From the NCBI GenBank assembly GCA_000934665.2, contig KZ537973.1:1-64000 (forward strand): DNA of 64,000 nt, read 5' to 3'. The notes under the pieces are model-generated. The model was given only the letters and a program-made list of their open reading frames with translations, did no database searches and was not told the DNA's origin. Made by a program: the position numbers and the translations under genes. The DNA is from Catajapyx aquilonaris (lineage: Eukaryota). Shown here one piece after another: positions 1 through 64,000 of the stretch (position 1 is its first letter; each line of letters opens with the position of its first letter).

Positions 1-88
1 GCAGCAGCAGCACATCAGTCAACGGTCCTTTTCAGGACCAGCATTAGAAACGGCCCTTTTCAGGGCCAACACGAGATTCCGTAAAGGG

Positions 89-1519
89 TCACCAAACCAC
101 CTTGGGCATTCTGGTGACAAACTGCATGCGGAAATCCAGTGGCCAAGATGCATAGTTGACATATGCGACTGCATAATCGCGAAAGATGTTGATCATCGCA
201 CCCTCCGCTTGCCCAGAGAGAATGTACCCAACTGCACCGCTCAAGCTTCCGTTTGGCCTCATCACGTCGATGGCATCCTCTGTGAAATCGGTGTTCACAA
301 CGATCTCTATCTTCACATTCACCTCATCTTCTATTCCCACAAACTTCTTCTCAATAAAGTTCATTTCCCTTCCTATGCTTCTGGTATTCNTCATCGCACC
401 CTCCGCTTGCCCAGAGAGAATGTACCCAACTGCACCGCTCAAGCTTCCGTTTGGCCTCATCACGTCGATGGCATCCTCTGTGAAATCGGTGTTCACAACG
501 ATCTCTATCTTCACATTCACCTCATCTTCTATTCCCACAAACATCTTCTCAATAAAGTTCATTTCCCTTCCCATGATTCTGGTATTCATCCGAGCTTGTT
601 CAATGTAGACAGTCTCAAAGTGGACGAACTTCAACACGTAACCGTTACCTCTCTTCTCCTGGTCTTGATCCACGTACAGTCCTTCGACAGAGAAGTGGTC
701 TGCTGGATACTGACCTAGTTCTATGAAAGATGGGTTTCCCCCGTCGCAGAAGAAGCAGATCGTTTCAATGTGCAGAGTTTCTTCGTCGCTGTTGTACCTT
801 CGGGAAAAGGCGTGTCTCGGTTACTTGTTACTGCTCTTACTGCTTTACTTAAGGATAATGCACGATTTTCTACTCCAACAAGGCAAAATAATTACATCAT
901 ACAGAAGTGTTTACCTGGTGATCAATTTCCGTCGAATTCCCTTTGCCGGATGGAGCATGAGCATCTTCTTGTCCTGGTGATGAGAGAGGTTTCTAAAGTG
1001 GAAGAGGAAGTGGTGGTCCATGTTCCTGATCCTGACTGTCCCTGCCAGCTGAAGGATGAGACGGGGCAGACAGGAGGGTGAGTGGGACACCAACACGTGC
1101 AGCACGCGTGTTCCTCCTGGGTGATGGACCGCGGAGGCCATCACCTCCGGAGGCATGGTGGTGAAAGAGTGCATCTGCTCCGGACGTGTCATCTGTCCGC
1201 CGTACTCGTGCCATGGCCTGGGTCGAAAGGCGTTGGGTGCTTGGGAACTCACCGAGACAGACGTCGAATACGACCCGCTCTGTCGCAACAGCAACCCTCC
1301 CAGCAGGGATGACCCAACCCTTCTCTCTTCTCCGTCTCCCAAGGACAACACCAAGGACCAACCCTCCTCCTCTTCCTCCTCCTGATGGTCCAGAAGGTCC
1401 TCCACTATCCGGACCAACAATCCATCTTCCTCATCCTCTGGGGTCAGGGTCACCCCCCGTCCCTCTCCATCCCTGCAGATCATCGTCACCTGCAGAAGCA
1501 GCAACAACACACACTTCAT
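89..1519 (-). CDS. Divergent ionotropic receptor (variant iGluR), 5' part only; probably continues past the window start
   Basis: Signal-peptide start MKCVLLLLLQ at 1519. A GT-AG intron at 798-914 joins exon 1 in frame to YNSDEETLHIETICFFCDGG and then to ORF 89..673. The ICFFCDGG and PNGSLSGAVG motifs match the other IRs in the window. The exon contains a likely assembly duplication around the N at 390. Confidence 0.75.
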
Positions 1520-3428
1520 GACGTCGCGTCCCCTCTGTCAGCTAGCTCTCCAGAAAGTGCGCACATTTCGATGTTTACTGCGGTGAAACCTCATTCGAGC
1601 CAAAGCCCTCTCAATATTGAAAGAGAGGTAATCGTTACAAATTCATAACGCTCATTTGCGAAACGTTTGATTCATACACAGCATATTTTGGTGGGCCTGC
1701 GTAGAAAGTCAGAGGTATACCTGACTGGTATTACGAGTAGCACTAAGATTACAAGTTATTATGCAACACATTTTGCCTATTTTAAAGCAGATAAACGAGC
1801 ATAAATGGTATGAGAGGTGTTATTCATTGTAGCATCCCATTTCATGATGAATACATTAACAGAGAGAGGGGGGGGGGAGGGAGAGAGTAGTTAGTCCAAA
1901 ATCTCTTTGAAATCGTTATCATTGACGCGAACTGAGAGTTTTCAGGTAAATTGTGGTGATAAACGGTGCAAAACATTTGCTTTGTTAATTTTTTTTTGTG
2001 TTGAAATGTGATCGATTTTCATGGACACAATAACACATGTGGAACTGAAACTTGCGTCAGCCTGTGCAGGAATCGATGCGCTACTTGCCCTCTTGTCTAC
2101 CTCGAACGTGTGATCTTAATAGTATACACCTCGGTATACACACACAGTATGAGTGTGTATACAGGATGGGTCGGTGGGTGCAGGCTGGACCAATGACGAC
2201 CAGTCATAACCTTGACTTGGAAGGAGCTGTGCCTGTGCTGTGCCTGCTGGTGAAGTGACCAGACCTTCATGGCATCGCCAAGTGGACGTAGTACAGTACA
2301 GGTATGTGTAATGGGACAAATAGCCATTTCCCTGAGGTTCATTAAGTGCTGTACACTTAATTAACACAAGACTGTTAATAGACCACGAGCCCAGTCAAAT
2401 TGGGCTAATTACGTTGCAACGATGACTGCCTTTCACTTTTCCTATTCAAAATGGTATATTATTTTTAAAACAATTTCACCAACAAAACGATGAAGAGCAA
2501 CTAAATCGCGCCACTTAATTAAGTAAAATTTAAAGCCATCGAACTCGCATACAACACTGTGTTTCATTCCAGCACCTCTCACGTTAACTAAACATGCAGG
2601 CACAAATAATATTATTACTTAAAATATTCCTCTAAGAGGCCGGAATCGTGCATGTGTAATATGCCATAATATTATATCTGGTCAAATATCGGAGATAATA
2701 AGACGCACTTCCGTGTAACTGGCAAACAACCACGTCATTTTCAAGGGCATGCTTAGTAGGTAAATTGACCAGCCTCATCTGAAAACTGGTAGCTCCCTGC
2801 AGTTACAATATTACTTATCATATACTGTAGTAAATACACGAATGATCTGAATTAATTACCTTTAATCGCCGCGCCGTTTGCTGCGGTGAAGCTTTCAGTT
2901 TCCAGTGGAGAACCACAGAAACCGGCAGTAAAACAAACAATTCCGGAAACATTGGTAAATTAGTAGCTTACTTAATTTTTGTCCAGTTCTACAGGGACAA
3001 TAAAGGTAACATTTTCGCTAATGTGTACAGTTTTCCTCTCCCGTTATTGTATCCTTATCAGATATGACTAATCTTACCATAGTCTTCTCATGTTCGAGTA
3101 AAAAAAAAAACCAAACCGGTATAAGTAGCCTGCAGCAGATATTCTCATTAAAATTTACAATCTCGACAATAAATTTGCGTGTCAGTTCAGTTCATTGGCT
3201 TTATTTATTTAATAATTGGGTCGGTCTGTAGCAACTGCCACTTTGCCGACCACACATATTTCAACACAGCAAAAAAAAAAAACAGCATAGGAAAAATAAA
3301 TAAATTTCAACACAACTCAACACTTCTACACAATCATTTCAACACACCAAAAGCATCATCATAACAAGATTATTTTTTAACATTTCAAGAAATCACAAGT
3401 ACATTGTACAGTACTGACTGAAAGGGAT

Positions 3429-3990
3429 ATGGTCGAGGTGGAGGTGGCGGCAATAGGCGGGGCATTACGTTGGATGGACAAAATTGAGAATATGGATCGA
3501 GGCACTTTGTTGGGAAAGATATGGACGGAGATGATGAGGATGAACGGGGGAAATCAGTTATTGTGGAAGGATTTAAAAAGAAAGGAAAGGGAATGGGGTG
3601 TTGAAGATGACGAAGAGTGGCAGAGGAAGACTTGGGAGGAAAAGAGGATATAGGATTACTAAATGGACTAAAAGACAGAAAGGTTGAGGAAAGGTGGGCC
3701 AGAATAAATGCCTCAGAGAATTGGACGGATTATAAGTAGGCCCTATCTTAAAAAGGAGCCAGGGGAAGAGGACTATTTGCAAAGGGATAATGTGAAATTC
3801 CTCGAGGTCCTGGCAAAGCTCAGATGAAGAACGCTCACCAGAAGCAATAATTGGAGGTGGCTATAGGGGACGAGGAAAGGAAATGTTATTTATGTGGGGA
3901 GGATGAGGAGAATTTGATGCACGTAATAAGGGATTGTGAGGCCACGGACAGAGAGAGAGATTGTTATGGGTTCAAGGCGTGGATGGAGTT
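3429..3990 (+). mobile_element. Degraded non-LTR retrotransposon (LINE) ORF2 C-terminal remnant
   Basis: Purine-rich broken frames encoding LAKLR*...DEERKCYLCGEDEENLMHVIRDC, a C-x2-C-x8-H-x4-C knuckle typical of LINE ORF2 C-termini; several stops. Confidence 0.65.
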
Positions 3991-5128
3991 CAAGATTTAG
4001 AGTCGATGGATTCGGTGTTGCTATAGATGTTAGGAAAAGAGGGGGGTTGTGTCGGTATACCTACATGCGCTTACCAAAAAACAGAGAGACAAAGTGGTTG
4101 GTCGTCAGGGTACATTTTTTTGTGATCTAAAGTAATTGTGACTTACCCAAAAGCAATATTAAGAATCCACGCAGTGTATGGTATCTATACTGTACCTACG
4201 AGGGACTTGTGTAACATGTTGTAACTCACTGTCCAGCCACAGGTCATATATTAAGTGAACTTCCCTTTGTTGACAATATATTTCCTCTTTGATTGTATTA
4301 GCATCATGGCTTCTCTGCACCTTCGATCGCACTTACTGCCTTGAAAGTGAACTCATTTCCAATTGGAAATGGCAAAGTATACTGCATTTGGAATGGTTTA
4401 CATGTGTGCAGATTTATTACTAATATTTCCAATTGGTGGAAATACTGCCTAAATATTTGACATGTATGCCACTGCCAAAGGTGACGTAATGGGTATTTTG
4501 GAATAAGATAATTCTATATAAGTTAATAGAAATACTGCAGCTGCAATCATCTTACCATGTCTATCCATCAGCAGATTATTACATGTTCAGGAACATGAAT
4601 GACAGATAAGATACACATATTATGAAGGTAAAATTATACTGCCGCTTTATTTTCAAAATATTCTCCACAAACACTCATTGTGTAATCCATTATACTCATG
4701 TGCACATATTTACAAGAAGTGCACCATACCTATGGAACAAGAGTCAGGTCAGAGTCATGTTGGTGAAAATATTGTATACATTCCAGGGTCAAGTTGGTCA
4801 TTGTAATTATAATAAGCGGGAACAATACTTTCGGCACATTCAGCAGTGTTGTGAAATTCAGAGCATGAAATTGGCGAATTTGCAACTTTTAAATTGCCCT
4901 CGAAAATTGGAAGGTGCAGGAATTTTTCTTCCAATTTCTACAGCCACAGTAGAACATGCCCAAATTTTAGAAGCACAAGTAAACTAAAACTGACACTTAA
5001 TTAGATCCATGACACGTGACTCACGCCAGATATGATAGCGTAACCATTAACTATTAACAGTATCTTGTTAAACCCTTAAAGCACTATGATATGAGAAAAT
5101 AAAATTCCCACTGCAACTAAGGGAACAC

Positions 5129-8100
5129 TTAGGTGTGGACCTTGTAATGTTTAACCAGGCGTGAATGAAGAGAAAACTGCTTCCCACATGTGTCACATGC
5201 AAACGATTTCTCTGCCTCATGCACTGCCTTCTTATGTGCCATCATGTTAGCATTCAGGCTGAACTTCCTTCCACACACGTCACACTCGTACGGCTTCTCC
5301 CCAGTGTGAGTCCTCATATGAACCTTAACCTGATTGTAGGTGCGAAACTTCCTCCCACATTCTGTACACTCTTGAGGCTTTTCTCCAGTGTGTGTCAACT
5401 GGTGCTCCATCAGGCTATGTTTAAAGATAAAACTCTTCCCACATTCTGCACACTTGTGTGGTTTTTCACTAGTATGTGTCAACAGGTGTATCTTCAGGCT
5501 ACCTTTGAAGGCAAACCTTTTTCCACAGGAGTTGCACATGTGTGGTTTCTCACCAGTATGCAATATCCTGTGTGCTTTCAATGATCCTTTTTGGCTGAAA
5601 ATCTTATCACACATTGCACATTTGTACGGTTCCTTTCCAGTGTGGATAAACATGTGATACTTCAGTGCCTCCTTGGTTTTGAATTGTTCACTACAAACGA
5701 TGCATTTATTAGACCTTCCACCGGTGTGGTTATGAATGTGATTGGTCAGTTGTACCTTGGTTTTGAAATGTTTTCCACAAGCTTTGCATTCATAGTCAGC
5801 AATGTGCCTTTGCTTGTGTGCATAGTAAGAACTGTAAAGATGAAATATCTTCCCACAAATGTTGCATTGATACGGTTTTCCTCCCACATGTTTCCTGCGA
5901 TGTGAAACCAAGCTATTGTGAAAACGATAAGCCTTGTCACAAATGTTACACTTAAAATTCTTCTCTCCAGTGTGGACAGCTTTATGGCGATTCAGTGCGC
6001 TTCTGGTTATAAATGCTTTTCCACATGTCTCACAAGTAACTTGCTTATCACCAGTGTGGGTTTGCCTGTGACGTTTAAGATATGATATTTGAGTATATGT
6101 CTTACCACATGTCTCACACATACATGCTTTTTCATTGGTGTGTGATTTCTCATGCATTCTTAGACTACCTTTGGTAGTGAATGACTTCCCACATGTATTA
6201 CATGTTCTGTCTTTCAAGTCCTGCTTATGATCACAAATGTTACACTTAAAATGCTTCTCTCCCGTGTGACCAACTTTATGGCGATTCAGTGGGCTTCTGG
6301 TTATAAATTCTTTTCCACATGTCTCACACGTAACTTGCTTATCACCAGTGTGGGTTTTCCTGTGACGTTTAAGACATGACATTTGAGTAAACCTCTTACC
6401 ACACGTCTCACATATGCAAGCTTTCTCTTTGGTGTGTAATTTCTCATGCAATCTTAGACCACCTTTGGTAGTGAATAACTTCCCACATGTATTACATATT
6501 CTGTCTTTCAAGCCCTGCTTATGATCACTATTACCGTGCTTGCTCAGATCATCACATACTGAGTTCTTGTCCCCTGTAGAAGGAGATAAGAGTGGATTGC
6601 TATCTGAGAGAGGAGGATGTGGATCTGATTTCAATTCTCCTGGTTGTTGATCAGCGGCTCTGTTGAATTCCTCCTCCGACAGGGTTGTCATTGCTGATGG
6701 TGCAGTCTTTCCCTTAGAAACTGGTTTCCTCTTGTGACTGCAAGATTCCAATAAAATGCTGATTAGACAAACTACAGTAGGATATGTTGAAACCTGCATG
6801 TGATTTACTAGTAAAACTAATTCTCCAGCCCAGAGTGCAGTATAGGGATATCAATACTGCATAAAGACAATAAGAAGAGATCAGGTGGGTAGCTTGTACA
6901 CTTCTGATTCTGAAAAAATCTTTTTGGCCATTTTTAAGCTTTAGATCTGGTGGTCCTCAACCGCAAATCTAAAAAGTATCAAGAATGGTACAATCTGAGA
7001 TCAGGCTAAAGGTCAATCAGGTGGCAGGCCATGAAATCTTACTACATTGATCTTCTTAGTTGCAGGTGTAAAACAAAACCTCCTTACTTCTGTGCTACGG
7101 TTAACCTTCTTCTCGCAATAAAATAATTTGTAGTTTTTAAAGCATGCACAATTTTCTCATAGCTTGGGCTGTTATGTAAGATTCTAATTACTTAATCATA
7201 TGTAATGCATTGCAGGTAGCACAGTAGCAGGTACAGACAGGAGTGACCATGTTGGTTAAGCCTCACTTGAAGTAATTTTACACCCATTTCACATCAATTT
7301 CCCTGCAAGTTTCATTCGTTACATAGCAAGAGTAATATTATTTGTTACGACACACGACATTTTTACCCACCTGGAGTTTCCTTTTACCACTTCTGAGGTT
7401 ACTCTTCGCTTCCTGACTTTCTTCGTGAAAGTGCTGCTGGGGTTTGTCACACCGCCTGGAACCTCCTGTGACAGTATCACTTCAGCTGATGCTGTTGCAG
7501 GTACCTCATTTGTCTTGCATGTCAAAGCTGCACTCGGCTGTGACTGAAAGCCTGAAATATAATGCCATCTGTAGAACATTAACTTTATTTCAATGCATTG
7601 CTATTGTTACTACTATTACAGGTACAGTGCTGGACAAATTAGCCGTCGCTGAATGTTTTTTTTCCGTCGGCGACAGCACTGCGTTACCTGGCAACCCTGT
7701 CCGGTTGGGCCAATTCAAACATCAGCCCATGGAGAGCGCTTCCATTGTTGCCACTGTTTACAAATCGAGTGAGTGACGCGGACGACCCAGCGACGGGTCT
7801 CTTCTGCCTGCGCACTCACTCACTCGATTTGTAAACAGTGGCAACAATGGAAGCGCTCTCCATGGGCTGATGTTTGAATTGGCCCACTGGACAGGGTTGC
7901 CAGGTAACGCCGCCGCCGCCGGAAAAAAACATTCAGTGACGGCTAATATGTCCAGCACTGTACTGTTAAAATTGTGAGTGGTAGGCCTACCATACATTTC
8001 TTACTCAGGAGCATGACAAGCTTTAACATTTATGAGATAATAAAATAAGTGATATTCCCCAAGGTTCACTTAGCCTGACAGTCACGTTTGGGAGACAAGT

Positions 8101-9814
8101 GGAAGTGCAGCCCCTTTTGTGAGCAGCATAAAAGTACACATACAGATGCACTAAACAGTAAAGCATGAAAGTGAGTGATATACTATTTCAAATGACTTTA
8201 AATTATCATAATATGTTAGGGTATGGACATTTTTGACCCACCCTGTACATTACATCACCAAAACCAAAATCAGAGTAATTTGATAGGGCCAAACAAAAAA
8301 TTTCAACCAAGTTATTTCCATTATGTACTTGCCTTTCACTGATAGGTTTCACTGAATATAATTGAGGAGAAACTGCCAAAAAACAGCACTCTTGACTTTG
8401 ACAGTTGAGATTCCCACGGACATTTATGCCCGAAAAACATAATTATGTTGTAACACAATATGCCTTACCATATTCCATGCTTTCCTTCAGACAGGGTACG
8501 GACACACAGTAGACATTTGAAAGGCCATCGGAACAGAAAATGTTTTGATATGAAATATTTCCAGTTTGCTCTTGTTGATTGACTCTCTTGACTTCCCCTA
8601 TAATGGCAAGCACTGCTGCTGGTGATGTCTTCTGCATGCAAGAGGTCTTGCAACTGCAAAAAAAAACAGTCAGTCACATTAACATATTTGAGTCACAAAT
8701 AACTTTGCCTCATGGAACAATAACATTGAACAGCTGTTATATTGAAACCTGTTGGTGGAACTGTCATAGTTCCTTAAATATTATCTGCTTGCACAGATTT
8801 CCTTCATATGCAAAAAAAATATATAAGATATTGGAAATTCTCAGCCAGGAGAAACATAATGAACAAGTTTCCGTGCATAAAGTGTTCATTTTGACAAGTT
8901 GCACTATGACATTTTTAAAATGGGCATCACATAATTTTATATTATGCAACAGGAGTGAAATGGAACCCTAGTTTTCCTTCAAAACGTGGCCTCTGAGTTA
9001 TGTATTCCCAGCAAGCAAAATTACATGGGAAACTTTTAGGTCAGACTTACACTCTTATGTTGCCAAGCAAAATGCAATCACCCACCTGAGATTCTGTTTC
9101 AAGATTTCCATTTCCTTTCTTTCATTTCTGACTGTCATTGGTGGGGTGCTGGAGACGTCTGGCAACACGTCTGCAGTAGGTTGTAAGGTTTCAGCCTCTA
9201 GAAAAGGAATTTCCAGTGATTTCCGTGGCTCAAGAGTCAGTGGCACAGCAACCTCTCGCTCTACAGTAAATTATTAACCATGCGGTACTGTCATGTTATG
9301 CAACCCAAAATGAAATCCTGAGGTTAAACAGCTTGTGTCCCACATGAAGATGCGTTGATTACATTTGCTAGTTAGAGACTGTAACGTTATGGCGTAGAGC
9401 TTGTACCTGCGCAATTGAGTGGCGGCAAGGGGTTCTTCTCGACCTGTGCTCTGCCAGCCCGCGGATCAGGTTCTGCAAGTAAATGCTGGAATGAGTGCCA
9501 CCAAGGCCATGTTCATGCGACGCCATACCTTCAAATCCAGTCAAGCGGAGCGTAGGCGATGCAGTTCTATTGAGCTTCGCTTCTTCATCGAAGAGACGTG
9601 GAGGAACGAAGTGTTCCTGGAGGAAGTGGGCCGAGCATATCTGTGCAGACTCCGGCCTGAGAACGGCCTTCATCCACAGGAAGAGCCGCTTCGGGTCCTC
9701 GGTTGGGAAAGGGAAGTACGTCGCAGCTGGCCTCTGTCCTGCTGCCAGCTGCCCAAATCGGCTGTGCGGACAGGTGGACACGCAGCATGTGGGTCCAGAC
9801 CAGGGAGGCAGCAT
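5129..9814 (-). CDS. THAP-domain plus 16 C2H2 zinc-finger protein (gene A), about 811 aa, 5 coding exons
   Basis: Exons 9814-9529 (THAP: CCVSTC..FPFP..W..CSAHF..ASPTL), 9260-9086, 8653-8469, 7551-7371 and 6737-5129. All introns are GT-AG with phases 1,2,1,2; total 2436 nt. The last exon has 16 fingers, many with TGEKP-type linkers. Confidence 0.85.
7625..7960. mobile_element. Tc1/mariner-type foldback MITE in an intron of gene A
   Basis: TIRs CAGTGCTGGACAAATTAGCCGTC / GACGGCTAATATGTCCAGCACTG flanked by TA; almost the whole element is self-complementary. Confidence 0.9.
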
Positions 9815-9902
9815 CTTCCAGGCCGCAGTATTAAACACGAGATGGAATACCAAACGGCGGGTAATGCAGAATAACGAGCCTCAAAACATTCCAACGGCTT
9901 CC

Positions 9903-9916
9903 GACGCCATGTTGGT
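9903..9916 (-). promoter_or_regulatory. YY1-like CAACATGGCG motif near the putative TSS of gene A
   Basis: CCAACATGGCGTC lies about 90 nt upstream of the ATG. The same (C)AA(C/G)ATGGCGTC motif precedes genes B, C, D and MED20. Confidence 0.45.
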
Positions 9917-12589
9917 GGCCGCATTCGCATCGCTGCCAACGGATCTGCTCGAAGCAGTGGATCGAAGGGACTTACACGATGGCCGACAATAAGTTAGGGG
10001 CATTTTAAAAAATATCTATGGTTCCAACATTTTCGCGGCGGGCTATGGCCTTGCAATCGACATAGGTCTAATATGATCAATTAATTGTAATTAAGACATA
10101 CCGTAACCAAAACCGAGTTATCTCGTCTATTTGCTGTGGAAAAGGATATAATCACAAATGAACGGAAATGTGGCTATACCTCTGCTGTATATATTTTCAA
10201 AATAATGTCCTCTTATTAGTTCCTGGATTTTATTGTAAATGTTATACGCATTGAGCAACACAAATAGCTTCGAATTTACTACGACATTTACGTATTTACG
10301 AAAAATTTTCATTTGGGATGTTAGGCGTTAGCTATAGTAAATTGGCCTTCCTCTTCATGTGCGTATAGTTGGTGCTGATGAAGCAAGATTGTCCTTGAAA
10401 GCGTGAGATTGCATTTCCAGATACTTCGATTTCGTAAACATGCATAATTGCCTCGTCGCTACCTATGGGTACTAATTGCTTGCCCGTTTGGATGTTATCT
10501 TTTCAAGACGTGTGGCAATGCGTGCGGCAAACGCTCGATAGGTTATGGCTCCAACTTCCCAGTTATTCAATGTCAGCTCAGGTGTTTCAACGCGACCTTC
10601 ATCAGCATTTACATGGAAACCTTTCGAATAATTCCACTTTTTATTCGCTTCTATTGATTTATAGTTACTGCTGGAAATTGAACATGACGATTAAAAAGTA
10701 TAGTCTGTCACGATAACTCAAAAAACGGTCAGCTTCGCAGCTCTTTTTTTAAAAACAAATTATAGTTCATTCCAGCTATACGGACTCCACTGGAATTACC
10801 AGCTGTATGATTAATTATTCAGGATCATGTTGCACTAAGTCGTGCTTTATGCTGCTGCAATAAGCAACAAAATTGTGATTAATATTTTAAAAGGTTAGTG
10901 AAACACACTGCCTAACTAGGATTTCAAGACAAGCCTAGTCATCAATGGTTATTCAGGAGTGCAATTATTATTAGGATGCCATTTTGTTGTGCACTGCATT
11001 TTACAATACAATACAATACTGTGTACAATCAAATATATTGCAACCCTTCTTCCTCTGCTTCATCCTGACTCTTAGTGGCCACCCAAGGGCCTCTTCTGCT
11101 CGACGGGTAGCGGGCAAGTCAGGATGAAATAACACAGTGGCTCAAAAATTCTGTCGGGATGTGGAGGCTACTATTCTCTTTCAATGGAGCTTGCATCATA
11201 CTGGCTCATTAGCTTGTTTGGGAATTCATTTATCTTCACTGGATAATCGTCAGGAAAAAAAGTACTCCGCTTATTGCACGCCACAGAAAAAAAGTCATTT
11301 TTTCAGACTCTCGGGCTTAATCTTCTGGCGAGACTCGAAAACGAACCTTATGGTTGACTTCTGAGATCTCGACGGGAAAAAAGGGCTTTTATGCCATTTG
11401 AGATCGAGGACGAAGCGAGACGAGCAACAATGAGCAGCGTTTTCTGACAAAACAATATTATTGGCTGCTTCAGTTCACCTTTGGTAAAATGGTACCTAGA
11501 GTACAATATGCTGTAAGTAGGGGAACCTAAAGTGAGTGTGTGTGTGTGGAAGAAGAGGAATGCATCAACACTGTGAACTTCCCAACGCACTATTTATTCA
11601 AATAATAATATTCATTTACAAGGAAACGTGGGAGGAGAGTCGAACCAGTGTCGAAATGCTTATTACATCGTACATTTTCGATTCGTACGTCGTTCGTGGC
11701 GTGTGAATCGCACATCGCTACAAAAAAAAAAAAAAAAATGTGCCTCAGATAAGCTAGTGGAAACCGAATGCAGCAGGAAATGTGCTGTCAGTGTTCTTCA
11801 TAGTGATTCATATTGAAAAATGAATTATTATATGCGTTGACACTATCATGGCGATAGCAGTACAAGGTGCTATAATTATATCCAGGGCAGAACATCTGTC
11901 TTAGAATACATCAATATTGAAGGAGAAAAAATAGTGTCAACGTGATTTAAGGTAAAGCTGAAATTGCCCTTTCCGACAAACAGTAGCTTATAAAAGGTGT
12001 TTCATAATTCACCCGACAAACTTCTAGGGTGACCTCCTGAGTGCCAGTGGTTCACATTATGCAAAGTTACATGCCGTTGTGTTTTCCGACACTACAACTA
12101 ACCCTGGCTCGGTTTTACTAGCCGACATCGGGAAAACCAAACGAGGGACAGGAGCTCAAAAATATTGTGGGGGTATCTCTTGAATTCGTGATTAGTTTAT
12201 GTCAACAAACCCCCGATTTTCAATAGCTACATACCGAGGTCACAAGGAGGTTGACAAGCCCAAATTGGGAAACTCTTCGTGGAGCGCATCAAATTATTGC
12301 GCACACCTTAATTCTGTGGATGGTACCACCAATTGCCAAGCTTGTGCTCTAACCACTGAGCTACCAGGAGCTGACATCTGTGGATGGTAATATGCCCAAA
12401 AAGTCCTGAAATTGGCATGAAAAAAGCCAGAATAGGCAAAACAGTTCCCAAAACCACGAAATAGGCGAGGCACTATAAAACCTACATTTTCCACATCCTG
12501 CACTTATGAAACGGATAGATCTCTTCACAAAACGATCCCGACTGTTAAGGAACGAAACAGGCATTTGCCTCAAACTCCGGATTCTAGTT

Positions 12590-12740
12590 ATAACTGACTC
12601 CCTTTCAGTGCCCCTAGAGGAAAATATAGGGAGAGAAGGGTGCGGGGTTTGAGGTCAGGGGATCGTGCAGTCCATAGTCCTCGCGAGATAATGAGGTCTG
12701 AAGTGAGGTCCGCAGCAAAGGCACATGAACTTTGTGTGCG
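12590..12740 (-). mobile_element. Tc1/mariner transposase fragment
   Basis: The minus frame encodes LIISRGLWTARSPDLKP, matching the WPARSPDLNP catalytic-region motif; the rest is degraded. Confidence 0.55.
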
Positions 12741-13019
12741 CTGTGGTGCCTTCTTGCTTGGAACCAGGCCTATGCAATATCTCTCTCCTTCAGTTGAGCT
12801 GTGAATGTTTCCAGAATGCATGCTGGGCTGTGACTGGTATATACCTATAGTATAGCCCACTACAACGTTTCATCATACCCTCTTCAGTGCACAGTAACTT
12901 TGCGGAAACCATGTGTAGTAGTGGGTCTCCGGACGGCTGCAGTCCATATTGATGGAAAAGCCTCACTTGGTGCTGAAAGACTGGCGACATAAAACAGGTC
13001 AGTAATGCGTGTCGCCCTG

Positions 13020-15131
13020 TTATTCAGTACTACTAAGCGAAATGCATTCATCGCCATTTGCGAGGAGAGTTGGTGTTGGACTGGTACGAGGTTCAGGGAC
13101 AGCAGGTGTCGCTTCAGTGATGGGGAAGGAATGCCGTTTTGGTGAGTGCCATTTGGACAACATCTCCATTAAGCAGCACGCGACAGTTACAATCCATCCA
13201 GCAACAATGAGGACGAAAGGACCGTACAGCTTCCTCACTGAAAGGGGCCTGCTCTCCTCCTCTTCCTGGCTCAGCATCCCTTCCTCAGCCTCTTCTTCAT
13301 CTTCCTCACTCTTGGACCACTGGCGCCGCTGTACCTCCTTCAGGGAATTGCGGAACACACGGTACAGTTCGTTGTGCTGCAGATAGTCCGACAGCCCGCT
13401 CTCCATTATACAGACACCAATTCTGCTCACTTCTGGCCAGACTGGGATGTCCTTGAGGGCTGATCCACCAGTGAAAATGTCTAACGCGGGTTCTGTCTTG
13501 TCCCTCACGCGCAGCTTGCCATTGCTGTCCACAACTCCAGATTTTGACGTGTCCATATCTAAACTAAATCCAATGCAACTGAAGTAGTCTTCTTCCGCTG
13601 CTTTTTCAACGCATTCAGTGTAGCTGCTCATCATCTTCACTTTCTCCGCAATCTCGTGGTAGTAAGTGTGGCCTTCCACTTTCTTGGATAAGAGGTTGTA
13701 GAGCAAAGCCGATATCAAATGGGCTCCGACTTCAAAATGCGAGTTGCTGAGTTCCTCCAGCGTGGTTGGAAGATTCTCCTTCTCAGGCACTGCCACAAAA
13801 GCAAAAACCATTTCTTGATATCCACACGAAAGAATCATGGCCACGAAAAACCAAAACAGGACAAAGATTCTCGCTGCATGAGCCCTTGGAAATTCCTCGT
13901 TGGGCATCTGCTCAACCAAGGCACCTGCGCAGGAATGAAATGCGATGTCTCCAAAGTCTTTTCCTGGAACAGTGTACACGGCCGCTTCTATCTTGAGCAT
14001 TTTCCAGGTGACTCCTATTGAAAATGCAGTTCCTAGAGCGATCAACACCCAAACCTCCGGGTGGTAAGGCCGGAAGACAGTCTTCCACGTCCACAGGGGT
14101 CTGGGGAATCCGGTGACGAATTCAAAGCGGAAGTATCCGGCGGGGTACATGTATTTAACATGAGACATATCGTTTCCTTGGTAGAAAGAGGCAAAGCAGA
14201 AGTCTGCTTGTCCAGTCACCAGGTCTCTGATTGGTGATAACCAAGTTCCGTTGCTCAGACGAGACCCTTCCAGCATCTCTGGGACTATCGTCATTTCGTA
14301 AGTACTCCAGGCGAAATTCATTTTGTCGCTGTATAACAGGAGATATGCTTCGACAAAGTCCAGAGACAAAAGGCTATCCTTATCTCGCTTCCTCTTGATT
14401 TCATCCCCATCCATATTTCTTATAAAAACACCTTTTACACGCCTACCATGCAAGTTTTTCGCCACATGTGGAAACAAGTCCCCTACCCCCAGTACCGGAT
14501 AGTGTCCCAGAGTGACCTTGGAGTGCTTTCCTTCGTCGCAGCAGAAGCAAATGGTGGCCAGCTCCAGTGACCCTCCATCAGGAGAAGGCTTGATGGCCAC
14601 CTTCCACCTCATCCCCAGCATGCTGTTGGTCCTGTCCTCCTTTGGTGAAATGGCCTTGTCCGGGTCTTCCCTGGTCCATATGACGACGTGGTCATCGTCT
14701 GACCTGACCTTGACCCTGGTGGAGACGAAGATGCTCATCCGGTTGACCAGTCCGGATGTCCTGGTGGTGAGCAGCTGCACCAGACAAGGACCGGTCCACT
14801 CCTTGGAGCTAATGTCCCAATAATCTCGATGCGATGCGTCTTCAGGGACAGAGAAGGACTCGGGAGGGGACAGAGACAGTGTCGGGCGATATTGTTCGTT
14901 CGCTCTAGAGAGGATCTCTTGAAACGTCCTCGGAACATGCACAATATCGTGGGCCAGCAGAAGAGTGCACTCGGGTAACTTCTCAGACAGAATGGCAAGC
15001 ACCATGTTGGAAATGAGTTCGTCGGAAGTCCTACTTCCATCATCCGAGTGTATGAAACGTGCAGTCGCCATGGCATGCACGTTAAGCACCACCACATAGA
15101 GTAACTTGATGTTGACACTCCCAACCACCAT
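13020..15131 (-). CDS. Intronless divergent ionotropic receptor (IR paralog 1), about 703 aa
   Basis: Hydrophobic N-terminus; S1 (NGTWLSPIRDLVTGQADF); PRP..W..VFRPY then M1; pore GALVEQ; M2 (RIFVLFWFFVAMILSCGYQEM); S2 (PTTLEEL); RPLS then last TM. First ATG at 15131. Confidence 0.9.
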   Translation of the reverse strand: MVVGSVNIKLLYVVVLNVHAMATARFIHSDDGSRTSDELISNMVLAILSEKLPECTLLLAHDIVHVPRTFQEILSRANEQYRPTLSLSPPESFSVPEDASHRDYWDISSKEWTGPCLVQLLTTRTSGLVNRMSIFVSTRVKVRSDDDHVVIWTREDPDKAISPKEDRTNSMLGMRWKVAIKPSPDGGSLELATICFCCDEGKHSKVTLGHYPVLGVGDLFPHVAKNLHGRRVKGVFIRNMDGDEIKRKRDKDSLLSLDFVEAYLLLYSDKMNFAWSTYEMTIVPEMLEGSRLSNGTWLSPIRDLVTGQADFCFASFYQGNDMSHVKYMYPAGYFRFEFVTGFPRPLWTWKTVFRPYHPEVWVLIALGTAFSIGVTWKMLKIEAAVYTVPGKDFGDIAFHSCAGALVEQMPNEEFPRAHAARIFVLFWFFVAMILSCGYQEMVFAFVAVPEKENLPTTLEELSNSHFEVGAHLISALLYNLLSKKVEGHTYYHEIAEKVKMMSSYTECVEKAAEEDYFSCIGFSLDMDTSKSGVVDSNGKLRVRDKTEPALDIFTGGSALKDIPVWPEVSRIGVCIMESGLSDYLQHNELYRVFRNSLKEVQRRQWSKSEEDEEEAEEGMLSQEEEESRPLSVRKLYGPFVLIVAGWIVTVACCLMEMLSKWHSPKRHSFPITEATPAVPEPRTSPTPTLLANGDECISLSSTE

Positions 15132-16906
15132 TGTTGATTCCAGTAATATCCTGCTGCTGTAGTCCAGATTCAATTTAATGACCCGCACTTATGTCCAGTC
15201 GCTCTTCGGGATGTCTTATGTGCCCACTCGGTTAACTTTTAACTACCTGCTTCTCAAAACCAACGTATGTAAATTTCGGTGCTACATCCACCAAATAAAC
15301 CGAAGACAGTTAAATTATTGCTTCAGAGGCAATAGAGGACATTTCTGCTCAACTGCAGCGCGACCGTATAGTGCTTCGAAATGTGGAGCCAGTGTTTGAG
15401 AATCCAGCTGGATATGCTATTACACCACACGTCAATGTGTTGAATTCTAAATGATCTGCAGGATTAATATCGCCCAGATCGTCAGATATCTCTGAACGAT
15501 GGCGAAACAAGCGTAATATCTACTCAGTCGTTTGTGTGGGAGGCCATTTATATAGGTTAAGATATACATTGCTACAAGAGGAAGGTGAGGGAATGGCACC
15601 ATTCGACATGTTTTATGAAGTGTCACAAGCTGTTACAGTGTGTGTATGTGGAATGAGAATGATGCATCAGCACGTCAGTTATGTGAGCTGGCTGACTGAC
15701 AACACTATTTATTCCTACCATAATTCATTTACAGTACAAGAAAACTTATTGGGATAAGAGTGTGTGATATGCTATAGAGTCGAACCATTGCATTGTCGAA
15801 ATATTCCTATTCGATATTATTTTACAAAAAAAACGTATAGCTCACACAGGCTGTGAGCTGGAGGAAACCGAATCCAGCAGGAAATGTCTTGTCAGTGTCC
15901 TTTATATGAGTGCTTCATTTTGAAAAAATGATAATTATATTGACACTATTTCACTATCATGGCGATATCCGTGCAAGATGCTATACTGTATATAATTATC
16001 CAGGGCAGAACACCTGTATCAGAATACATCGGTTGAAGGAGGAAAAGTGTATCATTTGAGATTTTGAATGTTTTGAGGTAAAACTATATCGCTTTCCACC
16101 AAACATACCTTACACAGCGTGTTTCATAAATCACCAGACAAAAGTCTATAGGGCGAACTCCTGAGTGCTAGTGCTGGTTTCTGTTATGCAAAGGTGCCGT
16201 TTGTGCATACACATTCTCCCTAGTAGTTTGGCTAGTGATTTATGAAACACCTTCATATTGCATTTGTTACGGTATAGGCATATTAACTTCGAAAAAATAT
16301 ACGTACTGAATATTTGCAGGTTTCATGAAATAAATTATTTAGTAGGACCTATTGCTATACTACTGTAACACTAAAATATTACCACTATAGTATAATAATT
16401 CTGGAACGAAGGTGTATGCCTTCTTATCTTTTACACAGTAACGAACATTACTAACCTTGTAACTTTAATAAGGGCGCCGGATAACTAGGTTTCACCTCCT
16501 CACCTCGTCAAATCGGGGGAGAACTTTCGAACGTAGAATAACAGTCGGTTACCTATCCAGGGTGCCAGGGAACCGGTTCGGGCTAAATAATTTAAAAAGA
16601 GCGTGGGCAGCAGGGAATCAACTGTTCCATTTCGGAAGTACTCCCTCCGATTTGACGAGGTGAGGTGGGGGAATGCCATGGAAATAAATTCACCATGTCT
16701 TATTGAAGAAACGCTTCACATGCCATCGCCTCAAAAGTAGCCTCATATCCTACGATTATTGTGTCACTGATGTGATTCAATCAGGAGGCAAAGAGTAGGT
16801 GGTCTCAGGATGGCTGGCGTCCCGCTATACTAGTAAATATGGAAAAGTCCCACTTGGTGTTGATCGAAAGTCTGATGACATAAAAAGGCTCATGCAAGTC
16901 TCTCTG

Positions 16907-19027
16907 TTATTCAAGACTACTAAGCGAAATGCATTCATCGCCTTCTGCGATGAGAGTCTGTGTTGGACTGGTACGAGGTTCAGGGACAGCAAGTAGTGTC
17001 ACCTCAGTGATGGGGAAGGAGGAAGGGCGTTTGGGTGAGCCCCATTTGGACAACTTCTCAATTACAAAGCACACGACTGTAGCCACCCATGAAGCAACGA
17101 TGAGAACAAAGGGACCGTACAGCTTCCTAACTGAGAGGGGCCTGCTCTCCTCCTCATCCTCGCTCCCCATCCCTTCCTCCGACTTTTCTTCTTCTTCTTC
17201 ACTCTTGGACCACTGGCGACGCTGTACCTCCCTAAGTGACTTCCGGAACACACGGTACTCCTCGTTGTGCTGCAGGTAGTCCGCCAACCCGCTCTCAAAT
17301 ATCCAGATTGCAATTTTGCTCACCTCTGGCCAGACTGGCATGTCCTTGAGGACTGACGAACCAGTGAATAAGTTGAGGGTGGGTTCTGTCTTGTCCCTCA
17401 CGCGCAGCTTGCCACTGCTGTCTACCACTTCAGATTTACCCAGGTCTATGAGTAAATTAATTCCGATGCAACTAAAATAGTCTTCTTCCGCTGCTTTTTC
17501 AATGCATTCAGTGTAGCTGCTCATTATCTTTAATTTTCCAGCAATATCGTGGTAGTAAGTGTGACCTTCCACTTTCTTGGATAAAAGGTTGTAGAGCAAA
17601 ACCGATTCCAAATGGGCTCCCACTTCAAAATGCGAGTTGCTGAGTTCCTCCAGCGTGGTTGGAAGATTCTCCTTCTCAGGGACTGCCACAAAAGCGAAAA
17701 CCATTTCTTGGTAACCACACGACAGGATCATGGCCACGAAAAACCAAAACAGGACAAAGATTCTCGCCGCATGAGCCCTTGGAAACTCTTCGTTGGCCAT
17801 CTGCTCAACCAAGGCTCCTGCGCAAGAGTGAATTGCGATGTCTCCAAAGTCCGCTCCTGGGATGGGATACAATGTTGCTTCTATTTTGAGCATTTTCCAG
17901 GTGACTACTATTGAAAATGCAGTTCCTAAAGCGATCAAGACCCAGACCCCAGGCTGGTAAGGCCAGAAGACAGTCTTCCATGTCCACATGGGTCTGGGGA
18001 ATCCAGTAACAAAGTTAAAACGGAAGTATGCGGCTGGATACACATATTTAACATGGGACATGTCTTCCACTTGGTAAAAGGAGATGAAGCAGAAATCTGC
18101 TTGTCCCGTCAACAAGTCCTTAATTGGTGTCAGCCACGTTCCGTTGCTCAGACGAGACCTCTCAAGCATCTCTGGGACTATTGTCATTTCGTAGGTGCTC
18201 CAGGTGTAGTTCATCTTGTCACTGTATAACAAGATATATGCTTCGACGAAGTCCAGAGACAACAGGCCATCATTATGTCGCTTCCTCTTGATTTCATCCC
18301 CATCGATATTTCTTATAAAAACACCTTTTACTCGCCTGCCATGTAAGTTTCTCGTTGTATCCGGAAACAAGTCTCCTACCCCCAGTCCCGGATACTGCCC
18401 TAGAGTTATCTTGGAGTGCTTTCCCTCGTTGCAAAAGAAGCAAATGGTGGCCAGCTCCAGTGACCCTCCATCAGGAGAAGGCTTGATGGCCACCTTCCAC
18501 CTCATCCCCAGCATGCTGTTGGTCCTGACCTCCTTTGGTGAAATGGCCTTGTCCGGGTCTTCCCTGGTCCAGATGACGACGTGGTCATCGTCTGACCTGA
18601 CCTTGACCCTGGTGGAGACGAAGATGCTCATCCGGTTGACCAGTCCGGATGTCCTGGTGGTGAGCAGCTGCACCAGACAAGGACCGGTCCACTCCTTGGA
18701 GCTAATGTCCCAATAATCTCGATGCGATGCGTCATCCGGGACAGAGAAAGAGTCGGGAGGGGACAGAGACAGTGTCGGGCGATATTGTTCGTTCGCTCTA
18801 GAGAGGATCTCTTGAAACGTCTTCGGAACAGACATAAAATCGTGGGTCAGCAGAAGAGTGCACTCGGGTGACTTCTCAGACAGAATGTCAAGCACCATGT
18901 TGGAAATGAGTTCGTCGGAAGTCCTACTTGCATCATCCGAGTGTATGAAACGTGCAGTCGCCATGACATGAACGTTAAGCACCACCACATAGAGTAACTT
19001 GATGTTGACACTCACTATTACCACCAT
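16907..19027 (-). CDS. Intronless divergent ionotropic receptor (IR paralog 2)
   Basis: Tandem paralog of 13020-15131 with the same topology; intact ORF, first ATG at 19027. Upstream and downstream flanks are also duplicated. Confidence 0.9.
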   Translation of the reverse strand: MVVIVSVNIKLLYVVVLNVHVMATARFIHSDDASRTSDELISNMVLDILSEKSPECTLLLTHDFMSVPKTFQEILSRANEQYRPTLSLSPPDSFSVPDDASHRDYWDISSKEWTGPCLVQLLTTRTSGLVNRMSIFVSTRVKVRSDDDHVVIWTREDPDKAISPKEVRTNSMLGMRWKVAIKPSPDGGSLELATICFFCNEGKHSKITLGQYPGLGVGDLFPDTTRNLHGRRVKGVFIRNIDGDEIKRKRHNDGLLSLDFVEAYILLYSDKMNYTWSTYEMTIVPEMLERSRLSNGTWLTPIKDLLTGQADFCFISFYQVEDMSHVKYVYPAAYFRFNFVTGFPRPMWTWKTVFWPYQPGVWVLIALGTAFSIVVTWKMLKIEATLYPIPGADFGDIAIHSCAGALVEQMANEEFPRAHAARIFVLFWFFVAMILSCGYQEMVFAFVAVPEKENLPTTLEELSNSHFEVGAHLESVLLYNLLSKKVEGHTYYHDIAGKLKIMSSYTECIEKAAEEDYFSCIGINLLIDLGKSEVVDSSGKLRVRDKTEPTLNLFTGSSVLKDMPVWPEVSKIAIWIFESGLADYLQHNEEYRVFRKSLREVQRRQWSKSEEEEEKSEEGMGSEDEEESRPLSVRKLYGPFVLIVASWVATVVCFVIEKLSKWGSPKRPSSFPITEVTLLAVPEPRTSPTQTLIAEGDECISLSSLE

Positions 19028-20379
19028 TGTTGATTCCAGTAATATCCTGCTGCTATAGTCCAGATAAAATAATGATCTGCACTTATGTCCAGTCACTATT
19101 TGGGGTGGCTTGTATGCACTTCGGTGAACTTGTAATGACTTGCCGCTCGAAACAAACGCATGTAAATTACAGTGCTACACCATGAAGCATGGAATGAGTT
19201 CAAATATTGCCTTATTAAGCCTCATTCGTGCTCAGGCTGAAGAGTGACTGTTGTGCTTCGAAATTCCACAGCCAGTGTTTGACAATCCAGCTAGCTGTTC
19301 TATTATATTCCACACGTCAGTGTGTTGAATTCTGAATGAACGAATGGATTATTGTCCACATATGGCTGGACGGTGCCAAGCAAGTGTAATATCTACACGC
19401 AGCAATCAGTGGCCAATTCCTGGTTCTAATGCATTATTACCAAGAGGGAAGTGAAGCAAATGGCAAAAGACAAAATATCTTAAATGTTACAAACGAAGCA
19501 TCCCATCATATGGACATTAACCTGTTGTTGCATATCATGGGATGGACCTGGATGGACCACATTCGTATTTTTTATCTGCCAAGTGTTACTGGCCTTATTT
19601 AAATCGGGAAACACTCTGATAGATGGAGGAAAATTAATAAATACCATCTGCAAAAGCAGCTAAAAAACCGGACTTTATAATCACTAATCAAAGGGATTAT
19701 CTGGACTGTGGCTCCCTCAGCTATAGCTTCAACAGTCCTCTTATTTGTGAAGATCTTGCTGATAGGAAAATCCTCTTGTGAATTATGTATTGCGCAACCC
19801 AATTAGTTTTGGTCCCTATCCCAGCCTTGAATGTTTAATATAATCGATTTAGATAACGATGGACTGGCATCATTAGTAGCTGAGGAGCTCTCCATTTCTG
19901 CTCAGTTGTATATATTACATACACGAGTGGTAATTTGGTGGCACAAGTTCAACTATTGAAACATGTCCCTGGCTCCTGTTCAGTAACATACTCTGGGGTT
20001 GGGCACACTTGGGTTGATATCAATTATACTTATAGGCTTATCTGTAATTTATTTAAGTATATGGCACACCAGAACAATTATTTAGAGTGCATCAGTTTAC
20101 TATGCCTCACTGACACGTGATCCTTGCAAATCCCATATTTAAAAATGGCACAAACTTTTGCTTGTGCCCATATTCTTGGCACATAATTTACATTTTTGAG
20201 AAACCCATCCTGCCAACATTAGCATATAATTATGTTATCTGGTATGTGATGCTGGCAGAAGATTCAGCATCTGGTGAAACATCCAATAGGATTAGAGAGA
20301 TTCTGACCCTGAATCTCTTCATACCAAGGGAATTTATCATAGTCCAAAAATTTCCTTAAAATGCTGTTCTCAATTGTTA

Positions 20380-21030
20380 ATGGGTGTCTCAGAAATCGTA
20401 ATGTACCAATAAAATGGGCACAAGCAAAAGTTTGTGCCATATTTAAATATGGAGGTAAACATAACCCTACGAATTACTGTATCGTCATACTCGTATTGCA
20501 TGGTGATACCAGAATACGGCAACAGCCTCCCTATCATCTGATGATGCTAATGAGAATAGAAATAAGTACAAGTATGATCACACTGTTTAGGCAGATTTAT
20601 TTAAATATGGGAATAGTGTCAGAATACAAATAAATGCAAACAGTCAAGATTGTATCTGGGCTTCCCTAAGCTGAATCAAAGAGTCCTAACTTTATTCAAC
20701 TTATTAACATAAGATAATTATACCAACAATGTGAGTTACTTGACTCAAATGGGACACCCATTTAAATTTTGTAGCTGGACGGGATGATCTTGGGGTTGCA
20801 GCATTTGCAGATGATTTCATTGGCTGTTAACCCTCTTTACCTGCAACAAAATTTTTAAGCATTAAGAAACTATTTTTATGACAATGGGTGTCAGATAAAC
20901 CTAAATGAAACAAATGTGGCATGACACAGTAATGGAGACAAACATTAGGACATAACGTTTTTTCTTCGAATGAACCAATTCCTATTTCTGAATACTGATA
21001 CACATATCTTGGTGTCCTGTTTAAGATCTA
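20380..21030 (+). mobile_element. Degraded LINE reverse-transcriptase remnant
   Basis: Fragments AKVCAIFKYGGKHNPTNY (cf. A.V.PIFKKG...P.NYRPI), AAFADD at about 20798 and YTYLG at about 21000. An inverted homolog lies at about 40270-40700. Confidence 0.6.
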
Positions 21031-21096
21031 CACCCATAAAGTAGAAACTCATTAAGGTCACATTGCACCTGCTGCCATGAGATAACCCACCTGGAG

Positions 21097-24000
21097 TTAT
21101 ACTTTCAGTTTTTCTATCACTCTTTTGTCCTCCCTGACTCTCCTCATGTAAGTTCTTGTGGGTTTCAGCAGCACGGGTGCAGCCTCTTGTACATCAGCCG
21201 ATTGATCTGCAGGCAGTTTATTTGGCTCAGAAGTTGATGGAAGACTCTTCACCACTGGAGATTCTGAAATTAAAATGGTGCAAATGGGTCTGTCAGATTA
21301 GATGCGATGCATATGGCCTGCACTGTATACATTAGCAACGCTGTGCTTGCCCTGAAGAAAGTGAACCAGTGAAAGTAGATGGAGAGCATGTCAAAGGGAT
21401 AATGCCTGCCCACTGACTGGCTTGTATTTGTCGCAGATGGTGAGTTTTCATTGCAAACACTGCATGCAATGATGGCTGTGACAGGTCCTTAGGCCTGTTT
21501 GTCTTGAAGGTCACAAACAACTACAGGCTGCATTTCAAAGTGACAAATCATATTATGCAGTAGATAAATCATAGCTTTCAGAATAGCTTTCCTTTATTGG
21601 TCATTAAAATTTCTTGAACCGGACACAGATAGTTATTTCTTATGGTAGCAAGCCTTGACTGGGTATTTGCCATACCCCTGGGAAAACACCAGGAGCCCTG
21701 CCATAGCCACTGACAGTCTCTTGCAAGGTCCACCTCATCTTCATGCAACAGACCATATTTATAACTAAATTCCTCCATTTTTTATGGTTATTCCTAGATT
21801 TACACCAACCATGTGTATCAATAGACCAAATTTTGTCAGTCTGAATAATTATATACCTGACTGAACTGGATCACAGGAAGTAGGACTATTTGGCTGAAGA
21901 TACTGAGTTGAAATGTATTCCAGGATTGGCAGTGGCTGGTTATTTTCTTTCAAAGCAGGAGTAACTACTTCAGTCTCCTTTTCTGCAATAAACATTACAC
22001 AAGTTATTATTAGAAATAACTACATTAGTTACATAAAAATGTGCACATTAGAGGGACAGACTAAAACTACACCATTCACCATGATTCGTGAAATTCCTGA
22101 CCCCTGCATAAGTAAAATCCCAAATTCACGAAGACAAGAAAATGCCTTACTTCTCTTTCCTTCCCCTCTTGGGGGCAATTCTCCTTCCTCTTGCAAACTC
22201 TCATCTCTTCTGAAGAAGTTCCCTGGCATTGCAGGCCTTACATATTGCTTAATCTGACAACCCTTGCGTAAGTGTTTCACCAACTTGTGTTCATCTCTAA
22301 ATCCCTTTTTGCATTTGCTACATCTGAATTCACGGTGCATCACATCCATATGAACTGATAAGTTTGTCTTGGTTGAAAAAAACATTCCACAATAACTGCA
22401 TGTGTGTAGCCTCACTTTTACCCTGATCACCTGATCAACACCAGAATCATTATCATTCTCCGGAATGCTCACACCATCACTATCAAAGGAAGTGTCATCT
22501 GTCACGAGGCTTAGTAGCATGGAATCATAGCTATTGACGCCAGCAGGGAGGGAAGGAAGTGGATGGTCCAACATTTCTTGTTTTTTTTGTTGGGCTGCTT
22601 CATTGATCTTTTCCAAACGCAAGGCAGGCATAGTTGTTGGTGATGCCTCCTCTTCACCAATGAGTTTCTTCTTAAGACTGCAAGAAATCACACATTGAAA
22701 TGTCTTCTCTTCCTTTCAAAATGAACTGGTAAGCAAAGGATTACATGATAAAACTCAGCTAAAAAAAAATTTCATCACATATCCTATGCATACCCAAATG
22801 AAATTCCCGTCACTTTGCATGAGTCTGGATTTGGCTTGCGGACTTACCTTGTGGCAGATCTGGTTGAGTCTGTCGGCTGGTCTGGAGCCCTAGTTGACAT
22901 CCGCAGCTCAGTTGATTCAGTTGCAGTAATTTCATTTGGCTCAGAGTTTGTTTTCTGTCTCTTCTTTCCTTGCAATTCTGAAATTGATAACATTTATAAT
23001 AAGTAATCACTATGCACAATTCTCTAGGTATGACTGCAATCTCAGTCATAGATAAATGCACAAACAATATAAATGCAGTACATTTTCATTTGGCCACCAT
23101 TTATGGCAGATAAGATCTCATCAGAACAATTTCCACTATATCATGTGTTAGATCACTTCAACGTCTAATGCCATTAGAGTCATTACCATCATTTCTCATA
23201 TAATCATCATCATCAGAGTAGGTGTCAACTTTTACTGGTGTTAAAAGCATGGAGTTGATATTTTCTATGCTGGCAGGCAAGGACAGATCTGCATCCATCT
23301 CCATTTCTTCTTTTAACTGTTCAGCTGCTCTGTTGACCTCCTCCAAAGACAAGGTAGGCATTGTTGTCAATGAGGTGTTTTCCCCATTGTGTCTCTTCTT
23401 ATAGCTGTATGAAATAATCACAATCATTGCACTAGTAAATGTTACTCTCTACTGCATGCACAGAGTACTAAAAGCTGAAATCAAGCCAACAATTGGTCAA
23501 TTCATGCAATATCATCACCTTTTAGACGTAATATTTTCTTGCAAGTTTCCCAACAATTGATTTTGTTGTCCACCTGCTTCTGCAAAAGTACTGTCCACTG
23601 TCATAGGTGTTAAAGGTTTAGAGTCGAAATTTTCAACGTTGACATGTAGGAAAGGTGATGCATCCAACTCCATTTCCTCATGTTTGATTTCTCCCAAAGA
23701 CAAGGCAGGCATTGTTGTAGGTGAGGTATCTTTTTCCATAGTGTGCCTCTTCTTACAACTATAAGAAATAATCCCAATTGTAAGCATTAGTAAAAGTTAC
23801 TCACTATTGATCATAGGCAGAGCATTGACAGCAAAAGTGCAGCAGTGGTCAATCCATACAATGTCCTCACCTTATAGACCTGAAATTTCTCTTTAAGTGC
23901 TCCAACATTTCATTCTCCATCCCAACTGCTTCTGTGCAAGTACTGGTAGGATTTGATGACATGTTTTCAGCAACTTGTGATAGGTGCCTCTCAACTGATG

Positions 24001-26141
24001 CATTTTGTGGAGTCCCAAACGGTTCAGAAACAAATAGCTTGATGTCTTCTTGTGTAACATCTGCAATGATATTAATTGAAGAGTCGTAGATGGAAGTACA
24101 CTAGCTAGGCCTTTTTCAGACGGTCGAAATTTGAATTTTTCTACTACACATATTGACTTTCTTTTCAGAGTGCAAATTATTCCATTACCAACCTGCAAGA
24201 CTGCCAGGAATACTTGGTTGAACTGGGTCATAGAAAATGAGCCTGGTGTCCTCATTCAGATGGGTTAGGCCTTTGGATGTGGCTGCTGGCGGTCCATTTG
24301 ATTCAGAGAGAGACAAAATGTCTTCTACCAAACATTCTGTAATGATAGCATCATCAGTAAGGGTTTGACTGGGTAGCAGCTTTAGAAGAGTACAAATTTG
24401 TATTACGACCGGCACATAACATTCACAATAGGTGCATGGGCTGATAATGATCTGCATATACCTGCAAATGTTGGTAAGTTGAGAAGAGGCAAGGCATCTT
24501 CCTTGAGCTGTGCCTTGTCAGCCAGTGGATCATCTTCAAGCGGATCAGCAGGAATCACATGATCCTCCAGGAAGTGGCTTGAACAGATCTGGGCATATCC
24601 TGGCCTGAGGATGGCCTTCATCCACAGAAAGAGCTGCTTCGGGTCGGTTGGAAAAGAAAAGTAGTCTACTTGTGACTTGTGGCCATGATCCCGCTGTCCA
24701 AAGTGGCTGTTTGGACATGTGGACACGCAGCAGGTTTGGCCAACTGCGTGACACTTAACCCGTGTTGAGTATTCCTCTTCTGGCCACTGCACTAGCTGCC
24801 AAACACATTGATTATTATGGACAAGGATTAGCCAGGATGTCACTATTGACCAATATACATTACTGTATTAGCAAGTACCTGTGGTCTGAATTCTGAAGAA
24901 GTTCCAGCAGAAGATGTAGGATCTGGTGAGCCTTCTCCTATAATTAAAACTTTATCGAATTCTGGATGATTGGTCACACTCGGAACTGCAGGGTCGTTGT
25001 TTGTTGCTTCAACTCTCAACTTGAGAGATGGAGCAGCACCAGGTTTCAATATCCTCAAGGCAGGTAAGCCAAGCATCTCACTCTGCAAGTCTCTTTCATA
25101 GTCGTCAGATTGAAAATGCTCCGAACACATCAGTGCAGAATTGAGGTTCACTTTCTCAGGCTTGTCACATTTCATCACCCACTGTTTGCACACAATTGGA
25201 TCTTTTGGAAACCGGTGATAAAATATTTCAGTTCCAGACGTGTTGGCACCATTATTTTCACAACCAGCCACTGCACAAGACAAAGACATAGGCTCCCTGG
25301 AACAGAACTAAACAAGCACAATCACAACCAGTTACTGGCAATTCTTATTCAAGAGTAGCAATTAAGGGTGTTCTTATCGAGCAGTTCTAATGACCGTACA
25401 TTTCATATTTACATTGCCCTTTTTTTATAATTGAGAAAACAATTCACAACCATGTGATAGGTATACATTTGTGTACCGGTTTTAATAACCAGCCTAAACG
25501 GAGAGGGGTGTTTACAATAAATTAATGAATGAGTGTCTAGTAACACAGTACTGAACAGGCTACTATTAGCATAAAATACCTGTGTTTGTCCAGCTGGATA
25601 AATTCTCCCAGGTGAATCATACGCATTCGGAACAACTGCTAAGTACACAACTTGCTCCTCGTCGGCAGTGTTTGTCGTTCTGTGAACAACACAGTTGTGG
25701 GTTGGTGCACCTACAGGCAACTTCTGTGATGGAACCACATCACATTTCAATGTCCTTTTGCATGGTGTCCCTTGCAACTCATGCATTACCAGTACCATCA
25801 CATCATAGTCTTCCGGAAGAAAATGCTCCGAACAAATCCGGGAATACTTATTAACTTTGGCAGTCGTGTTGCACGCTGCCACCCACTGGTTGAACATAAT
25901 CGGATCGCTTGGAAATTTGTGATAAGTGATGTCGGTTCCAACTCTCCTGAAGGAAGCATTTTTGCAAGTGCTCACTGCGCACACTGCTGAAGACGGCATC
26001 GTCTTGTTGATCCACAACTATGTACGCACACTCTGCTTATTACACCTCATGACTCCAGAAACAACCCTCACCTGTAATGTAAACCAAATTAGAATCTCGC
26101 TATTTGATTTTACAAGTTAACAAATGCCCAACTCACCTCAT
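21097..26141 (-). CDS. Multi-THAP modular protein (gene B): alternative THAP1/THAP2 exons, atypical THAP3, repeated low-complexity modules and a two-finger stub
   Basis: Leader exon ATGAG|GT (26141-26137). Then either THAP1 (ATG 25999, donor 25580) or THAP2 (25296-24879); THAP3 24795-24462; then 24336-24193, 24060-23871, 23758-23519, 23404-23187, 22977-22848, 22677-22151 and 21263-21097 (TAA). All GT-AG with consistent phases. Confidence 0.7.
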
Positions 26142-26159
26142 TTAAAAGCCAAAAGACAA

Positions 26160-26320
26160 TAAACAGACGCCATCTTGCAAATATCGGGTGCGTTCGAGTC
26201 GATGTCAAACTGTTCATAATGTTATCGATATTTTTAAAACGATTTTAAACTCATCAGTATCGATATTTTTGAAGACGTATGTGAAAGCAGCGATCCGAAT
26301 GCTGCCAAAGATGGCGTCGA
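26160..26320. promoter_or_regulatory. Candidate bidirectional promoter between genes B and D with two DRE elements
   Basis: TATCGATA at 26223-26230 and 26258-26265, flanked by outward-facing AAGATGGCGTC motifs (minus at about 26166-26176, plus at about 26308-26318). Confidence 0.6.
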
Positions 26321-26525
26321 TTGTCTTATCTCGTGCTTATCGTCCTGTTCAGGGCGTTTGGAGCACTTTGTGACCCGCTCGTGTCGTCCCCGGGAACCCC
26401 AGCAGATCACAGAGTGAGTAGAGCAAGTGCTGTTGCCAACATTTGTGCCACGATCACAGTTTGGGGGGGTAATGGCCGAAATTATTTACTTTTGGTAGTA
26501 GACCACAAGTGCCTGGAGCTTCAAG

Positions 26526-29500
26526 ATGCCTGCCCCGACTGGACCGACATGCTGCGTGGCCATGTGCCCTAACAGCCACTTCGGACCGCATGGAGGTGGT
26601 GGACAGCAGAGGTCAGCTGTGACCTACTTCACCTTCCCGTCAGACCCGATCATGAGGCTGCACTGGATGCAGGCCATTCTTGAGCCCAGTTTTGCTCATG
26701 TCTGCTCACGTCACTTTCTGGACGCATACCTAGTACCGCCTGACCCGTTGGATACAGACCTGTCTGTTCGAGGTACACTGTGGACGCTCAGGAAAGATGC
26801 TCTTCCTTTGCTCAACCTTCCGACATCACCCCCAGGTATGCCTGAAGACTCAGGTTGAGCAAAGCTTGGCAATTATAACAATTTCGTTCCATTGCATTCT
26901 TGAATTAGTTGTTTCATCTGTAATATGTGGGAGCACCCTACAACCCTACAGCCCAGTGTTCGAAATTGGGATACATAGGCAGGTCGCCAGTGGCACCTGA
27001 TATGTATAGCATGGTCGCCAAAACTGTATGTCTAGTCGCCATTATTTTATTTTATTATATATCATTACTGTACCATAGCACGAAATACGAAATCGCCGAT
27101 AGTTATAGTGTACAGCGTTAATATGCTTCACAATTCAGAAGCATATTTTAGTATTTTACCAACTGCTTCTTTTTAGACACGGAACTGCAATAATAGCCTA
27201 CACAAATCACATCAATGATGGATTCACTTTGTTCCTCGGTGTCGATTTTATGCTGGCAGACTCCTCTTCTTCCTCGTCAGCTGGTTTGCTGACTTTGGCA
27301 ATGCTACTGCCCACAAAAAAATCGGAAATCTTTCGTTTTGCCATTTTCCTCGGGAGAACACTTCACGAGTCCGATCCGCCTCTCTTGCCGACTGCGACTC
27401 GAAATCAGTCGAAAGACTATAACTAAGACTATTTCGAAACTTCTCTCTCCCCCGTCCCCCCTCCCCCTCAACCCTCAAGGCCTCAATGCACTCAGGACTT
27501 ATACCGGTCATAGAACTTGGATCTTCTTCACCACACCTTCCCTGTTCCCTCCACCCTCCTCCTAATTAGGTCCATCCTGCCCCGCTTTCCCCTCCTCTAC
27601 ATCTGGCTGTGACCCCGCGCAGCCGAGTCCTTCCTGCTATCCTGCAACCTTGTTTACCCCAACTTGGAACTTGAACTTGACCCCCGGAGTGAGGACCCCA
27701 ATAAATACCAGGCGCGCTTCATGATAATAAGCCACCAACAGAATCAGCACTGCAGGAACGAAATTGAAAATACAAGGCAGAAATACAGTATTGGGAGGGA
27801 AAGCTAGTCGCCAAAGTGGCGACTAGCCATCTTTATTCAGTCGCCAATGGATAACCTAAAGTCGCGAAATGCAACTGGCGACCGGTTAATTTCGAACCCT
27901 GCTACAGCCTACAACAAAATAGTGACGAACAACCAATGAAAACATTAGGACCAAATTGCTGCTACAAAAGCAGAACGGATGAAAGCTGAAAATTTAAATA
28001 CCACTTAATGGGTCACTAACATATATTACATAGCGTCTGCACTCCAATTCATCATAACTAAGAAAATCACCACAACAAATGCAACATGATAAATGTTTTA
28101 CAAATTCAATCATTGGAAAAAGAAAAAGAAAATTCTATAAATTGGAATGGATTGCAGGTGGAATGGTATTGTTGTATATACCTGAAATTAAACCTGTTGT
28201 CTTTAAACACTATAACTAATGATGGGATTAATTTCAGCCCAGCCAGCTGAGGATATTACGTCAGCTTTCGAGTTTAGGGAGCACTCACTGTCAGAGGACT
28301 CATCCAGTACAGTTCCATCTCAACGTAATGAAAGAAACAAGTTTGTTTCATGTAATACAGCCCAATCAGGTATGACTGATGTGCAGCCAGAGGACAGAAA
28401 GCTGTTGATGTCTCGGCCACAAGGATTAACTGAAAACCAAAAATCACAAGCGGCATCAGACATGTCGCCTCCCACAACTAGTACTCCCATGAAGGAAATC
28501 GGGAAGCAAAAAGAGAAATTTAAAGGAAACTACTGGTAGGGATCTATTTTATTACATAATGTTGTGGTGGCCTTTCAGCTACTCTTTAATTATTGATTTC
28601 ATTGTAATTTTGTCTGTTGAGGTTAAAAATGCCGTATTACCTCTCATGAAGTGGCATACCTGTGTAGTCGAGGTCAACCAGTTTATAGAAATGCATTATC
28701 TGGTGACTATACCGGCGGGGTGTAAGGCGAGGTTTTCACATAAGTTACATTATTCTTTCCTAACTTGACATTTGCCTGAAAATAAAAATTCACGTAAAGG
28801 CACATTTTCCAAATAGGGTACCCATACCATATATTGTTTTCAATTGCAGTGTCTGGCAATAATCTCGGGGAATATTTACAACTTTGTGCAAGATTATATT
28901 TTGATAGTTCGTAATAATATTTATGATCACCATAATTTCTTTCAGTCATAAGAAGGCCCCAGTTATCAATGAGGCCTCATCATCAGAGTATCCTACCTTA
29001 TCACTGGAGGAAGTCAACAATGCAGCTCAAGGAGGAGGAGAAGAAATGGGATCAGCTCTAAGATTGCTCCTCTCTGACGAAAATCCACAAGCGTTGCACT
29101 CGCAACAATGCAGCAGTGACCAGTTGACCTTTCCCAAGAAAGAGGCTGATTCCCACAGTGACAATGTGTGCGGGTACAGTAGCAATGATGACCCAGGTGC
29201 TGATTGGATGATCGAGTCAGAAATAAGTCTTGTAATGTGTGATAGCTGTGGGACAGAATTTGCAAGTATGGAAAACCTGTCAGCTCATGTATCCCTCGTG
29301 CATAGTGGACCATTTGTATGTGAACACTGCGGGAAGGTGTTTGCAACTGAGCAAACATTAAATGCGCATGTGCACAGTGCTTGTCCCCTGCGGAAGCATT
29401 ACAACTGTGACACATGCGGGAAGACATTCACTGCCAAAACAAGCATAGAAGCACACCAAAGGCTGCACACAGGGGAAAAGCCATACATGTGTGATGCATG

Positions 29501-30317
29501 CGGATATGCATTTGTTACTCGCACACAATTAAAAACCCATCAAAGACACCACACTGGAGAGAGGCCATTTGTATGTGAAACATGCGGGAAATCATTCGGA
29601 TGCAAGGGCACGCTCAAGATTCATAACCGTGTCCATACCGGAGAGAAGAATTACAAGTGTGAGATTTGCTACAAGTCTTATCGCAACAGTGGAGCTTTGG
29701 CCTTGCATCGCAAAAAACACACTGGAGAAAACCCATACAAGTGTGACTTTTGCAGCAAGACATTTGCTTCAAACAGTGCTTACCATTCACACCGCAAAAC
29801 TCACACTGAAGAAAGCCCCTTTAAATGCACTTCTTGTGGGAAATCATTCAGGTCCAAAGACAGACTGAAGCAACACATCCACACCCACACTGGAGATCTG
29901 CCCTATGATTGCGAAGGGTGCGGGAAGAAGTACAGCAACAGGGCGGCACTGGCAGCCCACAAAAAGGTGCACACAGAAGAGACGACGCCACACAAATGCG
30001 ACACATGTGGGAAGAGCTTTTCCACAGGACAATCCCTGAGGATACATCAGCGCACTCACACCGGAGAAAAGCCGTGCAAGTGCCCCGAATGTGGGAGAAT
30101 GTTCCGCACTCTTGCCCACGTAAGCGCTCACATGACCACCCACACCGGGGAACAGCCGCACAAGTGTGACACATGCGGGAAGAGGTTCAGCAAGAAGGTA
30201 AATTTGCGTACTCACGAGAGAGTGCACACAGGTGAGAAACCGTTCGAGTGCGACACGTGCGGTAAGCAATTTACTACAAAGTCAAATCTTGGGAAGCATA
30301 AAAAGCTTCACATGTAG
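26526..30317 (+). CDS. THAP-domain plus 13 zinc-finger protein (gene D), about 659 aa, 3 coding exons
   Basis: Exons 26526-26835 (atypical THAP: CCVAMC..FP..W..CSRHF..ALP), 28238-28535 and 28946-30317; phases 1,2; total 1980 nt. Twelve C2H2 fingers plus one C2HC. AATAAA at about 30423. Confidence 0.85.
26954..27901. mobile_element. Non-autonomous hAT-type DNA transposon in intron 1 of gene D
   Basis: TIRs CAGTGTTCGAAATT / AATTTCGAACCCTG; perfect 8-bp TSD CTACAGCC (26946-26953 and 27902-27909); subterminal GTCGCCA repeats at both ends. Confidence 0.9.
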
Positions 30318-30479
30318 GGATCTGTCAAATGTATCCATATTTATTTTATTTTATTGATTTATGTACGCTATGGAGTGACTTTAATGTGCCCTACTGCAAC
30401 AATTTGGTATTTGTTACCAAAAAATAAAGATTTTGTATGACACACCATTGTCTAATTATTATTAGAATGCTATTGAAAT

Positions 30480-30590
30480 ATCGATGCGGAGTTCACAATT
30501 ATCGATTCGGCAAGTGCAAATATCGATATTATGAACAGTTCGACGGATGTCAACCCGAATGCACCCGAGAAGATATGCAAGATGGCGTCT
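30480..30590 (+). promoter_or_regulatory. Promoter of gene C, an inverted copy of the gene B promoter
   Basis: TATCGATA at 30521-30528 and CAAGATGGCGTC at about 30578; reverse-complement similarity to 26165-26230. Confidence 0.55.
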
Positions 30591-33500
30591 GTCTGTCAAC
30601 CACGCTGACAATAGTGGCTTTGAGGTGAGTTTGGCTGCCTCGTGGTCTGGTTTTTCTTGGTTAAAATAATACAGTGTACTTGTTCACAGCACTGCCAGAG
30701 CATTTTCTCTTCCGGAGGACTGGGATAGTAATGAACGAGTTGCTAGGCATGCCGTCCAAAAAGGAATCCCAAGGTAAGAAGTTGGCTGTTGGAACACCAA
30801 GCCGCAACCCTGCAGTGCTGAAGGTGACCAACACTGCTGAGGTTGAGAAAGTTGTGCACTTAGCAGTTGTTCATGCAGATGACGATACGCCTACTGTGGG
30901 ATCAGGCGCACGACCACAGGTATTTAACGCGTCTGTCATGAACCAGTTTTCTATTAGAAACAAAGGGGCATCCTATTAAATAATATACAGGCAGTCATTA
31001 GAACTGTGCAATGAATATTGACCACCAGTTGTGATTGTGCTTGTTTAGTTCTGTTCCAGCGAGCCTGTGTCTTGTGCAGTGGCTGGTTGTGACAATAATG
31101 GTGATAAAACGATCGGAACAACAGATATATTTTATCACCGATTTCCAAAAGATCCAATTGTGTGCAGACAGTGGGTGGTGAGATGTGACAAGCCTGAGAA
31201 AGTGAACCTCAATAGTGCAGTGATTTGTTCGCAGCATTTTCATCTTAACGACTATGAACGAGACTTGCAGAGTGAGATGCTTCGTGTACCTACCTTGAGG
31301 ATATTGAAACCTGGTGCTGTTCCATCTCTCAAGTTGAGGGTTGAAGCAACGAACAATGACCCTGTAGTTCCGAGTGTGACCAATTATCTACAATTTGATA
31401 AAGTTTTGATTGTACGGGAAGGTTCACCAGCTTCTGCTGGGATTTCTTCAGAATTCAGACCACAGGTACTTGCTAATGTGTAATACTCGCTAATACAGTC
31501 ATGTATGTTGGCCAGTAGGGTCATCAGGTTGATTGGTCCTTAACTAATCCTTGACCACAATCATTGGAATGCAAGAGACATAACATTTATGTTTGGCAGC
31601 TGGTGCAGTGGCCAGAAGAGGAATACTCAACACGGGTTAAGTCTCGCTCAGTTGGCCAAACCTGCTGCGTGTCCACATGTCCAAACAGCCACTTTGGACA
31701 GCATGGTCATGGCCACGAGACACATGTAGACTACTTCTCTTTTCCGACCGACCCAGAGCGGCTCTTTCTGTGGATGAAGGCCATCCTCAGGCCAGGGTAC
31801 GCCCAGATCTGCTCAAGCCACTTCCTTGGTGAACATTTGATTCCTGCTGATCCCATTGAAGATGGTTCACTGGCTGACAAGGCACAGCTCAAGGAAGACG
31901 CCTTGCCTCTTCTCAACTTGCCTACATTTGCAGGTATACATACAGGATGTTAGAAAAATGTCCCGATTGGGAATGCTACCAACCTTTTGTAATGGATGAA
32001 AATTGCATGACATTGTCAAAATTTTCTAGACTGCAGATAAAAAATACCAACACATGCGACATAAAATGAATTATGGCGTGTAAGTTTTAGCTGTGGATAA
32101 TGAAATCTTGTGTAAATATCTTACTGATACATCATGAACTCTCCTAAAGATGTTACCCATGAAAACCCCCAACTGATGATGCTATATCATTGCAGAATGT
32201 TTGGTGGAAGACATTTTGTCTCTCTCCGCTTCAAATGGACCATCAGCAACCTCATCTGAATGCTCAACTCACCTGAATGAGGACACCAAGCTCATTTTCT
32301 ACGAGCCAGTTGAAGCAAGTAGTCCTGGCAGTCCTATAGGTTGGTAATGAAATAATGTGCACTCTTAAAACATTGACAGTGAGAACAGGAATATCATGTG
32401 TATTGTTGGGTTAATAACGGCTGCTCCCTTTTATGCACATGTGGGGTAGTAGAAAAGTTCAAATTCCTACCACATGAAAAAGGCTTAGCTCCTTCCATCT
32501 ACGAGACTTAAAGGAATTTCATTGTAGATGTTACGGAAGAAGACATCAAGCCATTTGCTTCTGAACCAGTTGAGACCCATGATTCACAAGTTACTGAAAA
32601 CATGTCACCAAGTCCTACTGGTACTTTCACAGAAGCAGTTGGGATGGAGAATGAATTGTTGGAGAACTTGAAGATAAACTTCAGGTCTGTAAGGTGACAA
32701 TAATTGTGGGAATTGACCATCGTTGCACTTCTGCAGTCTGTACATGATCAGCGAGTAATATTTACTAATCAATATCCTTGGGATTGCAGTTGTAAGAAGA
32801 GACACACTGGGGAAAAAGAGACCCCACCGACAACAATGCCTGCCTTGTCTTTGGGAGAAATCAAACGTGAAGTGGAGGAGTTGGATGCAGAAGTGGAGTT
32901 GCATCCCACTCCTTTTGTGCCTGCCAATCTTGAAAATTTTGACTCTAAACATCTAGCACCTAGAACAGTACACAGTCCTTTTACAGAAGCAGTTGGGCAA
33001 CAAAATGAATTTTTGGTCAACTTACAAGGAAACATTTCTTCTAAAAGGTTATGATATTGCATGAACCATTTAGTACTCTGTGCATGATCAATAAAAAGAG
33101 TAACATATGCAATGATTGTGATTGTTTCTTGCAGTTATAAGAAGAGCCACAATGGGGAAGAGACCTCATCGACAACAATGCATACTTTGTCTTTGGAGGA
33201 GGTCAATAGAGCAGCTGAACAGTTACAAGAAGAAATGGAGTTGGATCCGTCCCTGCCTGCCAGCATCGAAAATATTGACTCCACGCTTACACCAGTAACA
33301 GCTGACACGTACTCTGGTGATGATGATTGTATGAAAAATCATGGTAATGATTAAAATGATATTAGATTTATAATTGAGCTGACATGCCATATAATTTTGT
33401 GGAGATTTTTCTGATTCTCACCTCCTTGAACTTAACTACAAGTTTATTAATGCTGTTATAGTCCTTTGCAAAACATACGGACATTGTTTCGGACTTCAAT

Positions 33501-36500
33501 TTCTAATTTTTGTTTTTAGTGATGCAGGGATAATAATAATCTGCACCCAAATAATCTTAGGTTCACTGTAAATGCGTTCAGAGGAAAGCACAACTGCATT
33601 ACCGTATTGATCGAGTATATACACATGCAATTAAGATATTTTCTGCCGTAAATTGTGGTTGGATGAAATAGTATCAGTGTGGCATTTCTATGGGTTTTGC
33701 ATCGATCTGTCGTTCCAGTTGCAGTCATACCTAGAGCATTGAGCATAGTGATTATAAACATTATCAATTTCAGAATTGCAAGGAGAGAATAAGAGACCTC
33801 AAACAATTTCCGAGCCAAGTGAAATTACAGCAACTGAATCAACTGAGATGCGGATGTCAACAATGGCTCCGTCCCAGCCGACAAGGCCAATCAGAACCGC
33901 CTCGAGGTGAGTCAGGAAGAAAAATGTAGCTTCAGGCAAAGTGACAGGATCATCATGTGGTGTTGGCACCGTAAGGTTGGTGTGCAAGGTCACTGTGCTG
34001 TTTCTGCCATTTTTGCACACCAAAATGAATTGGTGTGAATTGAAACAAAGAAGAACGTGGGAAACATACAAGTCTGTGGCATGTAAACCATTGAGAAGGC
34101 AAGGACTACAATGAGCAAATTTTGATAATCTGAAGTGTGGTTCTTTTGTGATCTGCAGAGCAAGCCATGTTTTAGCTTTAGGAGGTTAACCTCTACACAC
34201 AGTTTTTTCAAACTCTTGCAGATTATTAATGCCGAGGGCTCCCATTGATGAAGAGGAAGCCTCACCAACAACAATTCCTGCCTTGCCTTTGGAAAAGATC
34301 AATGAAGCAGCCCAACAAGAAGAACAAGGAATGTTGGACAATCCACTTCCTTCCCTCCCTGTTAGCGTCAATAGTTTTCATTCCACACCTGTAACTCTGG
34401 TGGCAGGTGACACGTCCTTTGATAGGGACAGTAGGCGCATTCTGAAGAACGACAGGGCTTCTGGTGTTGATAAGATCAGGTTAAAAGTGAGGCCACACAT
34501 AAGCAGTTATCTTAGAAAAATATTTGGAAGGAAAACAAAGCTATCAATTCATGTGGATGTGATGTATGGTCAACTGAGATGTGGCAAATGCAAAAAGGAA
34601 TTTAGAGATGAACACAAGTTTCTGAATCACTTAAGCAATGGTTGTAAGATTAAGCAGTATGGAAGGCCTGCAATTCAAGGGAAATTCTGCAGAAGGGATG
34701 AGAGTTCGCAAGAGGAAGGAGAATTGTCCCCAAGTGGGGAAGGAAAGAGAAGTAAGGCATTTCCATATCTTCATGAAATTGTGACTTGACTGATGCAGAG
34801 AGTCATTTCATGTGTCTCAGTGAAGCTTGTAGTTTTTTTTAAATGTTTCTCTAAAAGTGCATGTTGTATGATTAGTATTAGTATTAGTGGTGATTCTAAT
34901 GCCCTCTCCCACCATCCTTCCCATCTGCAAAGTGGAATGATGTACACATACTTATTCAAGAAACACGTGACTGAATCCTTGTGTTGCATCATAGCATGGT
35001 TAATTTGAAGAAGTAAAAATATTTTCGTAAGTCTGATAATAATGTACTTTTCAGGCTCTTCAAGTCAAACCAGTCAGTGTCGCGATTGTGCATTATTTTG
35101 CCTTAGACCTTGCATGAATATACATGATCTGTGCTAGCCACAGTAAATGATACCAGAATTTGAAAGGGCATTGTTAGTTCTGACTGCCTTCTGGACAGAC
35201 GTGTATTCCATTCTTGAATAAATTTCCTGCATTATTATCATTCCTGACCTTGTCTGTTATTCTGCCTTAACGTGAACCACTACATTATTGTAATTTCAGA
35301 ATCTCCACTGGTGCAGAGTCTTTCATCAACTTCTGAGCCAAATGAACTGCCTGCCGATCAATCGGCTGATGTACAAGAGGGTGCACCCGTGCTGCTGAAA
35401 CCCACCAGAACTTACATGAAGAGAGCCAAGGAGGACAATGGAGTGATTAAAAAACTGAAAGTGTACTCCAGGTGCGTTATCTCATGGCAAGTTGCTGGGG
35501 CACAAGTAGACCCCCTGACCTCATTTTGGTCAGCTGTGACATATTTCCTCGAGCAGGCTGGCAGCTCACCATTATACTGCCCTTAGCATCTTTACATTGT
35601 CAACATACAAGAGAAACTCACTAAGGGCTAGTTGTAGGAGCATGAGTTAAGGTTAACCCTGGAGTTAGCTCTTGTTTACAGATAGACTAACTTTGTAGTT
35701 GGTCCTAACTCATGTTCCTGCAGCCTGACCTAGTCCAATTTTGGCAGGTTTTTATTTTTTTTATACCACTAAAGTAAGTCAGGGAGCATCTGCTGCAGAA
35801 AAATGTCAGCTCTCAAACAGTCAAAGAAATTTGTTATTTATTTTTGTCAACAATACTCTCAGTAATGATAACAAACTTTTCTGGCTCCTTTTCGGCTGAC
35901 ATTTTTTGGGAGCCGATGCAACCTTAATGTCTTTCTCCTGTATGGGTATAGCTCTTAAAGGGGACACCCAGATGTGTGTGTTACGATGCAGGAATTAGAA
36001 TTGTCTGATCTCTCCCGAACAAAACATGTCACCAACCAGTGGTTTCACAGCTAATCAGTTGGGATGAAAAATGAATTGTTGGAGAACTTGCAGAGAAACT
36101 TCAGGTCTATAAGGTGATTTTGCCTGTAGTGACCATTGTTGCACTTTTGCTGTCAATACTCTGTCCATTATTAATGGTGAGTAATTTTTACTAATCCATA
36201 TGATTTGAATTATTTCTCGCAGTTGTAAGAAGAGGCGCACCTCCCTGACAATAATGCCTGCCTTGTCTTTGGGAGACGTCAACTGCGAAAAAGTGGTGTC
36301 AGATGCGACTCCTTTCCTGCCTGTCAATACTGAATATTGTGACTCTGAACCTTTAACACCTGTGACAGTTGAGAGTACTTTTGCAGAAGCAGTTGGGATG
36401 GAAAATGAATCGATGGGAAACTTACAAGGCAACATTACATCTGAAAGGTGATGATATTGCATGAATTTACAATTTAGTAGGGCAGATTGGGGTCGGTTGT

Positions 36501-39500
36501 AACATTTTTTAGTCCCGAAATTTTTAATTCTTTCACACATGCATTTAAGTAAATGTTTATCACATTGTGGAAATAGGTACTGCTGCTAGTATTCAATAAA
36601 ATCAAACTCAATTTTGATTTCACATGTTCCAACTACTCAAATGGGGTATTCGTACAATGAGGAATCATGCATAGGGACAATGTAATGTTATTATAGTTAC
36701 TGTTAGAGAACAGGAGACCTCTTGAGAGTTTGCCAGCGTCTATCATTGTCTTAAAAAATAAGATTGGGTGTCAGTTTGAAGTGATAAACTTTGATCCAGT
36801 AACTTATTTGGACTGCATGTAGGAGTCAGTTACATACAAGAACATGACAGTACACCAGAAAATGCATAGGGAAGCTAAGACATTTGAATGTGTGATTTCT
36901 TGCAGTCTTAAGAGTAAACCCTTTGGTGAAGAGGAGACCTTACGTTCAACAATTCCTGCCTTGCCTTTGGAGGAGGTCAACAAAGCAACCCAACAACAAG
37001 AACAAGGAATGTTGGCCAATGCACTTCCTTCTCTCCCTGCTGGCGTCATTCGTGTTGATTCCACGCCCTTTACTCTAGTGGCAGATGACCCGTCCTTTGA
37101 CAGTGACGGTGTTCCCATTCTGGAGAATGACAGTGATTCTGTTGTTGTTGATGAGGTCAGGTCAATAGAGAGGCCACACCTTGGGCCACACACATGCAGT
37201 GATTCAGATTGGAAGGAACCACAGCAACCGACTACCTGGCCCTCTATGCAAGCATCAGCCATGCATTTCACATGCAGTTATTGTCGAAAAGGATTTGCGA
37301 CATTGATGAAGCTATCAATTCATATGGATGTAATGCACAGAAAACTCAGATGTGCCAAATGCAAAACAGTGTTTAGAGGGAAGGACGAGTTGGCGAATCA
37401 CTTAGAAAATGATTGTCATGTAAATCAGCATGGAAAGCGTGCAGTGCAAGGGAAATTCTGCAGAAGGGATGAGCATTTGCAAGAGGAAGGAGGATTGCCC
37501 CCAAGAGGGGAAGGAAAGAGAAGTAAGGCGTCTTCATGAAGTTGTGACTTAACTGACCCAGGGGTCAGGTATTTATGGTCAGGACATTTGTCATTGTGAA
37601 GATGTAGTGTTTGTGTGTCTCTAAAGTGCATGCTGTATGGGTATTAGTTTGATTCTGATCCCCTCTTCCACCATCCATCCCATCTGCAAAGTGAAAAGAT
37701 ATACACACATTCATTGCATAAACATGTGACTGAATCCTTGCAGTGCAGTATAACATTAGAAGAGGTAGTAAATTATTTTATACACTTTTGATATGGTACT
37801 TTTCGGGTTCCTCCAGTGAAAGTTAGCATAGTCATTAAATGCATTTTTTGTCTTTGCCCTGGCATGATATTACATAATCTGTCAGGTATCTGTGTTCTAG
37901 CCACAGTTAATGATACCAGAATGTACATCCCGGAGCATAAAGTTGGAGACGCTGCGGACCTTCATTTATCCGACTTCAATTAATGGACTTTTTTTTGGGA
38001 CCAGTTAGCTGCTTTAGACTTGTGTTCATGTACAGTACGAGGGCTGTAAATAAAATAGTGGCAACACATCTCTAGAAAATCAGTGAAATGTAGGAAGTTT
38101 ACACCGCTTATGTCACAGATAGGTTGGGTATTGATCTAACCTCAGGACATAATGGGATCATCCCACCTCAATATGCGCATGCACAGTAAAAGTTATAACG
38201 TGAGCTGTTGCGACCAACCGGTCTAAAGCTGATGTTTTCCAAATTTGAGCAAAGGTGCTGTTTAAAAATTGAAAATTTGTCATGAAGGGCTTTGACAACC
38301 TTGTTGGGAACATGCATTGTCGTATAGAACAGTTGCAAGGTGGGCAAAATGTGACATATGAGCCCCATCCAAATGGAAGTGAGGGACAAGTGGCTGCTGC
38401 TTCCGCATTGATGGAGAACGATCAGAAGTCAACAGCTCCTGAGTTAGCTAGTGAGACAGGCTTGTCGAGTATGACTATCCTAAACATACATTCTCAAGAA
38501 ATGTCTGGGGTATGACTATCCCAGACCTTCTTCGCACTTTAGACCACTCTCTATGAAACAACAAAACCAGGGCTGCCAACGGCATCATTCAACTTCCACA
38601 TCGCTAATGATGGGTGTTACACAATGCTGGTGACTACATTGAAGGACTCTAAAAGTTTGAAGCTGCCATGTATTTTCAGTCCCAAGTAATTAAATAGTTG
38701 CTACTATTTTATTTACAGCTCTTGTATTTATAACCGTAGTATATCTGATAATGGCGGGGATTGGCAGAGCACCCTGCCGAAGGGGAGCGAGGGCCTGCCA
38801 TCTCCAACTCAGCCGCAGTTTAACTCTCCAACACAGCATTGCTAATATATTCAGTGCAGGCCATATTCATCGCATCTACTCCGACAGACCCAGTTACATT
38901 ATTTTAATTTCAGAATCTTCACTGGTGCAGAGCCTTCCATCAACTTCTGAGCCAAATGAATTGCCTGCAGATCAATCGACTGATGTGCATGAGGCTGCAC
39001 CTGTGCTGCTGAAACTCACAAGAACTTACATGAAGAGAGTCAGGGAGGACAAAAGAGTGATAAAAAAACTGAAAGTGTACTCCAGGTGGGTTATCTCATG
39101 GCACGTTGCTGGGTCACAAGTAGACACGCTGACCTCGTTTTGGTCAGCTGTGGCATGTTTCCTCAAAGAGGCTGGCAGCTCAACTTTTTTTTTCAGCGGT
39201 GCACTAAATCCTATTGTTGTTGTTGTTGTTGTTGTTGTTATTATTATTATTTCTTGCAGTTTTAAGGAGAAACCCATTGGTCAAGAGGAGTCCACACCAA
39301 CAACAATTCCTGCCTTGGCTTTGGAGGAGGTCAACAAAGCAACCCAACAACAAGAACAAGGAATGTTGGACAATGCACTTCCTTCTCTTCCTGCTGGCGT
39401 CATTAGTGTTGATTCCACGCCCTTTACTCTGGTGGCAGATGACAGGTCCTTTGACAGTGACAGTGTTCGCATTCTGGAGAATGACAGTGATTCTGTTGTT

Positions 39501-40179
39501 GTTGATGAGGTCAGGTCAATAGAGAGGCCACACACGTGCAGTGATTCAGATTGGAAGGAACCACAGGAACCGACTACCTGTCCCTCTATGCAAGCATCAG
39601 CCATGCATTTCACATGCAGTTATTGTCGAAAAGGATTTGCAACATTGATGAAGCTATCAATTCATATGGATATAATGCACAGAAAACTCAGATGTGCCAA
39701 ATGCAAAAAAGTGCTTAGAGGAAAGGACAAGTTGGCGAATCACTTACAAAATGATTGTCATGTAAATCAGGATGGAAGGCCGGCGATGCAAGGGAACTTC
39801 TTCAGAAGGGGTGAAAGTTTGCAAGAAGAAGGAGACTTTCTCCCAAGTGGAGAAGGAAAGAGAAGTAAAGAATTTTCTTATCTTATAGCCCTGTGACAGG
39901 CTCTCTGTCCACTTTCACTAATCCACTCTCTTCAGGGCAAGAACAGAATTACTAATGTATTCCATGCAGGACATAATCATTGCATCTAATCCGACAGACC
40001 CCATTTACATCATTTTAATTTCAGAATCTCCACTGGTGCAGAGTCTTCCATCAACTATTGAGCCAAATGAACTGCCTGCTGATCAACCAGCTGATGTACA
40101 AAAGGTTGCACCGGTGCTGCTGAAACCCACCAGAACTTACATGAGGAGAGTCAGGGAGGACAAAGGAGAAATAAAATAA
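30575..40179 (+). CDS. Multi-THAP modular protein (gene C), inverted and internally expanded paralog of gene B; up to about 1390 aa if all exons are joined
   Basis: Exons 30575-30624, 31060-31465 (THAP2), 31600-31933 (THAP3), 32196-32339, 32528-32693, 32790-33047, 33135-33343, 33774-33906, 34222-34751, 35300-35471, 36223-36447, 36906-37522, 38914-39085, 39260-39864 and 40025-40179 (TAA). Phases are consistent throughout; the start exon is uncertain. Confidence 0.65.
30690..30919 (+). pseudogene. Decayed THAP1 exon of gene C
   Basis: Homologous to 25580-25830 (EHFL..., KLAVG, EKVVHLAVV, Q|GTATTT donor), but it lacks the N-terminal C-x4-C half and has an indel after EHF. Confidence 0.65.
35625..35730. 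mobile_element. Short degenerate MITE-like palindrome
   Basis: GGGCTAGTTGTAGGAGCATGAGTTA pairs imperfectly with TAACTCATGTTCCTGCAGCCTGACC. Confidence 0.45.
38038..38724 (+). mobile_element. Internally deleted mariner element
   Basis: TIRs CGAGGGCTGTAAATAAAATAGTGGCAAC / GTTGCTACTATTTTATTTACAGCTCTTG with a TA TSD. Transposase remnants: MFSKFEQR, HTH-like ALMENDQKSTAPELASETGLS, and C-terminal GIIQLPHR**WVLHNAGDYIEGL. Confidence 0.9.
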
Positions 40180-41875
40180 CTGAAAGTGTACTCCAGGTGG
40201 GTTATCTCATGGCATGTTGCTGGGTCACAAGTAGCCCCCCTGACCGTGGTCAGCTGTGACTTGTTGCCTCAAATTAATGGGGACAACCAGATATTTTGTG
40301 TATCAGGATGCAGAAATAAGAATCGTCTGATTCCAGAAATAAAGTAATCTCTCAATGTTTGCCCTTGTTGTCCTAGCATACCACGTCACTTTCATTTAAG
40401 TTTATATGACATCCATTATCGTTTTGTTTCTTAATGCTTTCAAAATTTTGTTGCAGGTAAAATTCAACAACTGCATATCCTACAACTTGAAGATATATCC
40501 GTCCAGCTCCCAAGATTTATCTCGGGAGTCCCATTTGATTCAAGTAACTCAACATATCTGACATAAATTAATGTAAGTTATATTGAGAAGGATTCATTTA
40601 TTCATCTTGAGGAAGTCTAGTCACAATTTTGACTGTTTGCTTTTATTTGTGTTCTAACACAATTTCTACATTCAAATAAATCTGTCTGAACAGTGTTATC
40701 ATAATTACGTATATCCTTTTACTTCTTCTTATCGTCGTAAGACAATAGGGAAGGCAGCTTGCCTTGAAGGTGTCTTAGTATTGTACTCTGCCCTTGATCA
40801 GAGTACTTTTGTTGTTATTGAAGTGAACAGGGAAAGCATCCCTTCAACTAATGGGGTTCTGACCTACATTTTGCAAACCCATGTAAAAAATCGTCCTTAT
40901 TTTTAAATAAATCTTGGTGTTTTTTGTTTGAAGATACACACATTAGCTTTCGACCTATGATCGACCTAAGATCCAAATAATTACATGGTATCGTATTGCC
41001 CTCTGATGTCACTGTTGTCCAAAGATCGGTGCAGAGGCAGGAATGTACCCGGGTTGCTTTGTTCCTTTGTTTGTTGACTAACAACGGAATCGAACGACCG
41101 CAAGTAAAGCCGAATCGAACGGGACCGCCAGTAAATTAGCCGACTCTAACGGCTGCGATGAAACGGCCTTCTGACGTCACTGTAGTCCCCTTGGTTAGGC
41201 AGGAGTGGGAATGCATTAGTGATTCTAAGGACTCATTTTTAGCTATTTTTTGCGGATGGAATTTATTACTTTTCCTCCATCTACATGGTGTTTCAGAATT
41301 TAAATCAGGCCGGCAGAGTAAGCCTATGGCAGAAAAGGGAAAGGTTATGGTCCCATACCAATAGCAATGATTATGCAACAGGCCCATGTCCATATGATGG
41401 GATACCTTGTGCATAACATTTAAAACATTTAGAATGGTGCCATTTGCTTGACTTCCCTTGGTAATAATGTATTAGAATGGAAATGTTCCCACACTTATAC
41501 TGATGTGTAGATATTGAGCTCGCTCGGCATTGTCCAGCCGTATCTGGACAATAGTGATCCATCAGTTCATTCAGAATTCAACACATTGACGGGTAGTATA
41601 ATAACACAGCCAGCTGGATTCTCAAACACTGGCTGTGGAATTTCGAAGCACAACAGTCACTCTTCAGCCTGAGCAGAAAAATCCTAGTGTAAGTATATAT
41701 GCAGTAATTGAACATTTTCTGTGGTTTACTGATGTAGCACTGTAAGTTTGAGTATCAATAGTCATTACAAATTAACCCATCAGGTGCAAACCAGAGACCC
41801 CAAATAGCGACTGGACATACGTGCTGGTCATTATTGAATCTGGACTACAGGAGCAGGATAATACTGGAATCAGAA

Positions 41876-43987
41876 ATGGTGGTTGGGAGTGTCAACATCA
41901 AGTTACTTTATGTGGTGGTGCTTAACGTGCATGTTTTGGCAGCTGCAGGTTTCATGTACTCACATGATGGAAGTAATGGGACTACTGAAGAGCTCATTTC
42001 CAACTTGGTGCATGACATCCTGCCTGAGAAATTGACCGAGTGCACTCTTCTGCTGGCACATGACTTTGTTTATGTTCCGAAGTCAGTGCAAAGGCTGCTC
42101 TCGAATGTCAGTCAGGATTATATACAGACACTCACTTTGTCCCCTCCCGAATCCTTCTCTGTCCCTGAAGACGCATCGCATCGAGATTATTGGGACATTA
42201 GCTCCAAGGAGTGGACCGGTCCTTGTCTGGTGCAGCTGCTCACCACCAGGACATCCGGACTGGTCAACCGGATGAGCATCTTCGTCTCCACCAAGGTCAA
42301 GGTCAGGTTGGACGACGACCACGTCGTCATCTGGACCAGGGAAGACCCGGACAAGGCCATTTCACCCAGGGAGGACAGCAACAACAGCATGCTGGGGATG
42401 AGGTGGAAGGTGGCCGTCAAGCCTTCTCCTGATGGAGGGTCACTGGAGCTGGCCACAATTTGCTTCTTTTGCAATGAGGGAAAGCACTCCAAGATAACTC
42501 TAGGGCAGTATCTGGGACTGGGGGTAGGAGACATGTTTCCGGATACAACGAGAAACTTACATGGCCGGCGAGTAAAAGGTGTTTTTATAAGAAATATCGA
42601 TGGGGATGAAATCAAGAGCAAGCGACATAATGATGGCCTGTTGTCTCTGGACTTTGCCGAAGCATATCTCCTGTTATACAGCGACAAAATGAATTTCGCC
42701 TGGAGCACCTACGAAATGACAATAGTCCCAGAGATGATTGAGAGGTCTCGTCTGAGCAACGGAACGTGGTTGTCACCAATCAAAGACTTGGTGACGGGAC
42801 AAGCAGACTTCTGCTTTGCCTCTTTCTACCAAGGAGAAGACATGTCTCATATTAAATACATGTACCCCGCCGCATACTTCCGCTTTAACTTTGTCACTGG
42901 ATTCCCCAGGCCCCTGTGGACGTGGAAGACTGTCTTCTGGCCTTACGAGCCTGGGGTCTGGGTCTTGATCGCTTTAGCAACTGCTTTTGCAATAGGAGTC
43001 ACCTGGAAACTGCTCAAAATAGAAGACGCCTTGTTCACTGTTCCAGGAAAAAACTTTGGAGACATCGCAATTCACTCCTGCGCAGGTGCATTGGTTGAGC
43101 GGTTGCCCAACGAAGAGTTTCCTAGGGCTCATGCAGCGAGAATCTTTGTCATGTTTTGGTTTTTCGTGGCCATGATCCTGTCGTGTGGATACCAAGAAAT
43201 GGTTTTCGCATTTGTGGCAGTCCCTGAGAAGGAGACTCTTCCAACCACGCTGGAGGAACTCAGCAACTCGCATTTTGAAGTGGGAGCCCATTTGGAATCG
43301 GTTTTGCTCTACAACCTTTTATCCAAGAAAGTGGAAGGTCACACTTACTACCACGAGATTGCTGGAAAATTAAAGATAATGAGCAGCTACACTGAATGCA
43401 TTGAAAAAGCAGCTGAAGAAGACTATTTCAGTTGCATCGGAATTAATTACTTCATGGACCTGGCTAAATCTGAAGTGGTGGACAGCAATGGTAAGCCCCT
43501 CGTTTGGGACAATACCGAACCAACCCTCAATATTTTCACTGGTGCATCAACCCTCAAGGACATCCCAGCCTGGCCAGAGGTGAGCAGAATTGGTGCCTGT
43601 ATAATTGAGAGCGGGTTGTCGGGCTACCTGCAGCACAACGAACTGTACCGTGTGTTCCGCAATTTCCTGAAGGAGGTCCAGCGTCGCCAGTGGTCCAAGA
43701 GTGAGGAAGAAGAAGAAAAGTGGGAGGAAGGGATGTTGAGTGAGGAAGAGGAGGAGAGCAGGCCCCTCTCAGTTAGGAAGCTGTACGGTCCCTTCGTCCT
43801 CATTGTTGCTGGATGGATTGTAACTGTCGCGTGCTTCTTAATGGAGATGTTGTCCAAATGGCACTCACCCAAACGGCCTTCCTTCCCCATCACTGAAGTG
43901 ACACCTGCTGTCCCTGAGCCTCGTACCACTTCAACACCAACTCTCCTCGCGAATGGCGATGAATGCATTTCGCGTCATAGTCTTTAA
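41876..43987 (+). CDS. Intronless divergent ionotropic receptor (IR paralog 3)
   Basis: Intact ORF paralogous to 13020 and 16907 in inverted orientation; first ATG at 41876. Confidence 0.9.
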   Translation: MVVGSVNIKLLYVVVLNVHVLAAAGFMYSHDGSNGTTEELISNLVHDILPEKLTECTLLLAHDFVYVPKSVQRLLSNVSQDYIQTLTLSPPESFSVPEDASHRDYWDISSKEWTGPCLVQLLTTRTSGLVNRMSIFVSTKVKVRLDDDHVVIWTREDPDKAISPREDSNNSMLGMRWKVAVKPSPDGGSLELATICFFCNEGKHSKITLGQYLGLGVGDMFPDTTRNLHGRRVKGVFIRNIDGDEIKSKRHNDGLLSLDFAEAYLLLYSDKMNFAWSTYEMTIVPEMIERSRLSNGTWLSPIKDLVTGQADFCFASFYQGEDMSHIKYMYPAAYFRFNFVTGFPRPLWTWKTVFWPYEPGVWVLIALATAFAIGVTWKLLKIEDALFTVPGKNFGDIAIHSCAGALVERLPNEEFPRAHAARIFVMFWFFVAMILSCGYQEMVFAFVAVPEKETLPTTLEELSNSHFEVGAHLESVLLYNLLSKKVEGHTYYHEIAGKLKIMSSYTECIEKAAEEDYFSCIGINYFMDLAKSEVVDSNGKPLVWDNTEPTLNIFTGASTLKDIPAWPEVSRIGACIIESGLSGYLQHNELYRVFRNFLKEVQRRQWSKSEEEEEKWEEGMLSEEEEESRPLSVRKLYGPFVLIVAGWIVTVACFLMEMLSKWHSPKRPSFPITEVTPAVPEPRTTSTPTLLANGDECISRHSL

Positions 43988-44624
43988 CAGGGCGGCTTGC
44001 ATGAGTCGTTTTATGTCATCAGACTTTCAACACAAAGTGAGACCTTTCCATCTAACTTATGTATAGGCAGCTATCCTGAGACCCCTTGCGTACTATTTGC
44101 CTCCTGATTGAATCACATGATATGGTACCATCCACAGACTAATTTTATGCCTTGACACAACTATTTACTCTCTGTCCATACAGGTTGAATCCAGGTCATT
44201 GTGTGACACAATAATCAATGTGAGATGGTGGCTTTGGGCACCTTATGTCATACTTTATGCCACATGCAGCAGCCATATATCAGCATCTCCTGAAATCTAG
44301 ATTTGAGATATAGAGTGGAAGTCAAAGGAATCTTTTCTTCGCCAAGTTACAGCTCCGTGGAAAACATGGTTTGGAGAAACAATTTCGTCTATTGTTCACA
44401 TATTAAATATTAAAATAGGTATTGAACACTTCTACTCCCACATGCACGTTTTGAAGACAAGGCCAAACAGATAAGAGTGTTACAAAAGAAAAATAGGGAG
44501 TCATTTTTAGGTGTCTTTCACCTGTTGAATTTTGATGATACTATAAGTCACGACAGCATGTCGAGAGGTTTACATACGGAGGTTATATTGTTGGAAAGTT
44601 GTGTGGAGCTGTCTTTGCTGGACG

Positions 44625-46656
44625 ATGCTGGTCATGCTTCACCTTCTGTTGGGCATGCCGTTGTTGGCAACTGGACTGCCGATTGTCACCAGCAGTGGCG
44701 GGAATGACAGAGCGATTGACCTGATGTCGTCCCTGGTGAAGGCTATCCAGGGAGAGAAGGGTGATTGCCTCCTGGTCCTGGGCCACGACTACGAGAGGCT
44801 TCCCCTGGAGATGACGAGGCTGCTGATAGAGGTGTCCGACCAGGGAGGAGCCTGGGCGGCCATCCGGTGGACACGGGACACCCCGTCCCCCAGACCCAAC
44901 AACCCTGGTGGACCGGAAGGGGCCTTCGAGTACTGGTTCTCCTGGCTGGAAAGACCAACGTCCAGGTTCATCTCCACCTGCTCTCTCATCCTCTTCGCCT
45001 ACCACGGTCCCAACCTGGTGCCCCTGGTCAAGTATGTGGCCAGCCTGGTCAGGATGAACCCAAGGTCGGACCGGTTCCTCTTCTTCACTCCAGACTCGGA
45101 CGTGGACCTCGCACTCGTCCACTCCGAGTTGGACTTTCGATTTAAGATGGGACTCGCCTACGACCCACCCTCGCAATACCTCCACATCAGGAACCTCTGC
45201 CACTATTGCGACGGGGGAAAGGCAAAGGTCATGGCAAGAGGGAGGTACCCGGGTCACGAGGTGCCGGATGAGCTATTCCCTGACTACACCACTGACCTGC
45301 ATGGTGCGCACATAAACATGTCATTTCCACTGGAGGTAACAAGGGAAGACGTCGCATACATGATGATTCAGGGAGACCAACCTGTCTTGCCCTACTTCAG
45401 CAACTTTATGGCTTGTAGCAACCTCCTCAACTTCGACTGGCACTCGACGGATTACCCTGAACCAGAAGGCACTCCCATCATGCTGCCAGACGGGAACTAC
45501 ACTGGCCTGGCTGGCCCCCTGCAGAGGAAGGAGGTCATGTGGGGTGCCATGTACTGCTCAGGAGAGGCAATCAAGGTGCTGGATTTGACCACATGCTTTT
45601 ACCAGGTCATCAACACTTATGCCATCCGAACCCCGAGACACAAGTTCTCCTGGACGGCTGTATTCAAGCCGTACACTACAGGGATGTGGGCCGCCCTCTT
45701 CGTCACAGGTCTAGTGGTTAGCCTGTCTTTTTATTTGCTGCTAAAGACATCCGGATCCATTGGCAATCCCTTTCCTGATGATAAAAGACATCCCACGCAT
45801 CTTAGCCTGTACTCACTGAGGTATTTGATTTGCACCACATCCTTTACACTGTTGTTGTTTCTGTTATATTGATTACTCCTTCAGATTCGCCTTTTCTGTT
45901 CTGATCGAAGAGAACCCCAACCTCATCCCGACAGCTACACCTGTTCGATTGCTGATATGCGTCTGGGCTCTAGTGTGTGACGTCCTGGTTTGTGGATACG
46001 AGGCCAAGTTCTTCGCCTTTCTGGTGTCGCCTGAAGAGGAGAAGCTGCCCATGAGCATGAAGGAGCTGGCGTCGACGCCAGGATGGGAATGGGGGGTCAT
46101 GGATCTCTCAAATGAGTACACTTCAATGGTGTTGACTTTGTCGGAAATAGATTACCACAGTGACATAAAGGCGAGGATGAAAAGGGGCGGGGGGATGATG
46201 GAGTGTGTCCAGAGGACCTTGGATGAAGACTTTGTCTGCTTCTCTAATGATGTCCTTTTGAGTGCCATGAGTGTCCAGCAAATGGACATCAACGGAATAA
46301 TACCGATTCAAGTCATCAATGACATGACCCTCGTAAGCCAAGCATGTTTCGGCACCGTCAAATATTCAGTTCTGGAGCACGCCTTTAAAAGATTCGAGTA
46401 CAATTTTGATCAGGCCTTTTTGTACCCGAAGTACTTCTCTCTCTTTGAATACCAATTGCAATTGCTCTCCATCAGATCGGCCCGGGAGAAGAACCTCTCT
46501 TACAAGCCTTCCATGGCTTTGAAATCAAGTCAGCTGCTGACCCCTTTGGTTATGCATGGCACCATCATGGCTCTTGCTTTAGTGGCATTAATTTGCGAGC
46601 TGCTGAAATTCAGATATGGCAAGAGAAAGGAAGTTGTGAACATCTTCCCACTGTGA
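44625..46656 (+). CDS. Divergent ionotropic receptor, 2 exons, about 655 aa
   Basis: Exons 44625-45820 and 45885-46656 (64-nt GT-AG intron, phase 2). Signal peptide, LCHYCDGG, PDGNYTGLAG, WTAVFKPY then M1, CGYEAKFFAFL (M2) and a terminal TM. Confidence 0.85.
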
Positions 46657-48855
46657 CAGGTGGTGTACGTAGGTATCAGGTACTATTACAAGAATGATAA
46701 CATGGCATACAGTGCATAAAATGGTGATGTAACTCAAAGTTATGTGCAGGTAATAAATTATGATCAGTGATGAACCACAAAAGCTACGTTCTTCCTTATT
46801 TCCCTTCTGAAAAAATTGTAAAAAAATATACACAAAATTAATATACAAAATACAAAAAAAGTTTCCGTCACACATTTCTATAATTAGCCTACTTAATCCG
46901 ATTACACTGCTGAAAATATATTTGCCATATCGGTAGGCCTACTACAGAAAGAAACATATTTATAACTACACCAGAGGCGTACGGTACATTATTTTAGAAG
47001 AAAATGGGAAACCTTAGGATTGCAAGAAGAGTCAGCCATATCTGTCCAATTCTTCCACTTATTTTATGTCATGATGGGAAGCGAAAAAGACATCAGTGTA
47101 GCGGCCAACAGGAAGACATGGAACGCAGATGCCACTCTCCATGAGGCTGCAACAAAAGGTTAAAAAGCATGTGCATTTAACAAAGGACGTAGTTACAGAT
47201 ACACTTAAAAACAATACACTCTAATGATTTTCATAACGCAAGTAAAAAAAAAATATTGACAATCTCTATGTTTTAAATAATATCTTTCTTAGCCCATGGA
47301 TAGTTGGCTAAAATAGTATAGAATGCAATGTAAAATAATGGATAGGCCTAGTTGATAAAGAATAGTTCTAGAACCGCTCACATAATAATATATAGAACTA
47401 CAGCATAACATAAACGACAAGGAAAATAATACAAGTGCCTTGTATACATACGATGTCCCACTGTTGACGTGTGTTAAAATATTGTCACTTAACATTATTG
47501 ATGATGTTGTTGCCCACTCTCTGAGGTCTGTACGATTCTGACAATGTTCTATGATTAATAAGGTCTACCTAGAATAATGGCTTCGATGGTGTTTTGTGGT
47601 ATTCAGTGTGTTATCTCCAAACATGACTTGGGAGCTAAATGACTGTAATTTGTGCGTCGCAGCGATAGCGAACCTGAACCACTCAAACGCCCAGCCTTTT
47701 ATACGTCACCAGACCAGTAGGTGTTGAAATTCAGCTTTGACCAACTTCAAGGAAAGCAATTATAATATTATTTGTTGCATTGAGACCTAAAATTTTTGGG
47801 CTCACGTCATGTAGTGATTTATTTAATAGTTATCCCATCCCATGCCCCTCATTCAAATGTCAATTACAGATAAAACGATAACACAATGATATTACCGCTA
47901 TTGTATATTTGATCTCAAAAAACGTTTTATTTTGATTTAAAACATCCGACAAAATATTTAGCTCCGAAGGGCATACATCCATGAAATTGATGAACCAAGT
48001 TAACTTACGAAACAAAGACAAACATTGAACCAAGTACAATATTATATTATTATTAGAGCATTGTAATCCCAGACAGCTCAACAAACTCCAAAAATCGCAT
48101 TATAAACATAATTATATTCTATCGCCAGATAATTTATGTGTGCACCATCAAAAGCAATGCAATAATATTGTTTTGCCAAATTTTGGTAAAAGTGAGAAGG
48201 AAAAAAGTTACTAGAGAAATTCCATAATTTTTTACTGTATTACTACCCACACAGTCTGTGTTGCAGTTGTAATATTATTGACGAACGGGAATGCAGCAAG
48301 ATCAGCGTCACATGAATTAAATTTTGACACTGTCAATAGACAACAATTTGAGAAAATGTGCTTACGTGTATGTGAGTAACAGTGAAACGTATTTTACCAC
48401 AAAGTTGGCTTGAATTGACCCCTGACTGCATCAAGTGTAACTTATATTGGACGATGATGAATATAGTTATGTCTCAAAAATAATGTGAGAAGAATCCTTT
48501 CTCATTGCAGGTATAGGTAAAACGATTGTTTCATATCAGTTCGCGGCATCTGCAAAAATCCACGTGTAGAGAGCAGGTCGACATACTATATACTCATGTT
48601 GTCAGACAGTGCGTCTTGTCCTAGTTTCATGTTGCGATTACAGTCAAACAGGGCGCTTATACCATATAGTGACAAGGTAACCAACATATGACTACGGTCA
48701 TGGATTTAAAACGGCATGCCATGGGAATGTCTGATTCAATAGCGACATTCCGGAATTCTCAAGAATCAAACTGATTTTATTGTAAGGCGTCTTATGTTTC
48801 AGGAATACACAAAATCATTTGGCTCTTCATTAATTACATAATAAGTTTATCTACA

Positions 48856-51000
48856 CTATAGCATGAAATCTCGTAAGGTTGGGGTCACCAGTAACCTACG
48901 TGGAAGGATAATCTCGTCTGCTCTTGGGGCATTTTTTGTCTTCGGACTGATCGGAGGTTCAGGAACAACAGGTTTCACTTTAGTGATGCGGCCAGCGGGC
49001 CCTTGGGGTTTACAGGACTTGGACAACATCTCCATTAAGAAGCACGTGACAGTTACAATCCAACCAGCAACAATGAGGACGAAGGGACCGTACAGCTTCC
49101 TCACAGTGAGGGGCCTGCTCTCCTCCTCTTCCTGGCTCAACATCCCTTCCCCAGCCTCTTCTTCTTCCTCCTCACTCTTGGACCACCGGCGACGCTGGAC
49201 CTCCTTCAGGGACTTGCGGAACACACGGTAGAATTCGACATTCTGTAGATATGTCATCAATCCAGCTTCAAATTCCCAGAGTGCCAATTTGCTTACATAC
49301 GGTAAAAAAGGAATGTCCTTGAGAGTTGATGTGCCAGTATAAAAATCGAGAGTTGGTTCGGTGGTGTCTCTCACACGCAGGTTTCCATTGCTGTCCACCA
49401 CTTCAGATTTAGCACGGTCCATAAATAAATTAATTCCAAGGCAACTGAAGTAGTCTGCTTCCGCTGCTTTTTCAATGCATTCAGTGTAGCTGCTCATTAT
49501 CTTTAATTTTCCAGCAATATCGTGGTAGTAAGTGTGGCCCTCAATATTGTTGGCTATGAAATTGTAAAGAAGAGTCATTTCTAAATGGGTTCCTACTTCC
49601 AAACGAGAATTGCTGAGTTCCTCCAGCGTGGTTGGAAGATTCTCTTTCTCAGGGACTGCCACAAAAGCAAAAACCATTTCTTGGTAACCACACGAAAGAA
49701 TCATGGCCACGAAAAACCAAAACAGGACAAAAATTCTGGCTGCATGAGCCTTTGGAAACTCTTCGTTGGGCATCTGCTCAACCAAGGCACCTGCGCAGGA
49801 GTGAATTGCGATGTCTCCAAAGTCTTTTCCTGGTACCTCGTACAAGACGGCTTCTATGTTGAGCATTTTCCAGGTGACTACTATTGCAAAAGCAGTTGCT
49901 AAAGCGATCAACACCCACACCCATGGCTGGTAAGGCCAGAAGACAGTCTTCCACGTCCACAGGGGCCTGGGGAATCCAGTTACGAATAGGAAGCGAACGA
50001 ATGTGTTTGGGTAAACGTATTTGACATGTGACATGTCTTCCCCTTGGTAGAAAGAAACGAAGCAAAATTCTGCTTCTCCCGTCACCAAGTCCTTAATAGG
50101 TGACAGCCACGTTCCGTTGCTCAGACGAGTCCTCTCCATCATCTCTGGGACTATTGTCATTTCGTAGGTGCTCCAGGTGAAGTTCAATAGGTCAACAAAT
50201 AAAAGTACGTGTGCTTCGATGTAGTCCAGATTCAATCGCCCATATTTTTCTCTCTTCTTCATGACTTCATTTCCATCAAATTCTCTAATAAACACGCCTC
50301 TTAAATGCCTGCCATGAAAGTTTCTCGCCAAATCCGGAAACATGTCCCCTACCCCCAGTCCCGGATACTGTCCCAGCGTCATCTTGATGTTCTTTCCCTC
50401 GTCGCAGCAGAAGCAAATGGTGGCCAGCTCCAGTGACCCTCCATCAGGAGAAGGCTTGATGGCCACCTTCCACCTCATCCCCAGCATGCTGTTGGTCCTG
50501 TCCTCCTTTGGTGAAATGGCCTTGTCCGGGTCTTCCCTGGTCCAGATGACGACGTGGTCATCGTCTGACCTGATCTTGACCCTGGTGGAGACGAAGATGC
50601 TCATCCGGTTGACCAGTCCGGATGTCCTGGTGGTGAGCAGCTGCACCAGACAAGGACCGGTCCACTCCTTGGAGCTAATGTCCCAATAATCTCGATAAGT
50701 TGCATCATCAGGGACAGAGAAAGAGTCGGGAGGGGACAAAGTGAGTATCGGGCGATAATGCGTGTTCGCATCAGACAGGAGCATTTGAAAAGCGTTCGGA
50801 ACAGACGCAAAATCGTGGGTCAGCATCAGAGTACAATCGGGCAAGCTCTCAGACAAGATGTCTTGCACCAAACTGGATACGAGTTCTTCCTTCTGCATAT
50901 TATTTTTGCAGCACGTGCCTATGAGAGTTTCAGAACCAAAAACACATTCGATAAACACTATCAGATATAAAAACGCCTGACTGCTTGTCATAGTCCCCAT
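48856..51000 (-). CDS. Intronless divergent ionotropic receptor (IR paralog 4)
   Basis: Intact ORF of the same subfamily with more diverged termini; first ATG at 51000. Confidence 0.9.
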   Translation of the reverse strand: MGTMTSSQAFLYLIVFIECVFGSETLIGTCCKNNMQKEELVSSLVQDILSESLPDCTLMLTHDFASVPNAFQMLLSDANTHYRPILTLSPPDSFSVPDDATYRDYWDISSKEWTGPCLVQLLTTRTSGLVNRMSIFVSTRVKIRSDDDHVVIWTREDPDKAISPKEDRTNSMLGMRWKVAIKPSPDGGSLELATICFCCDEGKNIKMTLGQYPGLGVGDMFPDLARNFHGRHLRGVFIREFDGNEVMKKREKYGRLNLDYIEAHVLLFVDLLNFTWSTYEMTIVPEMMERTRLSNGTWLSPIKDLVTGEAEFCFVSFYQGEDMSHVKYVYPNTFVRFLFVTGFPRPLWTWKTVFWPYQPWVWVLIALATAFAIVVTWKMLNIEAVLYEVPGKDFGDIAIHSCAGALVEQMPNEEFPKAHAARIFVLFWFFVAMILSCGYQEMVFAFVAVPEKENLPTTLEELSNSRLEVGTHLEMTLLYNFIANNIEGHTYYHDIAGKLKIMSSYTECIEKAAEADYFSCLGINLFMDRAKSEVVDSNGNLRVRDTTEPTLDFYTGTSTLKDIPFLPYVSKLALWEFEAGLMTYLQNVEFYRVFRKSLKEVQRRRWSKSEEEEEEAGEGMLSQEEEESRPLTVRKLYGPFVLIVAGWIVTVTCFLMEMLSKSCKPQGPAGRITKVKPVVPEPPISPKTKNAPRADEIILPRRLLVTPTLRDFML

Positions 51001-52603
51001 TGTTGCTTCCAAACCACTAGTAGGCCTACCAATATTTTATCGCACGGAGTAGTAACTACTGGAATATATTGAAGAGTTCACTTTGTCACCACTCAGCTTG
51101 CCAAGGACCAAACTGATATGCCTCTTTTCCAAAACTCCTCTTCATTTTACACAGGCTGTCACGTCACTGTGGCGTCTTTTAGAACTATACAGCAAGTGTG
51201 TAAGAATACGCGCAGTACCGTAAGTGCGCTTCCACCATACCAAGAGCTAATGACCATACTGAATTATAAACAAAGGGAACGTGGTATACTGTATATTCTG
51301 ACTGTGAGATACCAGGCATGGATAGTGAACATCATACCGGTATATGGAACTAATGGAAGTCCATTAAAGCTCCCATTAGCTATCATTAGGAAAAGTGGAG
51401 GAATGTGAAACCAATCGATGCATTGAAGTGCAAGAAGTGTCCCATGCAAATGGGCAGGGAGTACATTATAAAATTATCTTCTCTTAACAATGCTATTTAT
51501 TGCAGTTTCTAACGGCTATCCTTATCATGAAACCTTTAATTTGCAACGCGCTGTGCAATGACTTAATTGTTTGCATTCCATTTATTACTTATTGAATAGC
51601 AATGTGGTTGGAATAATAAGAATAAATTACGTTCGTTTCACTACATTAATATTATGTCCTTTTATAGGCCTGTGATACAAGTACGGAATGAATATTCTGA
51701 TAAGCAAACCCGCACGTGGGATGTTTTGACCGGGTCTGTGGTGGGCTGTTTATTATGAATGATTAATAAGATCTACCGATGTCGAATGGTTTGGTGTTGA
51801 GTACGTGGTTTTCGGAACTAAAGTACTGTGTGCGGCAAACTTTGTGCCGCGTGGGTGTATCGAACACTAAAACGGCTCAAATTCCGGGCATTTTGCGTCA
51901 GCAGTTGAGTTGTTAAAAATATATTATATTTTGACCAACTGTTATCAAAATGTTTTATAAACGTCACAGAAGTGAAACCAATTGACTTTATTTATTTATT
52001 TAATTAATTGATTGATGGTTTTTATGTTCGACTAAGTGCTACAGTATGTGTACTATACCCCATCTCACCAGGCAGGTAAAGGCATTTCCTTATGAGCCGT
52101 CAAATTCCAATCATGATCACATTTTATGAATTAGTTACAGTAATTTTTCTGGTTTTGTGAAACATACCATATTAATATTTTGACCTAAGCATTCTAAGGT
52201 GTTACAAAACCATTACCGTACCAAGACACCAATAAGTTCAGTCCGCAATATAATTATGATAGAAAACATTCTTAAATGATGGGGTCTGATACAAGTAGAA
52301 ACAGTTTTTGATGTCTTTGAGCAGGTCCGTTTGCAGTGAAAGCTGTTCTTTAACCCCCCATGTAATACCATCATAGTCATTGACTCTTGAGGCATTCTCC
52401 CTCCCTGGACGTCCTTTGCAGGTATCAACTGCTTTGATATCGGTGTCCTGATTTGCATCAGCGCCTATTGTGTGACGCAGATTCTCCGAATAATAGGCAA
52501 TAACGTGCTCCGAGGTGATCTATCACGACACTTAAAATAGCACGGACAATTGGCTGGTACTTTTGATATATAGATCCCACTCGGCTGTAGCACACCCGCC
52601 AAA

Positions 52604-53861
52604 ATGCGGCTCTTATTGTCTGCACTGGTGTCAACCGCGTTTTTCGCGAGCATCCAGGGTTGCATGGACCCATTCCAGGAGATCTCAGGGGGATGCTACT
52701 ACCTGAATTCTTCCTGGTGGCTCGACTGGTGGCAGGGGAGGAAACTCTGCGCCAACTTAGGAGGATTCATGGCCGCGCCGCTAGTGCCTGAGGACCACAA
52801 GGCTGTGCTGGACGTCATCAGAAGCAGTAAGGTCTATCAGCTGTAATTGCAACACACACTATTTGCGGAAGGTTGGCAGTGTGCTTGTACACGCACGTAC
52901 AGATAGTTGCATGTTACGCTATGCCGAATATTACGTATGGTCATAGACATTATTATTATTACCATCGATTAAATCAATGTTATTTTCTTGTGCATACGTA
53001 TTAATTGCAGTATGTCATTATATCAGACACAGATGTGACTCGCAATGTGTGGCTAGGAGCATCGAACGGCGGTCGAGGCAGCCGGTTCGTCTGGGCCCAT
53101 TCGATGTCCACAGTGCTTTACACCAACTGGTCACCAGGTCAACCGGTCTTCGTGGAGAAGCCCTACTCCCAGAGCTGCATCCTGGTGGACATGTCTGACC
53201 CCGAGATGCGTTGGGGAGACGACAACTGCTTCGCCGATGGACACGTTGTCTGCCAGTACAAGCCAGAGGTCGACGGGCAATGCGTGCCTCAAAAGACTGA
53301 AGAAACAGTCAGGAGAAAGCGACACATTCGCTCCAAGTACTTCTCACCGCCTGCTGCATTGCCACAACCTTTGGCATGTCCTCCGAGGTTCGTGAAGCTC
53401 TCGACCGGCTGCTACTTCTTCAGCAACAGACTCAAAGCTGACAGCTGGGACATGGCGAAAGACTTCTGCCAAAATATCAACGCGGCGTTGACTGAGATTC
53501 GCACACCTGAAGAGCACGACGCTGTTCGACAACACGCTACCGAAGGTGTGGTATCAAAGCTGTTTTGGTGCCATCATATTTCACTCAACATAATTATTGA
53601 ACACGTCTCTCATTTTTTCTCCTTTTTCTTATTCAAGCCGAGGATGATCATGAATACTTCTTGGGGGCAACGGACGAGGACATCGAAGGCAAGTGGATGT
53701 GGGATTCGTCTGGAAATGAGGTTGACCTGGACTATTGGTACGAGTACAGACTTGGAAACACGGTCGAAAACTGCTTGGCCATCTCACCAGACATGGATTA
53801 CTTGTGGAATGACGTCAGCTGTACAGGGTACACCTCGTTTGTTTGCACCCAAAATCTATGA
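52604..53861 (+). CDS. Secreted dual-domain C-type lectin
   Basis: Exons 52604-52826, about 53027-53545 and 53638-53861. Signal peptide and two CTLDs (CYY..W..C..LGG, WLG, WGDD.C; CYFFS..W..AKDFC, WNDVSC). Confidence 0.85.
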
Positions 53862-54468
53862 GAAATGTAAAGGAGCAATTATATGTATGTTGTGTAACAG
53901 CATTTTATTGTCTCACAATATGTACAGTACGACTGCGAATTTAGCAGCACTACTTTATTGATAAAATTGGTTCAACTGCAATGAGCTTTCAAGTATAATA
54001 TTTTTTTAAATGTAAATTACTGGACAAGCAGTTACCTGATTTTCTCTGTGGAAAAATAGGGGTATGTCATTTGTGTACGATTTATCTCTCTGAATTAAAA
54101 CATTTTACACCGATATCAACGTAAGTGTTTAATGGCACAAACTTCACATCATAGCATCAATATGCATGATACAAAATTCTTTATCGACTCCCCATGATTT
54201 TTATACAGAGCATAAACACGCATCGTGCATATATTTTGCGAACTAATTCAATATGTCTCGGCATGTTTTTTTGTAAAAAAAAATAATCTTCATTTCTTCA
54301 TACCGTTCACCATGGGTAGTGATGCCGAGATGTCATATTATTGTGGAAGAGGGGTACAGTACATCTCAGTTGATATTATTTTCTGCGGGGTATTAAGGGA
54401 GAGAAAAAAAAAGAGGCCCACTTACAAATAAAAACGGTACAGTTCATTCTCACACTAGCCATTCATCA

Positions 54469-54550
54469 GCAGTCGTGGCCGAGCGGTTAAGGCGTCTGAC
54501 TCGAAATCAGATTCCCTCTGGGAGCACAGGTTCGAATCCTGTCGACTGCG
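54469..54550 (+). tRNA. tRNA-Ser (anticodon CGA)
   Basis: 82 nt; acceptor stem GCAGTCG/CGACTGC; anticodon arm TCTGA-CTCGAAA-TCAGA; long variable arm; GGTTCGAATCC B box; downstream T-run Pol III terminator. Confidence 0.97.
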
Positions 54551-55617
54551 CTATAACTTTTTTTCAAATAAAATTATATTTATGATTTACTTTTACATTC
54601 ACGTTTTACATTAAAATATTAGATAGAGCCATGCTCCGTCGAGTTGTGAAAGATATAAGTCATGTCAACTGCAGTACACGATGGGTTTTGCTCGGAATCC
54701 TACCTTTTCATTAGAAATGCCAGGCATAAAGATAAGTACCGGTATGCTCATGGGAGACATCGTGATTGCACACTTGAAGACCTGAAGCGCAGGGCAATCA
54801 GAATCACAATGGAGTGATTATGACATAATTGCAACCGTGTAATTATCGCATGCGCTGCGACACAATACCTCATTCCATGCTCAGTAAATAAAGAGTAAAT
54901 TCATCATTCATGAAGAAGCCAACAGTTCTTTCAATCGACGCATAAAAGCCATGACACATTATTTGTATTTACTGACACAGGCTTTTATGTAAATGAGCCA
55001 AAAACTGTGGATTATATAAAGTGTCATATTTCCAATATTTGAGGGGACCAATAAAATATGCAGCAGGTTTTATACAACAACTAGAGCTGCAAGTACTGGT
55101 TAATGTTATTTGCATGAAATATAGTATATTATTTTACATTTTAATATTTACGCCGATTGGATCGTTGGAATGTGCATTTTGCTGAAGATTACCCGCAATT
55201 ATTATCCACATGCATTGGAGCCCGCTTGTGATTATGTGACAAAATACACACCTGATTCCCCAAATGGTCCATGCATCTTTTATAAATAACGTAATACACA
55301 GTAATTTGTCATTGGAGTTAATAAATTCCCTCTAAGTACCCGCGTAGCTTGCCATATGTCGCCGCAATGCGCGCATGATAGATAGCACAATGATCCATTA
55401 TTTTAGCACTTCTTATCTTGTATCTGCTCTATAGGAGTCGTTTGCAACCCCGACAATGAATGGAATACAAGCAAGCATTACTATACCCGCTCGATATGAC
55501 TCCAAATAATATCTCGCACATTCCGGATCTATTATTGCACCACGCCAAATAGCCGCTGTACATAGCTGTTGACCAGACGACTAGTAGGCGGTTTTCTCCC
55601 CCTCTGCAAAGAGAAAT

Positions 55618-56741
55618 ATGATAGCGATAGTTGCAGTGATTGCTGTCGTCTCTGCGTCGCTCACTTTAGTGGACGCCGGAGGTTTCTGCTACAGTCCTTA
55701 TATACTGATGGCTCCAAACGAGAAGTGCTACTACTTCAGCAGCTTCAAAACCAACTGGCATTTGGCCGTCGAGCATTGTCGGAAATTAGGAGGAGTGTTG
55801 GCTGCCCCAGCCACGCAACAATTAGCAGAAGAACTTGAAGACTACATCAGAAACAGTAAGCAGACATCTAACAAGTAAAATAGTCTTTATAGATGATGTT
55901 ATCCAATTGTGCTCCGTATATATTTTGTGAGCTGTGCAATTCCAATTTTTGGCCATTTGTTATTGTTTTCTCTCATTTTCTCTGATAAAGACAACATTGG
56001 CGAGTCGTATGTTGGCGGGACGGACCTTGGTCATGACGGCCGATGGGTGTGGGAGGCTGACTTCAGCGAGATGAACCTTCCCGAGATTTGGGCTTCTGGC
56101 GAGCCGGACAACAAGAAAGAGCTGGAGCACTGCATGTCTGTCGGGGGAGGTACCGAAAAGGGATACAGCGACGTTGCCTGTCGCAAGAACGCGTCTTTTG
56201 TCTGCGAGAAAGTCGCACCTCCTTGCAAACCACATTTCCAGGCTGCGCGTCCATCACTCAAGAGTAGCCAGTGTCCCAGCAGGTTCAAGAAGCTGATGGA
56301 CGGAAGGTGCTACTTCTTCAGCACCAATGCGGCCACCTACGATGAGGCCCGGGCCAAATGCAGTGACTTCGGAGGCACCTTGGCTGAACCAACTACTTCG
56401 GAGAAGGCATTCGCCATACAGGAACACATCTTGGAGGGTGAGTATATGTAGTTTCTGAATACATTTCTACACAAGTGAGGTATACAGAGTTGTAACAGGC
56501 TAATTTACTTTTGACAGAATTTCCAAAGAGGACCATCTTCTTTGGAGCCAAGTCCTCAAGCGACGGGACTTGGCAATTCGAGAGCAGCGAAGAGCCAGTC
56601 GAGCTTGACTTTTGGAGCAGGGATGTCGATAAGAACGCGCCCAACCGATGCATGGCAAGCAACGAGCAGTCCACACACCACTGGATACCAGTCGACTGCA
56701 ACCAATCATACTTTTACATCTGCAGCTGGGGAGCTGGGTAA
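55618..56741 (+). CDS. Secreted dual-domain C-type lectin (paralog of 52604-53861)
   Basis: Exons 55618-55855, about 55991-56437 and 56518-56741, with the same intron positions as the neighbour. CRD1 has GEPDN. AATAAA at about 56781. Confidence 0.85.
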
Positions 56742-57000
56742 CTGATGCCCACAAAAATTATATGGGGATGTTTATAGAAAAATAAAATTTATATGAGCCT
56801 TGTCTTTGTACTTGTACGCCTACTTGTACGGTGCAGTAACTTGCATTCCAATAGAATTAGATGATAACATGATATCAATCCCTGACCTCGATACCACAGC
56901 CTTGACCTTCCGCCTATCTTGCACGCGATTTGATACCCCCCACGACTATTGTAGCAATCACTCTTCCTGCGACATCGAGCAAGTGCACACCATATAAGCC

Positions 57001-60000
57001 ATGGCTAACTTGAAGGATCTGTGCTCAGGTTTGCCCACCAACCCGCTGCCACCACCTCAAAAACCAGACCCCAATCTTCCCCACGCGCCAATCAGAACAC
57101 CAAAGTTGTCCCCATGCGACGAAAAAGTAAGTTCATAAAAATGTAAATCCAGCTTGAATTATCTCAATTGTGTGCTAATTAAGTAGCATGACCGTACAAC
57201 AGGTACAAGCAATGAGGAAAAAAACGTCTGATCACACAATGCGACATTATGCTCAAGATTTCATAGACTATGTTAATATTTACGTGGAATCACCTCACAC
57301 TCTGTAGAAACTAAGGTTCAATAATTCAAGGTCGTCCGTTATTATATTGCTTATTGCAGCTGGCATTGCAAAATGCACTCAGGTACTTTCCCGCCGAGGT
57401 CCAATCCCAGCTGGCAGGCGAGTTTGTCGACGAGCTTCACCAATATGGACATATCTACATGTACCGGTTCAAACCAACGTCTCCTATAAGGTAATAAGGC
57501 ATAACCTCACTCTGCGCATAAACCCATATGATCATCTTGCTTGCAGAGCTTATCCGATCGGGCAGTATCCAAGCAAAAGTCGCAACGCAGCAGCCATCAT
57601 GCTTATGATCATGAACAATCTGGACCCAAAAGTGGCTCAGTACCCGGAGGAGTTGGTCACATACGGTGGGAACGGTCAGGTTTTCTCCAATTGGGCACAG
57701 GTACAGATGTCATACTGCGACCGAAAACGCAAACGTTACGTGAGCTTGTTCTTTCACGTATCGTTCGCGTTCACGGTCACGGTAGTTACTTCTCATGTTT
57801 GGTTGCAGTTTCGACTAGTGATGCACTACCTGTCTGAAATGGACGATGCGCAGACATTAGTCATGTACTCTGGGCATCCTTTAGGACTGTTTCCTGGTCC
57901 GGTCCAAGGCCCGCGATTGGTCATCACCAACGGTATGATGGTGCCCAACTACTCTCGCAGGGAAGACTACGAGCGACAATTTGCATTGGGAAATACCATG
58001 TAATTATACTGTGCGCTCTCATTATGCACCAGACAATTAAACTTGACATTTGCAGGTACGGGCAGATGACTGCTGGAAGCTACTGTTACATCGGACCACA
58101 GGGAATTGTGCATGGGACCACGGTACGTGTTGTTAGTGAGGTTTTACATGGAAATGTCCGCTGATATATTTGGCACTTTCAGTTGACTGTGATGAACGCT
58201 GGTCGTAAGTACCTTGGGGTTGAGGACCTCTCAGGAAAAGTTCTGCTCACTTCTGGATTGGGAGGAATGAGCGGAGCGCAGGCCAAAGCAGCCGTCATTT
58301 GCGGATGCGTCGGAGTCGTCGCAGAGGTAAACACTAATTGCTCAATTCGCTACCAGGATCTGTTTGGCAGATTTTTAATGCTATAGTCACACTTCCCTGC
58401 AGGTAAACTACGATGCAATCAAGAAGCGTCACGATCAAGGATGGGTCCTGGAAGTGATTGACGATCTGGACAAGCTGATCAATCGGCTGCGAGAGGCCAA
58501 GGCAGCCAAGGAGGCCACCAGCATTGCTTTCCATGGAAATGTGGTCGCGGTCTGGGAGCGTCTGGTGCAGGAGTGGCACAAGACTGGTCAGCTGCTGGTT
58601 GACTTTGGGAGTGACCAGACATCGTGCCACGACCCATTCGGTGGAGGGTATTGCCCTGTCCACCTGGACTACGACCAGGCCAAAAAGGTGACACTTTAGA
58701 GATTGATCCTGATTATACACGAGGCTATATTTTCTATTGCTTGAGCACATTTATTACGAGTTTGGTCAATTCTCGATTTGAACACTTGCAGATGCTGGCG
58801 TCAGATCCGTCCAAGTTTAAGTCCCTGGTTCAGGACAGCCTCAGGAGACATGTGTCCGCTATCAACGCATTGTCCGATGCAGGCCTCTTCTTCTGGGACT
58901 ATGGAAACGCGTTTCTTCTGGAGGCCAAGAGGGCCGGAGCAGACGTAGGACTTCAGGGTGACTCGACTGGTATCAAGTTCAGATATCCCTCCTACGTCCA
59001 GGATATGATGGGGTGTGTATGGGTGAAAAAATATGTTTTGGATAATACCTATCCAGATGCCATTTTTTATCTCTGTGTATTACTGGCAGTTTTTGAACGT
59101 ATTGCTGTTGCAGGGACATATTTTCGCTCGGGTTCGGACCGTTCCGGTGGGTATGTACATCTGGAGAGCAGTCAGACCTGGACATGACAGACAAGACTAG
59201 CGTGGCCATATTGGAGCAGATCATGGAAGGTATGACACATGTGCAATGTATCCCATGACTATATCAGTGACGCCTACACATGCAAAAGTGTGAGAATAAA
59301 ACTGGCCAACTTTCTGTTTTCATTAATTTCGCTGACTGTATCACGTACTTGCAGAGGGTCTTCCAACTCCATCGATGCAACAGTACGAGGACAACGTGAA
59401 ATGGATACGATCCGCATCCAGTCATAAGCTGGTTGTTGGCTCCCAAGCCCGGATTCTGTACTCGGACCAAAAGGGTCGTGTCAGGTTGGCACTCGCTTTC
59501 AACAAGCTGATCCGGGAAGGAAAACTGAAGGTAAAATGAACAGTATCAGTACTAAAATACATATACATTATTTTCTATATACGCCGTGTGCACGCAGGGT
59601 CCTGTTGTGGTCACACGTGACCACCACGACGTCAGCGGTACGGACAGCCCATTCAGAGAGACGTCAAACATCACTGACGGATCATCATTTTCGGCTGACA
59701 TGGCTGTCCAGAACTGCATCGGAGACGCCTGCAGGGGTGCAACATGGGTCGCCCTGCATAATGGAGGCGGAGTTGGATGGTCAGTACTTATATAGGTCGC
59801 CGCTAATTATTTCTGACTAATGACCTCCTGGACTCGTAGGGGAGAAGCCATAAATGGAGGGTTTGGCCTTGTGATGGATGGGTCTGAGGAAATGGACCGA
59901 CGAGCAAAGGAGATGCTGTCGTGGGATGTCGGAAATGGGGTGGCCAGAAGGTATATATATAGCACTGGTTATGTATACATGTTTGCCCACTGATGCTGAC

Positions 60001-60154
60001 TGCGGTTTCTGTTTGAAGGTGCTGGTCTGGTAATGCCAATGCCAGGGTGGCCATCGAGATGGCTATGAAGGACCAGCCTGCTCTGCGCATAACTCTTCCC
60101 AATTCTGTTCAAGGATCGGTCCTGGATGAGGCACTCAAGGGAGGACGTGTCTGA
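57001..60154 (+). CDS. uroc1: Urocanate hydratase (urocanase), multi-exon
   Basis: Motifs LALQNALRYFP, MIMNNLDPKVAQYPEELVTYGGNGQ, YGQMTAGSYCYIGPQGIVHGT, GLGGMSGAQ, SDQTSCH, WDYGNAF, RDHHDVSGTDSPFRET and HNGGGVG. About 13 exons with short GT-AG introns; TGA at 60152-60154; AATAAA at about 60236. Confidence 0.95.
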
Positions 60155-60697
60155 GTTGCTCTTGACAATAAGTCTATAGCAATGGTTTTGTTATGATTGT
60201 ATCATTTGTATGACTCCATGGTGGTATACACTCTCAATAAAAATCCACTATTCAATACGTAAATGAAAGTTGCTCCTATGTTCTGTAGTATCGGTACGTG
60301 CACCGGTGCACCTATTTATATCTGTGGTTATCATTGCACTGGATGTTGTGTGAGCAGGTCTTCACTTCTGATTAGAAGTCTTTATCATTCAATTTCCGCG
60401 GAGATAAACACAAGCTCAACCAGGAAGTAATACAAAAGGTAATATTACACCACTGAAATTCTCTAGTGCTGTTTGAAAATACGCCTAATCTCACCTACAT
60501 AATAATATTTTGTGGTAACTCTCAGTATTATGCTATCCGCTAATCGCAGGAGCGACTTGAAAGTAGCGGCGATCCGCAACTGCTGCGTTGAATGGGCTGT
60601 ATTAGCTACCCGGTTTCCAACATGGCGTCGGCGTGTTGAGCGAAAGTTGTCTCTTTCTCCCGAGTTTTCGTGTCATACCAGAACCTGCGATCCGACA

Positions 60698-63522
60698 ATG
60701 GGTGTCACAGTGTACGTATCTGGTAGACGGGCCCGTGGTGCATCGGACCCACTCGTATGTTCCCTTCCAGGAGTCCTATTGGTGGCATGTTTTGACCCTT
60801 TTTGGTGTGACGTCCCCCATTACCTGGGTTTGTTTGCAGGGGTTGTTGCCCCCTAATGAAGGGCGAAAGGGCCCATGTGTTGTCTGTTGTGTTCTGATGT
60901 ATATTGCTGCTGGTACATGGAGAAATTGCAAGGAAACAGTGCAGGAGAACGTTTGGCACATTTAGTGATTATGATGAATATTTCATTTTAGAAGGCCTGT
61001 TGGATCAGAGAAAGAAAGGTTCAATCCTGATGGGCTGGGTGTGAAGATGTCATGCCTCCAACAACGATCCAGAGTCACATTATGCTTATTAACAGTTAAA
61101 TTTGTCATTTTCAGTTGAGTTTGGGTCAACTTATTGCGTAAACAATGTTACTAATTTTTTAAAGGACTTTACTGACATGTGCGCAATGAAGTCTTTTCAA
61201 AGTAACTCAAAATCAAAATTTTTATAGCTATTCAAAAGTTGGTGTAACTGAAATAAGTTGCTTTATTGACCAACGACGGACATTTCAAAGTGCAAGTCAC
61301 TGATTTTCTTCAAGCATTGTAGAGAAGTAGTCCACCTTCAGAAACATTCAATAACTACAGTAAAATCTCGATGTAATGCTCCCGCATAAAATGCTTTCCC
61401 ACTTTTTCCGGTCCCCTGATAATTTCCATAAGGTAAATTTTTTCCGCATATAATGCTACTTTTGGGCGGTCCCTTGAAGAGTGTTATATCGAAGTTTTAG
61501 TGTATACCAAAAAAAGCTACACATGAAGAATATTGTTTTAAAACAGTATGGCATTATGGGAGAGGCCAGCTTTGAAATTTTGACTGATACAAAATATATT
61601 TTTAATGCATTTCTTGACAATTTGTATTCATCTAGACTACAAATTGTGAATCCAGTTTTGGTTTCCTAACATGAGTTGTGCGTAAAAACTAAAAAGTAAA
61701 ATTACTTGTCCTGGACCAAATGAGTACAGGAAGTCCCTGTTTTATGAATGACCTGACTTATGACGTTCTGTATTTACAAACGGGTTCCCAAGGTTCCCCA
61801 TAAGAATCATTTATAATTATCCCTCCACTCTAAATCACTTCTGCATATGTTGACTGACAACAACTTTGCATAAATGCTGCATAATTAAGATATTACTTTT
61901 GCGCATGGCATAAGCGGTTTACATTATTCAAATATTGCCATACATGAGCTGTTCAATAGGTGTCAGAGTTATGGACAAATCTGACTTATGAACATTCTCA
62001 GGAACATAAAACCCTGTTTGTAGACCCGGGACTGTCTGTAATGTCCTGCATTGATGCTATGAATGTCAGGTTACTGACTCAGCAATGCAATCGTGATTAT
62101 TTTGCTAAGTATGTGTTGAAAGCTAACCTTGCACATTCCTACCCTTATCCATGATTACCGTATTTACGCGCATATAAGACGCACACGCGTGTAAGACGCA
62201 CCCCGGTTTTGAGGCGAAAAATCGTGGAAAATTGGTTGTTGACTTATATAAGACGCACCCAGATTTATTGCTGTAGTTGGGGAACTGGCCTTGAGCTGCC
62301 GGCAGCAACCTCATGTGCAATGCATGTGCATGTGGAATCCATTAGAATCCAGTAAAAAGGGGGGGCAAGTGGAAAATGGGACAATGCTATGCATCTGAAA
62401 GGTATAGGTGGCAAGGTCACACCGGAATTGTGCACGTGTGTGGACGATTTCTCACGGGTTTCACCCATTGTGCCCTGCCGTATAAGATGCACACCCGTAT
62501 AAGACGCACCCTACTTTTTGAGCTACAAAAATCGGAAAAAAGGTGCGTCTTATATGCGCGTAAATACGGTATATCCAAGCATAGAATCCCACTGATATTC
62601 ACTGTACTCCCGATTATCTGGGTGTGGATTGTCCATGTTTCGGACGATCCGTGAATGACTAAAACAAAGAAAAGTCAGAAAAAACGTCAAATTTTCTCAC
62701 AAATAAAGAAATCTAATACTTTTTTCAGAAGACAAACTAAAAATTTATGGAAATTTTTCTAATTTCAATTTAATATTATTTAAATCAGAATACAGTATGC
62801 ACCATGGTTCATTAAAAACCTGTGAATAGATAATTTATGGCATCTAGAACCATATATCTGTGTTTTCAGATTAAAAATTCATTTCTATGGGCAGCACACT
62901 CATGCTAAGAACCCAAAATTGTGTGCAGGTATACCTCGCTATTATGGTGGGTTAGGTTCTACAGGTTCTGTAGGCTGCTGCTGTGTAGTAAATTTGTGTG
63001 CTGTGCCCCCAAAAAAAGATCCAAAAGTAAAAATCTGGAATCAATTTTCAAATGTTACCATTCACTGCATTACTAATAAAATGGGGCTGATATTTCCTCT
63101 GCGACGAAGTGGCGGGAGTCGGGGTGGAGGCACTGGTTGCAAGACTTGGGGAAAAGCATGGAAGACATTGTGCTGTTATTTGACATACCACTTTCACCCC
63201 TGAGGAGAATTGCAAAAACTTCTGCTGTCGATCTGAACTAACTTTTTCACACTGTGGTTTTAAATATACCAGCTCTTTTCAATTGCTAAGTTGCCATCAC
63301 GCTGTCTTGGTACAAACTCCCCACTGCTTGCAATGGCTCTAACAAGCAGTACTGCAATTTCTGTTTTCTTTTGGAACAGGTTACAACCATTTCCTATTTC
63401 GGAAAACCGAACAGGTCCTCAGACAGTGGACTTCCTGACCAAGCGTATTATGGCACTGGGAGCTGCGCAAAGCGGACAGTTTTTAGTGGACTGTGAGACC
63501 TACGTGTCAGTCCCCAACTTGG
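60698..63522 (+). CDS. MED20: Mediator complex subunit 20, first two coding exons (gene continues past the window)
   Basis: Exons 60698-60711 and 63380-63522 splice to MGVTVLQPFPISENRTGPQTVDFLTKRIMALGAAQSGQFLVDCETYVSVPNL, which matches the MED20 N-terminus as I recall it (MGVT...LGA...G.F.VDCET). Confidence 0.88.
61358..61502. mobile_element. pogo/Tigger-type MITE
   Basis: TA-CAGTAAAATCTCGATGTAA ... TTATATCGAAGTTTTAGTG-TA imperfect TIRs. Confidence 0.7.
61727..62038. mobile_element. pogo/Tigger-type MITE
   Basis: TA-CAGGAAGTCCC ... GGGACTGTCTG-TA, with internal CTGACTTATGA repeats near both ends. Confidence 0.7.
62158..62569. mobile_element. pogo-like MITE with perfect TIRs
   Basis: TA-CCGTATTTACGCGCATATAAGACGCAC ... 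GTGCGTCTTATATGCGCGTAAATACGG-TA, with repeated TAAGACGCAC subterminal motifs. Confidence 0.9.
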
Positions 63523-63683
63523 GTAAGTACCATAAAACATCTAATGCCATTTATGTAGCTTGAGCACTTTACAGATCTGAGGAAAAATGAGTTGGTGACA
63601 TGAGTTGAATGAGAAGCATATGCTGATTACACTTTTCCTGTGGGTACATTAAGAAGTCAAGAAATAGCAATTTAATATAAATA

Positions 63684-63745
63684 CAGTAGAACCCCGATTA
63701 TCCACCCTATGAATATCCGTCTCCTTGGCATATCCAACTGCCCCA
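63684..63745 (+). mobile_element. Left end of a Tigger-like element
   Basis: TA-CAGTAGAACCCCGATTATCC; no matching right end seen in the window. Confidence 0.45.
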
Positions 63746-63924
63746 CTCCTCCGCTCCAGTATATAGAACGGCATCCTACTTCAACACATATTGGCATTTT
63801 TTTGGTTAAAGTAGTGGAGAGATTTACTTTTTTAAAAATAATAATAGATACCCCGTGATAAGCGTTCTTGGGCTTTTTAGGGGATCATCTTTTTAAGTGA
63901 CTGACTTTAATCATTGCCTTTGCT

Positions 63925-64000
63925 GTGATGGATTTTGATATTGGGAGGAAATTGGAGAACCCCGAGAAAACCCACGTGAACACAGAGAGAACCCATCGAA
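63925..64000 (-). mobile_element. SINE fragment
   Basis: GGGAGGAAATTGGAGAACCCGAGAAAACCCACGTGAACACAGAGAGAAC resembles the antisense core of widespread metazoan tRNA-derived SINEs. Confidence 0.55.

Follow-up and report, generated by a model that had tools for sequence, protein, structure and literature searches.

A small gene cluster of Catajapyx aquilonaris joining a derived THAP domain to C2H2 zinc fingers, with a possible accessory role for the THAP domain

Introduction

Lineage-specific N-terminal domains have repeatedly been paired with families of poly-zinc-finger proteins, tetrapods using KRAB and insects ZAD, and the choice of N-terminal domain decides the function of the family. The THAP family is marked by signature residues that comprise a Pro, Trp and Phe core and the C-terminal Pro of its closing motif. 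To our knowledge, human THAP proteins are without C2H2 arrays.

THAP is described as a DNA-binding module, and THAP1 is reported to make base contacts through its N-terminal tail and to depend critically on loop L3 for its contacts with DNA, specific as well as non-specific (PMC2879526). Human THAPs are said to pair through a coiled coil and not through the THAP domain (PMC6402169), ZADs are described as homodimerising (PMC7913770), and the Drosophila proteins CG6689 and CG10431 are given as THAP-ZAD-ZNF proteins (PMC9810180).

The locus considered here lies in a 64,000-nucleotide stretch of Catajapyx aquilonaris DNA (contig KZ537973.1, assembly GCA_000934665.2), referred to below as the window. 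It contains two genes with long finger arrays (A and D), two short-finger genes (B and E) and two THAP-less units. A first-pass annotation had proposed a family of genes fusing an atypical THAP to finger arrays, analogous to the KRAB- and ZAD-ZNF families.

Gene structures

Gene A is encoded on the minus strand. Its first coding exon (9529..9814) starts at an ATG at 9814, carries the atypical THAP (Pfam 35.4 bits, frame checked) and ends in a phase-1 donor. A linker exon (7371..7551, phase 1 in, phase 2 out) is predicted from GT..AG sites and from a frame that stays open from THAP to array, and the terminal exon (5129..6737) holds a 60-residue module, a spacer, 16 C2H2 fingers and the stop, as defined by Pfam and finger count. 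The minimal three-exon model is open over 691 aa, with GT..AG ends on all introns. Upstream, alignment with gene D reveals a 5' conserved block (9902..9936) common to the two genes, and a 21-nt block is present only in A and D, where none is expected by chance.

Gene D lies on the plus strand, and its copy of the conserved block (26287..26319) falls within a 5' untranslated exon ending at 26413 and joined to the THAP exon (joint 26413>26499). The latter (26499..26835, acceptor 26499 seen in a contig) has its ATG at 26526, a Pfam score of 40.4 bits and a phase-1 donor, GTATGC. The linker exon (28238..28535) has a 5' acceptor predicted from frame and from homology to the joints of B and E, while its 3' joint to the array exon is present in a contig (28534>28945, cut +1). 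The terminal exon (28946..30317), located by Pfam and by contig pieces 28945-29588 and 29726-30179, encodes module, spacer, 13 fingers and stop, and the minimal three-exon model is open over 659 aa, again with GT..AG introns throughout. The finger counts of the first-pass annotation, with each set confined to one terminal exon, are therefore borne out by count and open models, as is its phase-1 donor, since the coding parts of both THAP exons (9529-9814 and 26526-26835) run from an ATG to one base into a codon before GT.

Gene B, on the minus strand, is more elaborate. Its canonical THAP exon (24879..25296, ATG at 25289, Pfam 58.1 bits), placed by joint 24795>24879 and the gene model, precedes the atypical THAP exon (24462..24795, Pfam 45.3 bits), which is entered in phase 0 and left in phase 1 and has contig joints at both limits (24336>24462 and 24795>24879). 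Two linker exons follow within 23871..24336 (24193-24336 and 23871-24060), their outer limits given by joints and the intron between them predicted. Next, within 22848..23758, come two free-standing module exons (23519-23758 and 23187-23404) and a small exon (22848-22977), supported by joints 23758>23871, 22977>23187 and 22677>22848 and by the model; a 13-letter loose contig end at 23406 agrees with the end of the first of these module exons. An exon with a module and two fingers (22151..22677; two Pfam zf-C2H2 stretches and the model) leads to a predicted last exon (21097..21263) with a basic tail and a stop, based on homology to 35300-35473 and 38889-39076 and on the open model. The whole is open over 786 aa, with all introns GT..AG. 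Upstream, on the same strand, lies a canonical THAP ORF (25409..25999, Pfam 54.8 bits) with its own ATG and in-frame stop, which could be either a separate gene or part of B.

Gene E (30665..34751, plus strand) is an inverted partial duplicate of B, with inverted repeats of 84-91% and contig joints 31933>32196, 33343>33774 and 34751>35300. It retains the tail only of the first THAP (30665-30976, plus strand), a canonical THAP without ATG (31049-31480, plus strand), the atypical THAP (31600-31933, plus strand; Pfam 43.0 bits; 3' limit at contig joint 31927>32190, cut +6) and modules starting at 32791, 33136 and 34229 on the plus strand, and fingers missing their first Cys pair. With its first THAP cut, no ATG on the canonical THAP exon and the cysteines of its first finger lost, the gene looks damaged, as judged from its sequence. 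Two further units of a module and two fingers (~36906-37522 and ~39260-39864, spanning 36906..39864 on the plus strand) form direct repeats, and neither has a THAP exon of its own; contig data for them consist of the joint 36447>36906 and the piece 39260-39572.

The atypical THAP is consequently a first exon, as originally claimed, in A and D but not in B and E, where it is an internal exon that follows in phase 0 on a canonical THAP exon, as a contig joint documents. Likewise, the description as a THAP and finger-array family fits A and D, whereas B and E carry two fingers and no array.

Splicing of the genes

Contigs from one public run (X1) contain 14 joints, 11 of which are skips, and all 11 skips have GT..AG ends on the gene strand; these ends suggest that the joints reflect splicing, the run itself carrying no RNA label on record. 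For genes B, D and E, contig joints back the majority of the introns. In gene B the joints connect canonical THAP to atypical THAP to linker and, further on, linker to module and through to the finger exon, and one phase pattern is repeated across the four loci. It is very improbable that the THAP and finger exons sit on separate transcripts, or that the loci are transcribed pseudogenes: the damage in E and the closure by a stop of ORF 25409-25999 could be read that way, but in A, D and B a long frame stays open through 3 to 9 exons whose phases match, the B contigs tie linker exons both to THAP exons and to the finger exon, and the identical phase pattern of the four loci also speaks against it. 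The genes are thus confirmed as real and spliced, with the THAP exon running in frame into the finger exon. The proposed joining of THAP to array is documented in contigs by the linker-to-array joint of D and by the THAP-to-linker and linker-to-finger joints of B, whereas in A it is predicted from open GT..AG frames.

The atypical THAP domain

The atypical copies in A, B, D and E all score well above the curated Pfam cut-off for THAP (PF05485, 23.9 bits), as their four reported positions had implied; THAP was found in 7 of the 12 window ORFs scanned with Pfam, the other three being canonical (54.8-58.7 bits). A profile built from the four atypical domains and searched against all 1634 window ORFs of at least 25 aa gives 158-188 bits for its own four members and 20-39 bits for the three canonical ones. 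The spacer between the conserved Trp and the following Cys, which forms the loop from helix to strand, agrees with the earlier description: it is 12 residues in all four atypical copies and 17, 17 and 16 in the canonical copies of the window. Among 455 comparison THAP domains, drawn from the 150 nearest database proteins, the spacer ranges from 12 to 30 with a mode of 17, and a value of 12 occurs once.

The C2CH zinc signature, tested as C-x2-4-C, a long spacer and C-x2-H, is present as C-x4-C ... C-x2-H in all four copies. A 46-sequence alignment shows no variation at C9, C14, C60, P38, W47 and F64, while H63 and P94 are nearly invariant. The predicted structure of the gene D copy (pLDDT 79.2) returns THAP domains as its top four Foldseek matches (probability 0.96-1.00), and it aligns with human THAP2 over 83 residues (VIA Z 8.0, rmsd 3.8) and with both THAP1 and the P-element THAP at VIA Z 6.4. 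By sequence and by predicted fold, the domain is accordingly classed as a true THAP, and as neither ZAD nor KRAB.

The net charges of the atypical domains are -6, -5, -1 and +2, against a comparison mean of +4.7 (sd 3.8, n=171). Extreme values are confined to B and E; the A domain (+2) stands at the 26th percentile and the D domain (-1) at the 11th, both in the normal range. The position of THAP1 Lys24 holds no basic residue in any of the four copies, which is uninformative because 65% of 465 comparison domains share this absence.

Conservation and the 60-residue module

Across A, D and B, the THAP domain is 44-53% identical, the linker 20% and the region ahead of the fingers 25%, which upholds the claim that THAP is better conserved than linkers or finger helices. 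Within the fingers, which have TGEKP-type linkers, framework positions are 62% identical and the four DNA-contact positions 21%, figures that also hold for A against D, with entropy peaking at the helix positions. The atypical THAP exons of B and E give a dN/dS of 0.35, indicating at the sequence level that the domain is under purifying selection. The A array holds an internal duplication of 98 aa, or three fingers, with a dN/dS of 0.48. Between these copies within the window, positive selection was not detected, the values from the B/E THAP exons and the internal finger duplication being 0.35-0.60.

A conserved module of 60 residues, absent from the earlier annotation, opens each finger exon; there are ten copies, with 54% mean column identity. 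Its predicted structure (mean pLDDT 62.6) has a helix at residues 20-29, with pLDDT around 76, the rest being of low confidence. The module is as good a candidate for an effector as the THAP domain, and such a short helix within a disordered stretch would be the likeliest site for the docking of a cofactor.

Role of the atypical THAP

The reading that we prefer, and to which we assign an even chance, is that these genes form a small, locally duplicating family of transcription factor-like proteins in which a derived THAP is an accessory, serving self-pairing or partner binding rather than site recognition of the THAP1 type. The proteins are ordered from an N-terminal THAP through disordered linkers and the 60-residue module to the C2H2 fingers (16 in A, 13 in D, two in B), and the finger arrays would do the main reading of DNA. 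The derived THAP, its DNA-contact loop shortened and its positive charge small, would keep its zinc site and fold and would most likely act as ZAD, BTB and SCAN do in other finger proteins. The family would grow and decay by local duplication, as suggested by the inverted B/E pair, the THAP-less units and the damaged copy.

The short L3 loop and low charge raise doubt, on sequence grounds, over DNA binding by the atypical THAP. A homodimer prediction also passed, scoring 0.58 against 0.02 for the best of three controls, with contacts agreeing by at least 93% between runs and a partner pLDDT of at least 71. In calibration on microbial proteins, 21 of 30 solved as pairs attained the mark used, as against 0 of 23 solved as single chains; on eukaryotic proteins 17 of 29 pairs (7 of 16 from animals) and 0 of 30 single chains attained it, but only 1 of the 7 lacking an older solved relative; the atypical THAP run differed from the calibration in including zinc, did not take our own alignment as input and had no canonical THAP among its three controls. 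The model has more than 200 contacts, in which zinc ligands of one chain are paired with those of the other (for instance 60 with 9, 14 with 60, 63 with 11), so that the modelled interface looks swapped or overlaid and may be an artefact. Loop, charge and dimer prediction together favour an accessory or pairing role, and the suggestion of a pairing module in the modified THAP gains some support from all three, none of them being decisive.

Against an accessory role stand the retention of all zinc ligands and core residues, as in DNA-binding THAPs, and the position of the A and D domains at the very N-terminus. These same features underlie a less probable reading, in which the atypical THAP is still sequence-specific with a changed specificity, and THAP and array recognise a bipartite site, reading of DNA being an activity that both domain types have in other proteins. 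The known DNA-binding capacity of THAP (PMC2879526), the intact C2CH ligands and P, W, F, P core, the predicted fold, purifying selection at a dN/dS of 0.35, the free N-terminal tail in A and D and the wide variation of loop length among THAPs (spacers 12-30) are all consistent with such two-headed readers. However, the counterpart of THAP1's DNA-contacting loop falls five residues under the mode in all four copies, the net charge is low or negative, an array of 13-16 fingers would leave little need for another reader, and the homodimer prediction passed, albeit with its swapped-looking interface and lack of a canonical control. A larger proposal, built on the first-pass reading, is rather improbable: that the genes belong to a large THAP-ZNF family, lineage-specific and evolving fast, which would use THAP as common effector in silencing transposable elements and would be a third system beside KRAB and ZAD. 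The layout of an effector exon and a single array exon resembles that of KRAB-ZNF genes, the fingers combine TGEKP-type linkers and a conserved framework with variable contact positions (62% versus 21% identity), and the inverted duplicate, THAP-less units, damaged copy and internal finger duplication point to local birth and death. Yet only two array genes occur within 64 kb, no expansion is visible among 1.84 billion representative proteins or in metagenome contigs, the dN/dS values of 0.35-0.60 give no sign of positive selection, and the genes show no tie to transposable elements, silencing being pure conjecture. Improbable too is a bolder form of the accessory reading, whereby a THAP remodelled as the head of poly-finger proteins, with its loop cut to 12, charge lost and pairing gained, would together with the 60-residue module have founded an independent, KRAB/ZAD-like birth-and-death family for genome surveillance, of which one cluster is sampled here.

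If the accessory reading is true, a former DNA reader now serves as a pairing or effector head. This would put a transposase-derived domain to a new use and would be a further independent instance of the design that combines poly-fingers with an N-terminal domain. If THAP still binds DNA, these are ordinary two-headed transcription factors with a domain combination already in public proteomes.

Comparison with known systems

These proteins had no close relative among metagenome contigs or, at E<=1e-30, among the 1.84 billion representative proteins. With human THAP1-type proteins they share the domain family and predicted fold, the L3 loop of the window copies being five residues shorter. The architecture itself is not unique, since C2H2 fingers accompany THAP in 5 of the 148 nearest THAP proteins scanned (tick, moth, fish and tardigrade) as well as in CG6689 and CG10431 (PMC9810180). 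The Bombyx protein XP_028041769.1 ('oocyte zinc finger protein XlCOF6-like') and Plectropomus XP_042352913.1 combine THAP with C2H2 as in the window, and Paramacrobiotus XP_055334240.1 and XP_055334243.1 add a PR domain. These moth, fish and tardigrade proteins come from scattered taxa, have other extra domains and an ordinary THAP loop length, and are not described as a family in the literature searched.

The tick protein KAL1487356.1 (Rhipicephalus appendiculatus, 'hypothetical protein') is one of the nearest database proteins matched by the atypical THAP profile (E 3e-21), and its four THAPs followed by a few C2H2 fingers recall gene B, with two or three THAPs and two fingers. It differs in having 28-31% identity per domain and a Trp-to-Cys spacer of 14 rather than 12, and the 60-residue module was not seen on reading its sequence. 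As an orthologue it was rejected by every measure applied.

KRAB-ZNF genes of tetrapods resemble A and D in having a conserved N-terminal exon and one terminal exon for the whole set of fingers, and likewise in their TGEKP-type linkers, in contact residues that vary and in the clustering of duplicates. No KRAB box (PF01352) was matched in the 12 window ORFs scanned, and THAP occurs in none of the best 120 database matches listed for the D array, which are at most 50% identical. Recruitment of corepressors and silencing of transposable elements characterise KRAB-ZNF proteins; for the window genes no sign of corepressor recruitment, of transposable-element targets or of a large family was seen.

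The ZAD-ZNF genes of arthropods have a C4 ZAD where the window genes have a C2CH THAP for which pairing is predicted only, and zf-AD gave no Pfam match at E<=0.01 in the same 12 ORFs. CG6689 and CG10431 share an N-terminal THAP with the window genes but also possess a ZAD (PMC9810180). The analogy with KRAB and ZAD drawn in the first pass, which at its core calls for many clustered copies from a lineage-specific expansion, is limited by the presence of only two array genes in the window, but it holds for the layout: like A and D, ZAD-ZNF genes place a zinc-binding N-terminal domain on its own exon or exons, ahead of a variable linker and a C-terminal C2H2 array, and duplicate locally.

Exon structure and splicing of the THAP-finger genes

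The THAP-finger fusion genes of this part of the Catajapyx aquilonaris genome are real, and their layout is KRAB/ZAD-like. The observation made in the first-pass annotation is confirmed, with corrections for two of the four genes that harbor an exon encoding an atypical THAP domain. These genes are termed A (THAP exon at 9529-9814), B (24462-24795), D (26526-26835) and E (31600-31933). As had been described, gene A carries 16 and gene D 13 zinc fingers, each array being contained within one terminal exon. Gene A starts with an ATG at 9814, and a model in which a single linker exon lies between the THAP exon and the terminal exon is open over 691 amino acids, with all introns bounded by GT..AG. 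Gene D starts with an ATG at 26526 and is open over 659 amino acids in a three-exon model. In both genes the THAP exon closes one base into a codon, with GT next, in agreement with the phase-1 donor that had been claimed for them.

Splicing was followed in X1, a public sequencing run of unrecorded type in which 0.47 of the D-locus words are present and whose contigs were aligned over 21800-40000. The contigs give 14 joints, of which 11 are skips, and all 11 skips are bounded by GT..AG on the strand of their own gene once the cut shift is applied, from which we infer that X1 is a cDNA-like run. For gene D, the joints connect a 5' untranslated exon to the THAP exon (26413>26499) and the linker to the array exon (28535>28946). 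Of the splicing of THAP to array, which the first-pass annotation had wanted to see in transcripts, X1 contains this linker-to-array step of D as well as the passage from the THAPs of B into their linker, and it lacks a joint for the THAP-to-linker intron of D (26835>28238), which is evidence neither way. Gene A lies beyond the aligned stretch, and its model, together with the THAP-to-linker splice of D, is predicted from reading frame, from splice sites and from the homologous joints of B and E. The first intron of gene D (26836-28237) contains a repeat; X1 contigs cover it more deeply (6-10) and with numerous mismatches, as would be expected if further copies outside this locus were expressed. 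An intron of gene A includes a near-perfect palindrome (7700-7960) that, from a reading of the sequence, resembles the insertion of a small element with inverted repeats.

Genes B and E depart from the proposal that the atypical THAP is a first exon, as in both it is preceded by one canonical THAP exon within the same transcript. Joints in B lead from the canonical to the atypical THAP (24879>24795), from there to the linker (24462>24336) and on to a conserved module (23871>23758), with two more reaching the finger exon; a 13-letter loose contig end at 23406 coincides with the point where the first module exon ends. A nine-exon model of B, from an ATG at 25289, is open over 786 amino acids; X1 has no joints at 24193>24060 or 22151>21263, which again is evidence neither way. 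In gene E, the atypical THAP is joined to its linker (31933>32196). Both genes have two fingers each and no array. E is a partial duplicate of B in inverted orientation, the arms being 84-91% alike. It has lost the front part of the first THAP, the second THAP's ATG and the first finger's cysteines; despite these losses it still yields spliced X1 contigs. B and D are arranged head to head, a canonical THAP ORF with its own stop (25409-25999) is found upstream of B, and two further units consisting of module and two fingers, at about 36906 and about 39260, come after gene E without a THAP of their own.

A conserved module and a shared 5' motif

A conserved stretch of about 60 residues, overlooked in the first-pass annotation, stands at the start of every finger-bearing exon, and its phase there is always the same. 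Its consensus is xKKxPxGExETSPTTMPALSLEEVNxAAQQ...PSLPAxVENxDSxPLTPV, and the 10 copies in the window have a mean column identity of 54%. Four are found on the reverse strand (6557-6736, 22497-22676, 23224-23403 and 23578-23757) and six on the forward strand (28947-29126, 32791-32970, 33136-33315, 34229-34408, 36907-37086 and 39261-39440). B and E also hold the module as separate exons that are entered and left in phase 2, and such free-standing phase 2-2 exons explain how it has multiplied. Pfam assigns no named family over the module, and its structure is predicted at low confidence (pLDDT 62.6), the one helix, at LEEVNNAAQ, reaching about 76.

A 21-nt block in the 5' region is common to A and D and is absent from the rest of the window (chance expectation 0). 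Its core, AAGATGGCGTC, precedes A, B, D and E on the sense strand and is found at one other site, giving 5 matches against 0.24 expected. In the form AAGATGGCGTC(G/T) the motif lies at 9902-9913(-), 26165-26176(-), 26308-26319(+), 30579-30590(+) and 60619-60630(+), the gene D copy being within the transcribed 5' exon. The motif may resemble a YY1/Pho-type site.

The atypical THAP as a distinct subtype

Pfam matches THAP in 7 of the 12 submitted ORFs, with a cut-off of 23.9 bits. The four atypical exons, at the coordinates of the first-pass annotation, score 35.4-45.3 bits, and the three canonical ORFs score 54.8-58.7 bits. With a profile built from the four, the atypical domains reach 158-188 bits versus 20-39 for the canonical ones. 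Judged from these sequences, the four are a separate subtype, with the motifs TCCV..CP.S.FG and WM.A.L.P in common. When all 1634 window ORFs of at least 25 amino acids were compared with the profile, no further atypical copy was detected, and the sole additional match was a remnant at 30665-30976. The shortened spacer that had been noted between tryptophan and cysteine holds on recounting, with 12 residues in the atypical domains versus 17, 17 and 16 in the three canonical ones. In a set of 455 comparison THAPs from the 150 nearest database proteins, a spacer of 12 is found in 1 and one of 14 or fewer in 10, the mode being 17. Reading the exons as a P-element-type transposon remnant was rejected, as no transposase domain adjoins them in Pfam; their splicing into finger genes in X1 contigs also contradicts it.

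The domain had further been said to be better conserved than the linkers or finger helices, and the identities among A, D and B bear this out, at 44-53% for the THAP, 20% for the linker and 25% for the region before the fingers (38% over its first 40 residues). The finger framework is 62% identical versus 21% at the four contact positions. Comparison of B with E gives a dN/dS of 0.35 for the atypical THAP and of 0.60 for its canonical counterpart, and a 98-amino-acid, three-finger duplication within the gene A array gives 0.48. Taken together, the identities and dN/dS values indicate that the atypical THAP is under constraint, and no positive selection is visible in the few comparable sequences.

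Relatives in public collections

Searched against 1.84 billion representative proteins, the four-THAP profile gave 217 matches at E<=0.001, 15 at E<=1e-10 and 0 at E<=1e-30. The best are proteins with many THAP repeats; among their sources are Rhipicephalus ticks, Cimex, Daktulosphaira, Glossina, Musca and Drosophila obscura, along with metagenome contigs. In direct comparison, a tick relative (P0004) has 28-31% identity per domain. P0003 and P0007, giant fly proteins from Glossina brevipalpis and Musca vetustissima (4344 and 4384 amino acids), contain 29-30 consecutive THAP domains, and another (P0016, 3708 amino acids) contains 23. A search of metagenome contigs with the same profile gave 156 pattern matches, with 0 confirmed. 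In a word-index search, the D THAP exon had no match among longer proteins at E<=0.001, and the D array exon matched generic finger proteins only, mostly of vertebrates, with a THAP in 0 of the 120 listed. The word-index results suggest that the species and its close kin are missing from that collection.

The pairing of THAP with C2H2 fingers is already present in public proteomes. It was found in 5 of the 148 proteins scanned among the best 150 relatives (two very long ones were omitted). These are one from a tick, with four THAPs alongside a few fingers, one each from Bombyx and a fish, and two from tardigrades in which a PR domain is also present. The tardigrade pair (P0031 and P0136) are neighbouring genes of Paramacrobiotus metropolitanus, with 3-6 THAP domains, a PRDM-type PR domain and C2H2 fingers. 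Drosophila CG6689 and CG10431 are described as THAP-ZAD-ZNF proteins (PMC9810180), and lineage-specific expansions of THAP genes, combined with a variety of partner domains, have been reported in Hydra, Capitella, oyster and echinoderms (PMC10027918, PMC13228809). Among the papers whose main texts were searched, none names a THAP-ZNF or THAP-C2H2 family; the word THAP has 0 occurrences in the main text of Wells et al. 2023 (PMC10547256), although supplements to this or other papers may list such pairs.

Predicted fold and possible role

By sequence and predicted fold, the atypical domain is a THAP. It retains its zinc ligands and core residues, and in Pfam it is neither ZAD nor KRAB. Its AlphaFold model (pLDDT 79.2) has as its top four Foldseek matches THAP2, the P-element THAP on DNA, THAP1 free and THAP1 on DNA (prob 0.96-1.00), and its VIA Z score is 8.0 against THAP2 (rmsd 3.8 over 83 residues) and 6.4 against both THAP1 and the P-element THAP.

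That the THAP still binds DNA is a strong rival to the accessory, pairing-type role towards which we lean. The shortened stretch, from the tryptophan helix to the second strand, is the equivalent of loop L3, described as critical in THAP1 to both specific and non-specific contacts with DNA (PMC2879526). Between the first zinc ligand and the closing proline, the net charge amounts to -6 in E, -5 in B, -1 in D and +2 in A, set against a comparison mean of +4.7 (sd 3.8, n=171); B and E are extreme, and D and A fall at the 11th and 26th percentiles. The residue equivalent to Lys24 was dropped as a test of DNA binding, being K or R in just 35% of 465 comparison domains. A homodimer prediction for the D domain, run with zinc, unlike the calibration, with the analysis's own alignment unused and no canonical THAP as control, passed at 0.58 versus 0.02 for the best control, with contact agreement of at least 93% and partner pLDDT of at least 71. 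The mark is reached by 21 of 30 solved pairs and 0 of 23 solved single chains; for eukaryotes it is reached by 17 of 29 pairs (7 of 16 in animals) and 0 of 30 single chains, and by only 1 of 7 where there is no older solved relative. The predicted interface has more than 200 contacts and pairs zinc ligands across the chains, a cross-pairing that may be an overlay artefact. Short L3, charge and predicted homodimer would favour the pairing-type role, none of them being decisive, and the hint of pairing is an intriguing one.

Neighbouring features and comparison with known systems

The window is eukaryotic, with a G+C content of 39-50%. Five long, mostly intronless ORFs are interspersed with the THAP-finger genes, at 13020-15188(-), 16907-19174(-), 41762-43987(+), 44547-46656(+) and 48856-51036(-), four of them close paralogues. 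In the Atlas they come closest to clusters of ionotropic receptors from arthropods (score 0.98), and Lig_chan scores of 30.4 and 29.7 bits lie slightly below the Pfam cut-off of 30.8; a word-index protein search with one such ORF gave no relative. Rfam detects a single tRNA over the window, a tRNA-Ser with anticodon CGA at 54469-54551(+). It is flanked by putative C-type lectin ORFs (53005-56451), followed by a putative urocanase-like gene (57308-59187), both named from reading their translations.

We file the THAP-finger genes as a small birth-and-death cluster in which a derived, short-loop THAP subtype is combined with a private 60-residue module before C2H2 fingers. The suggestion that they are an analogue of the KRAB-ZNF and ZAD-ZNF families is supported in part, as far as the fusion genes themselves and their organization are concerned; its decisive element, a large and fast-evolving family, is a hypothesis. 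The gene layout is like that of the KRAB/ZAD-ZNF systems, whereas the N-terminal domain is a THAP, neither ZAD nor KRAB.
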